Part shown: positions 1-64,000 of the stretch, in pieces
Layout of the letters: each line of letters opens with the position of its first letter
How positions within the stretch are numbered: the first letter of the stretch is position 1
Source of the DNA: a virus
Taxonomy: Duplodnaviria; Caudoviricetes
IMG/VR virus record: IMGVR_UViG_3300028888_000067
Location: 64,638 to 128,637 of that record
Strand: one strand, 5' to 3'
Length of the DNA stretch: 64,000 nt
Made by a program: the position numbers and the translations under genes
The notes under the pieces: generated by a model
The model's input: only the letters and a program-made list of their open reading frames with translations
Told to the model about the DNA's origin: nothing
Database searches by the model: none

Positions 1-2384
1 GACAATGTCATGAGACTCGGGTTCATGTTCTCATAGCATCTCATATACTCATTCTTTAGATATGTCAGCATCGGCACATTGAGTGTCGTGGACAAAGTGT
101 CGAAAGAGAAATTGTGCGCAATCGAGTCTTCTGTCTGCCCAGCCATTGCGCCATTGACTGCTAAAAAGTCTATTGATATGACATATTCGTCATTTTCATT
201 CGGACCTGAAAGAACTTGTATAGAATATGTCGCAGTGTCGCTTGAAATGACTATGTCATCTGTCGTGTTCAAGAAAACATCCAATATGTCTGAAGCATCT
301 ACAGTGACAGACATTTCGGTCAGCTGGTTCTGTATCAGTTCTACTATATGTTGTATCAGTTCTTCAGAAAGCTGTATCTTTTCTGTCTCGTAGTCAAGTT
401 CACTTGTGTCACCATATTTAGTCACATTGTGCCAAGAACTGAACTCGAAGTCTTTCACTGGGAAGAATGAAAGTCTTCCGTATGATGGCTTGAATGACTC
501 ATATATTTTAGTGTGGTTTGTTCTTGAGACAATCACACCATTGCTGTCAAGCAGCACATCACACCACACACCATCGGGAAAAGAAATCTCATCATTTTCT
601 TTTTTCACTGCATTGTCATAGTCAGTGACTACTGCATCGATTCTGCAGAAACCATTGTGCGTCGTAGATGGCAGGTAGTCTCCTGGCTTGAATGTGCCAG
701 CAAGTTCTTTCTTGCATTTGACATGTTCCCAGTCATTTGAGCCAAACAACATGCCGTCGTTGGCAAATGTGATGCAGCTCGGAACAGGACAATTGACAAG
801 TCTTATTCCAAACTGGTTGTATGCTGGAGTCGAGTTGAATGAGATGAAATGTATCGTTTCATGATCATAGTAAGCGTGTATCCCCACATCTGTAATCTGG
901 TTGAAAGACCCGCATATCGCTTTCGCAATTTCTTCTAAAGACCCGTCACCGCAGAACATGTCCCAGTCCCAAGTGCCGGGAATGACTATTGCTCCAGATG
1001 GGACACTTTTCAGTTCAGCAAGAACAACTTCAGTAGAACCAACAATCTGGAAAAGCTGCATTGTAGAATACGCAGGAACAGTGTCAGTCAAAGTGCATGT
1101 CATTGATGACGGCGTCTTTGTGTTCTCATAGACACAACTGACACTTTCTACTTTCTCGACAAAGCCCTTGAACACATCTAAATCAATGCTGCTCTCATCT
1201 AAACGCAATGCAGAATATCCAGACGACATAGTTGGTATGTCATTCAACTTATTGATAGAGTGCAAGTCATTGTTTATGTCTTGAATGCAGAACACTGAAT
1301 TGTTTGCAGACATTATAGACATGTCAGGAAGCAAGTCAGTGTCAGAAACAGAAGAAGTCTTGAAAGGGACGACAACGCCAAGTTCATTTTCAGCGATGAA
1401 CGGCTTGTTGTTGTATATGTCAAAAGTGTGGACGCTGTCTGAGTATGTGTTGCCTGTGTTGTAGAGTCCATGCTTGCTTATTTCAAATTTGCCATCTTCG
1501 ATGAAGTTGCAGTATAGTCCAAAGTATCTTGTGAACTTGTATTCATCTGCTTCTGGATCATCAAACAAGAATTCGATGTTGAGAAGGTTTGCGACAATGA
1601 TGTTGTTGCGTTCAAAACCTTCTGTTATGTATTTGTCAAATTCTAATACAGTGTCATCGTGTTGCCAGAACCGTTCAGAATAATTTTCTTTCTTTGACGT
1701 GAAAGTTCCGGTCTCGTAGTTTATCCCATTGAAAGAAATCCATTCATCAGTCATAGTGAACGGAGCTTCTGGGAATCCTTTCTGCGAAGCATATCTTCTG
1801 ATATATGATCCAATTCTTGAATTTTCAGTCAAATCGATCGTCTTCAATATCTTGCATTTCTTGAGAATGTCTTCTTTGAAGTCAAGTTCTCTCGGGTCTG
1901 TTGCATTCATCACGAAATTCCAGTATGACGGGTCATTTATCTTGAATATGACGAACCTTTCGGGGATGTTCTTGTCAAGCCACAGTGGGGCAAGCATGCC
2001 ATATTCTTCATTATATTCTAAAGAATCTATATATTCGCAGCCAGCCCAGTAGAAAGTCTCGTATTGCTGGCCATAGTCATCTTTCATCGATGTGTTGTCA
2101 TGTTCTTGCATGACTTTGTAAGCGAATCCCGTTTCGGTGTTTTTCCAGAACTTTGCCACATCGGCATTGTACGTGCTTGTCGTGTATGTGTTGAAGTTCT
2201 TGTATTTTGAGCTGCTTATTTCTCTACAAGCATTGAAACTGTCTAATGAAACAAAGTCATCGCCCACCATTATCTTCACGTTTGTAGAAAGCTTCGGATT
2301 TGTGCGCAGTATCATTTCAGACACATTGTCGCACATGTCTCTATGTTCAGGCACGGGCTTGTTGTAAAATGAAATGCTTGACAT
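1..2384 (-). CDS. Large putative virion structural protein, 5' part (runs off left edge)
   Basis: Not in ORF track. ATG at 2384 (MSSISFYNKPVPEH...LRTNPKLSTNVK...LAPLWL); manual translation near base 1 is in the same frame (...LKNEYMRCYENMNPSLMTLS). Starts 8 bp downstream of the 1264-aa gene. Confidence 0.75.
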   Translation of the reverse strand, partial: MSSISFYNKPVPEHRDMCDNVSEMILRTNPKLSTNVKIMVGDDFVSLDSFNACREISSSKYKNFNTYTTSTYNADVAKFWKNTETGFAYKVMQEHDNTSMKDDYGQQYETFYWAGCEYIDSLEYNEEYGMLAPLWLDKNIPERFVIFKINDPSYWNFVMNATDPRELDFKEDILKKCKILKTIDLTENSRIGSYIRRYASQKGFPEAPFTMTDEWISFNGINYETGTFTSKKENYSERFWQHDDTVLEFDKYITEGFERNNIIVANLLNIEFLFDDPEADEYKFTRYFGLYCNFIEDGKFEISKHGLYNTGNTYSDSVHTFDIYNNKPFIAENELGVVVPFKTSSVSDTDLLPDMSIMSANNSVFCIQDINNDLHSINKLNDIPTMSSGYSALRLDESSIDLDVFKGFVEKVESVSCVYENTKTPSSMTCTLTDTVPAYSTMQLFQIVGSTEVVLAELKSVPSGAIVIPGTWDWDMFCGDGSLEEIAKAICGSFNQITDVGIHAYYDHETIHFISFNSTPAYNQFGIRLVNCPVPSCITFANDGMLFGSNDWEHVKCKKELAGTFKPGDYLPSTTHNGFCRIDAVVTDYDNAVKKENDEISFPDGVWCDVLLDSNGVIVSRTNHTKIYESFKPSYGRLSFFPVKDFEFSSWHNVTKYGDTSELDYETEKIQLSEELIQHIVELIQNQLTEMSVTVDASDILDVFLNTTDDIVISSDTATYSIQVLSGPNENDEYVISIDFLAVNGAMAGQTEDSIAHNFSFDTLSTTLNVPMLTYLKNEYMRCYENMNPSLMTL

Positions 2385-2392
2385 TGTCTATA

Positions 2393-5300
2393 TTATTTTC
2401 TTTTCTTGTTCTGGCTGACGATGCTAACGTCAACTGGCGTCAGTGATCCCACGACAGACTTGCTTTGGTTCTTTGACGCGTTGACTGCTGATGACATCGT
2501 TGAAGCAGTGTACTGGATTAAAGATTCTGGAGAAATCTTTGATGCAGAGTCTGTGTATGTAGCATATATTTCGATGTCAAAAGACGTCGGATTGTCTTTG
2601 TTGTTCCATATGTCGATCCCAACTCGGTTAGCTTGGTAAATCGCATTGAGACTTGTCTTGTTTGCAGTTGAATATTCTGCAGTTCCAAGAACACGTCCAG
2701 TTCCGCTTTCGCCTGTTCCCCAATAGTCAGTCATACGGTATTGGAATGTGAGTGGTATGCTTATCTGCGCGCCGCCGACAACCACTTTTGAAGAGTTTCT
2801 AGAATCGCCATCGACTTGTATGTCATTGTGGCCTTGCGGGTTAAGATACAGATATGATGTGCAAGTCTTCGGGCCAATCAAGTACTGGTCTTCGGGATTG
2901 TACCCTATCTTGTGAGTGAGTCCAACCGTCATTGTCTGCACAGTGCTGTTTCCTGGATTTATGATTTTGCTGAATGCAGTGCCGCTGCTCACATCAAGAT
3001 CTATGCAGCAGTACTCATACGGAGTCTGCAAGTTTATGATGTTCTTCGCTGTGGCAGATGTAGTCTTTCTCATCGTTGTCGCGTTCTTCTTGTTGTTGGT
3101 TATCGTGTATGGCGTGTTAAGCGGCAGTCTGAACAGGTATTTGTTTGCTTCCTGAATGTAGTTTGTAGCAGAAGATATAGACGATGACGGGTATGGAGCA
3201 TAGTCAGTGCCGGGCACGAGATTGAACACTTCAGATATCTTGCTGTACCATTCTTGGAAATTCGTTATGTATGGATGATCTATATGGATGAACATGTCTG
3301 CTGTGCTTGTCGTTTGAGTGCTTGTTGAGCATGGCACGGGCTTTCCCGTTGTCTGGTCAAACTGGCCGCTCCACACGAATGATTCAGAGACGCCACCATT
3401 TCCCTGTGCGTTCGCCGGCAATGTGATTTCATTATTATAGAAACTGTTTTCATCAATAGTCGTCGCATCACCTGTATAGTCATTAGATGATGAGTTCCTT
3501 TGGTACAACATTATGTCTCCACTCACGTCATAGAACCGCATGTTGATGAACTGGTTCTTGCATTGAGCTGACTGGTAGCCATTCGGGCAAGAGACGACAC
3601 CATCAGTCTCATCAGGGTCGGCAGCATACAAATTGACGGGCACTAAATCATATCTCATCAATGTGTTGTATGTGTTGTCTTGTATGTCAAAACTGTTGAG
3701 GTTTGGATAGTTCGGATGCAGTGTGGCGTTGTTCAGCGAGTAACGGTTGCTTTCTTTCACCATCACGCTTCTGCTTCCGGCAATCCGTGACAGAAGTCTC
3801 AAACCAGTCTGAGCACTGTTCGCAATGTTCAGACTGAAGTTCTTCGTTATGATCGCGCCTTTCTTCACTGTCAGTTTTCCAGCTTCTGTCATGTATGATC
3901 CAGCATAAATCTTGTTCACCGTGTCTTCTTTCAGTTCGTACACGTTTCCATTTTCGTCTGACAATGTGACTGTCATGACACCAGTAGAGTTGCCGATTAT
4001 GTCTAACAACTGGTTGATTGTTGTCTGCATTTCAGCAAGTTTCTGGTAAAGACTTATGGGTGCTTGCTCGTCAGTGACAAATCCTGAAGCGATGCTGTTT
4101 GCCGTATGCAAGAATGTAGCTCCGTTTGTTGTGAATGAGTCAGAAACATGATTTGTGATTCCCTTTGATGATAGAGTCTGGTCAACCACAAGCTGGCTTT
4201 CATCACTTGAGTTCTTTTTCAGTATATTGTCAACAGGACTGTCAGCAGTGAACTCTTCTGGAAATTCGATTATGACTGGCTCGCTCCATTCACTTTCAAG
4301 AGGATTGCCAGGGAATCCTGCTTCTGATATAGATTTCACTTGGATTTCAACTTTCTCTCCCTTTGTGATAGGTATATCCAACTGGTTTATGTTGACCTCA
4401 TCTGAGTCATTTATGTCAATTGGCTTCCAGTAGAAAACACCATTTGAGTCTTTTAGTCTCTCACGGAGAACACTTTCGACGATTGCATAATTAGAAAAAC
4501 TGCCAGTGACACTGCTGCCAATCTGCTCCACATTGTTTGCTGCGCCATCTGGAGAAAGATATCTGTATCTTATCTTGAACTTGATGATTGCTTGGTTTCC
4601 AGTAGCAGGCGTCGACTTTTCAGCAGGCATCTCCCAGAACCCGCGCACTCTGAACTTTGGACTCACACTTGCGATGCTGCTTGACTGAGACAATGCAGCA
4701 ATCGTGTTCACTTTTGACGAGTAAGCATTCACTGTCGACTCTTGCTCTTTTATCTTTGTGTCAAGTGTCGCGACATCAGCGCTTCTCATTGCTGATGAAA
4801 CATAGTTGGTGGTGTTTATTTTTGTCCGCAAGTCATTTATCGCTTTTGTCTGTGCTGTTATCTGGTCAGCAAGACTCACTTTCTCAGAATTGAGCTGCTG
4901 TATCTTGCTCATGCTTTCAGACTCAGTCACTTGCTTGTTGATCTGGACTACTTTGAAGTTTGTGCTTTCGAGCACAGGAGCATTCGGAATGACGCCCTCG
5001 CTTGATGACGGGTACCAGTCATTAGCATAGCTAAGAAGAAACGCGCCAAAGTCGATGACGCTTCTCTGGTAATACTGCTGCAGTGTGGTGACAGTGCCGT
5101 TTGCGTCAGTGAAAGTCAAGTCATTGGTGAAGAATCCGGTTCCGGGACTCCATTCAGAAGCAAGTATGTTAGAGTCTTCATCAATTGGCTTGATGAACAC
5201 TACACAGTGCTCATTGAAGCCAACCGTCACGTCAATAGAGACATCTTTTGACTTTTCAGACGAGACTCTCAAGATGTCAGCTCCGATTGTGATTGCGCGG

Positions 5301-6187
5301 TATCCTTCAGCCAAATCAAGTATGACAGTGTTTGTGCTCGTGTCAATGTATTTTATCACATATCTCGTGTCACACGGCTCACTTATGATTTCCAAAGAGT
5401 CGCCCACTGCCAGCTGCATAGTGTTGCTATATCCACTGTTGTTGTCAGTATAGTACAAAGTGTTGAGTTTGATGAGTTTTCTCGTTCTTGAAACGGAAGC
5501 CCCGTTTATGAGTTCTGTCACCGTGTCATTGGTTATGCGGATCACATCAAAGTTGCCTTCATATCTTCTGCTTCTCGGCGACAGCTGGACGACTTCTTCA
5601 TCAAGCACATAACTGATTCCATTCTCGACAATGTCATGCAAGAAGTCAGCATAACTGATGTTTGAGTTGTTTGTGTACTTGTTGTTGAAGAACTCAGTCT
5701 TAGAAAGAGTGTCAGTGTCCAGTATGTATCTTCTCACAAGCACTCGTTCTACATCGATGTTCACCTGGTCAGTCAAGTCGATGTTCACACAGAGAAGTGG
5801 GTTCATCATGTTCTCGAAGAAGTAGTTGCTCTTTATCTTGAATGTGTTGACTGAATTCATGCGAGTGACACTTGGCGCTGCAGACGGAAGTCTTGACGCA
5901 AGCACTTTGCGGTATGTTCCGTCACTGAGTCTCACTGTGCTGCCACCGCCTCTTATGTTAGCGATTGCGTTGATGTTGTTGTTCAGTCTTTCTATTGAAT
6001 TCTTGAGATACCCGAAACTTGGTATGTTGAATGTGTCATGACTTCCATCAGCATTCTCTACATTAAGCGTGACGGATTCAGAATCAGAAGTTATAGCTTC
6101 ATTTATAGTGCTGAAGCTTTCGATTGAATTGTTGCTTAACATCAAGAGTTTTGAAAGAAGGTCTGAAAGATTGTTTTTTGACTGCAT
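2393..6187 (-). CDS. Putative virion structural protein (1264 aa; coiled-coil and beta-rich regions)
   Basis: Long Ser/Thr/Asn-rich ORF with a central coiled coil; preceded by TATAAATA at 6215-6222 (-). Confidence 0.65.
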   Translation of the reverse strand: MQSKNNLSDLLSKLLMLSNNSIESFSTINEAITSDSESVTLNVENADGSHDTFNIPSFGYLKNSIERLNNNINAIANIRGGGSTVRLSDGTYRKVLASRLPSAAPSVTRMNSVNTFKIKSNYFFENMMNPLLCVNIDLTDQVNIDVERVLVRRYILDTDTLSKTEFFNNKYTNNSNISYADFLHDIVENGISYVLDEEVVQLSPRSRRYEGNFDVIRITNDTVTELINGASVSRTRKLIKLNTLYYTDNNSGYSNTMQLAVGDSLEIISEPCDTRYVIKYIDTSTNTVILDLAEGYRAITIGADILRVSSEKSKDVSIDVTVGFNEHCVVFIKPIDEDSNILASEWSPGTGFFTNDLTFTDANGTVTTLQQYYQRSVIDFGAFLLSYANDWYPSSSEGVIPNAPVLESTNFKVVQINKQVTESESMSKIQQLNSEKVSLADQITAQTKAINDLRTKINTTNYVSSAMRSADVATLDTKIKEQESTVNAYSSKVNTIAALSQSSSIASVSPKFRVRGFWEMPAEKSTPATGNQAIIKFKIRYRYLSPDGAANNVEQIGSSVTGSFSNYAIVESVLRERLKDSNGVFYWKPIDINDSDEVNINQLDIPITKGEKVEIQVKSISEAGFPGNPLESEWSEPVIIEFPEEFTADSPVDNILKKNSSDESQLVVDQTLSSKGITNHVSDSFTTNGATFLHTANSIASGFVTDEQAPISLYQKLAEMQTTINQLLDIIGNSTGVMTVTLSDENGNVYELKEDTVNKIYAGSYMTEAGKLTVKKGAIITKNFSLNIANSAQTGLRLLSRIAGSRSVMVKESNRYSLNNATLHPNYPNLNSFDIQDNTYNTLMRYDLVPVNLYAADPDETDGVVSCPNGYQSAQCKNQFINMRFYDVSGDIMLYQRNSSSNDYTGDATTIDENSFYNNEITLPANAQGNGGVSESFVWSGQFDQTTGKPVPCSTSTQTTSTADMFIHIDHPYITNFQEWYSKISEVFNLVPGTDYAPYPSSSISSATNYIQEANKYLFRLPLNTPYTITNNKKNATTMRKTTSATAKNIINLQTPYEYCCIDLDVSSGTAFSKIINPGNSTVQTMTVGLTHKIGYNPEDQYLIGPKTCTSYLYLNPQGHNDIQVDGDSRNSSKVVVGGAQISIPLTFQYRMTDYWGTGESGTGRVLGTAEYSTANKTSLNAIYQANRVGIDIWNNKDNPTSFDIEIYATYTDSASKISPESLIQYTASTMSSAVNASKNQSKSVVGSLTPVDVSIVSQNKKRK

Positions 6188-6214
6188 AAATTTATATGTT
6201 ATTTTAACATAAAA

Positions 6215-6222
6215 TATTTATA
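6215..6222 (-). promoter_or_regulatory. T4-type late promoter TATAAATA
   Basis: Exact motif 27 bp upstream of the structural gene start. Confidence 0.65.
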
Positions 6223-6260
6223 TTGTTTTTTATGCAATGCATTCAGACATACATCGTTTT

Positions 6261-6268
6261 TATAAATA
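6261..6268 (+). promoter_or_regulatory. T4-type late promoter TATAAATA
   Basis: Exact motif 15 bp upstream of the ART gene start. Confidence 0.65.
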
Positions 6269-6283
6269 ATACAAAAAATTTCT

Positions 6284-6871
6284 GTGAGAAACATAAGTGA
6301 CATAATCTTTGAGAAGAACAATGTTCTAGACAGCATGCACAAGTTTGACGATGCTGCTAAAAATGCTGTGTGGAACTATGTAGCAGGATACACTGTTACA
6401 GAGATAAACAAGTGTCTGCGCTCTGGAAGAATGTTCAAGCAGCTTTCTAACGAGTGTTCGCTGATTGACAGCATGATGAAGCCGGTGAAAGATGCTGTTC
6501 TTTACCGCACGGTTGACTGGGACTATCTGCAGAACATATACAAGCTGAACAAAGACAACATAGACAACAGCATCGGCTACACATTTGAAGCAAAAGCATA
6601 CAGCAGCACGACATTGACCAGACAGAACGTGTGGAGTTCTCGCTGGTACGATCCAGAACTGCTGCTTGAGATACAAGTGGGAAGAAACACAAAGGGAATA
6701 CACATAAATGACTTGTTCAAGAGAAATGAGATAGACTGTTATGAGCAGAAAGAAGTCCTTCTGCAGAGAGACTTGAAATTCGTCATAAATGACTATTACA
6801 TGATGTCGTCTGACGGGACTACAAAATCTAAAGACAAATCTATTTACTGTATCAATATAGTTTTAGTTTAG
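6284..6871 (+). CDS. ADP-ribosyltransferase (R-S-E clade, VIP2/Alt-Mod-like)
   Basis: Y..INxxLR helix, LYR, YSSTT and EQKEVLL motifs; GTG start. Confidence 0.8.
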   Translation: MRNISDIIFEKNNVLDSMHKFDDAAKNAVWNYVAGYTVTEINKCLRSGRMFKQLSNECSLIDSMMKPVKDAVLYRTVDWDYLQNIYKLNKDNIDNSIGYTFEAKAYSSTTLTRQNVWSSRWYDPELLLEIQVGRNTKGIHINDLFKRNEIDCYEQKEVLLQRDLKFVINDYYMMSSDGTTKSKDKSIYCINIVLV

Positions 6872-6873
6872 TA

Positions 6874-9800
6874 ATGAAAGAGAATTTAGTGTTGTGCGCA
6901 ATCGCGAAGTGTGAGAACAGATACATAAAGGAATGGGTGCAATGGCACTTCAACATAGGCTTTGACAAAATCGTCGTGTATGACAACAATGATGTCAACG
7001 GTGAAAAGATATCAGATGCCATAGGTGATGTGCCTTGTGTAGAAATAATAGACTGGAGAGGCAAGACACAGAAATCATGTGAGACTCAAGTAGCTGCATA
7101 CAATGACTGCTACAAGAAGCATATGAACTCAAAATGGATAATGTTTCTTGACATTGATGAGTTTCTAGAATTCAGAGAAGGCATGGACCTCATCAGTTTT
7201 CTGGAACAAGACTGGGTGAAGCATGCGAATGACATAAAGTTCCACTGGAAGTGCTATTCGGACAATGGCTATGTCAAAGCGCCTTCTGGGCTTGTCACTG
7301 AAAACTTCACCAGAGAATGCAAAAACAAAACAGCGGTGAACTGCTATGTGAAGCACATGTACAGATGCGGGCTTCCAAAACTCAGCATAATGAATGTCCA
7401 CTACAGCTCATCGCTGACGAATGTGTATTACCAGAATGGCAAGACTGCGCCTTATCTGACGATAACAGTAGACAAGAACATAAACCATGATGTTGGCTGG
7501 ATCCGGCACTATGTGACCAAGTCAATGGAAGAGTTCGTGTTCACCAAATACGCAAGACGCGGGCCCGGGACTTCAAAGAACCGTCTCAATGTCGATTTCT
7601 ACTTCAAATACAACACACGCACTCCAGAAAAAGAGCAGCAACTTAGAGAAATGATAAACAAGCTTGAGCCCCAAAAAGAAGAAACGAAGTCGGCAAAAAT
7701 AGAAAAGCCAAATAAAGAAGCAAAGACATCATGGGTGATTGAACCATATTACGCAAACAAGTCATATCCTGGAAAAAACAGTGAGAAACAGAAAGCAAAA
7801 GAAGCTGACTTGTCGAAAAGAGACATAAATGAGCAAGACACATATCCTGGCGGACTTAGTATATGCATATCTGCTTGGAATGTTGAAAAGTACATTGAAG
7901 AATGCCTTGACTCAATCGTTTCTCAGTCTTGGATAAAGAAACACAGCAACTATGAGATATTGATTGGCATTGACCATTGTGAGAAGACTTTAGAAAAGCT
8001 GATGTCGATTTCTGACAAATACAAAGACTACAACTTGAAAGTGTTCATGATGGACAAGAATGTTGGCACATATATCGTGTCTAACACATTGATGAAAGAA
8101 GGGAAATACAGATGGCTGATGAGGTTTGACAGTGATGATGTGATGTGTCCGGGCATGATAGAGAAGACACTTAAGTATGCAGTCAATGAAAGAGTTGATG
8201 TGCTGCAGCCTTATGCAATCAATTTTGGCTCACGGACAAACCCGATTTTCACAAATCATGGCTGTGTGCTCATCAAGAAAGTCGTGTTTGAGAAATTCGG
8301 CGGCTATCGTCCGTGGAAATGCGCTGCTGATACTGAACTCATAGTGAGACTTCGCAAATATTCAGTATGCAGGAAATATGAAAACATAGTGTTCAAACGT
8401 AGAGTCCATAGCGAGAATCTCACCTGCCGTAAAGACACCGGAATGAAATCTGACTTGAGACAGCAATATAAGAAACAGACAGTTGTGCCAGCAACAATTA
8501 AACAGGCGACAATAAAACTAGTCACTGAAAGCTTCACAATGGTAAAATTAAATGTTGTTGAAGAAACACCTGAACCAGAACCTGTTGCAGATGAGGTGGA
8601 AATTGATGGCATTAGCATCTGCATAACAGCATATAAGTCTCAAGATTATATTGAAGAATGTCTTAATAGCGTTGTGGCTCAGACTTGGTTTGAGAAGCAT
8701 GACAATTGGGAAATTATCGTTGGCATAGATGGCTGTGAAAGAACTCTTTTAAAAATGAAAGAGATAATGCATAAATACAAGAATCTTCGTGTATTGATGC
8801 TTGATAGAAACAGGGGCACATATGTTACAACTAACACAATTATAAAACAAACAAAATATAATTGGGTTCTTCGTTTTGATAGTGATGACATAATGAGAAG
8901 CTATATGGTAGAAAGCGCTGTTGAAGATACGGTAGGCAATGACTTCATAAGATTTGGATTTAAGAATTTTGGAGTAGAAAATCCACCTAAAAAGTTTGGA
9001 ATGGGCTGGGGTGTAGTGTTGCTGAACAAATCAATTCTAAATAAACTTGGCGGATATAAAGAATGGAGATGCGGTGGAGATGCTGATATGATTCGTCGTT
9101 TTAAATATAGCGGGTGCAAAATATTTGAAGATACCAGGATATTATTTGATAGAAGAATACATGCTAATTCTTTGACACAGGATGTCAAAACCAACTTTGA
9201 TAGCGATCTTAGAAAACAGACTTTAGCTGAAGTCAAGTCAACAAATTATTCGCTTTGGTCTAATAGAATTGCGAATTTCACAACAGAAAACTTTACAGAA
9301 ATAACACCTGAAAGTGGAATATGTACAAATATAGTGAATCTTGCTGCAGCATCTGATGCTGATATAGAAGAGTTTTTATACAATAGAGCATACAATAGTA
9401 GATTCAAACTTCAAATAGATTTCAAAAATCCAAAAACTGTTCAAGAAAAACTTAATTATTTGATGGTGTATGACAATTGCAAGATGCTTAAAGCAAAATG
9501 TGCTGACAAGATACTTCTGCATGACTATAGTAGACGAAAGCTCGGAAAAGACATTTGTGTTCCAATCATAGATGTTTATGACAAGCCTGAAGATATCGAT
9601 TTTGATAAACTTCCAAATAAGTATGTATTGAAGTGCAATCACGGATATGCAATGAACATAATCTGTACAGACAACAAAAACAATGAATTTCTAAAAATAA
9701 AAAATCGTGAAATAAACACAAGGCAAGACTGCATTGATTTCTTGAACACTTGGCTTGATACTAATTTTGGTGACGAATATTATCAATGGCATTATGCATT

Positions 9801-10221
9801 GATTGAACCAAAATGCTATGCTGAAGTCTTTATGGATGATGGGCACGAATCACTTATGGATTATAAAGTCTGGTGCTGCAATGGTGAGCCAAAAATGATA
9901 ATGGTAATATCAGACAGATACTCAAACAATTTGCACGAAAACATTTATGATGTAAACTGGAATACATTTGACATAGGCTGGAGCTGTGCGAGACAAGACT
10001 TTGACAATTTGGATGAAAAACCAGTACATCTTGATGAAATGCTTGAATATTCTAGAAAACTGTCAGAGGATTTTGATTTTGTAAGAGTTGATTTCTATGT
10101 AATCAATGACAAAATATATCTTGGCGAATTGACATTTTCACCAAATGGCGGTATATTTGGATGTAAAGACGAAGAAACAAGTCTATATTGGGGTGACATG
10201 ATAAATATAACAAGTTTTTAA
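6874..10221 (+). CDS. Multidomain glycosyltransferase: GT2/GT92-like domain + two GT2 domains + TupA-like ATP-grasp
   Basis: CAIAKCE..YIKEW..H, FLDIDEF; two ISICI.A(W/Y)...RFDSDD repeats; C-terminal LKCNHG, DYKVWC.NG, FVRVDFY, GELTFSP. Confidence 0.85.
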   Translation: MKENLVLCAIAKCENRYIKEWVQWHFNIGFDKIVVYDNNDVNGEKISDAIGDVPCVEIIDWRGKTQKSCETQVAAYNDCYKKHMNSKWIMFLDIDEFLEFREGMDLISFLEQDWVKHANDIKFHWKCYSDNGYVKAPSGLVTENFTRECKNKTAVNCYVKHMYRCGLPKLSIMNVHYSSSLTNVYYQNGKTAPYLTITVDKNINHDVGWIRHYVTKSMEEFVFTKYARRGPGTSKNRLNVDFYFKYNTRTPEKEQQLREMINKLEPQKEETKSAKIEKPNKEAKTSWVIEPYYANKSYPGKNSEKQKAKEADLSKRDINEQDTYPGGLSICISAWNVEKYIEECLDSIVSQSWIKKHSNYEILIGIDHCEKTLEKLMSISDKYKDYNLKVFMMDKNVGTYIVSNTLMKEGKYRWLMRFDSDDVMCPGMIEKTLKYAVNERVDVLQPYAINFGSRTNPIFTNHGCVLIKKVVFEKFGGYRPWKCAADTELIVRLRKYSVCRKYENIVFKRRVHSENLTCRKDTGMKSDLRQQYKKQTVVPATIKQATIKLVTESFTMVKLNVVEETPEPEPVADEVEIDGISICITAYKSQDYIEECLNSVVAQTWFEKHDNWEIIVGIDGCERTLLKMKEIMHKYKNLRVLMLDRNRGTYVTTNTIIKQTKYNWVLRFDSDDIMRSYMVESAVEDTVGNDFIRFGFKNFGVENPPKKFGMGWGVVLLNKSILNKLGGYKEWRCGGDADMIRRFKYSGCKIFEDTRILFDRRIHANSLTQDVKTNFDSDLRKQTLAEVKSTNYSLWSNRIANFTTENFTEITPESGICTNIVNLAAASDADIEEFLYNRAYNSRFKLQIDFKNPKTVQEKLNYLMVYDNCKMLKAKCADKILLHDYSRRKLGKDICVPIIDVYDKPEDIDFDKLPNKYVLKCNHGYAMNIICTDNKNNEFLKIKNREINTRQDCIDFLNTWLDTNFGDEYYQWHYALIEPKCYAEVFMDDGHESLMDYKVWCCNGEPKMIMVISDRYSNNLHENIYDVNWNTFDIGWSCARQDFDNLDEKPVHLDEMLEYSRKLSEDFDFVRVDFYVINDKIYLGELTFSPNGGIFGCKDEETSLYWGDMINITSF

Positions 10222-10937
10222 TGGACAGAAATAATATTTTAAAGATAGCAAAATATATATGTTTCCCGTATCGAAACAAGCTGTTTGGAAACAAGTATGA
10301 CAATATTGAAAGAGATATTCATAGACTGCCTATCATCAAAGACAAAAATATGCTATATTCAAAGATGCCTGGAAACGAACATCATTATACAACTGAATAT
10401 ACATACAAATATGTTTTGCCACTTGTTGATGAACTTATTGGGTTTGGGTTTGATGAAAGTGATTTTCATTTGGTATCATTGGTTTTAGAAACAGGAGATC
10501 TGTCATATCTATTTCCTGACAAAGAACCAGAATATACGATAATTTGTTTTAACGATAACGAAACCATAAGCGGTGGCTATATGAAGCTATTTAATGAAAA
10601 CTTTATGAAAAATCCATCGTACAGATTGCTTAACAGGTACAACCACAAGTGTTCAAGAATTGTTAACCATACAATTAAAAGTGAAAGAAAACTAATGGTT
10701 AGCGGTGACTCACAAATGATACCATCTATTGCACCGTTGTCATATTATTTCAAAGAGGTGTGGTATTTCGACAACAGGACGGGATATATCAAGAATGAAA
10801 AGACTGGCGAGTTTGAATTTCACGAAGACAAGTTCGTCTCATTTTCTGAAACATACAAAGATGTTGATTTCACTGATGTCATTGTGCAGCTTTACTGCAG
10901 AGATCTGAAATGGTATGAATATTGGAACTTATATTAA
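10221..10937 (+). CDS. Putative DHHW/AlgX-like (SGNH-related) polysaccharide O-acetyltransferase, paralog A
   Basis: NEHHYT and KLMVSGDSQ..APL..YF.EVWYFDNR motifs; 238 aa, paralog of 12226-12942. Confidence 0.45.
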   Translation: MDRNNILKIAKYICFPYRNKLFGNKYDNIERDIHRLPIIKDKNMLYSKMPGNEHHYTTEYTYKYVLPLVDELIGFGFDESDFHLVSLVLETGDLSYLFPDKEPEYTIICFNDNETISGGYMKLFNENFMKNPSYRLLNRYNHKCSRIVNHTIKSERKLMVSGDSQMIPSIAPLSYYFKEVWYFDNRTGYIKNEKTGEFEFHEDKFVSFSETYKDVDFTDVIVQLYCRDLKWYEYWNLY

Positions 10938-10955
10938 ATATATTATAACAAATAA

Positions 10956-12224
10956 ATGAAAGAATGTAAAATAGCGGTAATAGGGTTAGGCTATGTCGGG
11001 CTCCCGCTTGCACGATTGTTCTCAACTAAATACAATGTGATAGGATACGACATAAACGAAAAACGAGTGGAAGAACTGAACAAAGGGATTGACTCTACAA
11101 TGGAAGTAGACAACAAGCTTCTAGAAATAGCAGTCAACACAAAGATGCTTGTCTGCACGACAGACAAAGAAGACATTAGAGACTGCAACATCTACATAGT
11201 CGCAGTCCCGACGCCTGTTGATGACAAGTACAAGCCTGACTTGACTCCTCTTGTCAAAGCAAGCGAACTTGTTGGATCTGTCGTGAAGAAGAATGACATT
11301 GTCATCTATGAAAGCACGACATTCCCGTGCTGCACAGAAGAAGTGTGCGTGCCTGAAATCGAAAAAGCAAGTGGACTGAAATTCAACAAAGACTTTTTTG
11401 TCGGATATTCGCCTGAAAGAATAAACCCTGGTGACAAAGAGCACACTGTAGAGAAAATAAAGAAAGTCACATCAGGATCTAACGAGAAGACTGCCACCAT
11501 AGTAGATGAGCTTTACAATTCTGTTCTTTTAAATGGAACATTCAAAGCTACTTCTATCAAAGTCGCCGAAGCAAGCAAAATAATCGAAAACACGCAGAGA
11601 GACATCAACATCGCGTTTTTCAATGAGCTTGCGAAGATTTTCAACGCAATGGGCATTGACACGAGTGAAGTCATAGATGCTGCTTCGACGAAATGGAACT
11701 TCATAAGACTGCAGCCTGGACTTGTCGGTGGACACTGCATCGGCGTAGACCCGTATTATCTCATACAGAAAGCTGAAGACTACAAAGTCAATCCCATACT
11801 TATAAAAAGCAGTAGACAGGTGAACGAAGACATGCCAGACTACATATCAGAAAAGATAATCCATAACATGAACAGACGCGGCATTCTCGTAAAAGGTGCT
11901 AACATACTGCTTATGGGAATCACATTCAAGGAGAACTGCCCTGACATCAGGAACACGAAAGTTGTTAAAATTTACAAAAAGTTGGCAGAATACACAAGCA
12001 ACATAACCGTTGTAGACAATTACTGCAACAAGCAGTTCACAAAAGAAGAACTTGGAATTGATGTTGTAGAAAAGATACCGAACAAGAAATACGATGTAAT
12101 CATTTTAGCAGTGCCGCATGAAAATTTTGCCAGCATAAATTACAATGAGTTCTTGAATGAAAATGGTTTTGTGTACGACATAAAGTCAATCTTGCCAAAA
12201 GCTGACAACATAATAAGACTATAA
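10956..12224 (+). CDS. UDP-N-acetylhexosamine 6-dehydrogenase (WbpO/TviB/CapL family)
   Basis: GLGYVGLP, AVPTP, YESTT, YSPERINPG, GLVGGHCIGVDPYY, TFKENCPDIRN. Confidence 0.93.
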   Translation: MKECKIAVIGLGYVGLPLARLFSTKYNVIGYDINEKRVEELNKGIDSTMEVDNKLLEIAVNTKMLVCTTDKEDIRDCNIYIVAVPTPVDDKYKPDLTPLVKASELVGSVVKKNDIVIYESTTFPCCTEEVCVPEIEKASGLKFNKDFFVGYSPERINPGDKEHTVEKIKKVTSGSNEKTATIVDELYNSVLLNGTFKATSIKVAEASKIIENTQRDINIAFFNELAKIFNAMGIDTSEVIDAASTKWNFIRLQPGLVGGHCIGVDPYYLIQKAEDYKVNPILIKSSRQVNEDMPDYISEKIIHNMNRRGILVKGANILLMGITFKENCPDIRNTKVVKIYKKLAEYTSNITVVDNYCNKQFTKEELGIDVVEKIPNKKYDVIILAVPHENFASINYNEFLNENGFVYDIKSILPKADNIIRL

Positions 12225-12225
12225 T

Positions 12226-12942
12226 ATGAAAAGAAAAGACATACTAGACATAGCCAAATACATATGTTTTCCGTTTCATAACGAAAAGTACAGGGAAAAA
12301 TACGACAACATTGAAAGAGACGTGCATTTTCTTCCAATCATAAGTGATGACAATGTCCTGTATGACAAGATGCCTGGAAACGAACACCATTACATAACAG
12401 CGTACACATACACATATGTTCTGCCCTTGCTTGAAAGCTTGCTCCATTTCGGCTTTGACATGAATGACTTTGATTTAGTTCCACTCAAACATGAAACTGG
12501 AGACATGTCTTATTTGTTTCCAAAAAAAGACGGCAGATTCACTTTGACATGTTTTACAGACAGTGAAACGGTGCGTGGCACATACAAAGACTTGTTTGAG
12601 CCAGTGTTCTTCACTAAACCGTCTTACCGCCCTCTCTACAGATACCACCATAGATGTTCAAGAGTGATAAATCATTCTGTACACAATGACCGCAAGCTTA
12701 TGATAAGTGGCGATTCTCAGTCAGTGCCGTCAATAGCTCCACTATGCCATTATTTCAGAGAAGTGTGGTATTTCGACAACAGGACCGGATACAAGAAGAA
12801 CCCAGAAACCGGAGAATTCACATTCTACAAAGAAAAGTTCAAGTCATTCTGCGACAAATACAAGAACACTGTCTTCACTGACAGCATCATACAACTTTAT
12901 TGCCGGAATCTTTCTTGGTATGAATATTGGAATTTGTATTAA
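12226..12942 (+). CDS. Putative DHHW/AlgX-like O-acetyltransferase, paralog B
   Basis: Same length and motifs as 10221-10937 (NEHHYI, SGDSQ, WYEYWNLY end). Confidence 0.45.
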   Translation: MKRKDILDIAKYICFPFHNEKYREKYDNIERDVHFLPIISDDNVLYDKMPGNEHHYITAYTYTYVLPLLESLLHFGFDMNDFDLVPLKHETGDMSYLFPKKDGRFTLTCFTDSETVRGTYKDLFEPVFFTKPSYRPLYRYHHRCSRVINHSVHNDRKLMISGDSQSVPSIAPLCHYFREVWYFDNRTGYKKNPETGEFTFYKEKFKSFCDKYKNTVFTDSIIQLYCRNLSWYEYWNLY

Positions 12943-12954
12943 AATCATGACGGT

Positions 12955-12969
12955 TTTTGTTATATTAAA
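12955..12969 (+). promoter_or_regulatory. Repeated TTTTGTTATATTAAA promoter-like motif
   Basis: One of 8 copies upstream of + strand non-structural genes. Confidence 0.65.
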
Positions 12970-12995
12970 TTGTAATGTAAAATTGAAATGTTCAT

Positions 12996-13610
12996 ATGAA
13001 ACCAGCAACCGTAGACAACTTCGACCTGATTGCCAATTTGCTTCCCGAAAAAGCAGACAGCGACATATTTTGGGTTATCCGCATCATCAGCCGCAAGAAG
13101 GACAATCCAGATCTTTCAAAGAACAGCAAGTTCCACAAAGCATACACTGTCCAAAGCAGAGAAGAACTTTTAGACTTGTCGGAAAAAATCATTGAATGCG
13201 CTGCTCATAATAGAGCACGAGCATATTTCAACCCCAATGCGAGATCTTGGAAGAAGGTGGCACTTGCGACTCTCAAGAAAATAGCAGAATATATCGCGTC
13301 TGAAGACTACAAGGCTGTGACTGTCGCAGCAGACAGATGCTTGGATGAGGGCGCTGCTCCGGGGTACACGAAGATATGGGTGATTGACATTGATGACGAA
13401 GAACAGGAGATTGTCGCAAAACGCCGGCTTAAACACATCAAAATACCTGTGATTGCAGAGATTCCAACTGTACATGGAAAGCATCTGCTAGTCAATCCAT
13501 TCAACCCAGAAGAACTCAGAAAAACATGGAATGAAGATGTAGAATTTCCAGAAATAAAGAAAAACAATCCAACTCTATTGTATTATAACAGACTATGGGA
13601 TGATGAATAA
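12996..13610 (+). CDS. AEP (primase-polymerase)-fold-like protein
   Basis: hhhDhD (WVIDID) and TxxGxH (PTVHGKHLL) motifs. Confidence 0.5.
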   Translation: MKPATVDNFDLIANLLPEKADSDIFWVIRIISRKKDNPDLSKNSKFHKAYTVQSREELLDLSEKIIECAAHNRARAYFNPNARSWKKVALATLKKIAEYIASEDYKAVTVAADRCLDEGAAPGYTKIWVIDIDDEEQEIVAKRRLKHIKIPVIAEIPTVHGKHLLVNPFNPEELRKTWNEDVEFPEIKKNNPTLLYYNRLWDDE

Positions 13611-13636
13611 TTTGTGCTACACTTAAAATAAATTAT

Positions 13637-14029
13637 ATGAATATTAAAAAAATAATTATTAAAATTCACAAAATCTTGAATCCACATTCAGATGACCCCA
13701 TCACGAAAGAAGAACGGAATCTGATGGTTCTTGTGAAGAAACTATTGTTGAAGCCAGATGCGGATCTGATGTTGACGCCACATATGCACAAAGCTTACAT
13801 TGTTGGCGCGGACAAACAGCTGTTTGTCTGCATTGACTTCAACAACTCATTAGCTTCTGTGATAAACCACAAGTTTGGCTACAACATACCGTTTTCACAG
13901 CGAGTTTCTATGTTTCTTGACAAGCATTTTTCTGATGAGGTGGAGAAACGGCGGCAAGCGATGGAAGATGAGTTCAGGAACAATGTGCAGTTTTCACTAG
14001 CAACAATAATCAAAAACTTAGACAAATGA
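13637..14029 (+). CDS. Hypothetical protein
   Basis: ORF with AT-rich leader, co-directional with neighbours. Confidence 0.7.
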   Translation: MNIKKIIIKIHKILNPHSDDPITKEERNLMVLVKKLLLKPDADLMLTPHMHKAYIVGADKQLFVCIDFNNSLASVINHKFGYNIPFSQRVSMFLDKHFSDEVEKRRQAMEDEFRNNVQFSLATIIKNLDK

Positions 14030-14703
14030 AACACGTTCTCATTCTTAACAGATGGCGCACGCCGGATGGCACTATTTTAGTGTCTAACTCCAGACATGAT
14101 TTCGTCACTCATCACGACACACTTGTGAATGACTTGTATTTTATCGATGGCGGCAGTGACTACATCCGCACCTCAAAAAACAACATTCCGTTGGCTGACA
14201 TGTGTGTCTACGCAGATGACTCGTACGAGACAGTGAGACTTCATGAACATCGTGGAGCAATGGTGTCTTTCAAAGACAGCAAAGGCGAAACGCATCATAG
14301 AATCGTGTGGGTTCCTTTGAGAGCAATGTCTGACCAGCACTTGTGCAACTGCATCATCTACAATCTGAAGAACACGAATGAGATAACCAGTTACAATGTG
14401 CACACTCACCTGTATGTCAAAGAGCTTCTATACAGAATAATGCATGACATGTTTTTAGATGAGTATGACTATACAGAAGAGTCCGTGAACACTGAGCCAA
14501 AGTATGAGACCGTAGAAATGGAATACAGGAAAACGGAAGCAGATGAAGCAGTCGTGCAAACGCTGGATGACATCAAAGAGCAGATAGAGAATGCCGGTTT
14601 GGACAAAGACGCGGTGCATTCATTTGACACATATGCTGCTCTCACAATGCTTGACAAAATGTATTCTAATTTAGAAGACACGACGGAAGAAATTTTAGTC
14701 TAA
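14026..14703 (+). CDS. Conserved phage protein (S.(S/H)RHDF...IDGG.DY.R motif)
   Basis: SNSRHDFVTH, YFIDGGSDYIR; ATGA overlap with the previous gene. Confidence 0.7.
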   Translation: MKHVLILNRWRTPDGTILVSNSRHDFVTHHDTLVNDLYFIDGGSDYIRTSKNNIPLADMCVYADDSYETVRLHEHRGAMVSFKDSKGETHHRIVWVPLRAMSDQHLCNCIIYNLKNTNEITSYNVHTHLYVKELLYRIMHDMFLDEYDYTEESVNTEPKYETVEMEYRKTEADEAVVQTLDDIKEQIENAGLDKDAVHSFDTYAALTMLDKMYSNLEDTTEEILV

Positions 14704-14721
14704 GTTGAATTTTTCTCATGT

Positions 14722-14733
14722 TTTTGTTATATT
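14722..14733 (+). promoter_or_regulatory. TTTTGTTATATT promoter-like motif
   Basis: Copy of the repeated motif; followed by TATAAATA at 14736-14743. Confidence 0.6.
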
Positions 14734-14770
14734 GATATAAATAAACAAATATCCTAAAAATAGAAAAATT

Positions 14771-15109
14771 ATGATTCATTTAATAGTTATATTGTCCTGT
14801 ATTATAGCATTCTTAATCGGGGCGTTCATTCTGTTCAAACTCTTTGGCGACAAGAGACCTCCGTTGAAAGTGGGTGATGTAGTCATTCTCTCGTACAAGC
14901 AAGAGAACCCGTATCTTGACACCGAGTTTCACTATGAGACTGTCACGGACATCAAGACAAATGACATGGGCAAAATCTATTTCAAGTCATACACGTCAGA
15001 CATCAATGGAGAACGTGCGATTGAACAGCACGACTGGCTTGACAGCCACAAGACTGGCGAATGCTACACTGACAACATTTGCTGGATAATCGTCAATCAT
15101 ATAAAATAA
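14771..15109 (+). CDS. Hypothetical protein with N-terminal membrane anchor
   Basis: Hydrophobic residues 3-24. Confidence 0.7.
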   Translation: MIHLIVILSCIIAFLIGAFILFKLFGDKRPPLKVGDVVILSYKQENPYLDTEFHYETVTDIKTNDMGKIYFKSYTSDINGERAIEQHDWLDSHKTGECYTDNICWIIVNHIK

Positions 15110-15114
15110 CAGAT

Positions 15115-15474
15115 ATGACAATCAAGAAATTTATTGAATTAGCAAGATTCAAACATGACCGGCATTATGTAGAAGTTGTGGCTGACAAATGTGACAAAAT
15201 CATAGAAAGCTGCAACACAATAGATCAATGCCATAATGCTATTTCATTCGTGAACCACGCGAAAGAGATTATTTTCATCAAAGAGAAACTTGATGAATAT
15301 CCGAACCTTATGCTGTGGCTTTGCAGGAAAGTGAATCGTGACGAATGTCACAGTGAATTCATTGATTATGTCAACTCGACGTTTGACAAACTCAACAAGA
15401 GAATCTTGGAAAAGATTGGTGAGCTTGGTGTTTTCCAGACGTCACAAAATCCCACAACCGATGGAGAAAAATAA
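15115..15474 (+). CDS. Hypothetical protein
   Basis: ATG at 15115 (MTIKKF). Confidence 0.65.
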   Translation: MTIKKFIELARFKHDRHYVEVVADKCDKIIESCNTIDQCHNAISFVNHAKEIIFIKEKLDEYPNLMLWLCRKVNRDECHSEFIDYVNSTFDKLNKRILEKIGELGVFQTSQNPTTDGEK

Positions 15475-15886
15475 TTTTGACTATTCCATTGACATCGTAA
15501 ACAAAATGAGAAAAATCCTGTTGCCAGACATGGTATCTCTCATAAAAAGAAAAATCGAAAAAGAGAAAAAGCTTGATATTCATGACTATTCGCAGAAGCG
15601 TCAGTTAATGACTCTAATGCTAATCAATATGCTCGACAAAAAGGTTTTTATAGACGAGTTTGCAGTAAACAGCAAGCCGTGGGCTATTCTCATATACACT
15701 GTGAATGACAACCTTATGGTGACTTTGCGTGAACTTGAGCATGACAGTGTATTCAGATACAACATAGATGAATTTGACAATGACCAGTTTAATGTCATAA
15801 TCAATTATATTAACGTTATGGCTGACAATGAGTCTGACTATATAAAAAACAAACCCACAATAGAAAAATCAGTTAAAGATGAATGA
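15461..15886 (+). CDS. Hypothetical protein
   Basis: ATG at 15461 (MEKNNF), short overlap with the previous gene. Confidence 0.65.
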   Translation: MEKNNFDYSIDIVNKMRKILLPDMVSLIKRKIEKEKKLDIHDYSQKRQLMTLMLINMLDKKVFIDEFAVNSKPWAILIYTVNDNLMVTLRELEHDSVFRYNIDEFDNDQFNVIINYINVMADNESDYIKNKPTIEKSVKDE

Positions 15887-16592
15887 GATTGAAAAAGTCT
15901 GGAAAGAATTTGGCGACAATGTGAAAAACATATCAATCGAGTTCAGTGACAGCAAATGGCGCATCGCATACAAGAATGGTAACGATGTGCTGTTTGTCGT
16001 CAAGGACGAGGACATGACAAACGGCGCCAAGAAGCTGCTTGAATGGTACAGAGACTCTCACACATTCAGAAGAGCAGCAGAGAACATGTGGCTTCTGCTT
16101 GACCACATCGCAAACGAATTTGGAATCGGCAACAATGAGATTTATGAAATCTGCGAAGAACGCTTGCAGTTCATAACAAGAAATGATGATGGCGAACTTG
16201 TGTGGGCTGCTGGATATGAAGACCGCGTGAAGCCTGAACCAAAGCAGATTTCACATGTTGAAGAACAAAAGAGAGACAACACCTCTTGGATGACTGCAAC
16301 TGCAGCTTCTACTCTTGACCCCGTCAATGAAACAGTCGAAATCGTCCCTGATGGCTATCCAAACTATTTCACTGTCATCTCAAATGACTTCACGAAAACG
16401 GAATGCTTTGGATATGTCAATGGCGAACGCATGCGTGTTGTCGTCAATCACGCGGATCCAAAGAACAGTATCATTGAAGCAGCTAAACCAACAATGGAAA
16501 CTAAAGAAGTCATCGGGACAACTGAGTCAAACTTCAACTCTTACTATGACGAAGCAAGTGCCGGAATACAGTCAGCAATGTTCACAATATAA
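15879..16592 (+). CDS. Hypothetical protein
   Basis: 237-aa ORF overlapping the previous stop. Confidence 0.7.
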   Translation: MNEIEKVWKEFGDNVKNISIEFSDSKWRIAYKNGNDVLFVVKDEDMTNGAKKLLEWYRDSHTFRRAAENMWLLLDHIANEFGIGNNEIYEICEERLQFITRNDDGELVWAAGYEDRVKPEPKQISHVEEQKRDNTSWMTATAASTLDPVNETVEIVPDGYPNYFTVISNDFTKTECFGYVNGERMRVVVNHADPKNSIIEAAKPTMETKEVIGTTESNFNSYYDEASAGIQSAMFTI

Positions 16593-16618
16593 AAATAACC
16601 AATCAACAAGCCAAACCT

Positions 16619-17218
16619 ATGCCAGACCAAACCAAAGAACTTAACCCAGATGAACTACTATGTTCAAAGAACTTCAATTCAATCGTCAATGTCATCATAT
16701 ACCGTTTTGGGAGCTTTGACGACGACATTAAAGCAGACATACGCCAAGCATGCGCGTTAGCAGTGCTGAAAAGCATTGAAAAATACGACCCGATGAAGAA
16801 CGACAAGTTCTGGGTGTATGCGATGCCAAGAATGGTCGAATATGCAAAGAATGAGCTCAATCTCCACAAGAACATAATTCATATACCATACAACCGCATC
16901 AACTCAGGTTTCAAGAATTATGAGAATGTCTCTTACACTTACAGCAAACTAACTTTTGAGAATGGGTGCGACTTGCCGTTGTTCGTTCCTGATGGTGACC
17001 AATGTGCTATAATAGACCTCTACAATGCAATCAGCTCACTTGAAGAAAACGAGCAGAATGTAGTGAAAATGCGCATTGGCATCGAAAACACAGTCAACGG
17101 GAAGAATGATTTTGCCAGCATCGGCAAGACACTCAACATGCCTATGCACAAAGCAAGGAACATATTCATCAGCTCACAGAAGAAACTAAAAGAATTCTTG
17201 CAAGAATACATCAAATGA
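16619..17218 (+). CDS. Sigma70-family RNA polymerase sigma factor (regions 2 and 4)
   Basis: DIRQ...AVLKSIEKYDP...KF.VYA (region 2); LEENEQNVVKMR.G...FASIGKTLNM (region 4 HTH). Confidence 0.8.
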   Translation: MPDQTKELNPDELLCSKNFNSIVNVIIYRFGSFDDDIKADIRQACALAVLKSIEKYDPMKNDKFWVYAMPRMVEYAKNELNLHKNIIHIPYNRINSGFKNYENVSYTYSKLTFENGCDLPLFVPDGDQCAIIDLYNAISSLEENEQNVVKMRIGIENTVNGKNDFASIGKTLNMPMHKARNIFISSQKKLKEFLQEYIK

Positions 17219-17227
17219 ACAAAAGCC

Positions 17228-17413
17228 ATGTTTAGCGACAATGAACATCTAAAGAAATTTGTCAAGCCAAGTGAAGAAGAAAAAAGAAAGGCAATAGAAG
17301 AAAAAAATAAGGAAAGACTAGAACAATGGGCACGCAAGATGATGAATAACAGTTTCTATGGCGCTTATGTGCCAGACTATTCTTGCATTGTCAATATTAC
17401 ACCAAAACTTTGA
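17228..17413 (+). CDS. Small protein with a PolB motif-B-like KxxxNSxYG
   Basis: KMMNNSFYG in a 61-aa ORF. Confidence 0.55.
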   Translation: MFSDNEHLKKFVKPSEEEKRKAIEEKNKERLEQWARKMMNNSFYGAYVPDYSCIVNITPKL

Positions 17414-17415
17414 AG

Positions 17416-17700
17416 ATGTTTTCCGACAACGAAAATCTCAAAGACATTGTGCATGTCTCGTTTGAGAAGTTCAGACAAGACGCGCTTAAACGTGCAGAAC
17501 AGCGTAATGAACACCAAAGAAAGGGACAGTTCATATACATAGACTGCATGTCTCGTTATTATGAACAACTTGTCGAACTTGAGACATGTACACCAGAATT
17601 GTTTTCGAAAGTCGATTGTTTCTACAATGACAACAACATTGACGCATTTCTGGAAGTCATATATGAAAATATAAATAAAACAACAAAGTATGACTTATGA
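17416..17700 (+). CDS. Hypothetical protein (shares MFSDNExLK start with the upstream gene)
   Basis: ATG at 17416. Confidence 0.6.
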   Translation: MFSDNENLKDIVHVSFEKFRQDALKRAEQRNEHQRKGQFIYIDCMSRYYEQLVELETCTPELFSKVDCFYNDNNIDAFLEVIYENINKTTKYDL

Positions 17701-18236
17701 AATGGGACTATAATCCACGCACAGGAAGAATGGAGCCTCAACGGCAGACTGGCATTGAAGTCACTGCACGCCAAGGCGGTGTGATGGTTGAGGATAATGA
17801 CAAACATGTGCAGTTTCTTATCAACTATGGCACAAGTGCTATTTCGCATTGTGTTGGCTGCACTGGCAGAGACATTCATCTGTTCAACGACAATGACGCG
17901 AGAAAGATTGCTGAAAGAGTTAGGTGGATTGCGAGAGGCAAAGGGATAGATGAAATGTATTTTGACTGGAAAACTTATTCAATAAATTATAGAAATATGA
18001 GAACTAACGAAAACCACGTTTATAGAATAGATGAATTCAACAATATGAACAAGCAAGCGCTTGAAGATCTTTATCTTGGCAAGACGATAAGAATCATCAG
18101 CTTGAAAGATGAAGATTCAAGATATGCAGGCAGAGAAGGAAAAGTCGAACACATTGACGACCTTGGGCAGCTTCACGGCACTTGGGGCGGGCTTGCTGTC
18201 ATCCCTGATGTTGATTCATTTGAAGTTATAGAATAA
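17697..18236 (+). CDS. Protein with C-terminal DUF4314-like domain
   Basis: G.EG.V.HIDD.GQLHGTWGGLA.IP..D.FE. Confidence 0.7.
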   Translation: MKWDYNPRTGRMEPQRQTGIEVTARQGGVMVEDNDKHVQFLINYGTSAISHCVGCTGRDIHLFNDNDARKIAERVRWIARGKGIDEMYFDWKTYSINYRNMRTNENHVYRIDEFNNMNKQALEDLYLGKTIRIISLKDEDSRYAGREGKVEHIDDLGQLHGTWGGLAVIPDVDSFEVIE

Positions 18237-18245
18237 TATACGAAT

Positions 18246-18656
18246 ATGAAAATACTTAAGCTAGACGAACAAGACACATTTTACCAAGTTGATGCAAGCG
18301 GGTTTGAAGGTGAAACTATCACATTTGACTTGAATGACATCCGTACACTTAAAAACGAAAATATAGAAATCTTGATTGAAGTTGACTGTAACATAATCGT
18401 CAATTATGTGTGGGATTCACACGGCAAGTGCGTGCCTTTTCCATACAATGGCAAGACGACAATGAAGCAGAACAATGTTCACGCAAAGATAACAAAAATC
18501 GAAAGAACATATGCTTATGATGACGGAGATGTGTCTGATGAAGAAAGCTGGGATCTTGAATTGAATGGCGAAAAACATCCAGGAGATGTGTACCGTTATT
18601 CATACAACGAAAAAAACAACACACTAAGAGTCAAACTTTGTGTTGGAGCTGGATAA
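18246..18656 (+). CDS. Hypothetical protein
   Basis: 136-aa ORF starting MKILKLDE. Confidence 0.7.
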   Translation: MKILKLDEQDTFYQVDASGFEGETITFDLNDIRTLKNENIEILIEVDCNIIVNYVWDSHGKCVPFPYNGKTTMKQNNVHAKITKIERTYAYDDGDVSDEESWDLELNGEKHPGDVYRYSYNEKNNTLRVKLCVGAG

Positions 18657-18671
18657 AAATAAAACATGAAT

Positions 18672-19823
18672 ATGAAAATACTTAACTTAAACGATTTTAT
18701 CAATGAAGCACATGCTGCTACAGATCCTTATGTTGATTTGCCGGAAAGAGTAAAAAAATATCACAAAAGTTTTTGGGACACAAAAGAATTCGCAAAAGAA
18801 GCTAAGGAAAAATACAAAGAATATGCGAAGACTGCTCAGCAGATAAATGGAGACAATCTTGAGATTCTTGTTGCTAGACTTAAAGAAGCAGTGACTAATG
18901 CAAACGGCAACAAAGCTTTCGTTTTGATGGCAGATGAATGCAAATTTGACAGGTATTATTTTGAAAGAGAAAGAGAACATGATTTCTTTAGCGAAGTAGA
19001 ACTGGCACTTTCTTACATCAGAGCTGCATTAGAGCTTGATGATTTCTCAATGGGTGAGTTCACGCACACAAGAAAAGACAGCAAGGGCAAAAGCATAAAC
19101 CTTGGACGTTGGAACGGCAACCAGTCATACACTGCTAATTTATATTACTGGATTTCTAAGATAGCTGCTGCGTACAATGTAGACATGCCGAAATTTGACA
19201 AAGACATCACTTTGCTGAGCACATCGTCAGCTGATGAAAGGTTCGATGCATGGTACAACGACAGAGTAGGTTTCCGGAAAATATCAGATCGTGCATATGA
19301 CACTGCTCGTGAGAGATCACAGCAAGAATATGAGAGAGATTCAAAGAAAATAAGGAAAGCTCGTGAAGCATTCAGAAAGACAGAACTCTACAAAGACTTG
19401 AATGAAATCTTAGACATTGTCGAGAATGATTTGAAAGCAGCAGACAATGATTATATCAGATGGGCTGACAAGATGGCAGAAAAAGCAAGAAAAGATGCAT
19501 ATGAGAAACAGATTCAAGATGCTATAGAAAAAGTGTCAGACTATGTCAAGTCAGAAATAGAAAAAGAGCTTGATGACGACAATTTCTGCTACGGGCAGAC
19601 ATCTCTGTACCAGTTAGCTGCTATCGCATATGTTGAAGACGGTGACATGCCAGCAATCGTGGTGAAGTCGTCAAAAACGGGTTCTTGGATGTCTGGAATG
19701 CGTCACAGTGCTACATTTGAAGTGATAGGCAAAAACGGCAAGTCTTTCGGCGAAGTCACAATGGGAGACTATGGCATCACCGATCATGGCCGCACTGTTG
19801 ATGGATTCGGCGCTTGGGACTAA
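18672..19823 (+). CDS. Putative internal head protein (CTS-like leader MKILNLNDFINE)
   Basis: N-terminus resembles the T4 capsid-targeting sequence; helical body. Confidence 0.5.
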   Translation: MKILNLNDFINEAHAATDPYVDLPERVKKYHKSFWDTKEFAKEAKEKYKEYAKTAQQINGDNLEILVARLKEAVTNANGNKAFVLMADECKFDRYYFEREREHDFFSEVELALSYIRAALELDDFSMGEFTHTRKDSKGKSINLGRWNGNQSYTANLYYWISKIAAAYNVDMPKFDKDITLLSTSSADERFDAWYNDRVGFRKISDRAYDTARERSQQEYERDSKKIRKAREAFRKTELYKDLNEILDIVENDLKAADNDYIRWADKMAEKARKDAYEKQIQDAIEKVSDYVKSEIEKELDDDNFCYGQTSLYQLAAIAYVEDGDMPAIVVKSSKTGSWMSGMRHSATFEVIGKNGKSFGEVTMGDYGITDHGRTVDGFGAWD

Positions 19824-19838
19824 ACATAATGGCTTGTC

Positions 19839-20321
19839 ATGAAAATATTGAATGCACATAGTTTCATTGCTGAACGCATGAAGTTCAGACCAGTCACGAA
19901 TGTTGAATGGGATAAAATCAAAAGAGAGATAGAACATCAAACATTGCCTGATTTGCCGCTTTCATATGACAATATTCTTGTGTCCGGCAACATATTAACT
20001 ATAGAAACTATCATGGATATTCATTCATTGAATTTCAGCAATGACTATATTGTTATAGAACAAAAAGACTGGTGGTACAGATTGCACAATAGCGTATTTC
20101 GTGTATTAGTAAGATACTGCGAATATAGTCCAACAAACATGTCATACTGGACTGGTTATGAACAAGCGTTTAAAGGTTCTCAGTTTCCAACAACGAATGA
20201 AAACAAATACAGAATCACAAGAATAAGAGGCACTTTGTCTAAACAAGAGCTTCATGACATAAAAAATGTTGATGATCTTAAACGGATATATGACAAGTAC
20301 AATTTGACTTATGATAAATAA
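19839..20321 (+). CDS. Leader-family protein 1 (FIAE-RMKFRPVTNVE), unknown cargo
   Basis: Shared N-terminal leader. Confidence 0.75.
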   Translation: MKILNAHSFIAERMKFRPVTNVEWDKIKREIEHQTLPDLPLSYDNILVSGNILTIETIMDIHSLNFSNDYIVIEQKDWWYRLHNSVFRVLVRYCEYSPTNMSYWTGYEQAFKGSQFPTTNENKYRITRIRGTLSKQELHDIKNVDDLKRIYDKYNLTYDK

Positions 20322-20333
20322 TATATGTGAATC

Positions 20334-20825
20334 ATGAAAATATTTGACATAGATAGTTTCATTGCTGAACGCATGAAGTTCAGACCAGTCACAAATGTAG
20401 AATGGGACAAAATCAGAAAAGAGACTCTTGTAGAGCTGCCTGTCAAATATGAAAACATATTGACACTTGGAAATGTGCTAACTATAAAGAAGACATATAA
20501 ACATAAAGAACGCTCAAATGAAAATAGTGAAACTGATTATATTGTCACATTAAAAGAATATGCACCTGTTGAAATAGCAAGAGATGCCAAACAAGTGTTG
20601 GTGTCATATAGACTAAACGGAAACACTAATCAGATTACATATTGGGTTGATTTTTTTGATAACTTCAAACCAGCTTTTCCAAAACTTGATATTTTAGGTG
20701 TATGCGAGTTTGAGGTGACTAACATAAGAGGAACTTTGCCCGATTACATCTTGCGTAAGATGAAAGACATAAATTATATGAAACGCGTGTATGATGAATA
20801 TCATTTGGCTTGTGACTGTTCATAA
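20334..20825 (+). CDS. Leader-family protein 2, diverged paralog of protein 1
   Basis: 40-bp identical leader DNA (20353-20392 = 19858-19897); GATAAATA at 20313. Confidence 0.75.
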   Translation: MKIFDIDSFIAERMKFRPVTNVEWDKIRKETLVELPVKYENILTLGNVLTIKKTYKHKERSNENSETDYIVTLKEYAPVEIARDAKQVLVSYRLNGNTNQITYWVDFFDNFKPAFPKLDILGVCEFEVTNIRGTLPDYILRKMKDINYMKRVYDEYHLACDCS

Positions 20826-20848
20826 CAAAGCATTTGTGTCTAAAAAAT

Positions 20849-20879
20849 AAATGGAACATTCAAAGATGTTCCATTTTTT
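20849..20879 (+). terminator. Rho-independent terminator
   Basis: AAATGGAACAT-TCAAAG-ATGTTCCATTT stem followed by a T run. Confidence 0.7.
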
Positions 20880-20933
20880 ATTATTTTATATTGTAGAAAA
20901 TTTGTTATTAGTAATATTAAAACATTTGTAAGT

Positions 20934-22178
20934 ATGGCAAAACAATCAGGAGTCTTTACAATTAGCGATTTGAACAAAGCATTGTCGAAAAATTCGAAGT
21001 TTGGCGCATTGCTGTCCGAAGGTGGCGGCACATCTAAAATCACCGAGTACATCCCTACAGGCAACTATCTTTTGAACGCTTGCATGAGTGGAAGCTTGCT
21101 GAAAGGAATACCCAACAACAGAAGCATCTGCTTAAGCGGTGAGTCCGGTGTTGGCAAGACGTATCTTCTGCTCAACATGTGCAGGGAAGCTCAGAAACTT
21201 GGCTATTTCATTATCTATTACGACAGTGAGAATGCTGTGGACGGTGAGATTGCCACGAAATTTGGAATAGATTTGTCAATGTTCAGATACGAGCCTGTGC
21301 AGACAGTCCAGGAATTCAGAAGCAATGTGACGAACATCATAGACACATTGATTGAACAGAAGGAGCAAGGCAACGAGATTCCAAAAGTGTTCATCGCATT
21401 GGACAGTGCCGGCAACCTTGCGTCACAGAAAGAAGTCGATGACGCGAAGTCTTATTCAGACAAAGCTGACTTGAGCCGCGCGAAGATGATGAAGTCAATC
21501 TTCCGTATCATGATGTCAAAACTCGGCATCATCGGGGGAACATTCGTCTTCACAAACCATGTCTACAAGACAATGGATTTGTATGCACAAGACACTCAAA
21601 GCGGCGGAACAGGTCTGGTGTATGGCGCTTCAATCATCCTGAATATGACAAAAGCGAAGTTGAAAGAAGGCTCTGAACAGACAGGAATCGTCGTCACAGC
21701 AAAGCCGCAGAAAAACCGTTTCTGCATTCCGACACCTGTGAAATTCCATATTTCATTCCAGAAGGGAATGAACCGTTATGTGGGTCTGCAGGACTATATG
21801 AGCTGGGATGCTTGTGGCGTTGGTAGAGGAAAGTTCATCAATGCAAAAGAATATTCAAAACTTGGTGAATCTGAAAAAGAGAAATGCAGAAAGCATCCGA
21901 TGAGCGATGACGTGTATTTCTTGCCAAGCGATACCGGAAGATATATCTGCACTGACCACCAGTTAGAGCCGTTCAAATGGTCAGAAGTATGTTCAAGCGG
22001 AGTGTGGACGCAAGACGCGATTGAAAGACTGGACAAGAATGTGATTGTCGGGATATTCGCCTACAATGACGCGAAGAACAATGATGACATCAAGACGATT
22101 CTTGACAATGATGAAGAATACAGCACGGATTCTATTGACGACACTGACGACATCATAAAACACCAGTTAGATGATTAA
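20934..22178 (+). CDS. uvsX: UvsX/RecA-like recombinase
   Basis: IPTGNYLLN, GESGVGKT Walker A, YYDSE, LDSAGNL, TNHVY, SGG.G..Y.AS. Confidence 0.92.
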   Translation: MAKQSGVFTISDLNKALSKNSKFGALLSEGGGTSKITEYIPTGNYLLNACMSGSLLKGIPNNRSICLSGESGVGKTYLLLNMCREAQKLGYFIIYYDSENAVDGEIATKFGIDLSMFRYEPVQTVQEFRSNVTNIIDTLIEQKEQGNEIPKVFIALDSAGNLASQKEVDDAKSYSDKADLSRAKMMKSIFRIMMSKLGIIGGTFVFTNHVYKTMDLYAQDTQSGGTGLVYGASIILNMTKAKLKEGSEQTGIVVTAKPQKNRFCIPTPVKFHISFQKGMNRYVGLQDYMSWDACGVGRGKFINAKEYSKLGESEKEKCRKHPMSDDVYFLPSDTGRYICTDHQLEPFKWSEVCSSGVWTQDAIERLDKNVIVGIFAYNDAKNNDDIKTILDNDEEYSTDSIDDTDDIIKHQLDD

Positions 22179-22419
22179 CGAAGACTTAGTCCCATTGAAA
22201 TACATAACTGGGTCTTACCGGTATGAAAAACGATATCCCACGGCAGAAGACTTGTTGTGGGATATTGTTAGTATTGAGAAAAAGTCAGTTACTGTAGAAT
22301 ACATAGACTGGATTGAGCCCGAGACGAGAGACCAGTTGCTTGAAGAACTTGTTGAGAGCAAGAACATAAAAATAAACAACGGAAAAATAACGATATTAAA
22401 GACAGACTGGGATGGATAA
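22171..22419 (+). CDS. Hypothetical protein
   Basis: Overlapping ORF between uvsX and the helicase. Confidence 0.65.
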   Translation: MINEDLVPLKYITGSYRYEKRYPTAEDLLWDIVSIEKKSVTVEYIDWIEPETRDQLLEELVESKNIKINNGKITILKTDWDG

Positions 22420-23104
22420 AGTCACAAACAACGAGCAAGTAGTGTTCAAGTATGTTCTTGACCACCCGATATATTACAAATACATAGACAAGTCGTTTTT
22501 CAAAAACAAAAGTCTTAGTGCATTGATACTCATTTCAAAAAGATTCTATGACCGCTACAAGGAGATTCCTTCTGAGCGGCAGATGCTTGCGCTTATACAT
22601 GATAGTTCTAAGATAGACATTGACCCCGAATTCATAAGTCTTGTCTATTCTATCGACACAGAATCATATGACCAAGAATGGCTCAAGGGGACGACTGAAG
22701 CTTGGATAAAGTGGAAGCATCTGAACAAGCAGTTAGTCGACAGTATTGAGATTGCTAAAATGACAGATGTCAACATAGACAATGTCGATGAAGTCGTGCA
22801 GAAAATCGTGGACACGATTGATGTATCCAATGAGGTGAACTTCACGTTTGATGAGGGACTTGACTTTTTCAATGCTGACAGCCACTACCAAGACACATCT
22901 AAAAAGATACCTTCTGGTTATAAATATATTGATATGATCACAGGAGGCTATGACGAGAAGACTCTCGTGTGTTATATCGGACAGTCTAACATTGGAAAAT
23001 GCGTATGCGGAGACAGCAGGATAAGAGTAAGGAACAAGAACACCGGTGAAATCGTCGAGATGGAAATCGGTGATTTTTATAAAATGATAGCAAACAGAAA
23101 GTGA
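22412..23104 (+). CDS. gp41: gp41/DnaB-type replicative helicase N-terminal half fused to a 34-aa split-intein N-fragment
   Basis: GLDFF, KIPSGY..ID..TGG, truncated Walker A GQSNIGK followed by the intein block A-like CVCGDSRI; stop 34 aa later. Confidence 0.8.
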   Translation: MDKVTNNEQVVFKYVLDHPIYYKYIDKSFFKNKSLSALILISKRFYDRYKEIPSERQMLALIHDSSKIDIDPEFISLVYSIDTESYDQEWLKGTTEAWIKWKHLNKQLVDSIEIAKMTDVNIDNVDEVVQKIVDTIDVSNEVNFTFDEGLDFFNADSHYQDTSKKIPSGYKYIDMITGGYDEKTLVCYIGQSNIGKCVCGDSRIRVRNKNTGEIVEMEIGDFYKMIANRK

Positions 23105-23106
23105 TT

Positions 23107-23598
23107 ATGGCTGAACGGATAGATGTAGGCAAACTACGTGGAGCTTATTACAACAACAGCAAAGACTCATATTCAGACAGCACATCGCTGTCTAACATGA
23201 AGCAGAGTTTGTCTTTAGAGAATGACGCACTGCTCGTCAATGGCCCTGATGCGTCGTTCAATGATGTGGAGACTATGATCGTCGAACACATAAAAACTAT
23301 GCCGGTCGCAGACTACAATGACATCTCCAACAAAGACAGCAAGACGCTTGCTGACATTGAAGCTTACACTAATCTCATAAACGTGATTGCGATGTTCAAC
23401 GACATCGCTTCTTTGTCTACAATAATACTCATATACTGTGACTATTTCAATCTGAAATACCATAAAGTGATAATGGAACTTCCGAATGGCTTGAAGCTTA
23501 AACTATATGATGAGCTGAAGATGCACACACGTGATCATTCGATACTAGAAAGCTTGTTCGGGTTTGAAAGTGGCAGTCACGTAAAAAGACTTTTCTAA
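23107..23598 (+). CDS. Hypothetical protein (weak resemblance to the gp33 late coactivator)
   Basis: IILIYCDYFNL..KVI..L...LKLKLYDE pattern; resemblance only. Confidence 0.55.
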   Translation: MAERIDVGKLRGAYYNNSKDSYSDSTSLSNMKQSLSLENDALLVNGPDASFNDVETMIVEHIKTMPVADYNDISNKDSKTLADIEAYTNLINVIAMFNDIASLSTIILIYCDYFNLKYHKVIMELPNGLKLKLYDELKMHTRDHSILESLFGFESGSHVKRLF

Positions 23599-24641
23599 TG
23601 GCAAAAATCTGGATAATTTCTGACACTCATTTTGGAGTGAAAAACAACTCGAAGAGATGGGAGGACCTGATGCAGGGATGGATGGACAAGTTCTTTTTCC
23701 CATTGTTAGACAATGAAGTTGAAGACGGCGATGTGTTCGTCCATTGCGGCGACATTTTCGACAACAGGCAGAGTGTCGGACTTTCTACGATGAACATCTG
23801 CATAGGCTTCTTTGAAAGACTTTCAAAATATTTCAAAGAAATGTATCTGCTTTGTGGCAATCACGACGCTTACTACACGACGAAGAATGACATCACTTCG
23901 CTTGAATGCTTGAAACATATTCCAGGCGTGAATGTGATAAAGACCCCGTTAGTGAAGACTGTTCTCGGGAAGACTATGTGTTTCATCCCGTGGACAGAAG
24001 ACACCCGTGTGTTCGAGAAAATAGCTGGCATAGACACGAAACCGGATGTGCTGTTCTGCCATGCTGAGTTCAACGGATGCATAATGAATTCTTATGGCAG
24101 CAAGTCAGAAAACGAGCTTGGCGTCCCAGATGTCTCTAAAATCTATTCTGGACATATACACCACAAGCACAAGCACTGCAATGCGACATATGTCGGATCA
24201 CCATATCAGTTGACTCAGAATGACAGGAACAACAACAAATGCGTGTGGACATTCGATCCGGAAACATTAGAAGAACATGTGTATTTCAACACATATTCTC
24301 CGGAATTCATAAGAGTGAAATATGAAAGTATAAGTGACATGACATTCGGCGAGTTCAAGAAAATGTGCGAGAACCGTTTTGTCGAAATCGAAACAGACTA
24401 CAAGCTAATGTCAAAGTGCAGATTCCAGAAACTGATTTCTCTGGTGAATGACAACTATGACATAAAAGACTTGTCTTTCTATCCGACGAAGAAAGATGAG
24501 AATGAAAACCAAGATATAAATATTTCTGATTGCATGTCTATCACTGAAATGCTAGACAAATACATTGATGAAATGGTTGTTTGCGATCCAGCAACGAAAA
24601 AGTCTGTAAGAACAATTGCAAAAAAACTTATACATGAATAA
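23598..24641 (+). CDS. gp47: Recombination endonuclease gp47 (Mre11/SbcD)
   Basis: SDTHFG, GDIFDNR, GNHD, HAE, SGHIH, YVGSPYQ. Confidence 0.9.
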   Translation: MAKIWIISDTHFGVKNNSKRWEDLMQGWMDKFFFPLLDNEVEDGDVFVHCGDIFDNRQSVGLSTMNICIGFFERLSKYFKEMYLLCGNHDAYYTTKNDITSLECLKHIPGVNVIKTPLVKTVLGKTMCFIPWTEDTRVFEKIAGIDTKPDVLFCHAEFNGCIMNSYGSKSENELGVPDVSKIYSGHIHHKHKHCNATYVGSPYQLTQNDRNNNKCVWTFDPETLEEHVYFNTYSPEFIRVKYESISDMTFGEFKKMCENRFVEIETDYKLMSKCRFQKLISLVNDNYDIKDLSFYPTKKDENENQDINISDCMSITEMLDKYIDEMVVCDPATKKSVRTIAKKLIHE

Positions 24642-25035
24642 GAGACAAAACCGCGAAGAAATCGAGTCAGCGTTAGAAATCATTGCCAAAACCGGCGAGC
24701 ATGTGGTTCATGACGCAGACGAGAACGCACAGATCGGATGGTGTGAGCTGAATATCGGCGACACAGTGTATTTCAAGACATTTGATGACGTCAATGATGT
24801 GCTCACTGTTTCAAAGGGCGAAATAATCGAAATCATTTCATCAGAAAAGAAAGTGATGAACAAGCCAGACAACAACATGAAGACAGATGGCTGGCACAGA
24901 GAACGGACAATCACATACCGCGTCAGATGGAACGGGATGACTGCAGCCATAGATTCGAGATATGTGTTCACAGACAAACTTGACGCGACACTTGCAGCAA
25001 TCTGCGAAACAGCAAAAACTTATTTCACAGTATAA
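24634..25035 (+). CDS. Hypothetical protein (SH3-like)
   Basis: ATG at 24634; IGDTVYF. Confidence 0.65.
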   Translation: MNKRQNREEIESALEIIAKTGEHVVHDADENAQIGWCELNIGDTVYFKTFDDVNDVLTVSKGEIIEIISSEKKVMNKPDNNMKTDGWHRERTITYRVRWNGMTAAIDSRYVFTDKLDATLAAICETAKTYFTV

Positions 25036-25045
25036 TAATACATTT

Positions 25046-25060
25046 TTTTGTTATATTAAA
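25046..25060 (+). promoter_or_regulatory. TTTTGTTATATTAAA promoter-like motif
   Basis: Copy of the repeated motif. Confidence 0.65.
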
Positions 25061-25070
25061 CTATAACCAA

Positions 25071-25844
25071 ATGAATTGTATTATGACTAGCAAAAACGAG
25101 CACATTGTATTTTTCGACATCGAAACCACCGGTGTAGACATCAACGAAGACCGCATTATCCAGATTGGACTTGTCAAGACAGACCAGCAACTCAATGTCA
25201 TCGACTCCATCGAGCAGAAAATCAATCCTGATGGAGTGAAGTCCCGTCCCGAAGCTTTAGAGAAACACAAGATCACTGATGAAGAGCTGCTCCAGTATCC
25301 AAAATTTGGAGAGGTTGTTGACCAGATTCTTGACTTCATGGAAGGGTGTGATCTTGGCGGCCACAACATCGTGAAGTTCGACATTCCGTTCTTCATGAAA
25401 GAATGCGAGCGTCACAACAAGTATTTCACCATTGAGAAACGCAGACTCATCGACACGAAACTTCTTGACAACCACTACAATTTCCGCACGCTTGGCAGCA
25501 TTCACCAAGAATACTGTCCTGACAGTGAGCTTGGATGCGATGAGCACGATGCTCTGTGCGACACTCACATGTCAATTGAAGTCTACAAGGCGATGCTAGA
25601 AAAACACCAGCCTGATGCTGCTGAAGTCGATGAAGTCGTCGGGAACAACAGACGAATTGATGTCGCTGGATTCTTCGTCCTTGGCGAGACTGGTGCCGTA
25701 GAAATGGGCAAGGGAAAATACGCAGGCAAGTCAGTCGTGATGGTTGACCCGTCTTACTTTGAATGGATGATGAAGCAAGACTTTCCAAAAGAGACAATCA
25801 ATCTTGCTTCTCGGTGCTTGGCTTTCCGCCGTCGCCAGATTTGA
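25071..25844 (+). CDS. DEDDh 3'-5' exonuclease (DnaQ-like)
   Basis: FFDIETTG, GHN..FDIP, HDALCD; C-terminal GKYAG motif. Confidence 0.9.
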   Translation: MNCIMTSKNEHIVFFDIETTGVDINEDRIIQIGLVKTDQQLNVIDSIEQKINPDGVKSRPEALEKHKITDEELLQYPKFGEVVDQILDFMEGCDLGGHNIVKFDIPFFMKECERHNKYFTIEKRRLIDTKLLDNHYNFRTLGSIHQEYCPDSELGCDEHDALCDTHMSIEVYKAMLEKHQPDAAEVDEVVGNNRRIDVAGFFVLGETGAVEMGKGKYAGKSVVMVDPSYFEWMMKQDFPKETINLASRCLAFRRRQI

Positions 25845-26013
25845 TGAACTCTTCAAAAGACATGATGGCATGCCCAGGCATCTGCTTGTAAACCCGGGTT
25901 TTCTTTCTCTTTGGTCTGGCAATCACATCGCCAGAACCCGGGTTCCCGTTTTCAGGAAACTTTATCGGTCCCATAGAACCGGCAGGAACATTCGGATTTA
26001 AAGTCTCACACAT
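25798..26013 (-). CDS. Small Pro/Gly-rich protein, likely late
   Basis: GSMG, GSGD, IMSFEEFIK; GATAAATA upstream (26040-26047, -); convergent 47-bp overlap with the exonuclease. Confidence 0.5.
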   Translation of the reverse strand: MCETLNPNVPAGSMGPIKFPENGNPGSGDVIARPKRKKTRVYKQMPGHAIMSFEEFIKSGDGGKPSTEKQD

Positions 26014-26028
26014 TTTTGTTATATTAAA
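26014..26028 (+). promoter_or_regulatory. TTTTGTTATATTAAA promoter-like motif
   Basis: Copy of the repeated motif. Confidence 0.65.
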
Positions 26029-26047
26029 TTATAATAATATATTTATC

Positions 26048-26527
26048 ATGGACAAGAATTTGTTTTACTGTAATTATGAAACTTGCATGTTGTTGAAGCA
26101 AAAAGGCTTCAATGAAATGTGTGAAGTTTTTTATGGCGATGCATTTCTCTACAAGGGTGAATACATCATCCCAAATCACGTATATGTCTACCGTGTCGAA
26201 GGAAAGACGGTTGATGTGGAACATGGTGGATGGCTGTACCATATGACCAACAAGAATTACGATGGGTATATGGACGATGATTCTTGCTCTGTCGTGTCAC
26301 ATCCTGTCGCAGTCAAATGGCTGTTTGAGAAAACGGGAATGTTCATATCAGTGAAGCCCTATGTGACGGCGGAAGGATTTTTCTATTCATGTGATCTGCT
26401 TGAATTGAGAAAACTGCAGGATGACATGGGAGTCTACTCTGTGTTGAAGAAAGCTGGTTTTGAGAAACCAGAAGATGCTTATGAATATGGCATAAAAGAA
26501 ACATTGAAGTTAATGAAACAAAGTTAG
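26048..26527 (+). CDS. Hypothetical protein
   Basis: ET..LLKQKGFNE..., 159 aa. Confidence 0.7.
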   Translation: MDKNLFYCNYETCMLLKQKGFNEMCEVFYGDAFLYKGEYIIPNHVYVYRVEGKTVDVEHGGWLYHMTNKNYDGYMDDDSCSVVSHPVAVKWLFEKTGMFISVKPYVTAEGFFYSCDLLELRKLQDDMGVYSVLKKAGFEKPEDAYEYGIKETLKLMKQS

Positions 26528-26554
26528 TCAAACAATTATTATAGAAGATTTATT

Positions 26555-26803
26555 ATGGAAACTGTTGATGAAACATTTAAACACTGTGATGATTTAATCA
26601 AAAACAGCCAAGAAACATTGAAGGAAATGAAAGAGATGGAAAATAACATCAATTTCCTCATCAATGAATACAAGACGAATCCAGGTTATTTTAAAGATGA
26701 TGATGGCCCTGTAACGATTGAAGATGTCATCAAGACAACCTTCAATTTTGCGTGGGCTTCTCAGAAACTTTATGACTTTAACAAAAACAGAAACCATGAG
26801 TGA
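26555..26803 (+). CDS. Hypothetical protein
   Basis: 82-aa ORF. Confidence 0.65.
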   Translation: METVDETFKHCDDLIKNSQETLKEMKEMENNINFLINEYKTNPGYFKDDDGPVTIEDVIKTTFNFAWASQKLYDFNKNRNHE

Positions 26804-27152
26804 TTACGTAAGAAACAAAGCGGTAATGTATCCGATTGATGAAAAGCTTGCCAATGATACATTATACAATGAAATTGAAGAACCGTTCTTCATCGAATGC
26901 TTTGACGACGGAAATAAAATAACTTATTATTTGTGTTATGAGCTTTATCACACTTACGGTGAAGAATCTGGTGATTTCGGTAGAAGTAGAGTCTTGACCG
27001 AAACCGAACAGGAAAAATACAGCAAGCTGTTTTCTGACTACTTGAATATTACAGACACAAAACTGTTCAAGTATGTAGACTATTGCTATTACAATGCTTG
27101 TGAATGCAATGACTACTATCTGGATCATGATGACTTTTATGATGAAATTTGA
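26796..27152 (+). CDS. Hypothetical acidic protein (YCYYN.C motif)
   Basis: ATG at 26796 (MSDYVRNK). Confidence 0.7.
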   Translation: MSDYVRNKAVMYPIDEKLANDTLYNEIEEPFFIECFDDGNKITYYLCYELYHTYGEESGDFGRSRVLTETEQEKYSKLFSDYLNITDTKLFKYVDYCYYNACECNDYYLDHDDFYDEI

Positions 27153-27154
27153 TT

Positions 27155-27379
27155 ATGAGTAAAACAAAGCACATGCGGATAACGCCGCGGATAGCGAAGC
27201 TCAAGAAACAATATGACAATATCAGCCGGCAAGTTGAAGGAATCATTGTTGTAAGCGAATACGACAGATTATTTTATGGATTGCTTGACGAAAAACGGCG
27301 GATCATACGCGACAGGATGAATGCGCTTATAGGGTCGGACTATTATGATTTCAAGAAAAAAATAATTGTTATTTATTAA
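27155..27379 (+). CDS. Hypothetical protein
   Basis: ATG at 27155. Confidence 0.55.
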   Translation: MSKTKHMRITPRIAKLKKQYDNISRQVEGIIVVSEYDRLFYGLLDEKRRIIRDRMNALIGSDYYDFKKKIIVIY

Positions 27380-27389
27380 ATACAAGAAT

Positions 27390-28094
27390 ATGAAAAGACA
27401 GATAAGGCTTGGCACGTTTGAGACGAATTCCAGTTCGACGCACACTATCGCGATAGCGAAACATCTGACGAACGACAATATTGACCGGCGTATCGGCAAA
27501 TACGATTTGTACGACGAATGGGAAGAAGGCGAATTCGAATTCGGCAGGCAGCCGAAAATCGAGAATTCGGCGGGAAAACGTATCGCCTACGCTGTTCTCG
27601 TGTTTCTCAATTATCCTAATGAAATTGTTCCCGTCGAAAAACGACGGGAGTTTTACGGAAAAATATACAATATAATCGACCATAATCTGCCGGACAAACC
27701 GGAATCCGTTTACGATACTCCGAAAGAGACCGTTATCGCCGGTGTCATGAAACTTATACAATTCTGTGAATGGGCAAGCTATTGCTGGCTCAACGAATGG
27801 ACTCCGACATACACAGCGGAAAACGAGATTATAAACCATGAGCATTACGCATATGTCGACCATTGCGAAAGCGCGAGAAAATTTTATGAAAAAATAACCA
27901 CGGACGATTCCGCCCTTGAACGGTTCATAATGGCGAAGAACAGTTTCGCATACGCCGGAGGAGACGAATGGAACGGTTATTATATGCCAAGAGTCGGTTT
28001 TGAATATGATTACGATGACGACAAGGAGTTTTTCAAAGCGGCGAAATCTATGGCGAAAAAACTCGATGTCGAGCTTTTTTTCAAAGGAAATTGA
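27390..28094 (+). CDS. FETNSSS-motif protein A (long type)
   Basis: MKRQIRLGTFETNSSSTH...YVDH...GGD...FKGN. Confidence 0.8.
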   Translation: MKRQIRLGTFETNSSSTHTIAIAKHLTNDNIDRRIGKYDLYDEWEEGEFEFGRQPKIENSAGKRIAYAVLVFLNYPNEIVPVEKRREFYGKIYNIIDHNLPDKPESVYDTPKETVIAGVMKLIQFCEWASYCWLNEWTPTYTAENEIINHEHYAYVDHCESARKFYEKITTDDSALERFIMAKNSFAYAGGDEWNGYYMPRVGFEYDYDDDKEFFKAAKSMAKKLDVELFFKGN

Positions 28095-28122
28095 TAATTT
28101 ATTACTTTAAAAACTTAATAAT

Positions 28123-28464
28123 ATGAAAAGACAAATTAGAATGGGTGTGTTCGAGACTAATTCCAGTTCGACACACAGCTTAGCGCTCTTCAACAAAGAG
28201 GAGTATGAGAAATTCAAAAACAACGAGACATTGCTTAAGTATGATCTCCAGACTATCTTGACTGAAGAAGAGTGCAATGCTTTGAAGACAGATGAATACG
28301 AGAAGTTCATCCAGCAGAATGATCTTGAAGATGACATGTCAGCTCTTGCAGAATTCGTTGATGACTACTACAGCTATGATTCAATGAATGAATATGAGAT
28401 CCTTGAGGAAGAAGTCCCCGGAACAGATTATGTCGCAGTGTCGTTTTTCTCTTATGAAGGCTAG
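28123..28464 (+). CDS. FETNSSS-motif protein B (short acidic type)
   Basis: MKRQIRMGVFETNSSSTH. Confidence 0.8.
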   Translation: MKRQIRMGVFETNSSSTHSLALFNKEEYEKFKNNETLLKYDLQTILTEEECNALKTDEYEKFIQQNDLEDDMSALAEFVDDYYSYDSMNEYEILEEEVPGTDYVAVSFFSYEG

Positions 28465-28466
28465 TC

Positions 28467-28718
28467 ATGGCAGTTGCTGAATTGAGGTTTTCAAAAGAAG
28501 TCGCAAAACTTCTTTTTGAAAAGTACAAATACCAGACAATTGTGTTTGGAAAGATAAAGCAGCTTCTGGGCTGTGACAATGACTATGCGAACGATGTCAT
28601 GGAAGGGAGAGCAGACTTGACTATCAGTGAAGTGTCAGGACTGCTTGGGAAGGAAGAATTCATAAGAATCGTCAAACAATTAAATGAAGAAAAATGGAAC
28701 TCACGAAACATGAAGTAA
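28467..28718 (+). CDS. Hypothetical protein
   Basis: 83-aa ORF. Confidence 0.6.
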   Translation: MAVAELRFSKEVAKLLFEKYKYQTIVFGKIKQLLGCDNDYANDVMEGRADLTISEVSGLLGKEEFIRIVKQLNEEKWNSRNMK

Positions 28719-29533
28719 GAGAAATCATACAGAAACCCGGAATCGACGGGATGATCGAACACATTGACTATTGTGCTGGAGTCTGCTACAACAGGCATGG
28801 GCTCAGCAAAGACTCATACAGATTTGTCAGGAGCTTGTATGACAAAAGGCATATGCGGCCGTTAGAGTTTGGCACAGCGAATCTGGCGATACCGTTCATC
28901 GATTTCATCAATGACACCACAGGAAAACTGTACAGCATTCTTGACTCGCCATACACGAAAAGCTTCTATGACAATAACGACAAGATGCGGTACATCACGA
29001 CTAACTTCAGAGGCATCTGTGAAGTGTTTGGCAGCTTTGATGACGCTTTAGACTTTGTAAGGAACTATCATTCAGAGCAATCATATTTTGTCAGACGGAC
29101 AGCCGCTTGGAAATGCGCGAGAGTAATCGCTGATGAGTTCCGCACGCACGTCACTCTGTCATCACTTATGAAAAGCACAAGATATGTGAATGAGATGAAG
29201 AACGGGATGTCATTCACGATTCCGTATTGGTTTGAATATAATGAGAATGGAGAATATCCTGAAGACAGCAAAGAGTGGCTTTTCTGCAGCCAGTGCGAAG
29301 ACACTGAAATCCGGTACAACAGATGCATCAATGAGTTTAACATGAAACCACAAGAAGCTAGAGACTTCCTTCCACTCGGACTTGAGACTGAACTGTACCA
29401 GTGCGGGTTCATTGGAATCGATGGAACCGGATGGAACAGGTTCTTCGAAATGAGGATAGATCCGGCAGCGCATCCTGATGCACAAGTGCTTGCTACAGAA
29501 CTGAAAGCTATCTTTGAGAAATCTCCAATGTAA
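28694..29533 (+). CDS. thyX: FAD-dependent thymidylate synthase
   Basis: A.VCY, H..PLEF, EFRTH..SS..KSTRY, PQEAR..LP, W..F...R...AAHPD. Confidence 0.85.
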   Translation: MELTKHEVREIIQKPGIDGMIEHIDYCAGVCYNRHGLSKDSYRFVRSLYDKRHMRPLEFGTANLAIPFIDFINDTTGKLYSILDSPYTKSFYDNNDKMRYITTNFRGICEVFGSFDDALDFVRNYHSEQSYFVRRTAAWKCARVIADEFRTHVTLSSLMKSTRYVNEMKNGMSFTIPYWFEYNENGEYPEDSKEWLFCSQCEDTEIRYNRCINEFNMKPQEARDFLPLGLETELYQCGFIGIDGTGWNRFFEMRIDPAAHPDAQVLATELKAIFEKSPM

Positions 29534-29546
29534 AACCTGCTCATTC

Positions 29547-29558
29547 TTTTGTTATATA
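29547..29558 (+). promoter_or_regulatory. TTTTGTTATATA promoter-like motif
   Basis: One-mismatch copy of the repeated motif. Confidence 0.55.
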
Positions 29559-29572
29559 CAATAAAATGAACA

Positions 29573-30073
29573 ATGATGGAAAAGAAGAAAGTGTATCTTG
29601 CCTCATCGATGGAACCGCAGTTCCGAGAAAGCATCAAGTATGCTGCTGAGATTCTGCGCCACACTTTTGAAGATGTGTATGTGCCAATGGAACATACTAT
29701 CACAAATGCCTGGGACTACCCGAACAATGAATGGGGACTTATGGTGTTTGAAGATGATATGCATGCAATCAACAGATCAGACTATGTCATTGTTCTGAAC
29801 TATGGCAGGAAGAACACGACTGCAGGCTGTGCTTGGGAAGCAGGATACGCTTTTGCTCTTGGAAAGAAAGTGTTCATTGTTGATGTCTATGATCCGAAAC
29901 GGCCGGACATAAAAACGAAAAGTGATGAGACAAGGGAATACTTCAAAGACAAGTTCATCACTTCACTTATGATTGAGAATGGTAGATACGCTACAATCAA
30001 TGGACTTTATGGACTTGAATGTTATGACTGGAAAAACTTGCCGCGAGAAAGGACATTATATGAACAGAAATAA
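29573..30073 (+). CDS. Nucleoside 2-deoxyribosyltransferase-like / dNMP N-glycosidase
   Basis: KVYLAS, VF..D..AI..SD, G.AWE.GYA.ALGK. Confidence 0.85.
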   Translation: MMEKKKVYLASSMEPQFRESIKYAAEILRHTFEDVYVPMEHTITNAWDYPNNEWGLMVFEDDMHAINRSDYVIVLNYGRKNTTAGCAWEAGYAFALGKKVFIVDVYDPKRPDIKTKSDETREYFKDKFITSLMIENGRYATINGLYGLECYDWKNLPRERTLYEQK

Positions 30074-30153
30074 GCTGGATATATAATTTATTGTCTATTA
30101 CTGAAAAGTTTGCTAGAAGTCATTAGATGAACATTAGAAGCTAAATATAGAAT

Positions 30154-31941
30154 ATGGATAAATCAATTGTTTTCAAGAAAGATTTCGTGAGTCCGAAGAC
30201 TGGCGAGACGATTGACATGATAAAGATACGAGACCGGATTGACTTTGTCCGCGGCAGTGTCTACAATGTGAATGCTTGCTTTGGGGCATTGCTTGACAAC
30301 CTCAACTTCATCTACACGTTTGACGTCCCGACACAAGCGACAGACGGCACGCGCCTGTTCATAAATCCAGAATGGACAAACAAGTTGTCTGATGGCGAAA
30401 TCAGGTTTGTTCTCATTCATGAGCTGATGCATTGTGTGTTTGACCACATGAACAGATCTAAAGGGCATAGCATGATGCTGTCTAACGTAGCTGCTGACTT
30501 TGAAGCAAACGGCGCATGCTTCATCGACAATTTCGTGACTAAATGGCAGATGGAGCATCTTGGATCTTATTTCAGCGACAAGTATGCGTCATATGGTGAT
30601 TTGTGGAGCTATGAGATGATTTACAAAGACTTGCTTGACAGCGGATTCATTCCAAACGCGCCAGAACTTGACATCATCTGGCCCAAGACAGAAAAGCCAA
30701 AGGGCGACCCGAAGATTGAGCACACGACTGATGAATGGAAACGCGGACACAGCGATGCTATACATGAATGCAACAAGACACTCAATGATGAATATTCTAA
30801 AATCACTAAAAAAGTTGGCGAACGCTACAAACCCGATGAGATAAAGAGAGCTCTCGAGAACTCTATCATACGGATAAAGCCGCTGCATGGAAACTATCCA
30901 GACAACCCATTCAGAATGAATCATATACCCGAGTATGAGAAATTCATAAAGCCCGAGTTCATAACATATGAGCAAGGCTGGGACAGTGCAATTGCTGAAA
31001 GCATGAAGTCTATATTGTATGTGATTGGACTGATAGACAAACAGGGTGCTTCAGGCGGACTTTCTGGAATGAACTCAGACGGTTCTTTTCCTGCTACTGA
31101 CCCTGCTGAAGAAGCATTGAACATACCAAGGCCGCCGATGCCAAATGTGATTGTCGTTTTGAGCAAAGAAGACGTCATAAGCCAGCAAGAAGGCGCTAAC
31201 ATGGCACGTGAAGCTGGCTATTCTGGCGAGTTCATAAAAGAGGAGCAGCTGAATGACATTGCGCAGAAATGGAAAGAGCAAGTCCAGCAGCAAGCTGGAA
31301 AAGAGGGCTCGTCATTGTTGACAAGACATCTGTTAGAAACACAAGCGTCGGGATACAACTGGACATATGAGTTGAGGAAAATGATGAACAACTCGCTGAA
31401 CAACTCTAAAAAATACACCACTGAATGGGGTGAGAAACGCGGACTTGCTAGAGACACGATGACACTGAGACACAAGAACTCACGCAATTCAGTCAAAGAC
31501 ATCGTGTTTTTAGTAGACTGCTCAGGCAGTGTTTCGGACAAGACTCTGTCACACATATTGAGCGAATGCTATTCTATTTCTAAAAAATGCAATGTCAAGA
31601 ACATCACATACGCTTACTTCACGACAAAAGTAGAACTTGTCGAAACTAATTCTCGCAGAATCACGAACAGTGTCAAAGAGACTGCTTTGATGAAGCTTAA
31701 GGAAGACCGCAAAGCAAGAGGCGGGCATATAACGGGCGGCACAGATTTCATGAACGCATTGAAATGGGTAGATGAGGTTGGCGGCGCGAGATGCGTGATA
31801 GTCGTGACTGACGGCTATGACACTCCCGTGAGCAAGCCGTCATATGTAGACAATTTGATCTGGTGCATTTATGACAACAAAAATTTCAAAGCTGCAGACT
31901 CATCAAGAGTCGTGTATATCGACACGAGCAAAATGAAGTGA
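30154..31941 (+). CDS. DUF2201-type metallopeptidase + vWA domain protein
   Basis: PTQATDG..LFINP, HELMH (HExxH), N.A.D..N; MIDAS DCSGS, GGTDF, VTDGY. Confidence 0.88.
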   Translation: MDKSIVFKKDFVSPKTGETIDMIKIRDRIDFVRGSVYNVNACFGALLDNLNFIYTFDVPTQATDGTRLFINPEWTNKLSDGEIRFVLIHELMHCVFDHMNRSKGHSMMLSNVAADFEANGACFIDNFVTKWQMEHLGSYFSDKYASYGDLWSYEMIYKDLLDSGFIPNAPELDIIWPKTEKPKGDPKIEHTTDEWKRGHSDAIHECNKTLNDEYSKITKKVGERYKPDEIKRALENSIIRIKPLHGNYPDNPFRMNHIPEYEKFIKPEFITYEQGWDSAIAESMKSILYVIGLIDKQGASGGLSGMNSDGSFPATDPAEEALNIPRPPMPNVIVVLSKEDVISQQEGANMAREAGYSGEFIKEEQLNDIAQKWKEQVQQQAGKEGSSLLTRHLLETQASGYNWTYELRKMMNNSLNNSKKYTTEWGEKRGLARDTMTLRHKNSRNSVKDIVFLVDCSGSVSDKTLSHILSECYSISKKCNVKNITYAYFTTKVELVETNSRRITNSVKETALMKLKEDRKARGGHITGGTDFMNALKWVDEVGGARCVIVVTDGYDTPVSKPSYVDNLIWCIYDNKNFKAADSSRVVYIDTSKMK

Positions 31942-31960
31942 AGTCCAGAAGACATACTTA

Positions 31961-31997
31961 AAATGCACCAGATTTCATGATAATTTCTGGTGCATTT
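31961..31997. terminator. Bidirectional terminator hairpin between convergent genes
   Basis: 12-bp inverted repeat AAATGCACCAGA / TCTGGTGCATTT. Confidence 0.7.
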
Positions 31998-32040
31998 GTG
32001 TGTATCTTTATGAAGATATGATTCTGTTTGCATGTTCTCG

Positions 32041-32343
32041 TTAGCTGCACTTTGCTTTGTCGCAAGTGTAGCCCTGGCTTTCTAACTGCCTGATGAAATT
32101 TTCTCTCGCCGATAAAGTGGGGAAGCCTTTTGAATGTTCTCCACTTTCATCAGAATATCTCACCCACCATTTCGCTACATATTTGCTGCTGCCTGTGAAT
32201 GTGTAATATGTTTTCGGCACATTGTTTTTGTGTGTGTCTTCTGCTCGGACAGCAGTTTCTTCTGCTTGCTTCCATTCTGCATTCGTGACAGGTCTGATTT
32301 TCATTCGTTCAGAAATGAATTGATTTGTGTCTAATATTTTCAT
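32041..32343 (-). CDS. Leader-family protein 3, small cargo
   Basis: MKILDTNQFISE-RMKIRPVTNAEW. Confidence 0.75.
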   Translation of the reverse strand: MKILDTNQFISERMKIRPVTNAEWKQAEETAVRAEDTHKNNVPKTYYTFTGSSKYVAKWWVRYSDESGEHSKGFPTLSARENFIRQLESQGYTCDKAKCS

Positions 32344-32347
32344 AGTT

Positions 32348-32917
32348 TTATTTGTCTATTGTTCCGTTACTAACAGTATAATTTACTTTAGCAGTTCCGT
32401 GCACTTCAGCATCGCCATACACGCAAGCAAAACTATATACCTGAGCATTGCCATGCACTTGAGCATTGACATACACTTTAGCACTGCCATACACTTGAGC
32501 ATTGCCATATATTTTAGCATTGTCATACACGGAAACATTATTAAATATTTTAGCGTTGTCGTATATTTTAGCATTTCCGCGCACTAAAGCATTATGATGT
32601 ATTTCAGCGCTTCCATACACTTGAGCATTTTCATACACCCAAGCATTTCCACTCACCCAGCAGTCTCCTTTCTGGTCTAGATTGTCATATGACTCAATCC
32701 AGCCGCCTAAGTCTCCTTTTTTGACTCCTTTAGATGGAATGTCTTTCAATGCTTTGATGCGATGCAAAGTATGTCCACTATTTGTTTTGTCCGTTTCATC
32801 AGTGAGTTCATATTTGTCGGCATTCATGTCTTGCTGGATCTTGTCCAGTTCTGCATTAGTCACAGGCCTGATCTTCATTCGTTCAGAAACAAACTGATTA
32901 GTGTCTAATACTTTCAT
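32348..32917 (-). CDS. Leader-family protein 4, hexapeptide-repeat left-handed beta-helix cargo
   Basis: MKVLDTNQFVSE-RMKIRPVTNAEL; GDLGGWIE..NL and (A.VYG[N/S])n repeats. Confidence 0.8.
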   Translation of the reverse strand: MKVLDTNQFVSERMKIRPVTNAELDKIQQDMNADKYELTDETDKTNSGHTLHRIKALKDIPSKGVKKGDLGGWIESYDNLDQKGDCWVSGNAWVYENAQVYGSAEIHHNALVRGNAKIYDNAKIFNNVSVYDNAKIYGNAQVYGSAKVYVNAQVHGNAQVYSFACVYGDAEVHGTAKVNYTVSNGTIDK

Positions 32918-32918
32918 G

Positions 32919-33191
32919 TTAATTTATTTTTTTATAGTCTTTCGGAACTGCAAAGTTGAAATAGTTCCTTATGTACTTCACATTGTCTACCATATGAACC
33001 ATTATGTCGTTCAGTGTGTCTAGAAATCCTGAAAGTTTTTTGTTAGCATACAGATATGGCGACACACTGTTCTTTATAAGTGTTTTGCTGTAGTCATACC
33101 CCGTGTACTGGATTCTCCAGTCATCTTCAACGATCTGGTCTTTCGGGAAGACAAAGCCTTTGTACTTGTTTATGTTGATTTTTTCTTGCAT
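32919..33191 (-). CDS. Hypothetical late protein (90 aa)
   Basis: ATG at 33191 (MQEKIN), downstream of TATAAATA 33215-33222. Confidence 0.65.
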   Translation of the reverse strand: MQEKININKYKGFVFPKDQIVEDDWRIQYTGYDYSKTLIKNSVSPYLYANKKLSGFLDTLNDIMVHMVDNVKYIRNYFNFAVPKDYKKIN

Positions 33192-33214
33192 GTCAAAACA
33201 TTTCGGATTTTTAT

Positions 33215-33222
33215 TATTTATA
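33215..33222 (-). promoter_or_regulatory. T4-type late promoter TATAAATA
   Basis: Heads the 3-gene minus-strand unit containing two leader-family genes. Confidence 0.65.
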
Positions 33223-33237
33223 ATAAAACAGTTAATT

Positions 33238-33504
33238 ATGAAACGCACGAGTTTTCTAGTATCAGGCGAAACGGATGAAGCTGAGCAGATTGTTTCGGCG
33301 TATTTGCCATCATTCGCCAGAGACATGATAGAAATAGAACAGGCAGACAGTTCATTTACTGGCATTGTGTGCACTGTGTATGTGAAGTATGATGACACTG
33401 ATGTGTCACTGATGAGAGAGCTTGAGAACTGTTTCATGCATGTGTTCATGTTAGATGACTACATTGATGCGTGGAACATGATACAAGAATATACTGAAAT
33501 ATAA
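33238..33504 (+). CDS. Hypothetical protein
   Basis: ATG at 33238 (MKRTSF). Confidence 0.6.
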   Translation: MKRTSFLVSGETDEAEQIVSAYLPSFARDMIEIEQADSSFTGIVCTVYVKYDDTDVSLMRELENCFMHVFMLDDYIDAWNMIQEYTEI

Positions 33505-33515
33505 AATAATCAAAA

Positions 33516-33836
33516 ATGGAATTTTTAGAATTTAAACTCAACGGTCAGATAACACTGATTGCGAAAGACGCTATCAGGCTGGTGTCAGTCATGCCAACAG
33601 ACGACAACGAAAATTCAAAGTGCATGATTGTAATTGGAAACGAAACTGTCGATTTTGTAGGCACGACAGACGAAGTCATGGAATTCTACAACAATTTTCA
33701 CAACATACTCGAGACAACTTGCAAAATCACACAGATTGAAAAAGAACAGAAACCTGCGTACAGGAACGGACTTCCGGATCTCGACAAATGTGTGCTTATT
33801 GTAGAAGAAAATCACGACGACATAAGAAATTCGTAA
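33516..33836 (+). CDS. Hypothetical protein
   Basis: 106-aa ORF. Confidence 0.65.
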   Translation: MEFLEFKLNGQITLIAKDAIRLVSVMPTDDNENSKCMIVIGNETVDFVGTTDEVMEFYNNFHNILETTCKITQIEKEQKPAYRNGLPDLDKCVLIVEENHDDIRNS

Positions 33837-33904
33837 GCATCTGATGAAGTTTTATAAATACACTATGGTATAATTCTGTAGTATTAACTTTAAAACTTTA
33901 TCAA

Positions 33905-34597
33905 ATGGCAAAAAGCAGAAAGAAGAAAACTTCTTCTACTCGAATCTTCTTTACAAGTGATTTGTGGCTTGGAAGAAACAACATAATCGATATCTACAAA
34001 CGTCCGTTCTCATCAGTTGAAGAGATGAACGGCACAATCATCGAAAGATGGAACACTACTGTCGGTAACGATGACATCGTCTTCGTACTTGGCAATTGCG
34101 TCTATGATGGCACACGTGCACAGAACACATTGGCTGACTTGCGCGGGACTAAGGTGATGATGCTGTCAGAATCAGACAAGAACATCCTCCGCGTAGATGA
34201 TGTTTATCTTGATGAGATGACATTGCTTAGCGAAATATACAAGGCGCATTTCTTGGATGACAAGCAAGAATCTATGCTGTATGACACATTCGGGCTTCTC
34301 ACATCTGAAGAAATCCTGAACTCAATCGCAAGCATAACGGAGACATTTCATCCCGATGTCATACTTCTGAAAGACTCAATTATAGATTTAGCAAGGTACG
34401 GGATAACATTGTCGCTTTATCCATTGTTAGAATGGAATGGCAAGAAAAGTGGCACGATGAATCTGCATGGTGGCACGATGGAATCTTCTAAAGACTTGAA
34501 CGCCGACAACCGCATAAGTGTGAGAACAGATTTCTGGGGGTTCAGGCCGATTGAGCTTTCTGAAATCCAGACAATAGCAAAACAGTTAAAACAATAA
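33905..34597 (+). CDS. Calcineurin-like metallophosphoesterase fold, metal ligands degenerate
   Basis: FFTSDLW.G, RPF.SVEEM...I..WN..V...D.VF.LGN scaffold; TATAAATA at 33853. Confidence 0.75.
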   Translation: MAKSRKKKTSSTRIFFTSDLWLGRNNIIDIYKRPFSSVEEMNGTIIERWNTTVGNDDIVFVLGNCVYDGTRAQNTLADLRGTKVMMLSESDKNILRVDDVYLDEMTLLSEIYKAHFLDDKQESMLYDTFGLLTSEEILNSIASITETFHPDVILLKDSIIDLARYGITLSLYPLLEWNGKKSGTMNLHGGTMESSKDLNADNRISVRTDFWGFRPIELSEIQTIAKQLKQ

Positions 34598-34600
34598 TAT

Positions 34601-35041
34601 ATGTTTATAAAAAATATAATAAAAGAATTTCGTACATGGAAAACCGTAAAGCATGTAGTCAAAAGCAACAAGAACAGTTTTTACGCACTTGGTTTTGACT
34701 ATGACTGGCTTGGAAGGCTTTACACGGTGGTAAACATACCAGACGAGATTGTGAACATTCCCGTGAAGACACGCAAAGACTCTGTCGTGCAGAACATGAT
34801 GATTGAAAACTACATAAAAGACAGTCTTTCTGATGTGTCTGAACTTCTCACTGAACTCCGTCTTTCTGACTTGATTATTTATCCCACTACATTCGAGCGG
34901 TTTGAGAACACTGACTCTATCCTGATAGTGCTTGCGCCAGAAAGAAGATACACAAAATGGTGGAAACTTTTGTTATATTCAATTATTACAGCAGGAATTG
35001 GCATAGGCATATTTTTCTTAATCAACTATATAGTGAAATAA
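34601..35041 (+). CDS. Hypothetical protein with C-terminal TM helix
   Basis: DWLGRLYTVVN; hydrophobic tail. Confidence 0.7.
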   Translation: MFIKNIIKEFRTWKTVKHVVKSNKNSFYALGFDYDWLGRLYTVVNIPDEIVNIPVKTRKDSVVQNMMIENYIKDSLSDVSELLTELRLSDLIIYPTTFERFENTDSILIVLAPERRYTKWWKLLLYSIITAGIGIGIFFLINYIVK

Positions 35042-35812
35042 ATGGCAACAAACGAAAGTCTATCACATACCGAAACAATTGACAACAAGCGGTATTACCA
35101 CATACAAGACAATGAGGGCAAGCATCATCTTCTGCCAAGTGTCACGACAGTCCTTGGCGCAATGGGAGACAAGTCATCACTTGAAAACTGGAGAAAGAAG
35201 ATTGGTGAAGAAGAAGCTGACCGCATAAGCAAGTTCGCGGCGAACCGTGGCACTTGCATGCACCAGAAACTAGAATACTGGTTCACTTCAGACATTGAAG
35301 ACAAAAAAGAACGCCTTAGATCTGTCAATGAGAAAATGGAGACGTTCATTTCAGAAAACGGGTACACCCAAGAAGAACTCAAGGTCGGCAATTCACTGTT
35401 CAATTCACTCTATATCTGCGGGTTTTTTGAGAAAGTAGATTCCATCATTGAGATGGAGAACACTTTGTGGTCATTGGCAAATGGCGGCTATGCTGGTCGA
35501 GTCGACTGCATATACAAAGACAAGTACGGCAAGAAAGTGCTGCTTGACTTCAAGACTTCAAAGAGAAAGAAGAAAGCAGACTGGCTCACTAGCTATTACA
35601 TGCAGTTAGCAGCATATTATTTCGCATACTATGAAATGCACGGGATCGCGCTTGACAGAGCAGAGTTGTGGATTGCTGTCGAGAATGACACGCCACAACT
35701 TGTCGAGATTTCTGTAGATGAACTGAAAATATGGATAAAGTATTTTCTTGACTTTGTGAAAAAATATCACCAGCAGTATGATCATTTAATTTCCGGTAAA
35801 AATGAAGACTGA
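35042..35812 (+). CDS. PD-(D/E)XK exonuclease (T4-like phage type)
   Basis: PSVTTVLG, RGT.MH, AGRVD, DFKTS, Y.MQL.AY. Confidence 0.88.
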   Translation: MATNESLSHTETIDNKRYYHIQDNEGKHHLLPSVTTVLGAMGDKSSLENWRKKIGEEEADRISKFAANRGTCMHQKLEYWFTSDIEDKKERLRSVNEKMETFISENGYTQEELKVGNSLFNSLYICGFFEKVDSIIEMENTLWSLANGGYAGRVDCIYKDKYGKKVLLDFKTSKRKKKADWLTSYYMQLAAYYFAYYEMHGIALDRAELWIAVENDTPQLVEISVDELKIWIKYFLDFVKKYHQQYDHLISGKNED

Positions 35813-36632
35813 TAGCAACGGCAATAAATTGCATGAACAGCAAGATGTCTACAGATATGGCTCTTACAATTTGCCTGAGGTAGGATGGAAAACAGAAAAC
35901 TTTGATGAATATGTGTACCTGCAATGCACAATATCATCTTTTTTAGTTGGCGGCTGCAAAGTGAACATCCCAAATTTGACACCTGCAGAAAAAGACTATT
36001 ATAATCGCATACATATAGACTTCATATTAGATATCATTGAAGAGAATGGCGAGGCCAAAAGACTGCTGATTGACGCAAAGAGAGTGTATTACGACAAAGA
36101 ACGTCCTTATTTGACTTTAAGCATGTCAGCTTACAATGCGACGAAAGATGTCTATTTGCTAATAAACAATGAACATGTATATGACACGAGCAAAGGCTGG
36201 TACCATTTCAAGAACTCTCGTCTTCTTATGTACAATCTTGCTAAAATAAGAGAAGCTGGCATAGCTGATGAACTTACAGGAAAAGACGGGAACAAATATA
36301 TAAGAATATACATTGACTTGCTGGCCCAGCAAGTCACTCCATACCATACTGTGTTTTACGGGTATGATGGAAGCAACTGTTATAGCAATCCGCTTGAAGA
36401 ATTCGGATTCTTGCACACGACAAATGAAGTCTGCGCACTTAATAGATGTCTTGACAAAATGGCGAAAGACTTGAACAAGCAAGACAGGAAACGCTCGCCA
36501 AAAGAAAAAAGAGATTCGACACTTGCATATGCTAACAGTTTCTGCACACATATAGAGACCATAGGCGCTAACATCGGTATAAATACAGTGAAGCTCAATT
36601 CTATTATGAGAATGTGCAGACTGAAAATATAA
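35802..36632 (+). CDS. Hypothetical protein (possible PD-(D/E)XK-like)
   Basis: IDF...LIDAK pattern; weak. Confidence 0.65.
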   Translation: MKTDSNGNKLHEQQDVYRYGSYNLPEVGWKTENFDEYVYLQCTISSFLVGGCKVNIPNLTPAEKDYYNRIHIDFILDIIEENGEAKRLLIDAKRVYYDKERPYLTLSMSAYNATKDVYLLINNEHVYDTSKGWYHFKNSRLLMYNLAKIREAGIADELTGKDGNKYIRIYIDLLAQQVTPYHTVFYGYDGSNCYSNPLEEFGFLHTTNEVCALNRCLDKMAKDLNKQDRKRSPKEKRDSTLAYANSFCTHIETIGANIGINTVKLNSIMRMCRLKI

Positions 36633-36639
36633 CAAACGC

Positions 36640-37299
36640 ATGATAGCATTACCAATAATCTCTATTGTTCTCTGCTTTGCTTATGTGATATACATAGTGT
36701 TCAAATTCGGGGTTCCGACATCAATTTCAGAAACCTATTATCTGCTTCCAAACAAATGGGACTGGATGTTCAGCGCATGGTGTGTCCTCACAGCAATCCC
36801 GTTTGGACTGTGGTGGTTCACCGTTTCTCCCTCAAACATCTCTTGGATTCCCATTGTCGTCATGATTGGAATGTCGATGATTGGCGTCAGCTGCAGATAC
36901 AAGTCAGGCCCGAAGAAAGATGATGACTATGTGCCTGCTATAACTATGGATGACATGAAAAGCAAAGCAGTCCCGCATAAGTCATTCAAAGAATTCATGA
37001 GAGACATGATAGAAAGTTTCAAGCCGAAGAATTTCTTGAAATATGGCTGGACAAAACCCATTCATTATATGTGCTCTCTAATCGTCATAGTCTTGACCAG
37101 CGTGTGGGTTGGCATTGTCAATCCGATAGGAATCGCAAGTATGGTGATGTCATATGCAGCTTTCATCTTGATAGGAGTGAACACGCCTGCAGTATACAAC
37201 AAAGACTATTCAGTCGATGTAGACAACAAAGCATGGATCTTCTTCATGGAAATCATATGTTTCTTGCAGTTGTTCATTTTTGTGTGGAGCGTAGTATAA
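36640..37299 (+). CDS. Multi-pass membrane protein
   Basis: About 6 hydrophobic segments; P.SISETYY.L. Confidence 0.75.
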   Translation: MIALPIISIVLCFAYVIYIVFKFGVPTSISETYYLLPNKWDWMFSAWCVLTAIPFGLWWFTVSPSNISWIPIVVMIGMSMIGVSCRYKSGPKKDDDYVPAITMDDMKSKAVPHKSFKEFMRDMIESFKPKNFLKYGWTKPIHYMCSLIVIVLTSVWVGIVNPIGIASMVMSYAAFILIGVNTPAVYNKDYSVDVDNKAWIFFMEIICFLQLFIFVWSVV

Positions 37300-37311
37300 T
37301 AAAATGCAGTC

Positions 37312-37668
37312 ATGAAATACATATATGATTTCGCGGTATTCGAGAAAAAGTTCAGCACGAACATAAAAAATGAGTTGCAAGACCATTTCTGCGAGTTCTA
37401 TTACAGAAAACTGGATGGAGAGAAACGTCATGCTTACGGCACATTGAAAGAAGACTTCATCAAGCATTACTGGGAGCCTTCTGACAATGAAGACGCAAAC
37501 AAGCCAAGCGATGAGTATGTAGTGTACTGGGACATTGAAAGAAAGAACTTCAGGCAGTTCTCGCCTGACGCATTCATTGAACTTGTGAAAACATACGACA
37601 CATTAGAAGACTTCATAAAAGACAACCACAAATTAGAGCCAAAAGTCAGAAAAGCACTTAAACATTAG
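37312..37668 (+). CDS. DUF2693/WYL-like SH3 beta-barrel protein
   Basis: F.Y.K.DG..R.A.GTL, Y.D.E...FR.F. Confidence 0.75.
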   Translation: MKYIYDFAVFEKKFSTNIKNELQDHFCEFYYRKLDGEKRHAYGTLKEDFIKHYWEPSDNEDANKPSDEYVVYWDIERKNFRQFSPDAFIELVKTYDTLEDFIKDNHKLEPKVRKALKH

Positions 37669-37675
37669 AAAACAA

Positions 37676-38170
37676 ATGAAAATATTAAGCATGCATAATT
37701 TTGTTTCTGAACGAATGAAGTTCAAGCCTGTCACAAATGCAGAAATGGAACATATTAAAAAAGAAATAGAAACAAACAAGCCTTGTCCCGTTTCACTGTC
37801 ATCAATGAAAAGCATTGATGACATGCAGCCAGGCTGGATAATCTTCATAACAGATCATCATGCAAATGTAAAACAAAGTCTGCCGAGAATCGCTGTTCCA
37901 AATAAATATGTAGAAAATATATTTGGCTATGCCGTAGAGTATCCATACATTTTTGCAAGAACTATTTTTTCTTCCATTTCTTCTAATAAAACTGTTGTGT
38001 ATATACAATCAAGTGTGTTTCATGACAATTTTCCATATTCCACCACCAATCGGTATTATATTGACCGAATCTATAGATGGCATGTGCCGAATTTACAGAG
38101 CATCTGTAAAAGCAAAAATGATTTTATAGACTGGTATGACAGCATAGATTTTGATGATTTGCTGAAATGA
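37676..38170 (+). CDS. Leader-family protein 5
   Basis: MKILSMHNFVSE-RMKFKPVTNAEM; cargo distantly resembles proteins 1 and 2. Confidence 0.75.
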   Translation: MKILSMHNFVSERMKFKPVTNAEMEHIKKEIETNKPCPVSLSSMKSIDDMQPGWIIFITDHHANVKQSLPRIAVPNKYVENIFGYAVEYPYIFARTIFSSISSNKTVVYIQSSVFHDNFPYSTTNRYYIDRIYRWHVPNLQSICKSKNDFIDWYDSIDFDDLLK

Positions 38171-38174
38171 CATT

Positions 38175-38765
38175 ATGATATATATTTGTACTGAAATCAC
38201 TCCTAGCTATAGTCTTGACTATGAGCACATTACAATAGACAACAACCTCTGCAGTTTTTCAGAACAATACCGGCATCTGAGAGGAATATGGCAGATATAC
38301 AATTATATCGACATTCCTGACGAAGTCGGAATATTCCAGAAAAGAAGAAGACTTCCCGTAAACACTATACCAGAAAACTTTGATGCTGTGGCTCCACGCT
38401 GTATCTGGCCATGTGAAGTGCGACAGCAGTACATTGACTGCGGGCCATGCAGCCACGGATCTCATGCAGAACGAGACATTGATTTAGTAGAACACATCAT
38501 AGCTGAACAGTCGTTTAGCGACTATATAAGAATTCCGGACAACAATGAATGCTACTGGCACAACATGTTCATAATGAAAAGAGACGATTTCACAAGATAC
38601 TGTGATTTCATGTTCAGCGTGCTGTTTGAGAAAGACAGGTATGCTGGCCCGCAAAGCAACTGTTTTCTGGCAGAGAGAATAGGATCTTGGTGGATATGGA
38701 AAAACTTTGCCAAAGACAGAATATTTTCCTGCGAAGTAGAAGAATTCCCTGACATCACTCGATGA
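38175..38765 (+). CDS. DUF4422-like glycan-biosynthesis protein
   Basis: VGIFQKRR, QQY...H...D, NMFIMK..F..YC.F.F..LF, FLAER. Confidence 0.7.
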   Translation: MIYICTEITPSYSLDYEHITIDNNLCSFSEQYRHLRGIWQIYNYIDIPDEVGIFQKRRRLPVNTIPENFDAVAPRCIWPCEVRQQYIDCGPCSHGSHAERDIDLVEHIIAEQSFSDYIRIPDNNECYWHNMFIMKRDDFTRYCDFMFSVLFEKDRYAGPQSNCFLAERIGSWWIWKNFAKDRIFSCEVEEFPDITR

Positions 38766-41700
38766 TGAACATGTTCCTTGCAGTGCTGTATGTGTTGCCA
38801 TTTGTGTCATTCAAAGTAAGTGACACCTCCCAGCATCCTTTCTCTTTGAACAGTCTGTGATAATGCTTGTTCGTTGATGTGAATGTAGTACCAGTGTTGA
38901 GATTAGTAAGTTTCCATACAGGGTTTTTCTTTCCCCATATCCTGCAGTTTGTGTAGTTGAAGTTTATGTCCGTGTATGCCGGTATTCTCGTCACATTGTT
39001 GATGCACACGCAGTCATTCCAGTTCGGATTGCATTCGACTGAATTTGTGGAGAACCTCAACTGGTAATTGTCCGGATCTCTATGAATGTTTAGAATGTTG
39101 TCCTGGCCAACATTAGCAAGATACTGTGTAGAAACGACGCCAATGTATTTCATGTCTCCTGTCTTGCCGCTGTTTTTAGAGACGCCGATTATTCTGAACC
39201 CGTCGGGGATTTCTAGTTCGTATGGAGAAGCAGCATGACTTGAGTCATAGTCCCATATGTAAGAATAATGGAACTGGCTTATCACTGGATTAGTAGACTC
39301 ATTCAGCTGTCTGACTACTTCTGCCATGTAGTTGAGGTTTCCAGAATAAGAAACAGGAAATCTGAAAGCAGCATACTGGTTGTTGTCATTGACAAGTTCC
39401 AGCCATTTGCCGCCAAGTGAGTCACTGACACCAGCATCAACTGCTTCCGGAGAATCAATCGGGTTTCCACTTGTGTCAAAGCATCCGAGTTCAAAATAAC
39501 ACGGGATGTCACCAGTGATGCACATCGCGTTCCACCATAGATGATCCATGTCTTGCCAAGCTACATCAAGGTTGTTCCAGATATATGCCCCGCGGTTGTC
39601 TTCAAGAACACTCGGACCATCATTCGCAAAATTGTAGATGAGCATGCTTTCATCCAAATCAGTTGTCCCCTCGTATTCGCCAAGGAATGACGCACGATCC
39701 ATAGCAGTGTATGTTGCAGAACGCAAGTCATTCCAAGTCATGTTGTTCGTGAACGGGAAACTCCAAGTGCAGCTCAAAGAATCCCAAGGACGCTCAGTCG
39801 TCCAGTCAAGTGTCTTCGTTCTCATTCTGCACCAGCCAGTGAATTCTACTTCTTTTGGGCAGACTGTTATCGCAGCTTCTTTCTTTATGACACTCACATT
39901 GTTGTTCCAGTCATACAAGTTCATCGTCACGTCATAGTCGCCTACATATGGCAGGACGACGCCGACATCAGCATAGCCTGAAGACACAAGTCCGCATATC
40001 GTCACATCAAAACCAGGATTGATGTCCGCGTCTTTATGCAGCACCCATTCTACTCGAGATATATTTGAAGCATACATGTTGAGATAGTTCCAAGTGATGT
40101 CATGCACATAGTCCCAAGTGTATATGAAATCATTCCACACAACGTCATTCTCATCAACTTTAAGTTCTACAAGTGCTCCGACAGGAATGTTCTCGTTGTC
40201 GGGAAGACATGTGTTGCTGTCAGTCTCGAAATCATTGGCTTGCAGAGCAGTGTTCACCAGATTTGGATAATAGTCACTGAACTCAGCAAGATAATAATTC
40301 CCGTAGTTAGAATCATTTGCTAAAACATAATATATCCAAGGAGTGCTGTCATCTAATGTAGTGCCTGAAACGCCAAACAAGTTGTTGCCTGTCATTTCAT
40401 ATGGCGGCATCACATCAAGATTCTGCACGTCACCCAAGTCAGCTGACACTTGCACCTCTTGGTGATCTTGCGTTTCTGGCCAGTTCGCGTTGTAGTCGCC
40501 AATCACATTCTGTCCGAACTCGGTGACATCTTCAAGATTAGAGTCATACAACGACTGGTTGTTAGATGATGCTGGAATGAATGCTGGTGAACTTTGTCTC
40601 AATTCACCGACAATACCATTTCCAGCAGGCAAAGTGTTTGCATGAATGCCAAACGGACGCAAGTCTTCAATGTAGAAACATCCATTCGGAGAACCCAAGA
40701 CACTGAAGTTGTTCTTTGCTCCTGATGAATTGCAGAACAAAGTGTTCTGTGTCATAGTGTGTCTCACTGTTGATACATGAAATGAGTCAGCTTCGCCTAT
40801 GATGTCGATGATTCTTGTGTTGAGCGGCAAGAACTCTTTCTCAAGCTTTCGTTTGAGTCCATAAAGCTTTATGACAGCTTCTTCTATCGTGTAAGTGAAG
40901 TTCTCATAAGTCTCGGGATATTCATGCCCATAATAAGAGTTTGGCTCAGAACCACCAGTCAAAGTGTTTATCCTGTAAGCAAGTGAAAGCTTTCCGGTCT
41001 TTCTGAACTTTTTAGAAGGCAATGTGACTGTTGTCGAGTCGTGTATCACTTCATGATTAGACAGAGAATAATTCGTAGCTGAAAAATGCTTGCCATAGTT
41101 TTCAGATGTGACATCAACATTTTTCCACCATTCTCTTATAGACACATTGTCATAACCGAAAAAGCGTATCGCATTGATGAGTGATTTGTATGAGCCAATG
41201 TAAGAATAGATGTTGTGTCCTTCCATTATGATTTCTTTTCTCTTCTGGTTCATCAACTCATAGTCAACAAGCTGCTCTTTTATGTCAGAATCTTGGAATA
41301 TGCTGAAGTCTACATTGTTGATGTCATAGCCGAGATTCTGGCACATCGTTGTCAGACGCTCATCTTCTTCTACAGATTTTGCATACACGACAAATGTGCC
41401 AATATGGTACTCAACATTGTTTGCGTCAACATAATAAAGTTTCAAGTCTCTGCGGAATGTCATGTATTCGTCATTCCTGTTGCAGAAACAAATGTCCACT
41501 GCAGCTGCTTGAGATCTCCATTCTGCGTTTTTCTTGTAAACTATGTCATGCGCATCCTGGTCTACATGGTCAAACTCAACCGGATTAGATCTAAGGTTCT
41601 CAATCTTGACAGCATCCATGTAGTTTATGTCAGGGCAGTTGTAGTCACTATACCTCAACGATGATGTGTCTTCAGGCGGGCAAGCTCCAGAATCAAATCC

Positions 41701-42009
41701 GAACATCTGTATCTCGTCTACTTCTTTCGTCTCTTCTTCCCATCTGAACTCATAATAGTCCGTCGAGTTCGGAGCAAATGCAGTTGCTGGATATCCATAC
41801 ACATAGTCTATAGTGTTGCCCATGTCCAGATCTTGATGCTCCAATATGACATACTTCTGCATGACATATATTTTCTCAGTCTCGAACAAGCCAACTGACA
41901 CTGGATCTATGATTATAGACCCCGACCATTTTTCAGAACCAGGGTCATACTTGAAACCATAGTTTGTTCCAGTCTTGCTGAAAAATACTAGATCTTTTAC
42001 GTAATGCAT
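38755..42009 (-). CDS. Putative baseplate/virion structural protein (1084 aa)
   Basis: YIGSYKSLINAI.FFGY, KLYGLK..L...FLP; Trp-spaced repeats; C-terminal PKD-like G.W.VSL...D.NGN. Confidence 0.65.
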   Translation of the reverse strand: MHYVKDLVFFSKTGTNYGFKYDPGSEKWSGSIIIDPVSVGLFETEKIYVMQKYVILEHQDLDMGNTIDYVYGYPATAFAPNSTDYYEFRWEEETKEVDEIQMFGFDSGACPPEDTSSLRYSDYNCPDINYMDAVKIENLRSNPVEFDHVDQDAHDIVYKKNAEWRSQAAAVDICFCNRNDEYMTFRRDLKLYYVDANNVEYHIGTFVVYAKSVEEDERLTTMCQNLGYDINNVDFSIFQDSDIKEQLVDYELMNQKRKEIIMEGHNIYSYIGSYKSLINAIRFFGYDNVSIREWWKNVDVTSENYGKHFSATNYSLSNHEVIHDSTTVTLPSKKFRKTGKLSLAYRINTLTGGSEPNSYYGHEYPETYENFTYTIEEAVIKLYGLKRKLEKEFLPLNTRIIDIIGEADSFHVSTVRHTMTQNTLFCNSSGAKNNFSVLGSPNGCFYIEDLRPFGIHANTLPAGNGIVGELRQSSPAFIPASSNNQSLYDSNLEDVTEFGQNVIGDYNANWPETQDHQEVQVSADLGDVQNLDVMPPYEMTGNNLFGVSGTTLDDSTPWIYYVLANDSNYGNYYLAEFSDYYPNLVNTALQANDFETDSNTCLPDNENIPVGALVELKVDENDVVWNDFIYTWDYVHDITWNYLNMYASNISRVEWVLHKDADINPGFDVTICGLVSSGYADVGVVLPYVGDYDVTMNLYDWNNNVSVIKKEAAITVCPKEVEFTGWCRMRTKTLDWTTERPWDSLSCTWSFPFTNNMTWNDLRSATYTAMDRASFLGEYEGTTDLDESMLIYNFANDGPSVLEDNRGAYIWNNLDVAWQDMDHLWWNAMCITGDIPCYFELGCFDTSGNPIDSPEAVDAGVSDSLGGKWLELVNDNNQYAAFRFPVSYSGNLNYMAEVVRQLNESTNPVISQFHYSYIWDYDSSHAASPYELEIPDGFRIIGVSKNSGKTGDMKYIGVVSTQYLANVGQDNILNIHRDPDNYQLRFSTNSVECNPNWNDCVCINNVTRIPAYTDINFNYTNCRIWGKKNPVWKLTNLNTGTTFTSTNKHYHRLFKEKGCWEVSLTLNDTNGNTYSTARNMFIIE

Positions 42010-42020
42010 TTATAATTGTG

Positions 42021-43385
42021 TTATACTGTTCTGCCTTCTCTTCCATATACATGTTTCACTGTCGGGAATCTCATGCTCGGCTTTCCGCTTTGGTTCGTAG
42101 TCTCTTCAAAATACTTGACTGTTATCTGATGTCCGACAATGTCTTCAGGATGCTCAGCAAAGTGCAAGCGTTCTTCTTTGCTGAAGCCGCTGCCGACACT
42201 CACTCTATTTCCCTTGTAGTCTATAATCACATTCGTGAGAACATTCTTTTCTACTTGTCTGCCGTTCTCCACCATTCTCATCGGGCCAACTTCATAGTCA
42301 ATCACTTCAAACTCGTCATCAAGGAAGTCTTTCACTTTAAGCAAGTCATTTGTTCTCCTGCCTTCATATGGCACGTCTCTTCTTATCATCAGTCCCTCCC
42401 AGTTCTTTGCTCTTGCTTCATCTAAAAGCTGGTTGAAATGGTCGATGTCTTCCACCAATGTCTGTTTGAGTATTTTCGCATTGTTTGAAAGCAATGCCGC
42501 GTTCTTTGAGAAAAACTGTTTCATCCTTTCTATGCGTGCACTGAAGTTTGGAGATGTCGCACGGTCGAAGAACTCATCAAGAGTCAGCATGTCAAATATC
42601 TGGTAGAAAGGATCCGGAATAGTGAAGTCTTTTCTTCTGGCAAGTTTGATGATTCCCTGGAAATCTTCATCACCGTTTGCGTCAACTGTGCAGAGCTCGC
42701 CATCAAGAACGAAATTGTCTTCTTCACATTGCTCAATCAGATTCTGCAGAACACCAAGTGTCGTGAACTCTTTCTCTTGTCTTGAGAAAAACCTCACGAT
42801 TCCATTTTCTTTTATGCATATGCAACGCAGTCCGTCGCATTTTCTACTTGCGTACCAGTCTTGAGTCTCAAAATTAACTTTGTCTACTCTGTCAAAATAT
42901 TTGTTTGCCAACGCGACGCCAAAATTCTTCTTGATGCCACTTGATTCTCCTCCAAATATAGACATTATGATGCTTGAACTGACGCCGCATTTCAAGTTCT
43001 TGTCAAGGATGTCAAGAAACAGTTGCGCGACATCGACATCAATCTCGAGAAGAGCGTCACACATCAAAGTGCACGCAGAAAGCGCAGCATTTCCAGTGAG
43101 GTCTCTGTTCGCAAGCTTGTCATACAAAGCGAAGATCCCCTCATCTGTCGTGACTGGATCTTCATCACCGATGCGTTTGACTGCGAATGATTTCCCGACC
43201 TTGTTTGCAGACACGTGAAACTTTATATGGTTGTTCGTTATGAGGTTGAAAACCCGTGTGTTGAAGTCCGGATCACTGTTCTGCTTGTATTGCTCAAGTA
43301 TCTCTCTTTTTCTCGTCAATGACGAAGTGTTCACAAGCTGTTTTCTGACAGCAGCAAGTTTTTTGAAATTAGTCAAGTCATCCAT
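42021..43385 (-). CDS. lig: ATP-dependent DNA ligase
   Basis: KCDGLR (motif I), LDGE, FD, EGLM, LLKVK, VGSGFS, RFP. Confidence 0.95.
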   Translation of the reverse strand: MDDLTNFKKLAAVRKQLVNTSSLTRKREILEQYKQNSDPDFNTRVFNLITNNHIKFHVSANKVGKSFAVKRIGDEDPVTTDEGIFALYDKLANRDLTGNAALSACTLMCDALLEIDVDVAQLFLDILDKNLKCGVSSSIIMSIFGGESSGIKKNFGVALANKYFDRVDKVNFETQDWYASRKCDGLRCICIKENGIVRFFSRQEKEFTTLGVLQNLIEQCEEDNFVLDGELCTVDANGDEDFQGIIKLARRKDFTIPDPFYQIFDMLTLDEFFDRATSPNFSARIERMKQFFSKNAALLSNNAKILKQTLVEDIDHFNQLLDEARAKNWEGLMIRRDVPYEGRRTNDLLKVKDFLDDEFEVIDYEVGPMRMVENGRQVEKNVLTNVIIDYKGNRVSVGSGFSKEERLHFAEHPEDIVGHQITVKYFEETTNQSGKPSMRFPTVKHVYGREGRTV

Positions 43386-43389
43386 AAAT

Positions 43390-43423
43390 TATAAATAATT
43401 AGTTAGATATTAGTTTATTTATA
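43390..43423. promoter_or_regulatory. Pair of opposed late promoters (TATAAATA + at 43390, - at 43416-43423)
   Basis: Two exact motifs in the 43-bp divergent intergenic gap. Confidence 0.6.
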
Positions 43424-43428
43424 AAAAT

Positions 43429-45498
43429 ATGGCATTCACTCCGTTAATAAAACCGTTGAATCCCCAAGGCACTACATTCTACACATTCTCAAGTGCTGCG
43501 AGAGATTTGTCAAAATGCATGGCAAACACTCAGAAAGAAATCGTCTTTTCACATTTTGTCTGCATAAACATTCCAGATTTCATAAACACAAGTAACTACG
43601 AGCATGGTTCGACAACGCCAAACAACAGTGGTTTAGTGCCAATCAGCATAGACAGGAACTTGACACAACTCGGCGGCGTGCATCATCTGCTCGACAGAAG
43701 TGCTGGCTCAGTGAAACCGACTTCTCAGCTTCTTGCTGAATCGTTGCAAGACTATGTGTTCAACTATGAGGAACTGCTTATAAGCAACTCGACAGACAAC
43801 ACGACAGACCGTTCTGTCGCTGAGAGAGTTTTCTGGCACTGGCTTGCTCAGACAGGCGCAATCAACTGGACATTCGACCAAGCGAAGATTGCTCCTGCTT
43901 TGCAGAACGCACAAGAAGTGCGGTTTGTCGAGGGCTATGAAGCTGGAGGGTATGCTTATGAGAACGTAGTGAAATACATCGGGACGATTGACATAACGAA
44001 CAATGTCGACATCGCCAATGAAGCTTACACAGAAATATACGTGCATATCCCTTCGGAACATGGCTCCACGCCAGTCGTCTTGTTTGAGCAAGAGTTCGAT
44101 GACAACTTCAATGACGGCGCCACAAGCCAAGTGTTCAACAACCAAGACTACATCCTTGGGCAAGACGCAAGCACATACGACACGCATCCTGTTGATGAGA
44201 GAGCTTTGTATGATGTGCAAGATGACCACCAGTATGTGAATGCTTCTTCTTGTAGTTGGGGAAGCAGCCCGTCAACTAATGTGGACAACTACAGCCATGA
44301 ACAATCACCAAATGATGGTGTGAACATGTACAAGACTACAGTGGATGGCATCTGCATAGACTTCAACACGAACTCGTATGCTGACATCGTCCTCAACCAT
44401 ATTGCTAACATGGACGAGTTCAACAAGACGGGTGACAGTTTCGAGTTCAATGCAGTGCTGGTGTATTATGACATTGTTGATGTTTCTACTGGTACAAAGA
44501 CTAGTAATCTGTATGGCATACTGTTCCTTGATGACGTGAAGTCTGAGTCTTGGGACTATTTCCAGAGATACCCCAAATACAAGCCAGTCACCGGAATGCA
44601 GAACGGAAACTCTTACGGCTTCAAACTCAATTTGAGAATCGACATAGAGCCAGACAAAAACGGAATCACAAGTCTCGTCAATGAATACAACACTTTCTCG
44701 ATGAGCTTGTTCGCCGACGCAATCGCAAGAATGCAAGACAGTGTGGAGATGTTCACGAAGACAAGAGGCTCTTTAAGTTCCATAGAAGACCGGCTTTCAG
44801 CACTTGAACTGCTGATGGCTTCTATATCTGACTATGAACATCTTTCGCAGAGAGTGCAAGAGCTTTCTGATTCTCTTGAGAACGCGAACCTCGCTTTCGC
44901 AGACAGGAACTCACTGCTTGACCTGATTGCCAACTTGAGCGACCGCATCGACTCTATAATGAATGGCAGGGCAAATGTGTCTCTTCAATACAACACTGAT
45001 GTGATACGCTCGGGCTACAACACATATGTAGACAGCAGCACGCCAAACATGGTCACTATAAACTCATCGGACAATGGCTACAACATAATGAAGACGACTC
45101 TTAACAACGGTGGTGGAATCATAAATAAAGACCATCCAATGGTGCTGAATGACCAGACAAGAACAGACAATGATGTCTACACGATACTGAAGCCTGCTTC
45201 AAACATGTTGAGAATACATACTGATGACTCGATACCAGCAGTGTATGACATAAAGATTTACATTGACTCCACACTCAACAACTGGCGTGAAGGCCAGAAC
45301 ATAAGACTGGTGTTCCCGTCATTGAGTGTCAATACGCTTAACGGCAAAAACATAATGATATACACCGGAGAAACATATGATTTAGCTGACACTGTCCTTG
45401 CTTCAGAAATAACGCATGACAATCCTATCATAGAATTCACATGTCTTGACCCTGCATTCGGATCATCCGAAAACATCGTTCATGACGTGATAAGATAA
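43429..45498 (+). CDS. Putative virion structural protein (689 aa)
   Basis: TPLIKPL..QG.TFYTFSSA, ERVFW.WL, FEFNAVLVYYD, NLYGILFLD; coiled coil; late promoter upstream. Confidence 0.65.
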   Translation: MAFTPLIKPLNPQGTTFYTFSSAARDLSKCMANTQKEIVFSHFVCINIPDFINTSNYEHGSTTPNNSGLVPISIDRNLTQLGGVHHLLDRSAGSVKPTSQLLAESLQDYVFNYEELLISNSTDNTTDRSVAERVFWHWLAQTGAINWTFDQAKIAPALQNAQEVRFVEGYEAGGYAYENVVKYIGTIDITNNVDIANEAYTEIYVHIPSEHGSTPVVLFEQEFDDNFNDGATSQVFNNQDYILGQDASTYDTHPVDERALYDVQDDHQYVNASSCSWGSSPSTNVDNYSHEQSPNDGVNMYKTTVDGICIDFNTNSYADIVLNHIANMDEFNKTGDSFEFNAVLVYYDIVDVSTGTKTSNLYGILFLDDVKSESWDYFQRYPKYKPVTGMQNGNSYGFKLNLRIDIEPDKNGITSLVNEYNTFSMSLFADAIARMQDSVEMFTKTRGSLSSIEDRLSALELLMASISDYEHLSQRVQELSDSLENANLAFADRNSLLDLIANLSDRIDSIMNGRANVSLQYNTDVIRSGYNTYVDSSTPNMVTINSSDNGYNIMKTTLNNGGGIINKDHPMVLNDQTRTDNDVYTILKPASNMLRIHTDDSIPAVYDIKIYIDSTLNNWREGQNIRLVFPSLSVNTLNGKNIMIYTGETYDLADTVLASEITHDNPIIEFTCLDPAFGSSENIVHDVIR

Positions 45499-45526
45499 AC
45501 TGCCAGTCAGACTCCTCCTTTCCTTG

Positions 45527-45550
45527 AGCCCGTAGTGATACGGGCTTTTT
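45527..45550 (+). terminator. Rho-independent terminator
   Basis: AGCCCGTA-GTGA-TACGGGCT followed by TTTT. Confidence 0.8.
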
Positions 45551-45647
45551 ATGAAAATGTCTAGTCAATGAAATTAAGATGTTTGAAATATTTAATTTTT
45601 ACAAGACTAAAGGGATGATTCCGTAAAATTTTATAAAATTCGTTCAA

Positions 45648-45682
45648 GAAAACCGCTATGTCTTTAGCATAGCGGTAGTTCG
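45648..45682 (+). mobile_element. Possible IS200/IS605- or IS607-type end hairpin (orphan remnant)
   Basis: ACCGCTATG-TCTTTAG-CATAGCGGT-AGTTC resembles tnpB-element right ends; no transposase nearby. Confidence 0.4.
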
Positions 45683-45691
45683 CTAGCTTGT

Positions 45692-46204
45692 TTAATAGTC
45701 TGTGAACTTTGGCTGCTTGCTTTTGTCATAATTTATGGGGCATAAATCGAACATTGAAATGTGTTTCACATCTTGTTTGACTTTCCATCCAGATATGTCA
45801 CCAGCAAATTTAGAACCAAAAAACATATATCTCATATTATTGACATTAGAAACGTCCCACTTTGATATGTCGCCATTGAAATCAGCGCGCAGAAACATTC
45901 CTCCCATGTCAGTTACATGAGAGACATCCCATTTAGAAATATCACCATTGAATTCTAATCTAAGTTCAGATGAAACAAACAGTCTATGCATATCAGTTAT
46001 CTTTGATGTGTCTATGTTGTTCAAGTCACATTCGGGGCCTTCATTCTTTATGCGTTCGTCAATTATATGTATGAGTTCAAGTCTTGTTTGTGGAAAGTAT
46101 ACATATTTACCGTATTTTTTCTGCAAAATGTCAAATTCTGCATTAGTGACTGGCTTGACTTTCACTCGTTCAGAAATGAATTTGTCTGCACTTAAAACTT
46201 TCAT
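45692..46204 (-). CDS. Leader-family protein 6 with DUF285/BspA-like repeats
   Basis: MKVLSADKFISE-RVKVKPVTNAEF; FNGDISKWDVS.V.M..MF repeats. Confidence 0.85.
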   Translation of the reverse strand: MKVLSADKFISERVKVKPVTNAEFDILQKKYGKYVYFPQTRLELIHIIDERIKNEGPECDLNNIDTSKITDMHRLFVSSELRLEFNGDISKWDVSHVTDMGGMFLRADFNGDISKWDVSNVNNMRYMFFGSKFAGDISGWKVKQDVKHISMFDLCPINYDKSKQPKFTDY

Positions 46205-46225
46205 AATAAAAATAAACTATTTGAA

Positions 46226-46233
46226 TATTTATA
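46226..46233 (-). promoter_or_regulatory. T4-type late promoter TATAAATA
   Basis: 21 bp upstream of leader-family protein 6. Confidence 0.65.
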
Positions 46234-46461
46234 AATTTTCATCATAAATTTATTATGAAAAAGTTTTTTCATCGTATCTTATTGCCATGCAATTCATTAG
46301 ATGAAAAGTATGCAAAATCTGGATTATATGAAAATACAAGATGAATCTTTTTTCAGATTACTTAAGACTTAAAGAGCTCTAGAGCTCTAATCAAGTTAGA
46401 TGTCATCTAATCAATTTAGAATAAGCTTAAATAGATTATATGTCTAAGATATGAAAATGTC

Positions 46462-47679
46462 TTAGATGTCATTAGATGAAATGTTGTTTTTGTTTTTCTT
46501 TGGCTGCAGATTTCTATGTTTTGACATCGGGCAGTTTTTGAACATATGAGTCTTATGATACAGGCTGGTGATGTCCCATCCTGACAAGTCTTGCATGAAA
46601 CTTATAGCGCCATCAAACATCTCTTTCATGGTAATCACTTTTGACACATTCCAGTCTTTCAATGGCTGGTTGAATGATATGGCGTTTGTGAACATGTTCT
46701 CCATACTATACACTTTAGACATTTTTTCTCCCCATTTGCCAATTGGCTGGTCGAATGCTTTTGCACAATCAAACATATGAGCCATGCTTATCACATTTGA
46801 CACATCCCATTCGCTTATGTCTTGGTTGAATTTTTCTGCACAATTGAACATGTAACTCATATAGCAGACTTTAGAAACTTTCTGTTTCCATTCGCCAATT
46901 GGCTGGTTGAATGATGCTGCGTTGTAGAACATGTAACTCATGTCAACGACAGATGAAACATTCCAGTCTTTTATGTCTTTGTCAAATGATTCTGCATTGA
47001 AGAACATAGCATTCATGTCAGTGACTTTTGAGACATCCCAATCACCTATCGGATGGTTGAACATCTTAGCACTGCGGAACATGCTATACATTGTTCTAAC
47101 ATTAGACACTTTCTGTTTCCATTCGCCAACTGGCTGGTCGAATGTGACTGCTCCGCGAAACATTTCTCCCATATTGTTGACATTAGAGACATCCCATTCA
47201 CTTATGTCTTGGTTGAACGCACGTGCGCATTTGAACATCGCTTCCATGTTTTTTACTGCGCTGACTGTCCAGTTTCCTATTGGCTGGTTGAATGATTCTG
47301 TGTTTTCAAACATGTGCCGCATAGTATATACTTTTGAAACGTCCCAGCCACCAATCGGGCGGTTGAATTTTTTTGCATTTTTGAACATATGTTCCATGTT
47401 TGTGACATTTGAGACATCCCATTGAGATATGTTTCCATTGAACTTTGATAGTTTATTAATAGAAAATAGATAAGACATGTCAACTATGTTTCCAGTGTAT
47501 ATGTCATTCAAGTCGCATTCGTCTCCGTCTTTCTCTACATGTTCTATTATAAGTCTTTGCAGTTCGTCTTTTGTGTTTGGAAAATATCTGTATTTTTTGA
47601 ATTTATCCAATTCTGCATTAGTGACTGGCTTGACTTTCACTCGTTCGGACACGAATTGGTCTGTGTTTAGTATCTTCAT
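46462..47679 (-). CDS. Leader-family protein 7 with about 12 DUF285/BspA-like 25-aa repeats
   Basis: MKILNTDQFVSE-RVKVKPVTNAEL; FNQ.I..WDVS.V..M..MF repeats. Confidence 0.88.
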   Translation of the reverse strand: MKILNTDQFVSERVKVKPVTNAELDKFKKYRYFPNTKDELQRLIIEHVEKDGDECDLNDIYTGNIVDMSYLFSINKLSKFNGNISQWDVSNVTNMEHMFKNAKKFNRPIGGWDVSKVYTMRHMFENTESFNQPIGNWTVSAVKNMEAMFKCARAFNQDISEWDVSNVNNMGEMFRGAVTFDQPVGEWKQKVSNVRTMYSMFRSAKMFNHPIGDWDVSKVTDMNAMFFNAESFDKDIKDWNVSSVVDMSYMFYNAASFNQPIGEWKQKVSKVCYMSYMFNCAEKFNQDISEWDVSNVISMAHMFDCAKAFDQPIGKWGEKMSKVYSMENMFTNAISFNQPLKDWNVSKVITMKEMFDGAISFMQDLSGWDITSLYHKTHMFKNCPMSKHRNLQPKKNKNNISSNDI

Positions 47680-47693
47680 GCTTTTGTTTTTAT

Positions 47694-47701
47694 TATTTAT
47701 A
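47694..47701 (-). promoter_or_regulatory. T4-type late promoter TATAAATA
   Basis: 14 bp upstream of leader-family protein 7. Confidence 0.65.
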
Positions 47702-47715
47702 AAATTTTCTGAGTT

Positions 47716-47730
47716 TTTTGTTATATTAAA
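47716..47730 (+). promoter_or_regulatory. TTTTGTTATATTAAA promoter-like motif
   Basis: Copy of the repeated motif. Confidence 0.65.
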
Positions 47731-47751
47731 TTGAAACTAAAAATTATAGCA

Positions 47752-48009
47752 ATGAAAGGAGACTGGCTTGAAGATGGCATGACAAGACAAGAGATCCAGA
47801 AGTTCTTGATTGAGGACTTCAAGAAGGAGATTGAAGAGAAAGGAGAGAATGCAGTGTTCTGTGCTGCGCCACAGCCCGGGAAGAACATATGGACATTGAA
47901 GGAAGCTCTTGAAAGCATTGAAGCTGACATCGAGATGGAGAACAGCGGGATGAACATAATCACCTCTGTCATTGAATGGCAGCAATATCGTAAAGAACAT
48001 GACCTATGA
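47752..48009 (+). CDS. Hypothetical protein
   Basis: ATG at 47752. Confidence 0.65.
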   Translation: MKGDWLEDGMTRQEIQKFLIEDFKKEIEEKGENAVFCAAPQPGKNIWTLKEALESIEADIEMENSGMNIITSVIEWQQYRKEHDL

Positions 48010-48230
48010 AATATGTCGAAGCAATTTTAGTGATAGCATTGTTTGTCGCAATGTCATTCCCGTTTATGATAATATTGTCGATACTGTTTCTTGTTTTTGA
48101 AGCAGCAAAAGTTTTTGTTTATTATTTTTTCGTGAGTGACCGCGTGTGGAAATATGGGATTGTGAAAGAAATATGGGATGACTGGATTGAAACAATTGTA
48201 AAAACTTATAATAGAATAGTTTATTTATGA
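48006..48230 (+). CDS. Small membrane protein
   Basis: Hydrophobic N-half; ATGA overlaps. Confidence 0.6.
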   Translation: MKYVEAILVIALFVAMSFPFMIILSILFLVFEAAKVFVYYFFVSDRVWKYGIVKEIWDDWIETIVKTYNRIVYL

Positions 48231-49750
48231 AGAAAATCACATTAGAATTAAACGGGCAGTTCAAGCACAACAACATATCAAAAGATGTGTTCGTCAAGAT
48301 GCTGAGCCGCGTGTTCAACTTTCCAGAAAGCCAGATGCTCCTTGTGTTTGGCGCACCGGGAATCGGGAAGACTCAGATCGTGTATGACTTCATCGAACAG
48401 CAGTTCGGGCAAGTCATAGACCAGGGCGAGTTCAAACGTGAGGGCGGAATCAATTTAGTTGTTCTTAGAACAGAAGACATGGACCGCTCGAGTTTCTCAC
48501 TTCCAGGATACGACCGGCCCACTGAGCAAGACGGGCGGCGCGCAGTCCAGTGCCCGTTCGGCTACATACCCGCATACAAGCCGGTGGGAGACATGCCAAG
48601 CCCGAAAGATCCAGACTATGAGGAGAAATGCAAGGCAAGCGTTGACTGGAACGCAGACAAGAATCTTGGCCGTGGACTTATTTTCCTTGATGAGATAAAC
48701 CGCTGCAACCCTGATGCTGAAGATGTAATCAAGAACATCATCGAACGCAAGTTCTGTGACGGGTGGCACATTGGCTCTGGCTGGGGGATTGTCGCAGCAG
48801 GAAACAGGATGGAAGATGATCCAGAAAGAGTCCATGAGATTGGGCTCGCGTTCTTCAACAGGTTCGGACTCCAGTTCAACTATGTGCCCAAATATTCTGA
48901 ATGGAGAGACTGGGCATTGACTCGTCCGTACATGAACAAAGTGCTGCTTGACTGGATCAAAGACAATCCCGAGCATTTCTACTACAATGTCACTTGTGAC
49001 TCTGAACTTAACCCTGGCGCTGAAGACAAGAAGTTCACCACGCCAAGAACATGGGAGCTTGCTTGCAAGAACCTCAGCATCGCGTCTGCGTTGAAGCACA
49101 TCGGCAGCAAGGACCACCAGTTCCTTGGCGATTTTGACATCACAGAGTTCAGTGATTCTGAACTGAAGCAAGAGCTGTCTCCGCTTGATCCGACTACAGT
49201 CTCGGAATTCATCAAGTTCGTGAAGATGATTAAAGTCGTCGACTTGCAGCGCATAAAGAAAGACGTGTGGGTGTATGGAAAAGAAGCTCCAAAAATCTGC
49301 AACAGGGACGGAAGCTCTACAACAACTGCAGTGGAGAACGCAATCATCAAGATGTGCATTGACGCAAAGACGAACGGGATGCCGAAGAACTCTGACGAGT
49401 TAGAGCGTGACCTTCTAAAATGGATCCCGTCTATTGATGAGGTCAAGTCATTCTTCAACTACCTGACGACATATAGCATGAGCACTGCACAGATGGCACT
49501 GCAGCATTACTTCTATGTGTTCAGAGTGTTCAAACGGGTTTTTTCTGACTACATAAGAATGATTGAATATGGCATTGCTTCGCGGAATGGTGGAGAAAAT
49601 GCACGCAAAGCTGCGTCAATGTCTGAATCATTGGAAAACCGCATCAAAGAACTTGGCTTGTATGACTACTGTGTAGAGTTTGACAAATGCGCTGACATCT
49701 TGCAGAACAAATGGCCAAAGATGCTTGACAACATCGACTGGGAAAAATAA
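48227..49750 (+). CDS. MoxR-like AAA+ ATPase
   Basis: GAPGIGKT, IFLDEINR, VAAGNR, NRF, TPRTWE. Confidence 0.88.
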   Translation: MKKITLELNGQFKHNNISKDVFVKMLSRVFNFPESQMLLVFGAPGIGKTQIVYDFIEQQFGQVIDQGEFKREGGINLVVLRTEDMDRSSFSLPGYDRPTEQDGRRAVQCPFGYIPAYKPVGDMPSPKDPDYEEKCKASVDWNADKNLGRGLIFLDEINRCNPDAEDVIKNIIERKFCDGWHIGSGWGIVAAGNRMEDDPERVHEIGLAFFNRFGLQFNYVPKYSEWRDWALTRPYMNKVLLDWIKDNPEHFYYNVTCDSELNPGAEDKKFTTPRTWELACKNLSIASALKHIGSKDHQFLGDFDITEFSDSELKQELSPLDPTTVSEFIKFVKMIKVVDLQRIKKDVWVYGKEAPKICNRDGSSTTTAVENAIIKMCIDAKTNGMPKNSDELERDLLKWIPSIDEVKSFFNYLTTYSMSTAQMALQHYFYVFRVFKRVFSDYIRMIEYGIASRNGGENARKAASMSESLENRIKELGLYDYCVEFDKCADILQNKWPKMLDNIDWEK

Positions 49751-49808
49751 ATCTTAAAGCTACACGCATTTGAATATTATCTTTATTAAAAATTTAATCT
49801 TCAATAAT

Positions 49809-50486
49809 ATGAACAAGACAGACGTAAAAAACATTAAAAGCTTGCTCAAGTGGCGTGAATTGTCCCGTAAAGTGAGCAAAGGCGCCGACTACGACACGGC
49901 CGGCGAAATCAATTTTGATGTGCTTTCTGAGTACTCAGATGATGAGCTCAATCAGAAAATGCAAGAGTTCGAGGAAGCAGAAAAGAGAAAGGCTGCTGGA
50001 AAGTTCCGCAGTCTCGTTGACGCATTCTTCAAGAAGTGGGGCGGCGAAGGCGACAACATGATAGTGCTGAGCGGCGCATACGTCCCAGAGAGAACGACCT
50101 ATGAAATGGATGATCCTGTGAACGACATCTACTGGGGACGAAGCGATTACAACAAACTGTACCACGCAGTCGGCAGCCAGCAGCCGAGCAACAGCTATTT
50201 TGCTGTCTGCGACCTTCCAGCATCGGAGAGAGCAGAGAGAAAAAAGCTGTGGGAACAGTTCTGGGCAGACATGGAACCGATCCAGAAAGAGGCAAGAAAG
50301 CTCAAGATTCCGACCGCAGAGAAATACTGGGAGGACGACAACGATGCTCTCAATGAATTATGGTATGGCGTAATCGGAGTCATGAAAGACTACCGCATCG
50401 TCTCTTTCGTCATCCGAAACGACGGCATGCTGTGCGACGAGGAAGGATACGAAACATTCCACAACTCGATCCTCATGAGTCTCTAA
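49809..50486 (+). CDS. Hypothetical protein
   Basis: ATG at 49809; looks GC-richer than its flanks. Confidence 0.7.
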   Translation: MNKTDVKNIKSLLKWRELSRKVSKGADYDTAGEINFDVLSEYSDDELNQKMQEFEEAEKRKAAGKFRSLVDAFFKKWGGEGDNMIVLSGAYVPERTTYEMDDPVNDIYWGRSDYNKLYHAVGSQQPSNSYFAVCDLPASERAERKKLWEQFWADMEPIQKEARKLKIPTAEKYWEDDNDALNELWYGVIGVMKDYRIVSFVIRNDGMLCDEEGYETFHNSILMSL

Positions 50487-50507
50487 AACAATTTGCAAAA
50501 ATGCCTG

Positions 50508-50678
50508 ATGAAAAAGCCAAATAAAGTACAACAAATTATAGACAGACTTAAACGAGCAAAGAAAGCTGCTCGTGATGAGGAGATCGCAAATCACAGCAAG
50601 CCGTTATGTCATGCTTGTGTTGTCAAATCAAAGAAAGTCTACACAAGAAAAATAAAACACAAGAATAAAGAAATCTAA
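50508..50678 (+). CDS. Small basic protein (SKKVY.RK motif)
   Basis: K.AAR.EEI...KSKKVYTRK.KHK. Confidence 0.6.
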   Translation: MKKPNKVQQIIDRLKRAKKAARDEEIANHSKPLCHACVVKSKKVYTRKIKHKNKEI

Positions 50679-50691
50679 AAAAATAAATAAA

Positions 50692-50928
50692 ATGAATGCA
50701 GAAAATAAAGAACAAGCAAAAAAATGGATCGAATCCGGAAAGCCATGCATGTATCGTTACGGCTGGAGTTGGAAAGGTGCAGGCGCAAGAACAATTTCTA
50801 AAGAAGAGGCATTGGAACTTCTTCCGAAATATGACTTTGGAAAAGGGTTTTATGAATTGAGTTTCATAACACTTAATGGTATAGAAGTGCTTGAGTTCAA
50901 TGAACGCGGCGAAAATGACATGTGGTAG
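50692..50928 (+). CDS. Hypothetical protein
   Basis: YRYG..WKGA. Confidence 0.7.
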   Translation: MNAENKEQAKKWIESGKPCMYRYGWSWKGAGARTISKEEALELLPKYDFGKGFYELSFITLNGIEVLEFNERGENDMW

Positions 50929-50946
50929 CTTTCAAAAAATAAAATT

Positions 50947-51171
50947 ATGGCTGGAAAGAATTGCTGTTTACATGTTTTGACATCCGCTGAGATGAAACTA
51001 TGGCTTGATAGTGCAGTGAGCGCTATGCAAGGACTTCAAGAAAGCAGTAGCAAACTAATTTCTGAATTGTCAGATAGCTTTGCTGAGATTACAGCGAAAC
51101 GAGCGTTTGACATAGCAGACGCAATGGTTAAAGAATACAGGAAACGCACTTTTCCAAATGAAAGAAAATAA
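50947..51171 (+). CDS. Hypothetical protein
   Basis: A..AMQG...A..AFDIADAM. Confidence 0.7.
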   Translation: MAGKNCCLHVLTSAEMKLWLDSAVSAMQGLQESSSKLISELSDSFAEITAKRAFDIADAMVKEYRKRTFPNERK

Positions 51172-51595
51172 AATTATGACTGAATACAAATGCTACGCAA
51201 CTGAAACCATTTTTCATTGTTACAAAAATGGTGAATGGGTGAACACCTTTGGAATTTGGAACACCGATGACGATTTTGATGTTGTCGAAAAAGAAATTGT
51301 AGATTTTACTAATTGTGATGAGGTTAGATGCATTACAATTGGCCCGTCAAAAGTATATTGGGATCCTGTTGAAGAGACTCCTGATGACTACAAGTTCAAA
51401 TGCAAAGAAGTCACTTACAAAATGCCTGATGGTAGTGAAATGACATGTTTTGAACCGGTTGATGAAATCCTTGACTGGGAAAACTTTGAACCTGATGGCT
51501 ATGGTGAAATTGAAGTTGTTTCATACAACAAAGAAGGCAGTCATGCAGTAGAAATTGATGACCGCATTGACGATGATGAAGATCTCGGCTGGTAA
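51158..51595 (+). CDS. Hypothetical acidic protein
   Basis: 145-aa ORF. Confidence 0.65.
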   Translation: MKENKIMTEYKCYATETIFHCYKNGEWVNTFGIWNTDDDFDVVEKEIVDFTNCDEVRCITIGPSKVYWDPVEETPDDYKFKCKEVTYKMPDGSEMTCFEPVDEILDWENFEPDGYGEIEVVSYNKEGSHAVEIDDRIDDDEDLGW

Positions 51596-51606
51596 ATTCT
51601 AAAAAT

Positions 51607-52173
51607 ATGGAAACAGTATTGCTAAATTCAGACAAAGAATATTTTGACTATTGTGTGTTGAACACGATTGGCGACATTTCGCGACAGTATGCATCTCAAT
51701 ATTCTGATGTTGGACATGAAACCGGCATTGAATGTGACTATTGGCACGAGTCTGATGATTCATGCACCCTGCGTGCAACTAGAAAGCCAAAGACATACCC
51801 GTGCGTTCTTGTGTGGCGATGCTGGGAAGGAGATCATGACTCCTATGACGGGGAATTTGTGTACTTAGAAGATTTATTGCAAACAAAAAATCAAGAAAAT
51901 ATGGAAATTGACAACGTGAACCATCCGTCACATTACACTTGGTTGAAGAATGAATGTGGCATTGAAGTGATTGACATCGTGCGGCACTTAGACTTCTGCC
52001 GTGGGAACGCAATCAAATACATTCTGCGTGCTGGTAGAAAAGAGTCTGCCGGGAAGACATCACTTGAAAAAGAGATTGAGGATCTGAAAAAAGCTCAGTG
52101 GTATATCTCTGACTTGATTTCTCAATTAGAAAAACAGAAAAAAGAAGCACCTAAAGAAGTAGATTTGGCATAG
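51607..52173 (+). CDS. Fusion protein with C-terminal DUF3310 domain
   Basis: DNVNHPSHY, IEVID, FC.GNAIKY..RAG.K, EDLKKA.WY. Confidence 0.8.
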   Translation: METVLLNSDKEYFDYCVLNTIGDISRQYASQYSDVGHETGIECDYWHESDDSCTLRATRKPKTYPCVLVWRCWEGDHDSYDGEFVYLEDLLQTKNQENMEIDNVNHPSHYTWLKNECGIEVIDIVRHLDFCRGNAIKYILRAGRKESAGKTSLEKEIEDLKKAQWYISDLISQLEKQKKEAPKEVDLA

Positions 52174-52174
52174 A

Positions 52175-54271
52175 CTAATATACGTTGCCGATACTTTTTA
52201 TTTCGGCACGGATCTGCTCTTTTGTGTTTTCTGCATAAACGTTCATTTGCTCCATACTTGACTCTTTAGTCTCTCTTATGGGCGTGGACGTTTTTTCATT
52301 TACCATTTTTTCATGCTCTTTCGGGGCGATGAATATTTTCTCTATGGGTATCGGCTTAGAAACACTTTCAATCACGCGGTCATAGACATTCGTCGGTATT
52401 TCTACATCAGGTATAGATTCAGCCTTAGTCACAGAAGTAGATGTGAAGGTGTAGACTGTCCCGAGACTGTCTGGCTGCAGCGCTTCAGGCGGCGCTTCAA
52501 ACACTTTCCCTGGTTCTATGTCTTCATGTGTCGCGTTCGAGGACATGTCAGCATCTTCTCCAAGATATGGGGCAGCAGGAGCAGGTGGGCTGAACGCTTG
52601 CCCGCCTTGCAGGTTTTCGTGTGTGCTGTTTGAAGACATGTCTGCCATACCGCCAGTGAACGGCTCAGCAGGAGCAGGTGGCGTCAATACAGACTCATTG
52701 AAATCTGGCGCAGGTGTTTCTGGCAATGTTCCATACACATTGTCTTCGGCAAGTGCTTCATGTGCATTTGGCGCATCAGTGTATATGTTCTCGTTTACTA
52801 TCTGTTCTGGTTCTTGGACATGCATGTTCGAATACACATTTTCGCCAGAGAACGTGACGGGCTCATGATTTGTCTCGCCGTACACATTCTCATTGCCTAT
52901 TCCAGAGTTCTGCATTTCTACTGGTCTCGGCGCTCTTGCGACCCCTGTCGTTGATGAGTAAGAGACAGGCTCTTCTCTTTCTGCCCAGCCATGCAGTTTT
53001 TCCATCACTTCATTTGTCTTGCTTTTCAGAATGCTCGTGCCCTTGCCGATTGCAGAGTTCAGGATGCTTGACACACCGACATTGTTTATGCTTGACATCA
53101 TTGATGAGAGTATTCCAGCCCAGCTGTCATCATATATGTTGCCCATAGAAGATCCTTGTGTAGCATAGTTGAATATAGACGATCCAATATTTGCCATTAC
53201 GTTAGAGAGATTGAGTGTTCCAAGCTCGTCATTTAGCTGGTGTATGTCAAGCAGGTCATAGTATTTGCGATATGGTTCTGACACTGAAGCTGCATTTTCT
53301 TCTTTTGCTTCAAGTATGTCAGCAATCGAGTTGAGACGAACCTCGACATCATTGTATATGATGTTGAAAGAGAACTTTGTCTGGTTTGCTTCAGCATTGT
53401 TGACTGTCTCGAGCATCGTTCCGATCTCATCAATGTCGAATATGCAGTTCTTGAAAACGAACAGTATAGTAGACAAGTTGTTCACGATACGGTCAGTCAC
53501 GGGCGCTCCGTTTATAGCGCTCAACAGTGTAGAGTTGTCTGCCCTGATGTTCCTCAAGTCATGAACAAGCACCCAGCAGTCAAACATGAGAAGGTTTCTC
53601 GGTACATTCATTCTTCTGTATTTGTGGCTGTACACTGCTCTGAAATAAGAGTCGAACAATGCTGACATTCTAAGGTCAAGTGCTTCAAGACATGTTATCT
53701 TGAGTTTGCTGTCATTCCCGCCGCCGAGATATGAGTCTTTATGCGAGTTGTAGTATTTCTTGTAAGCATCTTGGAGGCCGTCTATAGACTGCATCATGTA
53801 CGGGTGGTTCTTCGTTATCTCTTCAAAGCCATGCACGAACTTCTTCATGTCTTCATACTCTTTAGAAAAAGTGATGTTCATTCCTTTCGTAGCTGGATTC
53901 GGGACGAGATTGCCAGCTGCGTCTTTCATGTACATGCTTGACAGGTCAGCTTGCTCTATGCTGCTGCCTGTCACGTTTGTAGACAGCGCAGTGTTCGGAC
54001 TTATAGCATTCTTCATGTATGTCAATACACTGTAGTTGTTGTCGAAATTCATGTTATATATCATGTTGTTCATCGCAGTCTCCTTGCCGAAAAGTCCAGT
54101 ATGTGACGGGTGAATGCCGAAATTGAACGCGAAGAAACTCGGGTCTTCCATCCCGTTCACAATCTTGTTGCTTGCTTTGAACATGTTGTCGAGCCGGCCG
54201 CCATACAAGAATTTAGCAGTGTCTGTTCTGTAAGTGTTTCTACCGTTGTGACGCTTGTCTGTTATTGCCAT
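52175..54271 (-). CDS. Putative virion structural protein with a Pro/Glu-rich repetitive C-terminus
   Basis: EDP.F..F, I.CLE..DLR...L...Y; (E/G)NVY repeats; TATAAATA at 54310-54317 (-). Confidence 0.6.
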   Translation of the reverse strand: MAITDKRHNGRNTYRTDTAKFLYGGRLDNMFKASNKIVNGMEDPSFFAFNFGIHPSHTGLFGKETAMNNMIYNMNFDNNYSVLTYMKNAISPNTALSTNVTGSSIEQADLSSMYMKDAAGNLVPNPATKGMNITFSKEYEDMKKFVHGFEEITKNHPYMMQSIDGLQDAYKKYYNSHKDSYLGGGNDSKLKITCLEALDLRMSALFDSYFRAVYSHKYRRMNVPRNLLMFDCWVLVHDLRNIRADNSTLLSAINGAPVTDRIVNNLSTILFVFKNCIFDIDEIGTMLETVNNAEANQTKFSFNIIYNDVEVRLNSIADILEAKEENAASVSEPYRKYYDLLDIHQLNDELGTLNLSNVMANIGSSIFNYATQGSSMGNIYDDSWAGILSSMMSSINNVGVSSILNSAIGKGTSILKSKTNEVMEKLHGWAEREEPVSYSSTTGVARAPRPVEMQNSGIGNENVYGETNHEPVTFSGENVYSNMHVQEPEQIVNENIYTDAPNAHEALAEDNVYGTLPETPAPDFNESVLTPPAPAEPFTGGMADMSSNSTHENLQGGQAFSPPAPAAPYLGEDADMSSNATHEDIEPGKVFEAPPEALQPDSLGTVYTFTSTSVTKAESIPDVEIPTNVYDRVIESVSKPIPIEKIFIAPKEHEKMVNEKTSTPIRETKESSMEQMNVYAENTKEQIRAEIKSIGNVY

Positions 54272-54320
54272 AAAAAAAGAAAATGCTTTTATTATTTTAT
54301 ACTATATCTTATTTATAATC

Positions 54321-55163
54321 ATGTATAGAATAATAAAGCATAAGTATGTGTCTGTCATACATGAAGAACTGCATGTGATTGACGACATCATTGCTAAATA
54401 CTATGACACACCGGAATACAGCAACACAGTATTCATATTGAACTATTATTTCAATAGAGCTGATTTGTGCCAGCTTAAAAGCGGGTGTTCCAGAATCATA
54501 TATTACAACCTTGAACATTTAAGTGCAGAATCATATTTCCCACAGTCAAACATCTGGCGCGCACATTTTGTGGAATCACTTGACTTGTATTATGAGATAT
54601 GGGACTTTCTTATAGAGAACAGGAGATATTATCCAGATACAATGAAGCCAAAATGGAAGTTCATGCCGTTGAGGTATGTTGACTTGAGTGGTGACATGCC
54701 AGAAAAGACATATGACTTGTTCTTTGCGGGAGTGATAGACACACCTGTACGAAAAGAGATGGCTGCACGAATGTCATATGTGTATAGAGATAAAAAAGCA
54801 AGCAACATAATAGTAAATGGACTATATGCAGAAAAATGCAGAAAACTAATGAGAATGGCAAAGTTCAGTCTTGACTTTCCACATTACCGTCTGTTTGGCA
54901 ACACGCAAAACGCAGTACGGATTCACGAATCTATATGCAGCAATGTCCAAGTGATAAGTTACACTGACACTGACCGTGTCATAAACTATTTTCCAACTTT
55001 GATTAACATAATAAATCCTGTCAATGGGTTTGACCAAGACAGAACTTTAGAGATAGTGGACAATTATAGCACTAGCGTAAATGTAGCAAAGATTTATTCA
55101 GATCTTACAAGTACTGATAAAGAGTATGAAGCTTACCGGAAAAGATTTCTTGACTATCTGTAG
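54321..55163 (+). CDS. Putative glycosyltransferase-like protein
   Basis: IYYNLE, EIWDF, YDLFF.G....RK, R..E...; GT-B-like pattern. Confidence 0.45.
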   Translation: MYRIIKHKYVSVIHEELHVIDDIIAKYYDTPEYSNTVFILNYYFNRADLCQLKSGCSRIIYYNLEHLSAESYFPQSNIWRAHFVESLDLYYEIWDFLIENRRYYPDTMKPKWKFMPLRYVDLSGDMPEKTYDLFFAGVIDTPVRKEMAARMSYVYRDKKASNIIVNGLYAEKCRKLMRMAKFSLDFPHYRLFGNTQNAVRIHESICSNVQVISYTDTDRVINYFPTLINIINPVNGFDQDRTLEIVDNYSTSVNVAKIYSDLTSTDKEYEAYRKRFLDYL

Positions 55164-55604
55164 TCAGTCAGGATCATCAAACACTTCGACTTTTCCGGTA
55201 TAGATGAAGCATTTCCCGTCAAGTGTGAAGTTAAGCATTATGTGAAAATACTCATTGTCGTATGACACTTCATACGCTAAACTAGTGTCACATACTGACA
55301 TCTCATAGTCATCAATGATGATTATCGCATCATCACTCAATGGGAACTTGTACAATACATATTCCGGGATTTCAGAGTCATCAGTCAAGCATAAAGTGAT
55401 GTCGTTCTCTTCTTGGCTGTAGCACGTCATAGCATACACTGTGCCAAGAAACAATGAATCAGAATACACATTGTAGAAACATTCAAAGCAGTTGGCGTCT
55501 TTTGAGACTGATGAATCGACACCAACTAAAGAAATGGTGTTTTGGGAGAAGACAGATACTACATGAAGTAGCAAAAAAGCAATGCATGAAAAAAGTTTTT
55601 TCAT
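55164..55604 (-). CDS. Secreted/periplasmic protein
   Basis: Sec signal MKKLFS...VFS|Q; TATAAATA at 55648-55655 (-). Confidence 0.7.
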   Translation of the reverse strand: MKKLFSCIAFLLLHVVSVFSQNTISLVGVDSSVSKDANCFECFYNVYSDSLFLGTVYAMTCYSQEENDITLCLTDDSEIPEYVLYKFPLSDDAIIIIDDYEMSVCDTSLAYEVSYDNEYFHIMLNFTLDGKCFIYTGKVEVFDDPD

Positions 55605-55680
55605 TTTGAAAAGTGTTAAAAGTTTTTATTATTTGTTATTTGTGTAATATTTATAAATCTTGAACAAGCGTTGAATTGAA

Positions 55681-56100
55681 ATGAACACAAACAGAGTTAA
55701 TTTTTACAGGCAAGAAGCAGAGCCAAGAAGGTGCGACCACATCAGAGACGTTCTTGAAAGTGCAGGAAACCGCTATCATAAAATCAGAGCGGATATTGAG
55801 ATTCTTGGCAGTGAGTGTGCAGCAATAGTCAAGCATATCAAAAGTTTTCCGGATTGGGAATATTTTATTGATACTTTTGCGGATGAAGATGTGCTGTGTG
55901 CTTTCGGTATGTTCAATAGTGTGATTGTTCATAAGCACGATAATGCTGAATTGGTTTCATTATATTTTATGCCGAACTACGACAGACACGACAAGAACAA
56001 CATATATTTCGGAAACTGCACGTTTGATGACATTGTTAACATTGAGAAGATAATTGAAAACCGCAAGGCTTATTATGCCGAGCAGCAAACACAAAAATAA
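55681..56100 (+). CDS. Hypothetical protein
   Basis: 139-aa ORF. Confidence 0.65.
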   Translation: MNTNRVNFYRQEAEPRRCDHIRDVLESAGNRYHKIRADIEILGSECAAIVKHIKSFPDWEYFIDTFADEDVLCAFGMFNSVIVHKHDNAELVSLYFMPNYDRHDKNNIYFGNCTFDDIVNIEKIIENRKAYYAEQQTQK

Positions 56101-56112
56101 CAAAAATAAAAT

Positions 56113-56793
56113 ATGGGTTACGAAAGATCATTTGTGCCAGCAGAAGAGGCTATAGAAGAATTCAGAAGAAACGTGTCTCACTTATCTGATGCTTGTGACA
56201 ATTTCAAGATAGAGTTGAAGACATACTGCATGCTTGACCATAGTGAAGACAAGATGTCTGATGTGCTGTTCAAGATAAAGTATTATCTCAATGGTATTAG
56301 ATATGACACGAGAAGCGAGTGCTACAGGATAGCGGTAGAACAATACGAAGAACATGGCTCAGTATGGTTCTGCGGCTGGGAACATGCTCACGAAGCGCCT
56401 GACTGTGATTACAATGATGTGTTCAGATACGCAATGGAAAAGCTTGTCATTCTAGCTTGTGTGGTCAAGACTCCAGACTGGTTTGATGAATCAGAAAAAT
56501 TCTATGAGAAACTGAACGAGATAGATTCTGTGATTGAATATTTCTGTGATGAGGTGACCACTGTCATAGACTACGAGATAATGGACAAGCTGAAAGACTA
56601 TGAAGAAAAAGATGAGGCTGATGAAGAAACAGAAGGAGAACTTCACAATTCAGGAGATGCTTTGAAGTCAAGACCATTTCCATTTGTCACCACATATAAC
56701 ATAAAAGTCTGTGAGCCAAGTGATGCCAGCTGGACGACGACTTCATCTGATTTAAACAAAGAACATTGCCAGCCAACTGAATCTAAAGAGTGA
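56113..56793 (+). CDS. Hypothetical protein
   Basis: 226-aa acidic ORF. Confidence 0.7.
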   Translation: MGYERSFVPAEEAIEEFRRNVSHLSDACDNFKIELKTYCMLDHSEDKMSDVLFKIKYYLNGIRYDTRSECYRIAVEQYEEHGSVWFCGWEHAHEAPDCDYNDVFRYAMEKLVILACVVKTPDWFDESEKFYEKLNEIDSVIEYFCDEVTTVIDYEIMDKLKDYEEKDEADEETEGELHNSGDALKSRPFPFVTTYNIKVCEPSDASWTTTSSDLNKEHCQPTESKE

Positions 56794-57218
56794 TGTCTTT
56801 TTCTTCTGGTTCTGCACTTGATGAATGCATCGGCATTAACCGCAACACCATTATGCTGTTTGGAGACATTCCGTTCAACATACCAGCAGATGACTGGAAA
56901 ATCATGCTTGACAGAGTTGTCTGTGCCGGAACACTGAACCAGATAAGACTTTTAAAAGATGCAGGATTTGGGATCAGAGGAGTAACTTATGGCAATGTGA
57001 CATATTTCACTGTGGTGGATTATGTATGTGAAAAAGACATGTATTCCATTTCTATACAATTGACATCAATGAACAATGATGTTAAAGAAATGATTACAGA
57101 AAAAATAAACAACAATGAGTACGAACTTTCTCCTTATGTGATGAACATGCGCAATACTGATGATCCAAATAAAGTCATATGCAAACTTATAAATTATTTT
57201 ATTTTATATTTGGGTTAA
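56790..57218 (+). CDS. Hypothetical protein
   Basis: Overlapping ORF. Confidence 0.65.
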   Translation: MMSFSSGSALDECIGINRNTIMLFGDIPFNIPADDWKIMLDRVVCAGTLNQIRLLKDAGFGIRGVTYGNVTYFTVVDYVCEKDMYSISIQLTSMNNDVKEMITEKINNNEYELSPYVMNMRNTDDPNKVICKLINYFILYLG

Positions 57219-57219
57219 A

Positions 57220-57597
57220 ATGATTGTGTCTATACTCATATTGGCAATTGCTGCAAATTTCATCTATGTGATGACGAATGTTTTCCCGTCTGTGTTCAAG
57301 CCGAAATACAACAAAGCTGCCATAGACATTTACATACACAGCAATTACAAAGTAATTGGAACGGCATCAGACGGCAAGATGAAACTGTGGATATTGAAAG
57401 ACGACACGGAAAACATACTGATGCCTGTGATAACGAAAAACACTCATTCATGGCTTAGCAAATGGGATTTCCATATCTATGACGAGAACAAGCCAAACAC
57501 AGTGATGCTGTTTTCCCCGATAGACCCGATGGCTAGAAAAATAATCAACAAATTGAAACCAGTAATAGAAGAATATGAACGAAAAAATTCTCTATAG
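57220..57597 (+). CDS. Hypothetical protein with N-terminal TM
   Basis: Hydrophobic N-terminus. Confidence 0.65.
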   Translation: MIVSILILAIAANFIYVMTNVFPSVFKPKYNKAAIDIYIHSNYKVIGTASDGKMKLWILKDDTENILMPVITKNTHSWLSKWDFHIYDENKPNTVMLFSPIDPMARKIINKLKPVIEEYERKNSL

Positions 57598-58645
57598 TCT
57601 CAATGATGTGACTATCATACCCAACAAGTTCAATGACATATCCAGCAGATCCCAGTGTCATGTGTATTATTCATCAGGATGTCTTCCGTTGTTTGCTGCA
57701 CCAATGAGCTGTGTGATTGATGAAAACAATTGGGAGACATTCAGCAAACATGGCATCAACGCAGTCGTTCCGAGAAACATCGACTTTGAAGCAAGACTTG
57801 GACTTTCTTCTAAGACATTCGTCGCAATTAGTCTAGCTGAACTGGAAACGATTGTAGAAAAAGGGAAGTCATTGGTTGCTGACGACGTCAAACATTATTT
57901 CTGTGTAGATATCGCTAACGGGCACATGAAAGTATTGTATGACTTGTGCTACAAAGCAAAAGAGATATTTAGTCATAACATATCATTCATGGTAGGAAAC
58001 ATTGCTAATCCTGAAACATACTATTGTATTGTTGAAAATTATCCGGGTGTGATTGACTATGTGAGATGCGGCATTGGCTGTGGATCAGCATGCACTACTT
58101 CTGCGAATGGCGGCGTCCACTATCCAATGGCAAGTCTTCTTGTAGACATATGCAGAGCGAAACTAAAGTCCGTAGACATAGGCTACCCGAAAATCGTAGC
58201 AGATGGCGGGTTCAGCAACTTTGACCAGATTATAAAAGCTTTAGCGCTTGGCGCAGATTTCGTGATGCTTGGAAAAATATTCGCGAAAACTGAAGAAGCT
58301 TGTGGCGAAACTCACATAAAATACACGTGGAGCAACCCGAACGCATTAGTGTATGTCGACAAGCATGAATATTATGGCGACAGAGAATATATCAAGTGCC
58401 GCAAGTATTATGGCATGTCAACAAGAAAAGCACAGCAAGAATTTGGTGGCAGCGGGATGAAGACAGCTGAAGGGATAGAGACGACTGTCGATGTAGAATA
58501 CTCATTGTCGGGATGGGTGGAGAATTTCAAGTCATACCTCAAATCGGCAATGTCATACACGAACTTCAAAGACATACATGATTTTGTCGGCGGGCCTGAA
58601 GTGTGTCTGATGACAGGCTCAGCTTTCCGTTCTTACTTCAAATGA
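57575..58645 (+). CDS. IMP dehydrogenase / GMP reductase family protein
   Basis: AAPM, VDIANGH, GNIA, GIG.GSACTT, ADGG, KALALGADFVMLG, YYGMS, SAMSY. Confidence 0.92.
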   Translation: MNEKILYSLNDVTIIPNKFNDISSRSQCHVYYSSGCLPLFAAPMSCVIDENNWETFSKHGINAVVPRNIDFEARLGLSSKTFVAISLAELETIVEKGKSLVADDVKHYFCVDIANGHMKVLYDLCYKAKEIFSHNISFMVGNIANPETYYCIVENYPGVIDYVRCGIGCGSACTTSANGGVHYPMASLLVDICRAKLKSVDIGYPKIVADGGFSNFDQIIKALALGADFVMLGKIFAKTEEACGETHIKYTWSNPNALVYVDKHEYYGDREYIKCRKYYGMSTRKAQQEFGGSGMKTAEGIETTVDVEYSLSGWVENFKSYLKSAMSYTNFKDIHDFVGGPEVCLMTGSAFRSYFK

Positions 58646-58660
58646 TAAAATGCCAAGTTT

Positions 58661-58675
58661 TTTTGTTATATTAAA
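58661..58675 (+). promoter_or_regulatory. TTTTGTTATATTAAA promoter-like motif
   Basis: Copy of the repeated motif; heads the gene run containing the radical SAM gene. Confidence 0.65.
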
Positions 58676-58698
58676 TTGTAACAATTAAAATTCTGAAT

Positions 58699-59163
58699 AT
58701 GGAAAAGACAAAATTTGAAAAACTTGTTGCAGATTACAAGGGAACAGACGAGCACGCGAAAGAAGCTGCTCACAAAGAACTAGTAAAGGCTGGCCAGGAC
58801 CTCATCAAAAAGTACGCCAAGATTGCCAAGAAATTTGGCGACATCGTGTGGCCTTTGAAACACTTCACTGAAAACAACGGCAAGCTGAAGCAGATACTTG
58901 GCATTGATGACGAAGGCATCTTGTTTGAAGGAGAATACAGAGATTATGACCATGAAACTGGCCATAAGGACGCGTGTGGTGTTTCTTATATAACTCTGCT
59001 TATGCGTTCATTCACCGATGAAGACTTGACAGTGTTCATTGAGGACTGCCGCAAGACCGCAATTGACGATCTCCAAGCAAAAATAAGTTCTTGTGAGAAG
59101 GAGATTGCTGACGCCAAAAAAGAAATCAAACGGATAGAAAAACTGAAAACCAACATCAGATAA
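58699..59163 (+). CDS. Hypothetical protein with C-terminal coiled coil
   Basis: 154-aa ORF. Confidence 0.7.
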   Translation: MEKTKFEKLVADYKGTDEHAKEAAHKELVKAGQDLIKKYAKIAKKFGDIVWPLKHFTENNGKLKQILGIDDEGILFEGEYRDYDHETGHKDACGVSYITLLMRSFTDEDLTVFIEDCRKTAIDDLQAKISSCEKEIADAKKEIKRIEKLKTNIR

Positions 59164-59164
59164 T

Positions 59165-59584
59165 ATGGAAAAAGAGAATATTTTTGACACTGCAGGCGCC
59201 ATAAAAGAAATGGTGTATGGTCCGACAAGAAAATGCGAAGTTCTTGCTCAAGGCACTTATCGTGGAATCGACTATCATGTCATCTCTTATGGCACGCATC
59301 CCTGCTCATATATCCGAGTGCCTGACGGGAACAAATTCTACGGGAAAGACTACGATGACATTCCGCTTGACTGCCATTGCGGACTGACTTTTAGCGCAAT
59401 GTTCCCGAACGTGAACGACAGCCACAATGACATGTTCTCAGATGGATTCTGGATTGGCTGGGACTACGCGCATTACTGTGATTATTCAGCGTATATTGGC
59501 GAAGGGACGCAATACACCATTGATGACTTGCTTCATGACATGCAGAACACAATTGACTCATTCATCGAAATTTCTAAACAATGA
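59165..59584 (+). CDS. Conserved phage protein (H.GLTF...WIGWD.AH.D)
   Basis: HPC.Y, CHCGLTFS, WIGWDYAHYCD. Confidence 0.75.
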   Translation: MEKENIFDTAGAIKEMVYGPTRKCEVLAQGTYRGIDYHVISYGTHPCSYIRVPDGNKFYGKDYDDIPLDCHCGLTFSAMFPNVNDSHNDMFSDGFWIGWDYAHYCDYSAYIGEGTQYTIDDLLHDMQNTIDSFIEISKQ

Positions 59585-60942
59585 AACTGATAGGAAAATA
59601 CAGAAACGGAAACTACAATGTGTCCATCTTTGACGATGGCACTAAAATCAGAGAGACTGAAGAAGATGAGTTCATTCCCGATTTCTCTGAAAACTGTGAT
59701 GTCAAACTGACTGACAAGTGTTCGATGGGTTGTCCCTGGTGTTATGAGGGCTGCACTTCTAACGGGCTTCATTCTAACATAGATTTAGAGTCCCCGTTCT
59801 TCAAAAGCTTGCATCCCTACACTGAACTCGCAATCAACGGCAATGACATGGACCATCCGCAGCTTGTCGATTTCTTGAAAGCTCTTGCTGAGAAAAAAGT
59901 GATTGCGAACATCACATTGAACCAGAAACAGTTTGAGAAGAACTTCGCATTCGTGAAGCAGCTTCAAGAGTCAGGGCTTGTCCACGGCATTGGTGTCTCA
60001 TTAGTGTCAGCTACAGACAGTCTCATCAAAATGATGAAAAGCATAGACAACTGTGTGCTGCACACGATTTGTGGAGTCTTGTCAAAAGAAGACATCGAGA
60101 TTCTCAAGGACAAGGGAATCAAGATTCTGATTCTTGGCTACAAGAACCTGAAGCGCGGCAAAGACTATATGGACGGGCACATGCATGACATCGCACTGAA
60201 CCGCATGTATCTCTACACTGTCCTTCCACTTATGACTGGCTGGTTTGATGTCGTGAGCTTTGACAACTTGGCTATAAAGCAGCTTGCAGTCAAAAGACTG
60301 CTTGATGAGAAAGAATGGGACGAGTTCTACATGGGTGACGATGGACAATACACATTCTATGTAGATTTAGTGAAGAATGAATACGCGATGAACTCTCTTG
60401 CAGAAGAACGGTTCCCAATGGGTGACAAAACAATCGATGAGATGTTCAATCATGTAAGGAATCTAAGCAAGCAGAGACGTGTGGTGCGGCATTCGTTGTT
60501 TGAGACCAATTCAAGTTCGATCCACAGTATAGTGTTTCCTGCTGGAAAATGTGAGCAGAAGCTGAAACCCGACAACCACGGTGTCATACGGTTCCCATGT
60601 GGTGACTTTTCTGACACAGGCATTGTCTATGGCTTGCATGACAAGTTGTCTTACTTGTGCTCATACATCGCATTGAACTATTATGACAGATACGAAACTG
60701 AAGAGCAAGTCGGACAGACTTTGTCTGCTCAGCAATGCTGGGAACTGGAAAACATTCTGGAAGCAATCCAGAAAGAATATCCTGATGTGTTAGAGCTAAA
60801 AGCGATATTCTGTGAGAATGCAGTGTTTGACCACCAGACACACCCGAGCTGCCGTGAGTGCATAGTCGACTTGTATGACATAGACCAGATTCACGATTTT
60901 TTGTTCAATGATGACATCAAGATAAAAATGGATAGAGACTAA
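59581..60942 (+). CDS. Radical SAM enzyme fused to a C-terminal FETNSSS-motif domain
   Basis: CSMGCPWCYE (CxxxCxxC); residues ~300-453 begin RRVVRHSLFETNSSSIH. Confidence 0.88.
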   Translation: MKLIGKYRNGNYNVSIFDDGTKIRETEEDEFIPDFSENCDVKLTDKCSMGCPWCYEGCTSNGLHSNIDLESPFFKSLHPYTELAINGNDMDHPQLVDFLKALAEKKVIANITLNQKQFEKNFAFVKQLQESGLVHGIGVSLVSATDSLIKMMKSIDNCVLHTICGVLSKEDIEILKDKGIKILILGYKNLKRGKDYMDGHMHDIALNRMYLYTVLPLMTGWFDVVSFDNLAIKQLAVKRLLDEKEWDEFYMGDDGQYTFYVDLVKNEYAMNSLAEERFPMGDKTIDEMFNHVRNLSKQRRVVRHSLFETNSSSIHSIVFPAGKCEQKLKPDNHGVIRFPCGDFSDTGIVYGLHDKLSYLCSYIALNYYDRYETEEQVGQTLSAQQCWELENILEAIQKEYPDVLELKAIFCENAVFDHQTHPSCRECIVDLYDIDQIHDFLFNDDIKIKMDRD

Positions 60943-60980
60943 CAATATATGTATAAAAATAAATTTTAAAACTAACAAAT

Positions 60981-61181
60981 ATGAATATTAAATGCTTATT
61001 AAGTTTGTTTTTCTCAATTATAGTAATCATCTGTTTAGTATTTAATGTCAAGTCAATTTTTGCTGCAATCAAAAGAGACAACAGTAATGGCATAGGACTT
61101 TCAATTTTCGCGGCTGTAATATGTGCATTTGCATTGGCTATCAATTTAAATGTTGTAATATCAGCAATCATAAGTGACTAA
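60981..61181 (+). CDS. Small two-TM membrane protein
   Basis: Two hydrophobic helices. Confidence 0.6.
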   Translation: MNIKCLLSLFFSIIVIICLVFNVKSIFAAIKRDNSNGIGLSIFAAVICAFALAINLNVVISAIISD

Positions 61182-61186
61182 ATATC

Positions 61187-61450
61187 ATGAACGAGAAAGA
61201 CGAATACATCTACGTGTTTATATGTGCCGAGTCCAACTACTTTGGCCAGACATTTAAATACAGCGCTACATATGCCATCGGCAAGGATGCCAATATGGAC
61301 AGCGTGATAGACCACGTTACCGAGGAGATGAACGAAAAATTTGAGGATTATCTTGATGGACTCAATCCGCTTCCTCGTGCAGGAATCACTTCTATGAATG
61401 AGATTTCTAAGGAACTGTATGATCGCCTTCATCAAGGGTACAAACAATAA
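61187..61450 (+). CDS. Hypothetical protein
   Basis: 87-aa ORF. Confidence 0.65.
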   Translation: MNEKDEYIYVFICAESNYFGQTFKYSATYAIGKDANMDSVIDHVTEEMNEKFEDYLDGLNPLPRAGITSMNEISKELYDRLHQGYKQ

Positions 61451-61466
61451 CAACAATTGAAATCAT

Positions 61467-62027
61467 ATGAAAAAGAAACTAAGACAATCTGTTTTTGAGA
61501 CAAACTCAAGTTCAACTCACTGTTTGAGTGTCAGGAACGCAGACGCATCTGACGCAATCAGACAATACATGCAAGAGAACGGCAAGACACTCAATGTAAA
61601 AGGCGACAGCTTTGGATGGGAGTTCGAGACATATGACACACCTGCCAAAAAGCTAAGTTATGTGTACACATTGGCGTGCTCATATAGCTGGGACGAATAT
61701 CTCACAATGAGAGAATTCATGAAAGAAACTTTGCGCAGTGTCGGGTTCGAACCAATCTTTGAAGAAATGAAAGAATACAAGTATTCTCCTGATGGCGACA
61801 GCTTTGTCGAACCCGTTCAGCGAGAAAGCTGGGATGTGTATATAGACCATTCTGAATGTCTTGAAGATTTTGCTGACAAGATTTTTTCTGACAAAGATTT
61901 GATGTTGAGTTTCATTTTCAACAAAGGATCATACATTCTGACTGGAAACGACAACGATGATCGTGAACTTGGCGGGCATAGTCCGGAAAAATATGAAGAT
62001 TCATTCACTTATTACAAAGGAAACTGA
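61467..62027 (+). CDS. FETNSSS-motif protein C (long type)
   Basis: MKKKLRQSVFETNSSSTH...KLSY...YIDH...TGNDN...YKGN. Confidence 0.8.
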   Translation: MKKKLRQSVFETNSSSTHCLSVRNADASDAIRQYMQENGKTLNVKGDSFGWEFETYDTPAKKLSYVYTLACSYSWDEYLTMREFMKETLRSVGFEPIFEEMKEYKYSPDGDSFVEPVQRESWDVYIDHSECLEDFADKIFSDKDLMLSFIFNKGSYILTGNDNDDRELGGHSPEKYEDSFTYYKGN

Positions 62028-62028
62028 T

Positions 62029-62427
62029 ATGAGAAAAATGTTGTTTTTATCAAGCTTTGTCTTGGCCAGTCTATTTTCAACTGCCCAGACAATAGAATGC
62101 AGTGGCACATATATGGTGATTGAGCCAAAATATGGCATATATGTGAAAGACTGCAATGTGTGCGTCAATGAGCAATATGCTGAAATTTATTTGTTTGACG
62201 AAGAAGTGGTTGTTCCAGTGTACGAGACAAAACACATGAATGTCAAAGATTTATGCGGCACAGTCTATTACATTGATGAGTCGTTGACATCATACATATA
62301 TTATGGAACATCTGAAGATACTGGTGCGTTTGTTGTCTCATTAGTAAACAATGATGGGAGATGGACATTTGTGAGATATATTAAAGTCAATCAAGATGAA
62401 AAAAGAAACATTTGTGAAACTAATTGA
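62029..62427 (+). CDS. Secreted/periplasmic protein
   Basis: ATG at 62029; signal MRKMLF...STA|Q. Confidence 0.65.
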   Translation: MRKMLFLSSFVLASLFSTAQTIECSGTYMVIEPKYGIYVKDCNVCVNEQYAEIYLFDEEVVVPVYETKHMNVKDLCGTVYYIDESLTSYIYYGTSEDTGAFVVSLVNNDGRWTFVRYIKVNQDEKRNICETN

Positions 62428-62719
62428 TTCTCTGCTAGATGCACAAATCCGCAGAGAAGAACTCAATGAACAGCTATGTTCAGCAGTCTCACGACGCAGC
62501 ACAAGCGGCGAGAGAATGGACTTGAGCGATTTGATTTATGACAGCACCATTGAAGACTCTATCATAGATGCGATTGGACTTGAGTTTGGTGAAAAAGCAA
62601 GAGACAGAGTCGCTCATTACATCTACGAAGAACACAATGTGTTTGACAGGAACACTGTCCACTATAATAGTGATAGAACAACTAGTGAATTATATGATGA
62701 GATACTTAGCCTGCAATAA
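62396..62719 (+). CDS. Hypothetical protein
   Basis: MKKETFVKLI...ELYD. Confidence 0.7.
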   Translation: MKKETFVKLIDSLLDAQIRREELNEQLCSAVSRRSTSGERMDLSDLIYDSTIEDSIIDAIGLEFGEKARDRVAHYIYEEHNVFDRNTVHYNSDRTTSELYDEILSLQ

Positions 62720-62745
62720 GCGTCTTGTTTTATTCTTATTTCTGT

Positions 62746-62776
62746 GGCAGAACACTTAAAATGTTCCGCCTTTTTT
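62746..62776 (+). terminator. Probable rho-independent terminator
   Basis: GGCAGAACA/TGTTCCGCC stem (1 mismatch) followed by T6. Confidence 0.55.
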
Positions 62777-62805
62777 ATTATTTTATTTTATAGTATAAAT
62801 GCCAT

Positions 62806-63504
62806 ATGAAACTATACCACAAGAAATATGCAGAATTTCCGGTAGAAATACCAGAAAACTCAATCATTTTGAGAGCAGACGATGACTATCAGCTGAAAAG
62901 TGTGTATCCAAACTATCCAGTACCATTTTGTCTGGAGGTAGATGGCATAAACAAGATAAACTGGAATGCTGACGGATATTTTGACTTCAGCAAGTCAATC
63001 ATAGACATCGGTGCAGATCTTGGCGAGTATTGCTGGCTAACGAATTTCACTCATGCATACGCGTTTGAGCCAAACAGGGAAAGTGTGTTCGCATTATGCG
63101 CAAATGCATTGCTGCACGATGCGGTGTACAAGATAACGATATATGAGAACTTTCTTTCTGACAGAGAAACAGAAATCCCGTTCAATGGCTTCAACACTTT
63201 GGATGTGAATGCGGACACACCTGTCGTGAGAACACGGACATTAGACAGTTTCAATTTGACTGCAAACATTGGCTGCATAAAGATTGATGTCGAAGAACAT
63301 GAATATGAAGTGATATGTGGAGCAAGAGAGACTATAAAAGCGAATGACTATCCGCCAATCATATTTGAGTGTTTCAAACCAGGCGTGTTTGGAATGACTC
63401 AAGAACGGTATGACAAAACACATAACATATTGGAAGAAATGGGATACACGATTCTCGAGTCTTGGATAGAGCCAAACACACATCTTGCGATTCACAATAA
63501 ATAA
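62806..63504 (+). CDS. FkbM-family SAM-dependent methyltransferase
   Basis: IDIGA..G, AFEPN, TLDSF, IKIDVE..E.EV..GA..TI, PII.E. Confidence 0.88.
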   Translation: MKLYHKKYAEFPVEIPENSIILRADDDYQLKSVYPNYPVPFCLEVDGINKINWNADGYFDFSKSIIDIGADLGEYCWLTNFTHAYAFEPNRESVFALCANALLHDAVYKITIYENFLSDRETEIPFNGFNTLDVNADTPVVRTRTLDSFNLTANIGCIKIDVEEHEYEVICGARETIKANDYPPIIFECFKPGVFGMTQERYDKTHNILEEMGYTILESWIEPNTHLAIHNK

Positions 63505-63531
63505 ATAACAGGTTTAAGATTTTGAAAATAA

Positions 63532-64000
63532 ATGATTACAAGCTTAAGTGAAGACCAGAAGTTTTTCGTCATAGAATCATGCACGCAAGATGAGTATGAC
63601 CAGCTGAAGACTGCTTACACTAAAAAGCCTGACGGGTACCGTTTCAACCCGATGTACAAGAAAGGCTTGTGGGATGGCAACATCACATTCATAAAGGGTG
63701 CGTATATTCCATCAGGCACTTGGTCGTATCTCGTTGATGTCAGCAAGATGTGCAACTGGCAAGAGCTGAAGTTGAACGGCATTGGAGACATGTTCGACAC
63801 TGGCATAACGGAAGAGTCATTCAGCAAATGGTGTGAAGACTTTTTCTCAGATCTTTCTTTCAAGCCAAGAGATTACCAGATTGAAGCTGCTTACAACATA
63901 TTGAAATACCGCAAATGTCTTTCTGAATTGGCTACATCTGCTGGGAAGACACTTATCTGCTTCATGGTGATAGCCTATCTGTTTGACCAGAAAAAAATAA
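63532..64000 (+). CDS. uvsW: UvsW-like SF2 helicase, 5' part (reaches right edge)
   Basis: Not in ORF track; manual translation GYRFNPMYKKGLWDG, PRDYQ, ATSAGKT. Confidence 0.85.
   Translation, partial: MITSLSEDQKFFVIESCTQDEYDQLKTAYTKKPDGYRFNPMYKKGLWDGNITFIKGAYIPSGTWSYLVDVSKMCNWQELKLNGIGDMFDTGITEESFSKWCEDFFSDLSFKPRDYQIEAAYNILKYRKCLSELATSAGKTLICFMVIAYLFDQKKI

Follow-up and report, generated by a model that had tools for sequence, protein, structure and literature searches.

A two-part N-terminal leader on unrelated proteins of an uncultured T4-related jumbo phage: a candidate capsid-targeting propeptide

Why would proteins with unrelated bodies begin with the same stretch of about 25 residues? 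On a genome fragment from an uncultured, T4-related jumbo phage, one N-terminal leader of this length is carried by at least 24 genes whose bodies are otherwise unrelated; seven of these lie in the window, the 64,000-nucleotide stretch of DNA analyzed here, which belongs to a 128,637-bp IMG/VR record (G000) that is ~42% complete. The leader proteins are probably packaged in the phage head and trimmed by a protease, because the first 12 residues of the leader resemble the head-loading tag of phage T4.

The leader and its genes

The motif described in the original prediction opens all seven ORFs assigned to it, which start at window positions 19839, 20334 and 37676 on the + strand and 32343, 32917, 46204 and 47679 on the - strand. 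The 15-residue pattern F[IVL][SA]ER[MVIL]K[FIVL][RK]PVTN[AVS]E is matched exactly seven times in the six frames of the window, each time 8 residues after the start Met; chance matching is excluded. The leader genes of the window and the elements around them are:

17670..17677, + strand: TATAAATA, heading unit 17697-20825 (DUF4314 protein, 136-aa ORF, short-leader protein, m18, m19)
18672..19823, + strand: short-leader protein, 383 aa; MKILNLNDFINE followed by unrelated sequence, directly upstream of m18
19839..20321, + strand: m18, leader-family gene, 160 aa; leader at residues 1-25, body of the ~135-aa beta-rich superfamily A
20334..20825, + strand: m19, leader-family gene and tandem paralogue of m18, 163 aa
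32041..32343, - strand: m20, leader-family gene, 100 aa; small body, cargo cluster 14
32348..32917, - strand: m21, leader-family gene, 189 aa; hexapeptide left-handed beta-helix body (YdcK-like)
33215..33222, - strand: TATAAATA, heading a unit of a 90-aa ORF, m21 and m20, in that order
36578..36585, + strand: TATAAATA, heading unit 36640-38765 (219-aa ORF, WYL_2 protein, m22, DUF4422 protein)
37676..38170, + strand: m22, leader-family gene, 164 aa; superfamily A body, distant homologue of m18 and m19
45692..46204, - strand: m23, leader-family gene, 170 aa; DUF285 (BspA-like) repeat body, TATAAATA at 46233
46462..47679, - strand: m24, leader-family gene, 405 aa; DUF285 repeat body, TATAAATA at 47701

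As had been proposed for some of them, TATAAATA or GATAAATA stands at the head of these genes: TATAAATA lies 29 nt before the gene starting at 46204 and 22 nt before that at 47679, GATAAATA lies 21 nt before that at 20334, and the remaining members sit in tight units under TATAAATA at 17670(+), 33222(-) and 36578(+). A scan of the whole record raised the number of leader copies from the seven noted earlier to 24, which occupy 13.4 kb (~10% of the record), many of them in tandem arrays; nine of the 24 have TATAAATA 22-29 nt upstream and the others follow in tight units. The motif is found as well in front of the portal gene, the protease-scaffold gene and further large virion genes. A search for a gp55-like late sigma factor found none, an absence that is not decisive.

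The leader consists of two modules: module 1 (residues 1-12) reads MK-I/V-L-x4-F-I/V-S/A-E, and module 2, from R13 to about residue 30, reads RMK-x-R/K-PVTN-A-E and continues into an amphipathic helix. When 180 leaders are compared, M1 and E12 are present in every one, N21 in 177, P18 in 176, R13 and T20 in 173 each and F9 in 166; module 2 is more conserved than residues 5-8 of module 1, and conservation falls to noise by about residue 33. A related record, G001, which has almost only the leader family in common with the record of the window, holds 20 leader genes. Among 1.84 billion public proteins, 165 cluster representatives match at E<=1e-3, nearly all from residue 1; E12 is found at residue 12 in 157 of these 165, which places the leader at the extreme N-terminus, and HMM matches begin at residue 1 in nearly all of the 150 matches listed. 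The RMKxxPVTNAE of module 2 is seen only in this lineage (165 clusters; 5 JGI metagenomes), with no occurrence among 185,579 prokaryote genomes or among 50,697 phage records.

The AlphaFold (AF2) model of m18 has a pLDDT of 86 overall; the body exceeds 90, residues 1-20 are near 50, residues 11-15 are the lowest at below 50, and a helix is predicted at residues 21-32. A low-confidence model of a second cargo type displays the same pattern, and the leader is accordingly modeled as flexible and outside the cargo fold. Sec, Tat and lipoprotein signal peptides have a basic n-region followed by a hydrophobic h-region of ~10-15 residues; these were ruled out, as the leader is charged or polar throughout and lacks a hydrophobic run.

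Cargo bodies and portability

The bodies were previously sorted into at least four cargo types, and these assignments were borne out: DUF285 repeats occur twice (E 5e-27 and 9e-117), the beta-helix is of the hexapeptide type, with m21 matching phrog_5070 and phrog_7964 from residue ~20-34, and a cargo-only hhalign comparison shows distant homology among the three ~135-aa bodies (probability 96%, E 5e-9). A fold-match search with the m18 body gave no match, and the 383-aa short-leader protein was assigned no Pfam or PHROG family. Across the family the cargoes form 33 BLAST clusters, of which hhalign merges only clusters 1, 4, 7 and 9; there are about ten kinds of cargo, and at least eight bodies (those with DUF285 and the hexapeptide helix plus six or more others) are without mutual relation by BLAST or hhalign. 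The claim that the cargoes are unrelated therefore holds for at least eight bodies but not for the ~40% of members in clusters 1, 4, 7 and 9, which constitute one diverged paralogue superfamily. The possibility that the motif is part of one fold common to simple paralogues is made improbable by these unrelated bodies and by the modeled position of the leader. Because the hexapeptide cargo exists leaderless in 86 cultured-phage records, the leader is considered portable; this portion of the proposal that recombination shuffles the leader onto new cargo is upheld, and support for recombination through the leader itself is modest.

The bodies are mostly acidic or neutral, with a median pI of 5.9 versus 9.6 for T4 IPII*/IPIII*, and resemble binding modules (LRR-like DUF285, beta-helix rods), a character also compatible with an external or non-capsid role. 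Comparison of sequence and fold yielded no functional assignment for the cargo bodies, so the "effector library" envisaged earlier is a conjecture, and an overstated one given their largely acidic or neutral, binding-type character.

Resemblance to head-loading propeptides

Mullaney & Black 1996 described the T4 capsid-targeting sequences (CTS) of IPI, IPII and IPIII (reviews: PMC9026906, PMC3012670). The propeptides of T4 have 10-19 residues, bind the core and are cleaved by gp21 (PMC9026906, PMC3012670), and the leader is the only feature that T-even internal proteins have in common (PMC12373910). IPIII and IPII begin MKTYQEFIAE (read from NC_000866), and like them the leader described here is N-terminal, starts with MK, ends in aromatic-(I/V)-x-E and is common to otherwise unrelated proteins, behind putative TATAAATA-type promoters; in the phage group, moreover, the portal is T4-type, the capsid protein gp23-type and the protease gp21-type. 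Module 1 differs in having 12 residues rather than 10, and at P3 of the E12 site it has Val in 100, Ile in 76 and Leu in 4 of the 180 leaders, where the rule in T4 calls for Leu or Ile; the frequent Val counts against a CTS, although from the sequences it is a conservative departure. The acidic to neutral bodies likewise count against it, as T4 internal proteins are small and basic. Other departures from T4 are the number of leader genes (at least 24 from 42% of a genome, whereas T4 has 3 and the T-evens together ~10) and the fusion of the protease to a scaffold in G001. A strongly conserved second module of 11-18 residues is present here and not in IPII or IPIII; the statement that the second half of the leader has no T4 equivalent was nonetheless too strong, as the IPI leader has 19 residues, MKTFKEF followed by TSTTTPVSTITE (NC_000866; length also in PMC9026906), so a long leader is not unprecedented.

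Module 1 also occurs alone on other proteins of the G000 record, for example at window position 18672 (MKILNLNDFINE) and at G000 positions 16349 (...FVNE) and 12010 (...EFINE), the last adjoining the portal gene; this T4-type portal (PF07230, 215 bits) is preceded by three leader genes and one short-leader gene. Protease, scaffold and capsid genes were not found in this record, because it is only ~42% complete, and the link between leader and protease therefore rests on the relative G001. There, the Peptidase_S77 domain (39.7 bits) of a 665-aa protein can be aligned with T4 gp21 (PDB 5JBL), His74 and Ser129/130 being invariant; the rest of the protein is scaffold-like, with 14 DYLAE repeats and hydrophobic-[ILVM]-[ASN]-E sites at 25.6 per 1000 aa versus 2.0 in the background, and its gene has leader genes on both flanks. 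In 80 IMG/VR loci around related gp21-type protease genes, ORFs were scored for an MKxxxxFxxF[IVL]xE-like start; of the 1153 first-ATG ORFs that share the strand of the protease gene, 44 begin in this way, whereas in the controls the pattern was found at 24 of 7284 Met positions inside ORFs and in none of 392 ORFs on the opposite strand.

With somewhat better than even confidence, the leader is read as an extended capsid-targeting propeptide of the T4 type, built in two parts, that would be cut at E12|R13. The proposal that the first 12 residues are a CTS draws on the likeness to T4, the invariant E12, the short leaders beside protease genes, the YLAE scaffold, the common TATAAATA motif and the AF2 placement of the leader; from sequence and from analogy we infer targeting, cleavage, packaging and ejection of the leader proteins. 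It is hypothesized that module 1 binds the scaffolding core during prohead assembly so that the fused body is carried into the head, after which a gp21-family prohead protease would cut after Glu12, between E12 and R13, and remove module 1; module 2 would then remain as the common mature N-terminus or be taken off by a second cut after E23. For module 2, the simplest guess is a role in lengthening the contact with the core, and the leader genes would be transcribed together with head genes from TATAAATA promoters. That module 2 is instead a separate post-cleavage signal is rather improbable; the cut at E12|R13 would expose on every member an invariant Arg-Met-Lys end serving as a common ejection or docking signal, or as an N-degron limiting the lifetime of the injected protein in the newly infected cell, in which Arg and Lys would be N-terminal destabilizing residues for a Clp-type reader, possibly the phage's own ClpA/C-like unfoldase. 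If true, one protease cut would both free the cargo and arm a second signal.

A second precedent is provided by phiKZ and SPN3US, jumbo phages that use a gp21-related, Peptidase_S80-type protease to trim, after Glu, many of the proteins that are packaged in the head and ejected (PMC5694885, PMC10052503). The phage described here is also a jumbo phage, and the G001 protease scores on the Peptidase_S80 model as well (25.4 bits). The phiKZ and SPN3US proteases cut after S/A/G-x-E, and their propeptides are not known to share an N-terminal leader; in the present family, P3 is I or V and all members have one leader in common. A propeptide of this S80 type was rejected, as S/A/G-x-E is not matched: the leader has I, V or L at P3 of the E12 site and N at P3 of the E23 site.

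Alternative readings and significance

The leader could instead be an address tag for another machine, with module 2 and its helix plugging exchangeable binding modules onto the virion exterior or another phage assembly, and module 1 being just a common start. Judged by type, the cargoes, namely LRR-like DUF285 repeats, beta-helix rods and small beta domains, are binding or rod-like proteins, not enzymes, and mostly acidic; module 2 is conserved above residues 5-8 of module 1, and one G001 gene begins at module 2 without module 1, so that module 2 may function independently; late-type promoters would suit any virion component. This is nevertheless considered unlikely, as the invariant E12 in a gp21-type site, the lone module 1 near prohead protease genes in many relatives and the YLAE-rich scaffold all point to the prohead interior, and no external docking partner was identified. 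A degron function, in which the leader is recognized by a proteolytic or unfolding machine such as a phage ClpA/ClpC-like double AAA+ protein working with host ClpP to set the level or lifetime of these proteins, is very doubtful. A candidate does exist, a 663-aa AAA_2 + ClpB_D2-small protein whose residues 524-526 form an IGF motif (G000 37774-39765, - strand), and R13 is nearly invariant in the family although position 13 of short-class leaders can be S, N, A or E, which suggests that residue 13 is constrained by something besides the protease; against this, neither the G000 nor the G001 record has a ClpP gene, the position of the unfoldase gene is unconnected to the leader family, and the basis is co-occurrence in a single genome fragment.

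Two further readings deny the leader any sorting role. In a fast-diverging paralogue family, the N-terminus would be an inherited structural or stability element spread by occasional exon-like shuffling; the distant homology of ~40% of members and the many tandem arrays are in keeping with this, but the leader stands on at least eight unrelated bodies including DUF285 and the hexapeptide protein, the latter being leaderless in cultured phages, it is modeled outside the fold, and its near-invariant positions contrast with a mean column identity of 27% in A2, all of which make this reading quite improbable. Conservation might also serve the nucleic acid, as a translation-initiation or RNA element or as a recombination substrate. 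Exact identities between tandem neighbors, reported earlier and reproduced here (40/40 bp, 19858-19897 = 20353-20392, in the leaders of m18 and m19; 38/38 bp, 46134-46171 = 47609-47646), favor this reading, as do certain pairs in which identical codons are more frequent in the leader than in the body (15/18 versus 17/44 for m18/m19). The identities are fitted better by local gene conversion between neighbors than by a conserved RNA element, and the mean identical-codon use in the leader over all pairs is only 0.60. Third codon positions are free at invariant residues in 40 leaders (R13: CGA 18, CGC 17, CGG 3, CGT 1, AGA 1; T20: ACG 17, ACT 15, ACA 6, ACC 2); the many codons used indicate that selection acts on the peptide, and the nucleic-acid reading is extremely unlikely.

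Should the capsid-targeting reading prove right, sequence alone would reveal which proteins are packaged in the head, and possibly injected, throughout a lineage of uncultured jumbo phages; the set would be unusually large, with at least 24 genes on ~10% of the fragment and binding-type modules unlike T4 internal proteins, and the known form of capsid-targeting leader would be widened to a two-part, 25-residue version. The family would also provide a compact natural tag and a protease-scaffold partner, candidates for loading foreign proteins into large capsids. The MKxxxxFxxF(I/V/L)xE leaders beside gp21-type protease genes across the 80 environmental phage loci hint that T4-related phages in general load cargo by means of a CTS, and this generality may matter as much as the two-part leader.

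The leader family in the window and in related sequences

The leader is an N-terminus of approximately 25 residues that is divided here into module 1 (residues 1-12, resembling a capsid targeting sequence, CTS) and module 2 (R13-E23 plus the helix after it). The consensus originally described for seven ORFs, MK(I/V)(L/F)xxxxF(I/V)(S/A)ER(M/V)K(F/I/V)(R/K)PVTN(A/V)E, is present at the start of 7/7, and a 15-residue core pattern has exactly seven matches when the window is read in all six frames, always eight residues past a start codon. The DNA identities described between leader pairs are exact (40/40 and 38/38); likewise, the motif positions bear out the promoter assignments made for leader genes. 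The window makes up the second half of G000, a linear IMG/VR record of 128,637 bp. CheckV rates this record as ~42% complete, which probably makes the phage a jumbo phage with a genome near 300 kb. The proposed scan of the whole genome and its relatives located 24 leader copies in G000 and 20 in G001, a related 121.6-kb IMG/VR fragment (38% complete); of the G000 copies 23 are N-terminal, and one sits behind a different 62-residue N-terminal piece. Leader genes total ~13.4 kb, or 10% of the G000 record. They are almost the sole content common to G000 and G001, which seem for the most part to cover different parts of related genomes.

A profile made from 21 leaders and searched against 1.84 billion cluster representatives matched 165 proteins at E<=1e-3, 85 of them at E<=1e-10; nearly all are 35-405 aa long and match from residue 1. 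The five tandem module-2-like "repeats" suggested by HMM in P0015 and P0108 were rejected as spurious translations of repeat DNA. Besides G000, three IMG/VR contigs, G001 among them, carry the leader, as do five JGI metagenome samples; samples with the family include those of IMG 3300028888, 3300032030 and 3300009872. The leader was found in none of 185,579 prokaryotic species genomes, nor in cultured phages by tblastn with a 35-aa query against 50,697 phage records. Nor did a 20-kb part of the window find a close cultured relative in the same 50,697 records by megablast.

Conservation of individual leader residues (n=180)
M1: 180/180
E12: 180/180
N21: 177/180
P18: 176/180
R13: 173/180
T20: 173/180
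E23: 168/180
F9: 166/180
K15: 165/180

Conservation is down to noise by approximately residue 33. The invariant residues are encoded by varied codons (five for R13, four for T20), and therefore the constraint acts on the peptide rather than on the RNA or DNA. In the tandem genes m18 and m19, identical codons account for 15/18 positions of the leader versus 17/44 of the body (the part after the leader, or cargo); for tandem neighbours in general, codon identity is somewhat higher across the leader than across the body, a modest effect that fits local gene conversion. The AlphaFold2 model of m18, built on a 37-sequence alignment, has a body with pLDDT >90 from residue ~35 and a flexible leader at ~50, with a minimum at residues 11-15 and a helix at 21-32. 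The model of the hexapeptide member is poor (pLDDT 50.7) and displays the same pattern of leader and body, lending weak support to a flexible leader; as modeled, the leader is outside the cargo fold.

Module 1 and the T4 capsid targeting sequence

IPIII and IPII of T4 share the N-terminus MKTYQEFIAE, while IPI begins MKTFKEF followed by TSTTTPVSTITE. The T4 propeptides, of 10-19 residues, bind the scaffolding core and bring fused proteins into the prohead, and are later cut off by the gp21 protease (PMC9026906, PMC3012670); in T-even internal proteins the leader is the only common feature (PMC12373910). Residues 1-12 of the present leader are built like the T4 CTS; the last three are (I/V)-(S/A)-E, in which the Glu is invariant. 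Neither a signal peptide nor a phiKZ-type S/A/G-x-E propeptide fits the conserved leader sequence (n=180). The T4 CTS and internal-protein system is the closest known, and most of its sequence-level defining features are seen here, the protease and scaffold only through the relative G001. The genes concerned are:

Window 18672-19823: module 1 alone (MKILNLNDFINE), directly upstream of m18
G000 12010 (-): module 1 alone (...EFINE), directly upstream of a T4-type portal gene
L018:9353-11350 (+), in G001: 665-aa protein, gp21-family protease N-terminal domain and scaffold-like remainder

The protease domain of the G001 protein, at L018:9353-10042, can be aligned to PDB 5JBL and has a Peptidase_S77 score of 39.7 bits; 15 homologues all retain its His74 and Ser129/130. 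In the scaffold-like region a 14-residue repeat, DYLAEQLQKNCDHN, which includes D-Y-L-A-E, occurs 14 times, and there are 25.6 hydrophobic-[ILVM]-[ASN]-E sites per 1000 aa versus a background of 2.0. Leader genes flank the protease-scaffold gene on both sides. Homologues of the fusion number >4,500 and lie on contigs of as much as 413 kb; a fused protease-scaffold is therefore the norm in a large T4-related group of uncultured phages.

A single-protein IMG/VR search with the G001 protease returned the self-match only; the related loci came from an alignment-based search, and 80 IMG/VR loci (L047-L126) were examined. On the protease strand, 44/1153 first-ATG ORFs start with MKxxxxFxxF(I/V/L)xE, up to seven per locus, against controls of 24/7284 internal Met positions and 0/392 opposite-strand ORFs; none of these ORFs carries module 2. 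The stand-alone copies, the G001 protease-scaffold and the 80 protease loci together tie module 1 to head assembly, and the predicted role of the leader, head targeting and protease trimming, is rated somewhat more likely than not.

Many of the protease loci, drawn from varied habitats, have MKxxKTFExF(I/L)xE at the start of the gene immediately preceding the protease (112-125 aa) and of several genes nearby; this suggests a widespread T4-like capsid-targeting leader beyond the Tequatrovirus group. In G001, the gp23-type major capsid protein (L021:17959-19731 (-), 590 aa) matches Pfam only from residue 97. Near residue 52 it has M-M-N-E|S, which is similar to the ends of short-class leaders (F-V-N-E|S; module 1 without module 2) and is therefore a candidate maturation site.

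Readings of module 2

Module 2, both R13-E23 and its helix, is lineage-specific and very well conserved, and three readings are considered. Module 2 may simply lengthen the targeting propeptide, for which the 19-residue leader of T4 IPI is a precedent; a second cut after E23 would then be possible, but N-A-E departs from the gp21 rule, and 12/180 leaders have another residue in place of E23. It may instead remain part of the mature protein, as an element for docking or ejection common to the family, or the Arg exposed by the predicted cleavage may itself be important. The residue following the Glu can be S, N, A, E or G in short-class leaders, and the protease thus does not need R13. Two genes have module 2 without a complete module 1:

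L001:778-1413 (-), in G000: m01, a basic 62-residue piece (…SKKQQRFFQLV…) in place of MKILxxxxF, then ...LVSERMKIKPVTSTE
L020:19859-19999 (+), G001 63859 onward: ORF starting MKIKPVTNTEFDE (MKIKPVTNTE...), with the promoter motif TATAAATA ahead

m01 retains LVSE-RMKIKPVTSTE, and its body is common to a normal G001 leader gene. The G001 ORF has module 2 without module 1, and no module 1 remnant was found upstream. Together they hint that module 2 may have a role of its own.

Cargo bodies, promoters and neighbouring genes

By BLAST, 161 leader proteins form 33 clusters. In cargo-only profile comparison clusters 1, 4, 7 and 9 merge into one superfamily (cluster 1 versus cluster 4: probability 96%, E 5e-9), while no mutual relation was found among the remaining clusters. 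As this comparison joins their clusters, the three "~135-aa" bodies of the window (m18, m19, m22) are distant paralogues.

Clearly unrelated cargo types
DUF285/BspA-like repeats
Hexapeptide beta-helix: leaderless homologues in 86 cultured-phage records, match from query residue ~35

Most bodies are acidic or neutral (median pI 5.9), in contrast to T4 IPII* and IPIII* (pI ~9.6). Most have no family in Pfam or PHROGs. The commonest body has no Foldseek match at E<=1e-3 in PDB or BFVD and no usable match in the ESM Atlas; a ribosomal bL19-like barrel was rejected, as the best VIA wide-search Z of 5.6 is under the noise level of the tool. New here are the two-part leader, the family size and the binding-type cargo.

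The promoter motif lies 22-29 nt upstream of 9/24 G000 leader genes, the others following in tightly packed units. It is also found ahead of the portal gene and, in two copies, the protease-scaffold gene, as well as ahead of several large genes of virion type; from the motif, leader genes may be linked in timing with head genes. A single-sequence search with T4 gp55, uninformative in itself, found no homologue in G000 or G001.

Several other genes were noticed:

L002:17774-19765 (-), G000 37774-39765, upstream of the window: 663-aa ClpA/ClpC-like double AAA+ protein
Window 37312-37668 (+): WYL_2 (Sm-like SH3 barrel) protein, directly upstream of m22
Window 17697-18236 (+): DUF4314 protein, first in the unit with m18 and m19
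Window 30154-31941 (+): 595-aa protein, C-terminal HNH endonuclease match (phrog_1314)

The ClpA/ClpC-like protein contains AAA_2 and ClpB_D2-small, is without an N-domain, and has an IGF tripeptide at 524-526, the usual place of ClpP-docking loops; no ClpP gene was found in G000 or G001. The gene of the 595-aa protein is located between replication-type genes and the m20/m21 unit.

Follow-up and report, generated by a model that had tools for sequence, protein, structure and literature searches.

The window, a 64,000-nucleotide stretch of the 128.6-kb record of a large gut phage, contains four copies of the motif R-x3-FETNSSS-x-H, all on the plus strand. A six-frame scan of the window places the starts of FETNSSS(T/I)H at 27417, 28150, 60499 and 61494; as in the preliminary description, three copies are N-terminal and one is internal; from the window's own six-frame residue frequencies, 6.4 × 10−4 copies of FETNSSS would be expected by chance. 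The three N-terminal copies lie 10 residues past the Met of the open reading frames 27390-28094, 28123-28464 and 61467-62027. The fourth copy forms residues F307 to H315 of a 453-residue open reading frame (59581-60942), straight after a radical SAM (rSAM) domain with a CxxxCxxC motif. An Arg is present at position −7 relative to the Asn in all four copies. The complete record contains one rSAM enzyme and only these four tagged domains. Hereafter, the motif-bearing segment is called the tag and the proteins carrying it clients.

The 453-residue protein (59581..60942, plus strand) joins a tagged domain directly, with no linker, to the C-terminal end of an rSAM domain. It is matched by phrog_16999 ('Fe-S oxidoreductase') at residues 31-278 (E 2e-35) and by phrog_28997 at residues 302-366 (E 1e-5), while purpose-built HMMs cover residues 1-298 (rSAM, E 1.5e-150) and 300-450 (tagged domain, E 2e-15). 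The internal tag, R303-x3-F307-E-T-N310-S-S-S-I-H315 (60487..60525, plus strand), begins about four residues past the C-terminal helix of the rSAM domain (residues 285-299 of the model) and opens the fused tagged domain (60487..60939, plus strand), a variant of what we call the long type, with FDHQTHP and FLFNDD motifs. This domain is 35% identical (E 5e-22) to a stand-alone 158-residue tagged protein of three relatives (L001-L003), encoded about 580 bp downstream of a stand-alone rSAM gene; the window fusion would have joined the nearest client to the enzyme C-terminus through loss of these 580 bp. A second rSAM-client fusion, P0002, is 83% identical and comes from another sample. Because of this copy, and because the C-terminal domain is the orthologue of the relatives' stand-alone gene, an assembly artefact, a concern raised in the preliminary description, is ruled out.

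The rSAM domain (residues 1-300; 59581..60480, plus strand) is modelled by AlphaFold2 with a pLDDT of 94.5 as an N-terminal three-stranded sheet, in which Y7, N9, G10 and G20 are invariant, followed by a partial TIM barrel and, at the C-terminal end, a hairpin and helix that contain no cysteine. The [4Fe-4S]/SAM cluster motif, C47-x3-C51-x2-C54 (59719..59742, plus strand), and the signature YMGDDG..T.Y.D.V, both pointed out beforehand, are conserved throughout the family. No other Cys is invariant in either of two alignments, one of 12 sequences including distant fusions and one of 39 sequences, leaving no candidates for auxiliary-cluster cysteines, and Pfam detects no PqqD/RRE domain in the window enzyme. 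The score against PF04055 is 14.5 bits, below the gathering cut-off of 29.5, and three distant relatives (P0013, P0389 and P0390) have precomputed PF04055 matches; the subfamily is divergent in sequence, yet it has the motif and the fold of the radical SAM superfamily. The best structural matches to the model are SkfB, with Z 16.8 across 267 residues, and SuiB, with Z 16.6 across 277, and Foldseek ranks SkfB, CteB and SuiB at the top. The 33 chains with Z of at least 8 are mostly rSAM enzymes, with a few designed TIM barrels. The highest-scoring are the peptide maturases SkfB, SuiB, EpeE, anSME, ChlB, PqqE and CteB, interspersed with BlsE and viperin. Only in SkfB and SuiB can the N-terminal sheet be aligned; the C-terminal hairpin and helix align with the same region of these two enzymes, but are devoid of cysteines.

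The stand-alone client adjacent to the fusion (61467..62027, plus strand) is a long-type protein of 186 residues with a GYIDH-type DH motif and TGNDN and YKGN motifs. It matches phrog_28997 over residues 4-167 (E 5e-14) and has relatives in 1,769 clusters (50% identity clusters, E of at most 1e-3). The 234-residue protein (27390..28094, plus strand; tag from 27417) is a long-type variant with FGRQP, YVDH and FFKGN motifs, to which the family profile aligns in two pieces, at positions 1-89 and 104-170, and phrog_28997 with E 5e-6. Automatic calling put its start at TTG 27366; the ATG at 27390, chosen in the preliminary description, is to be preferred because the distance from Met to tag is fixed in the family. 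The third client (28123..28464, plus strand), of 113 residues and pI 4.1, is of a short type, in which an EY..F/WKN..E segment comes after the tag, then an acidic stretch and finally, at the C-terminus, a hairpin motif. The long-type profile matches it at positions 1-35 only, and phrog_28997 only in the tag (E 1e-3). The short-type family was seen in 120 loci, and homology between its body and the long type is undetectable (hhalign probability 0.3%).

In an alignment of 111 long-type relatives, the K-A/L-S-Y helix, Y-x-DH, the LF segment and the C-terminal KGN are conserved columns, matching the shared features recognised earlier. The invariant columns are R6, E11, N13, S14-16, H18, W51, Y65 and D162, with no Gly among them. 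The model of the 186-residue protein has a pLDDT of 90.2, with a confidently folded body; no match to a solved structure was obtained with Foldseek against the PDB (best E 0.46) or VIA-align against 48,161 chains (best Z 2.7), which does not prove a new fold. A BFVD search with the model returned one uncharacterised Myoviridae protein only, and the ESM Atlas returned the family's own unnamed viral clusters and one 261-residue Tad2-like (PF11195) cluster (TM 0.58). The Tad2 lead found no confirmation: ten longer family members had no Pfam domain and feature searches gave nothing named; one of the ten, P0225, had a sub-threshold Dark_CARD match (16.9 bits against a cut-off of 25). The tagged proteins had no match in Pfam, NCBIfam or PADLOC scans, nor in sequence and profile searches of the PDB. 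HNH-like and HAD-like readings of the DH, NDN and hhhFETN motifs were considered and dropped, as neither the order of secondary structure in the model nor the fold searches supported them.

Among 267 unique tagged N-termini, with consensus M-K-x-Q-I-R-x-G-V-F-E-T-N-S-S-S-x-H-S, the tag is nearly invariant: R at −7 (100%), F at −3 (98%), E at −2 (100%), T at −1 (99%), the Asn itself (100%), the three Ser at +1, +2 and +3 (100%, 100% and 96%) and H at +5 (99%). The same residues are invariant in the 111 sequences collected by phmmer without use of the pattern. A Met is found at −12 or −11 in 240 of the 267; Gly at −5 occurs in just 50%, so that the tag contains no invariant Gly. Judged from sequence comparison, the tag is a portable N-terminal module, present on at least four classes of body whose mutual homology is undetectable (hhalign probability 0.1-1.4%). 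The motif had been proposed to define a domain family; this holds for the long type and fails for the tag as such, which also occurs on bodies with no detectable homology, the short type of the window included. Within the client model, confidence is lowest over the tag residues (pLDDT 63-79, while the body exceeds 90), in keeping with flexibility of this segment. A Tat signal or secretion function was discarded by eye, since the tag is not followed by a hydrophobic stretch and only 33% of the sequences have Arg at −6.

In a set of 50,697 phage records, clients were matched in 24 and the rSAM enzyme in the same 24 plus one weak partial match. These records belong to two unrelated groups, Lak megaphages and Microcystis Ma-LMM01-like phages, with the genes 0.1-2 kb apart. 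An rSAM gene adjoins the client in 76 of 80 IMG/VR client loci and is present in 64 of 78 client loci from prokaryote assemblies, many of the remainder being truncated contigs; conversely, 76 of 78 rSAM loci have a client, on the same strand and with a median gap of about 8 bp. Independent fusions occur in both orders, rSAM-client in the window gene and P0002 and client-rSAM in P0389 and P0390; the enzyme part of the latter two belongs to the same subfamily (E 1e-15, with 25% identity across the entire domain), and their loci contain no other client. Co-occurrence, adjacency and fusion thus all speak strongly for the functional partnership that had been suspected, and an obligate genomic partnership of the two genes is strongly supported by these surveys. 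Carriers include Lak megaphages, Ma-LMM01-type cyanophages and many gut and rumen phages. Eubacterium plexicaudatum ASF492, a cultured strain, also has a copy on one of its contigs, likely as a prophage.

A survey of neighbouring genes revealed no conserved third gene family beside the pair, the commonest neighbour being present in 20 of 109 rSAM groups. The IMPDH/GMP-reductase-like gene upstream of the fusion (57575-58645) was considered as a third member and rejected, as only close relatives keep it and it is outside the ten commonest neighbour families across 216 loci. A PNK-like kinase, RNA ligase or Thg1 gene lies within 6 kb of the module in 26 of the 109 groups. The window's own record contains neither an RNA ligase nor an AAA_33 kinase, and its Thg1-like gene is about 70 kb away, outside the window; the window has no tRNA genes. 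In phage Ma-LMM01, gp128 is 32% identical to the window rSAM domain and gp130 is 31% identical to the client. All three genes gp130, gp129 and gp128 are in the middle expression class B5, and a promoter was called only before gp130 (PMC5780444, Table S3).

We consider it somewhat better than an even bet (roughly 0.55) that the rSAM enzyme binds the tag and chemically modifies it. Since the enzyme resembles peptide maturases, the tag is portable and a complex prediction points weakly the same way, we infer that this is the most likely reading, and that the pair probably constitutes an undescribed protein-modification system; the earlier proposal that the enzyme modifies the FETNSSS segment is upheld to that extent. 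The rSAM-client complex scored 0.47, with 0.00 for the best of three controls; the runs agree in at least 35% of contacts, and the partner pLDDT is at least 65. Of 80 solved complexes 58 attained the mark, as against 2 of 110 mismatched pairs; at scores of 0.60 or under, only 7 of the 80 did so, along with both mismatches. Our use of self-made alignments, together with riding ligands, leaves these counts rough only. The prediction weakly favours binding. As envisaged, a small enzyme with a single [4Fe-4S] cluster would work with client proteins that all start with the tag, forming a self-contained phage module. The enzyme would dock the unstructured tag and draw it into the open side of the barrel, where reductive cleavage of SAM would yield a 5'-deoxyadenosyl radical that takes a hydrogen from a residue of the E-T-N-S-S-S-x-H stretch, leading to a post-translational modification. 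The same enzyme would act on several clients that differ in body; in the window, one of these is fused and three stand alone.

Several features argue against the tag being a substrate. Its sequence offers neither Cys nor Gly, the usual target residues, and nine near-absolutely invariant positions across phages of many host phyla exceed what is usual for recognition sequences. A single chain of enzyme and client, as in P0389 and P0390, would suit a two-domain enzyme no less well than one that modifies itself. In the window fusion the tag follows the last rSAM helix with almost no linker, which may make modification in cis difficult on steric grounds. In the main rival explanation, the tagged proteins are interchangeable subunits: the tag would plug into the enzyme, completing the active site or anchoring the client, and the different bodies would determine which third substrate (a nucleic acid, nucleotide or host protein, for instance) undergoes the radical chemistry. 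The Rosetta-stone fusions in both orders, some of them the sole tagged copy in their locus, and the near-catalytic invariance of the polar residues E, N, S, S, S and H agree with it, as do the room left for a partner by the absent auxiliary-cluster domain, the frequent proximity of RNA-repair and nucleic-acid genes and, in the long type, a polar constellation (D127, H128, N161, D162, N163, K184 and N186) that resembles a ligand site. We nevertheless regard it as unlikely, since the loci contain no conserved third component or common substrate-related gene, the short-type bodies are small, acidic and highly variable, unlike a specificity domain, and the substrates of the enzyme's closest relatives in structure are peptides.

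Less probable still, at perhaps an outside chance, is that the rSAM enzyme and the long-type protein act one after the other on a small molecule or nucleic acid, each catalysing its own step, with no contact between tag and enzyme, the motif being an active-site loop of the long type; tight operon linkage and fusion are typical of consecutive enzymes too and the long type has conserved D, H and N motifs, but the invariant segment on unrelated bodies devoid of those motifs, and its fixed distance from Met1, would be left unexplained. Self-cleavage of Asn-Ser-Ser-Ser by serinolysis or Asn cyclisation into a pyruvoyl-like or N-terminal nucleophile cofactor, with the rSAM enzyme doing something else, the second idea of the preliminary description, is very improbable: known self-processing enzymes use Ser-Ser and Asn-Ser sites, and a His follows five residues on with a conserved DH pair in the body, but the obligate rSAM partner is unaccounted for, the tag also occurs on short bodies with no DH pair and the client model, for what the weak evidence of a missing match is worth, resembles no solved self-processing fold.

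Returning to modification of the tag by the enzyme, we tentatively envisage a phage-wide post-translational modification system, in which a minimal single-cluster rSAM enzyme performs a new radical reaction on the Asn/Ser-rich N-terminal tag of several unrelated folded proteins, one of them with no solved-structure match, giving a new modification or a protein-derived cofactor in the middle infection phase of large phages of Bacteroidota, Firmicutes, cyanobacteria and other hosts. Copies of the module abound: there are more than 6,000 rSAM homologues, nearly all of about 300 residues and stand-alone, and some 1,800 tagged-protein clusters, and neither component has an assigned function. Modification of the tag would mean new radical SAM chemistry on folded proteins without the auxiliary clusters that the structural relatives need, and would provide a 17-residue recognition tag ready for transfer to other proteins. 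A sizeable part of phage 'dark matter', expressed together with the replication genes, would thereby acquire a function. The window fusion and P0389/P0390 are single-polypeptide versions that should suit biochemistry, and Ma-LMM01 and the E. plexicaudatum copy are culturable systems.

We found no Pfam or NCBIfam family and no paper describing an rSAM-tag system; full-text literature searches for the motif, or for rSAM together with Lak, Ma-LMM01 or phage RiPP, returned nothing relevant, and the literature searched contained no description of a function, partnership or tag for phrog_16999, phrog_28997, gp128 or gp130. The window proteins are members of these two PHROGs, the second annotated as of unknown function, which are automatic clusters and annotations only. 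Among known systems, the glycyl-radical enzyme activases PFL-AE and NrdG are small single-cluster rSAM enzymes too, each paired with a folded protein, and pairs of this kind are found in phage genomes. However, PFL-AE matches the rSAM model much more weakly (Z 9.6) than the peptide maturases do, the tag has no invariant Gly or RVxG-type motif near a C-terminus, and the clients are small and of several unrelated kinds.

The sulfatase maturases anSME and AtsB (Z 13.7) resemble the module in that an rSAM enzyme acts on a short invariant Ser/Cys motif of a folded client and one maturase serves several clients. Their client motif is (C/S)xPxR, whereas FETNSSSxH has no Pro or Arg after the Ser residues and is N-terminal, at a fixed distance from Met1. 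Their two-electron oxidation needs two auxiliary clusters, which the window enzyme lacks, and their clients have the alkaline-phosphatase fold, unlike those described here. Closest in fold to the rSAM model are SkfB (PDB 6EFN), SuiB (5V1Q/5V1T), CteB, EpeE, ChlB and PqqE. As in RiPP maturase systems, the enzyme gene adjoins partner genes for peptide-bearing proteins, and a conserved N-terminal segment is common to the partners. The RiPP maturases have SPASM/twitch auxiliary-cluster cysteines, while here only CxxxCxxC is invariant; as the enzyme lacks the auxiliary clusters of its closest relatives, their thioether, C-C cross-link and Ser oxidation chemistries are not simply transferable, and the absence of Cys from the tag excludes thioether chemistry altogether. 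Their substrates are short precursor peptides and not folded partners of 95-260 residues, and in them a leader precedes a variable core, whereas here the likely target is the conserved N-terminal segment itself.

A six-frame scan of the window finds FETNSSS(T/I)H four times, always on the + strand (at DNA 27417, 28150, 60499 and 61494), each with an Arg at position -7 from the Asn. Three of the copies are found ten residues past the start of a stand-alone ORF on the + strand: 27390-28094 (234 aa) and 61467-62027 (186 aa), both long-type variants, and 28123-28464 (113 aa), of the short type. The fourth (F307-H315) is internal to a 453-aa fusion ORF at 59581-60942, also on the + strand, in which a long-type variant follows a radical SAM enzyme (rSAM) with its CxxxCxxC motif (C47-x3-C51-x2-C54) in the N-terminal 300 residues. 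The arrangement proposed in the preliminary description, three N-terminal copies and one behind the rSAM domain, is confirmed, as is its claim that this is no chance 7-mer: given the residue frequencies of the window itself, FETNSSS would be expected 6e-4 times. The N-terminal 300 residues of the fusion match phrog_16999, 'Fe-S oxidoreductase' (E 2e-35), and in Pfam the ORF gives only a sub-threshold match to Radical_SAM. Its C-terminal part and the three other tagged proteins match phrog_28997 (function not annotated); the tagged proteins have zero matches in Pfam and NCBIfam. The source IMG/VR record, of which the window is the second half, is 128.6 kb long, is judged 42% complete and contains in total one such rSAM and four tagged domains.

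The motif is the core of a tag that is portable, near-invariant and probably flexible. Over the 267 unique N-termini of all fetched loci, with positions relative to the Asn, the tag has R at -7 (100%), F at -3 (98%), E at -2 (100%), T at -1 (99%), N at 0 (100%), S at +1 (100%), +2 (100%) and +3 (96%), and H at +5 (99%); 240 of these N-termini have a Met at position -12 or -11. Stripped of the tag, the bodies of these proteins, here called clients, form 26 BLAST clusters, the two large ones being the long type with 170 loci and the short type with 120; proteins of both types are acidic (median pI about 4.6). In the short-type body, an EYxxWKNGE segment is accompanied by a variable acidic stretch, and the motif TTPSGDxxVAFGYYGHD lies at the C-terminus. 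Hhalign probabilities are 80% for the long type against cluster 4 and 91% for the short type against cluster 7, and drop to 1.4% for the long type against cluster 5 and 0.3% against both cluster 2 and the short type; the low values indicate that an invariant, fixed-distance tag is carried by at least four body classes without detectable mutual homology. The 'domain family' proposed earlier thus holds for the long type and does not detectably extend to the short body of 28123-28464.

A pattern-free phmmer search with the 186-aa protein retrieved relatives in 1,769 clusters. When 111 of these sequences are aligned, R6, E11, N13, S14, S15, S16, H18, W51, Y65 and D162 are invariant, and F10, T12, G50, D127, H128, F151, S155, T159, N161, N163, K184 and N186 nearly so. 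The long-type model calculated from the 111 sequences has a pLDDT of 90.2 and a pTM of 0.87, with the tag residues 1-20 predicted least confidently (pLDDT 63-79). Compared with the PDB it gave nothing significant (Foldseek best E 0.46; VIA-align best Z 2.7 over 48,161 chains), and no solved relative of the clients was found there; a match undetected for a predicted model is not proof of a new fold. The predicted-structure libraries returned only its own unnamed viral relatives and one unconfirmed cluster from the ESM Atlas, a 261-aa viral Tad2-like group (PF11195 in 97% of members) that superimposes on the 61467-62027 model with a TM of 0.58 over 140 residues. This match may hint at a related body fused to an anti-Thoeris sponge domain. 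One long-type tagged protein, P0382 (356 aa), is interrupted mid-domain by beta-propeller-like repeats (PDPSTLPTG..GWGVAFDSTGTYLAV) of about 190 residues, which separate its N-terminal half from the GYIDH motif; either a genuine insertion or a chimeric assembly could account for this.

Clients and rSAM together form a module that is obligate and self-contained, with a single rSAM and between one and ten tagged proteins. Among 50,697 annotated phage records the 186-aa protein matches 24, namely 15 Lak Prevotella megaphages and nine Ma-LMM01-like Microcystis phages; the rSAM domain matches the identical 24, plus one weak partial match, and the two genes are 0.1-2 kb apart. The loci fetched with motif patterns agree, although many are related and their counts do not represent independent events: an rSAM lies within 10 kb in 76 of the 80 IMG/VR loci fetched by the tagged family, mostly as the immediate same-strand neighbour on either side (long type, short type and rSAM, in that order, is the most frequent layout), and a tagged gene is present in 76 of the 78 IMG/VR loci fetched by the rSAM, in one to six copies, the gap having a median of about 8 bp. 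Of the two exceptions, one has a tagged gene on the same contig, about 27 kb off, similar to the window's own pair at 27-28 kb, which lies about 31 kb from the rSAM. In prokaryote assemblies the rSAM occurs in 64 of 78 client loci, many of the remainder being on truncated contigs; these are mostly metagenome bins, with Eubacterium plexicaudatum ASF492 and Lachnospiraceae bacterium MD308 as cultured representatives. Even if the loci are not independent, the pairing holds across phages whose hosts differ widely, whichever partner is used for the search, bearing out the co-occurrence and adjacency anticipated earlier. Tagged paralogues are expanded in some loci, to ten in a Prevotella MAG contig (L165) and to six each in L101 and L131, the latter binned with a Methanobrevibacter MAG.

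Fusion of the two partners is real but rare. More than 6,000 homologues of the rSAM domain were found, almost all about 300 aa long and stand-alone; the 453-aa fused form is limited to the window's own protein (on three contigs) and P0002, a homologue 83% identical to it from a different sample, so that the fusion is not unique to this assembly. In the related loci L001-L003, a stand-alone rSAM (71% identical) is followed about 580 bp downstream by a gene for a 158-aa tagged protein. This protein (35% identity, E 5e-22) is orthologous to the domain fused in the window, whose lineage thus lost the intervening DNA. In the fusion, the tag follows the last rSAM helix (residues 285-299 in the model) nearly without a linker. 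The opposite order, a tagged domain (FATNSSSSHS) and then rSAM, is found in two distantly related proteins, P0389 (500 aa) and P0390 (481 aa), whose rSAM is about 25% identical to that of the window across the whole domain (E 1e-15), N-terminal strands and C-terminal signature included. As both orders exist, fusion arose independently in each orientation. The P0389 and P0390 loci contain no other tagged genes.

The rSAM domain model (pLDDT 94.5) most resembles SkfB (VIA-align Z 16.8, 267 residues aligned) and SuiB (Z 16.6, 277 residues), followed by BlsE (14.8), EpeE (14.6), viperin (14.3), anSME (13.7), ChlB and PqqE (both 13.4) and CteB (12.9); the Foldseek leaders agree. Only with SkfB and SuiB does the alignment start from residue 1-3 and span the conserved three-stranded N-terminal sheet, in which Y7, N9, G10 and G20 are invariant. 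Only three cysteines are invariant, all belonging to the SAM cluster. The modelled enzyme thus looks like a peptide maturase, yet one without auxiliary clusters. A 702-aa homologue (L123:3593-5701) is split by an intein carrying a LAGLIDADG homing endonuclease (PF14528, E 2e-10; PF14890, E 4e-8); inteins are usually found in conserved, important enzymes.

The rSAM domain, with its 4Fe-4S cluster and SAM, was co-folded with the 186-aa client. The complex scored 0.47 (runs 0.47, 0.02 and 0.48) and the best of three controls 0.00, with at least 35% of contacts in agreement between runs and a partner pLDDT of at least 65. In calibration, 58 of 80 solved complexes and two of 110 mismatched pairs reached the mark, and at scores of 0.60 or below only seven of the 80 did, as did both mismatches, counts that are only rough here given our own alignments and the riding ligands. 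The prediction weakly supports binding; because the genomic evidence had made binding likely beforehand, we count it as modest support and no more.

In Ma-LMM01 the client is gp130 and the rSAM gp128, separated by gp129, which is not a tagged protein. Table S3 of PMC5780444 places all three in middle class B5 and, of the three, calls a middle promoter before gp130 only; in that data set no expression is recorded for them at 0 and 1 h, and their values at the final two time points are about 9.3-10 (apparently log2). This pattern fits a single transcript made alongside replication genes.

No further neighbour family is conserved. Within 6 kb, in raw counts, the top one, a PNK-like AAA_33 kinase, occurs in 20 of 109 rSAM groups, a metallophosphatase in 12, an N6/N4 DNA methylase in 11, a C5 DNA methylase and an RNA ligase in 10 each and a Thg1-like gene in eight; at least one of kinase, RNA ligase and Thg1 is found in 26 groups. 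Genes of the RNA-repair type are recurrent neighbours of the module (loci L012-L247), with RtcB, RlaP and CCA-adding enzyme in single loci: the ASF492 copy is placed after RlaP and CCA-adding enzyme, RtcB is near P0390, and P0389 adjoins an Apyc1-like gene with Thg1 nearby. Outside the window, some 70 kb upstream of its rSAM, the window's own virus record has a gene for a Thg1-like 3'-5' nucleotidyltransferase (PF04446, E 4e-34; G000:C1:53417-53917). Upstream of the rSAM, 57575-58645 is an IMPDH/GMP-reductase-like gene (PF00478, E 5e-35), in the same position in the close relatives L001-L004 and absent from the ten commonest neighbour families of all loci. Just past the fusion, a 66-aa ORF with two hydrophobic helices (60981-61181) corresponds in position and length to a gene in L004, and the ORF at 62029-62427, with 62029 as its likely start, has a signal-peptide-like N-terminus (MRKMLFLSSFVLASLFS). 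An FkbM-type methyltransferase (PF05050) and the start of a UvsW-like helicase (UvsW_N and ResIII), which continues beyond the window end, occupy 62806-63999. Directly after the tagged pair at 27-28 kb, 28694-30073 encodes ThyX (PF02511, E 2e-16) and a nucleoside 2-deoxyribosyltransferase (PF05014, E 1e-14); a deoxyribosyltransferase is also near the reverse-order fusion P0389 (L248).

In the reading we favour, with a probability of roughly 0.55, the rSAM would dock onto the client tag, abstract a hydrogen from it and leave a modification behind. Since the enzyme has no auxiliary clusters and the tag neither Cys nor Gly, thioether formation, oxidation of the anSME type and storage of a glycyl radical are disfavoured; candidate chemistries within F-E-T-N-S-S-S-x-H are epimerisation, dehydration and cross-linking through C-C or C-O bonds. 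The main alternative, that the tagged proteins are adaptor subunits, draws on the single-copy fusions of the P0389 and P0390 loci, on a tag invariance of catalytic grade and on the conserved polar site of the long type itself; we regard it as unlikely, while taking it seriously. That enzyme and clients are pathway partners without mutual contact explains less than either of these readings and is improbable; autoprocessing independent of the rSAM, which also explains less, is more improbable still.

We found no paper mentioning the FETNSSS motif or the pairing of this rSAM with its clients. Nearest in working to modification of a client tag by the rSAM are the RiPP maturases and the anSME-sulfatase pair. 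The rSAM described here differs from RiPP maturases in being without their auxiliary clusters and in the type of its client, and from the anSME-sulfatase pair in the auxiliary clusters again and in both client motif and client type; by the features that define those systems, it belongs to neither.
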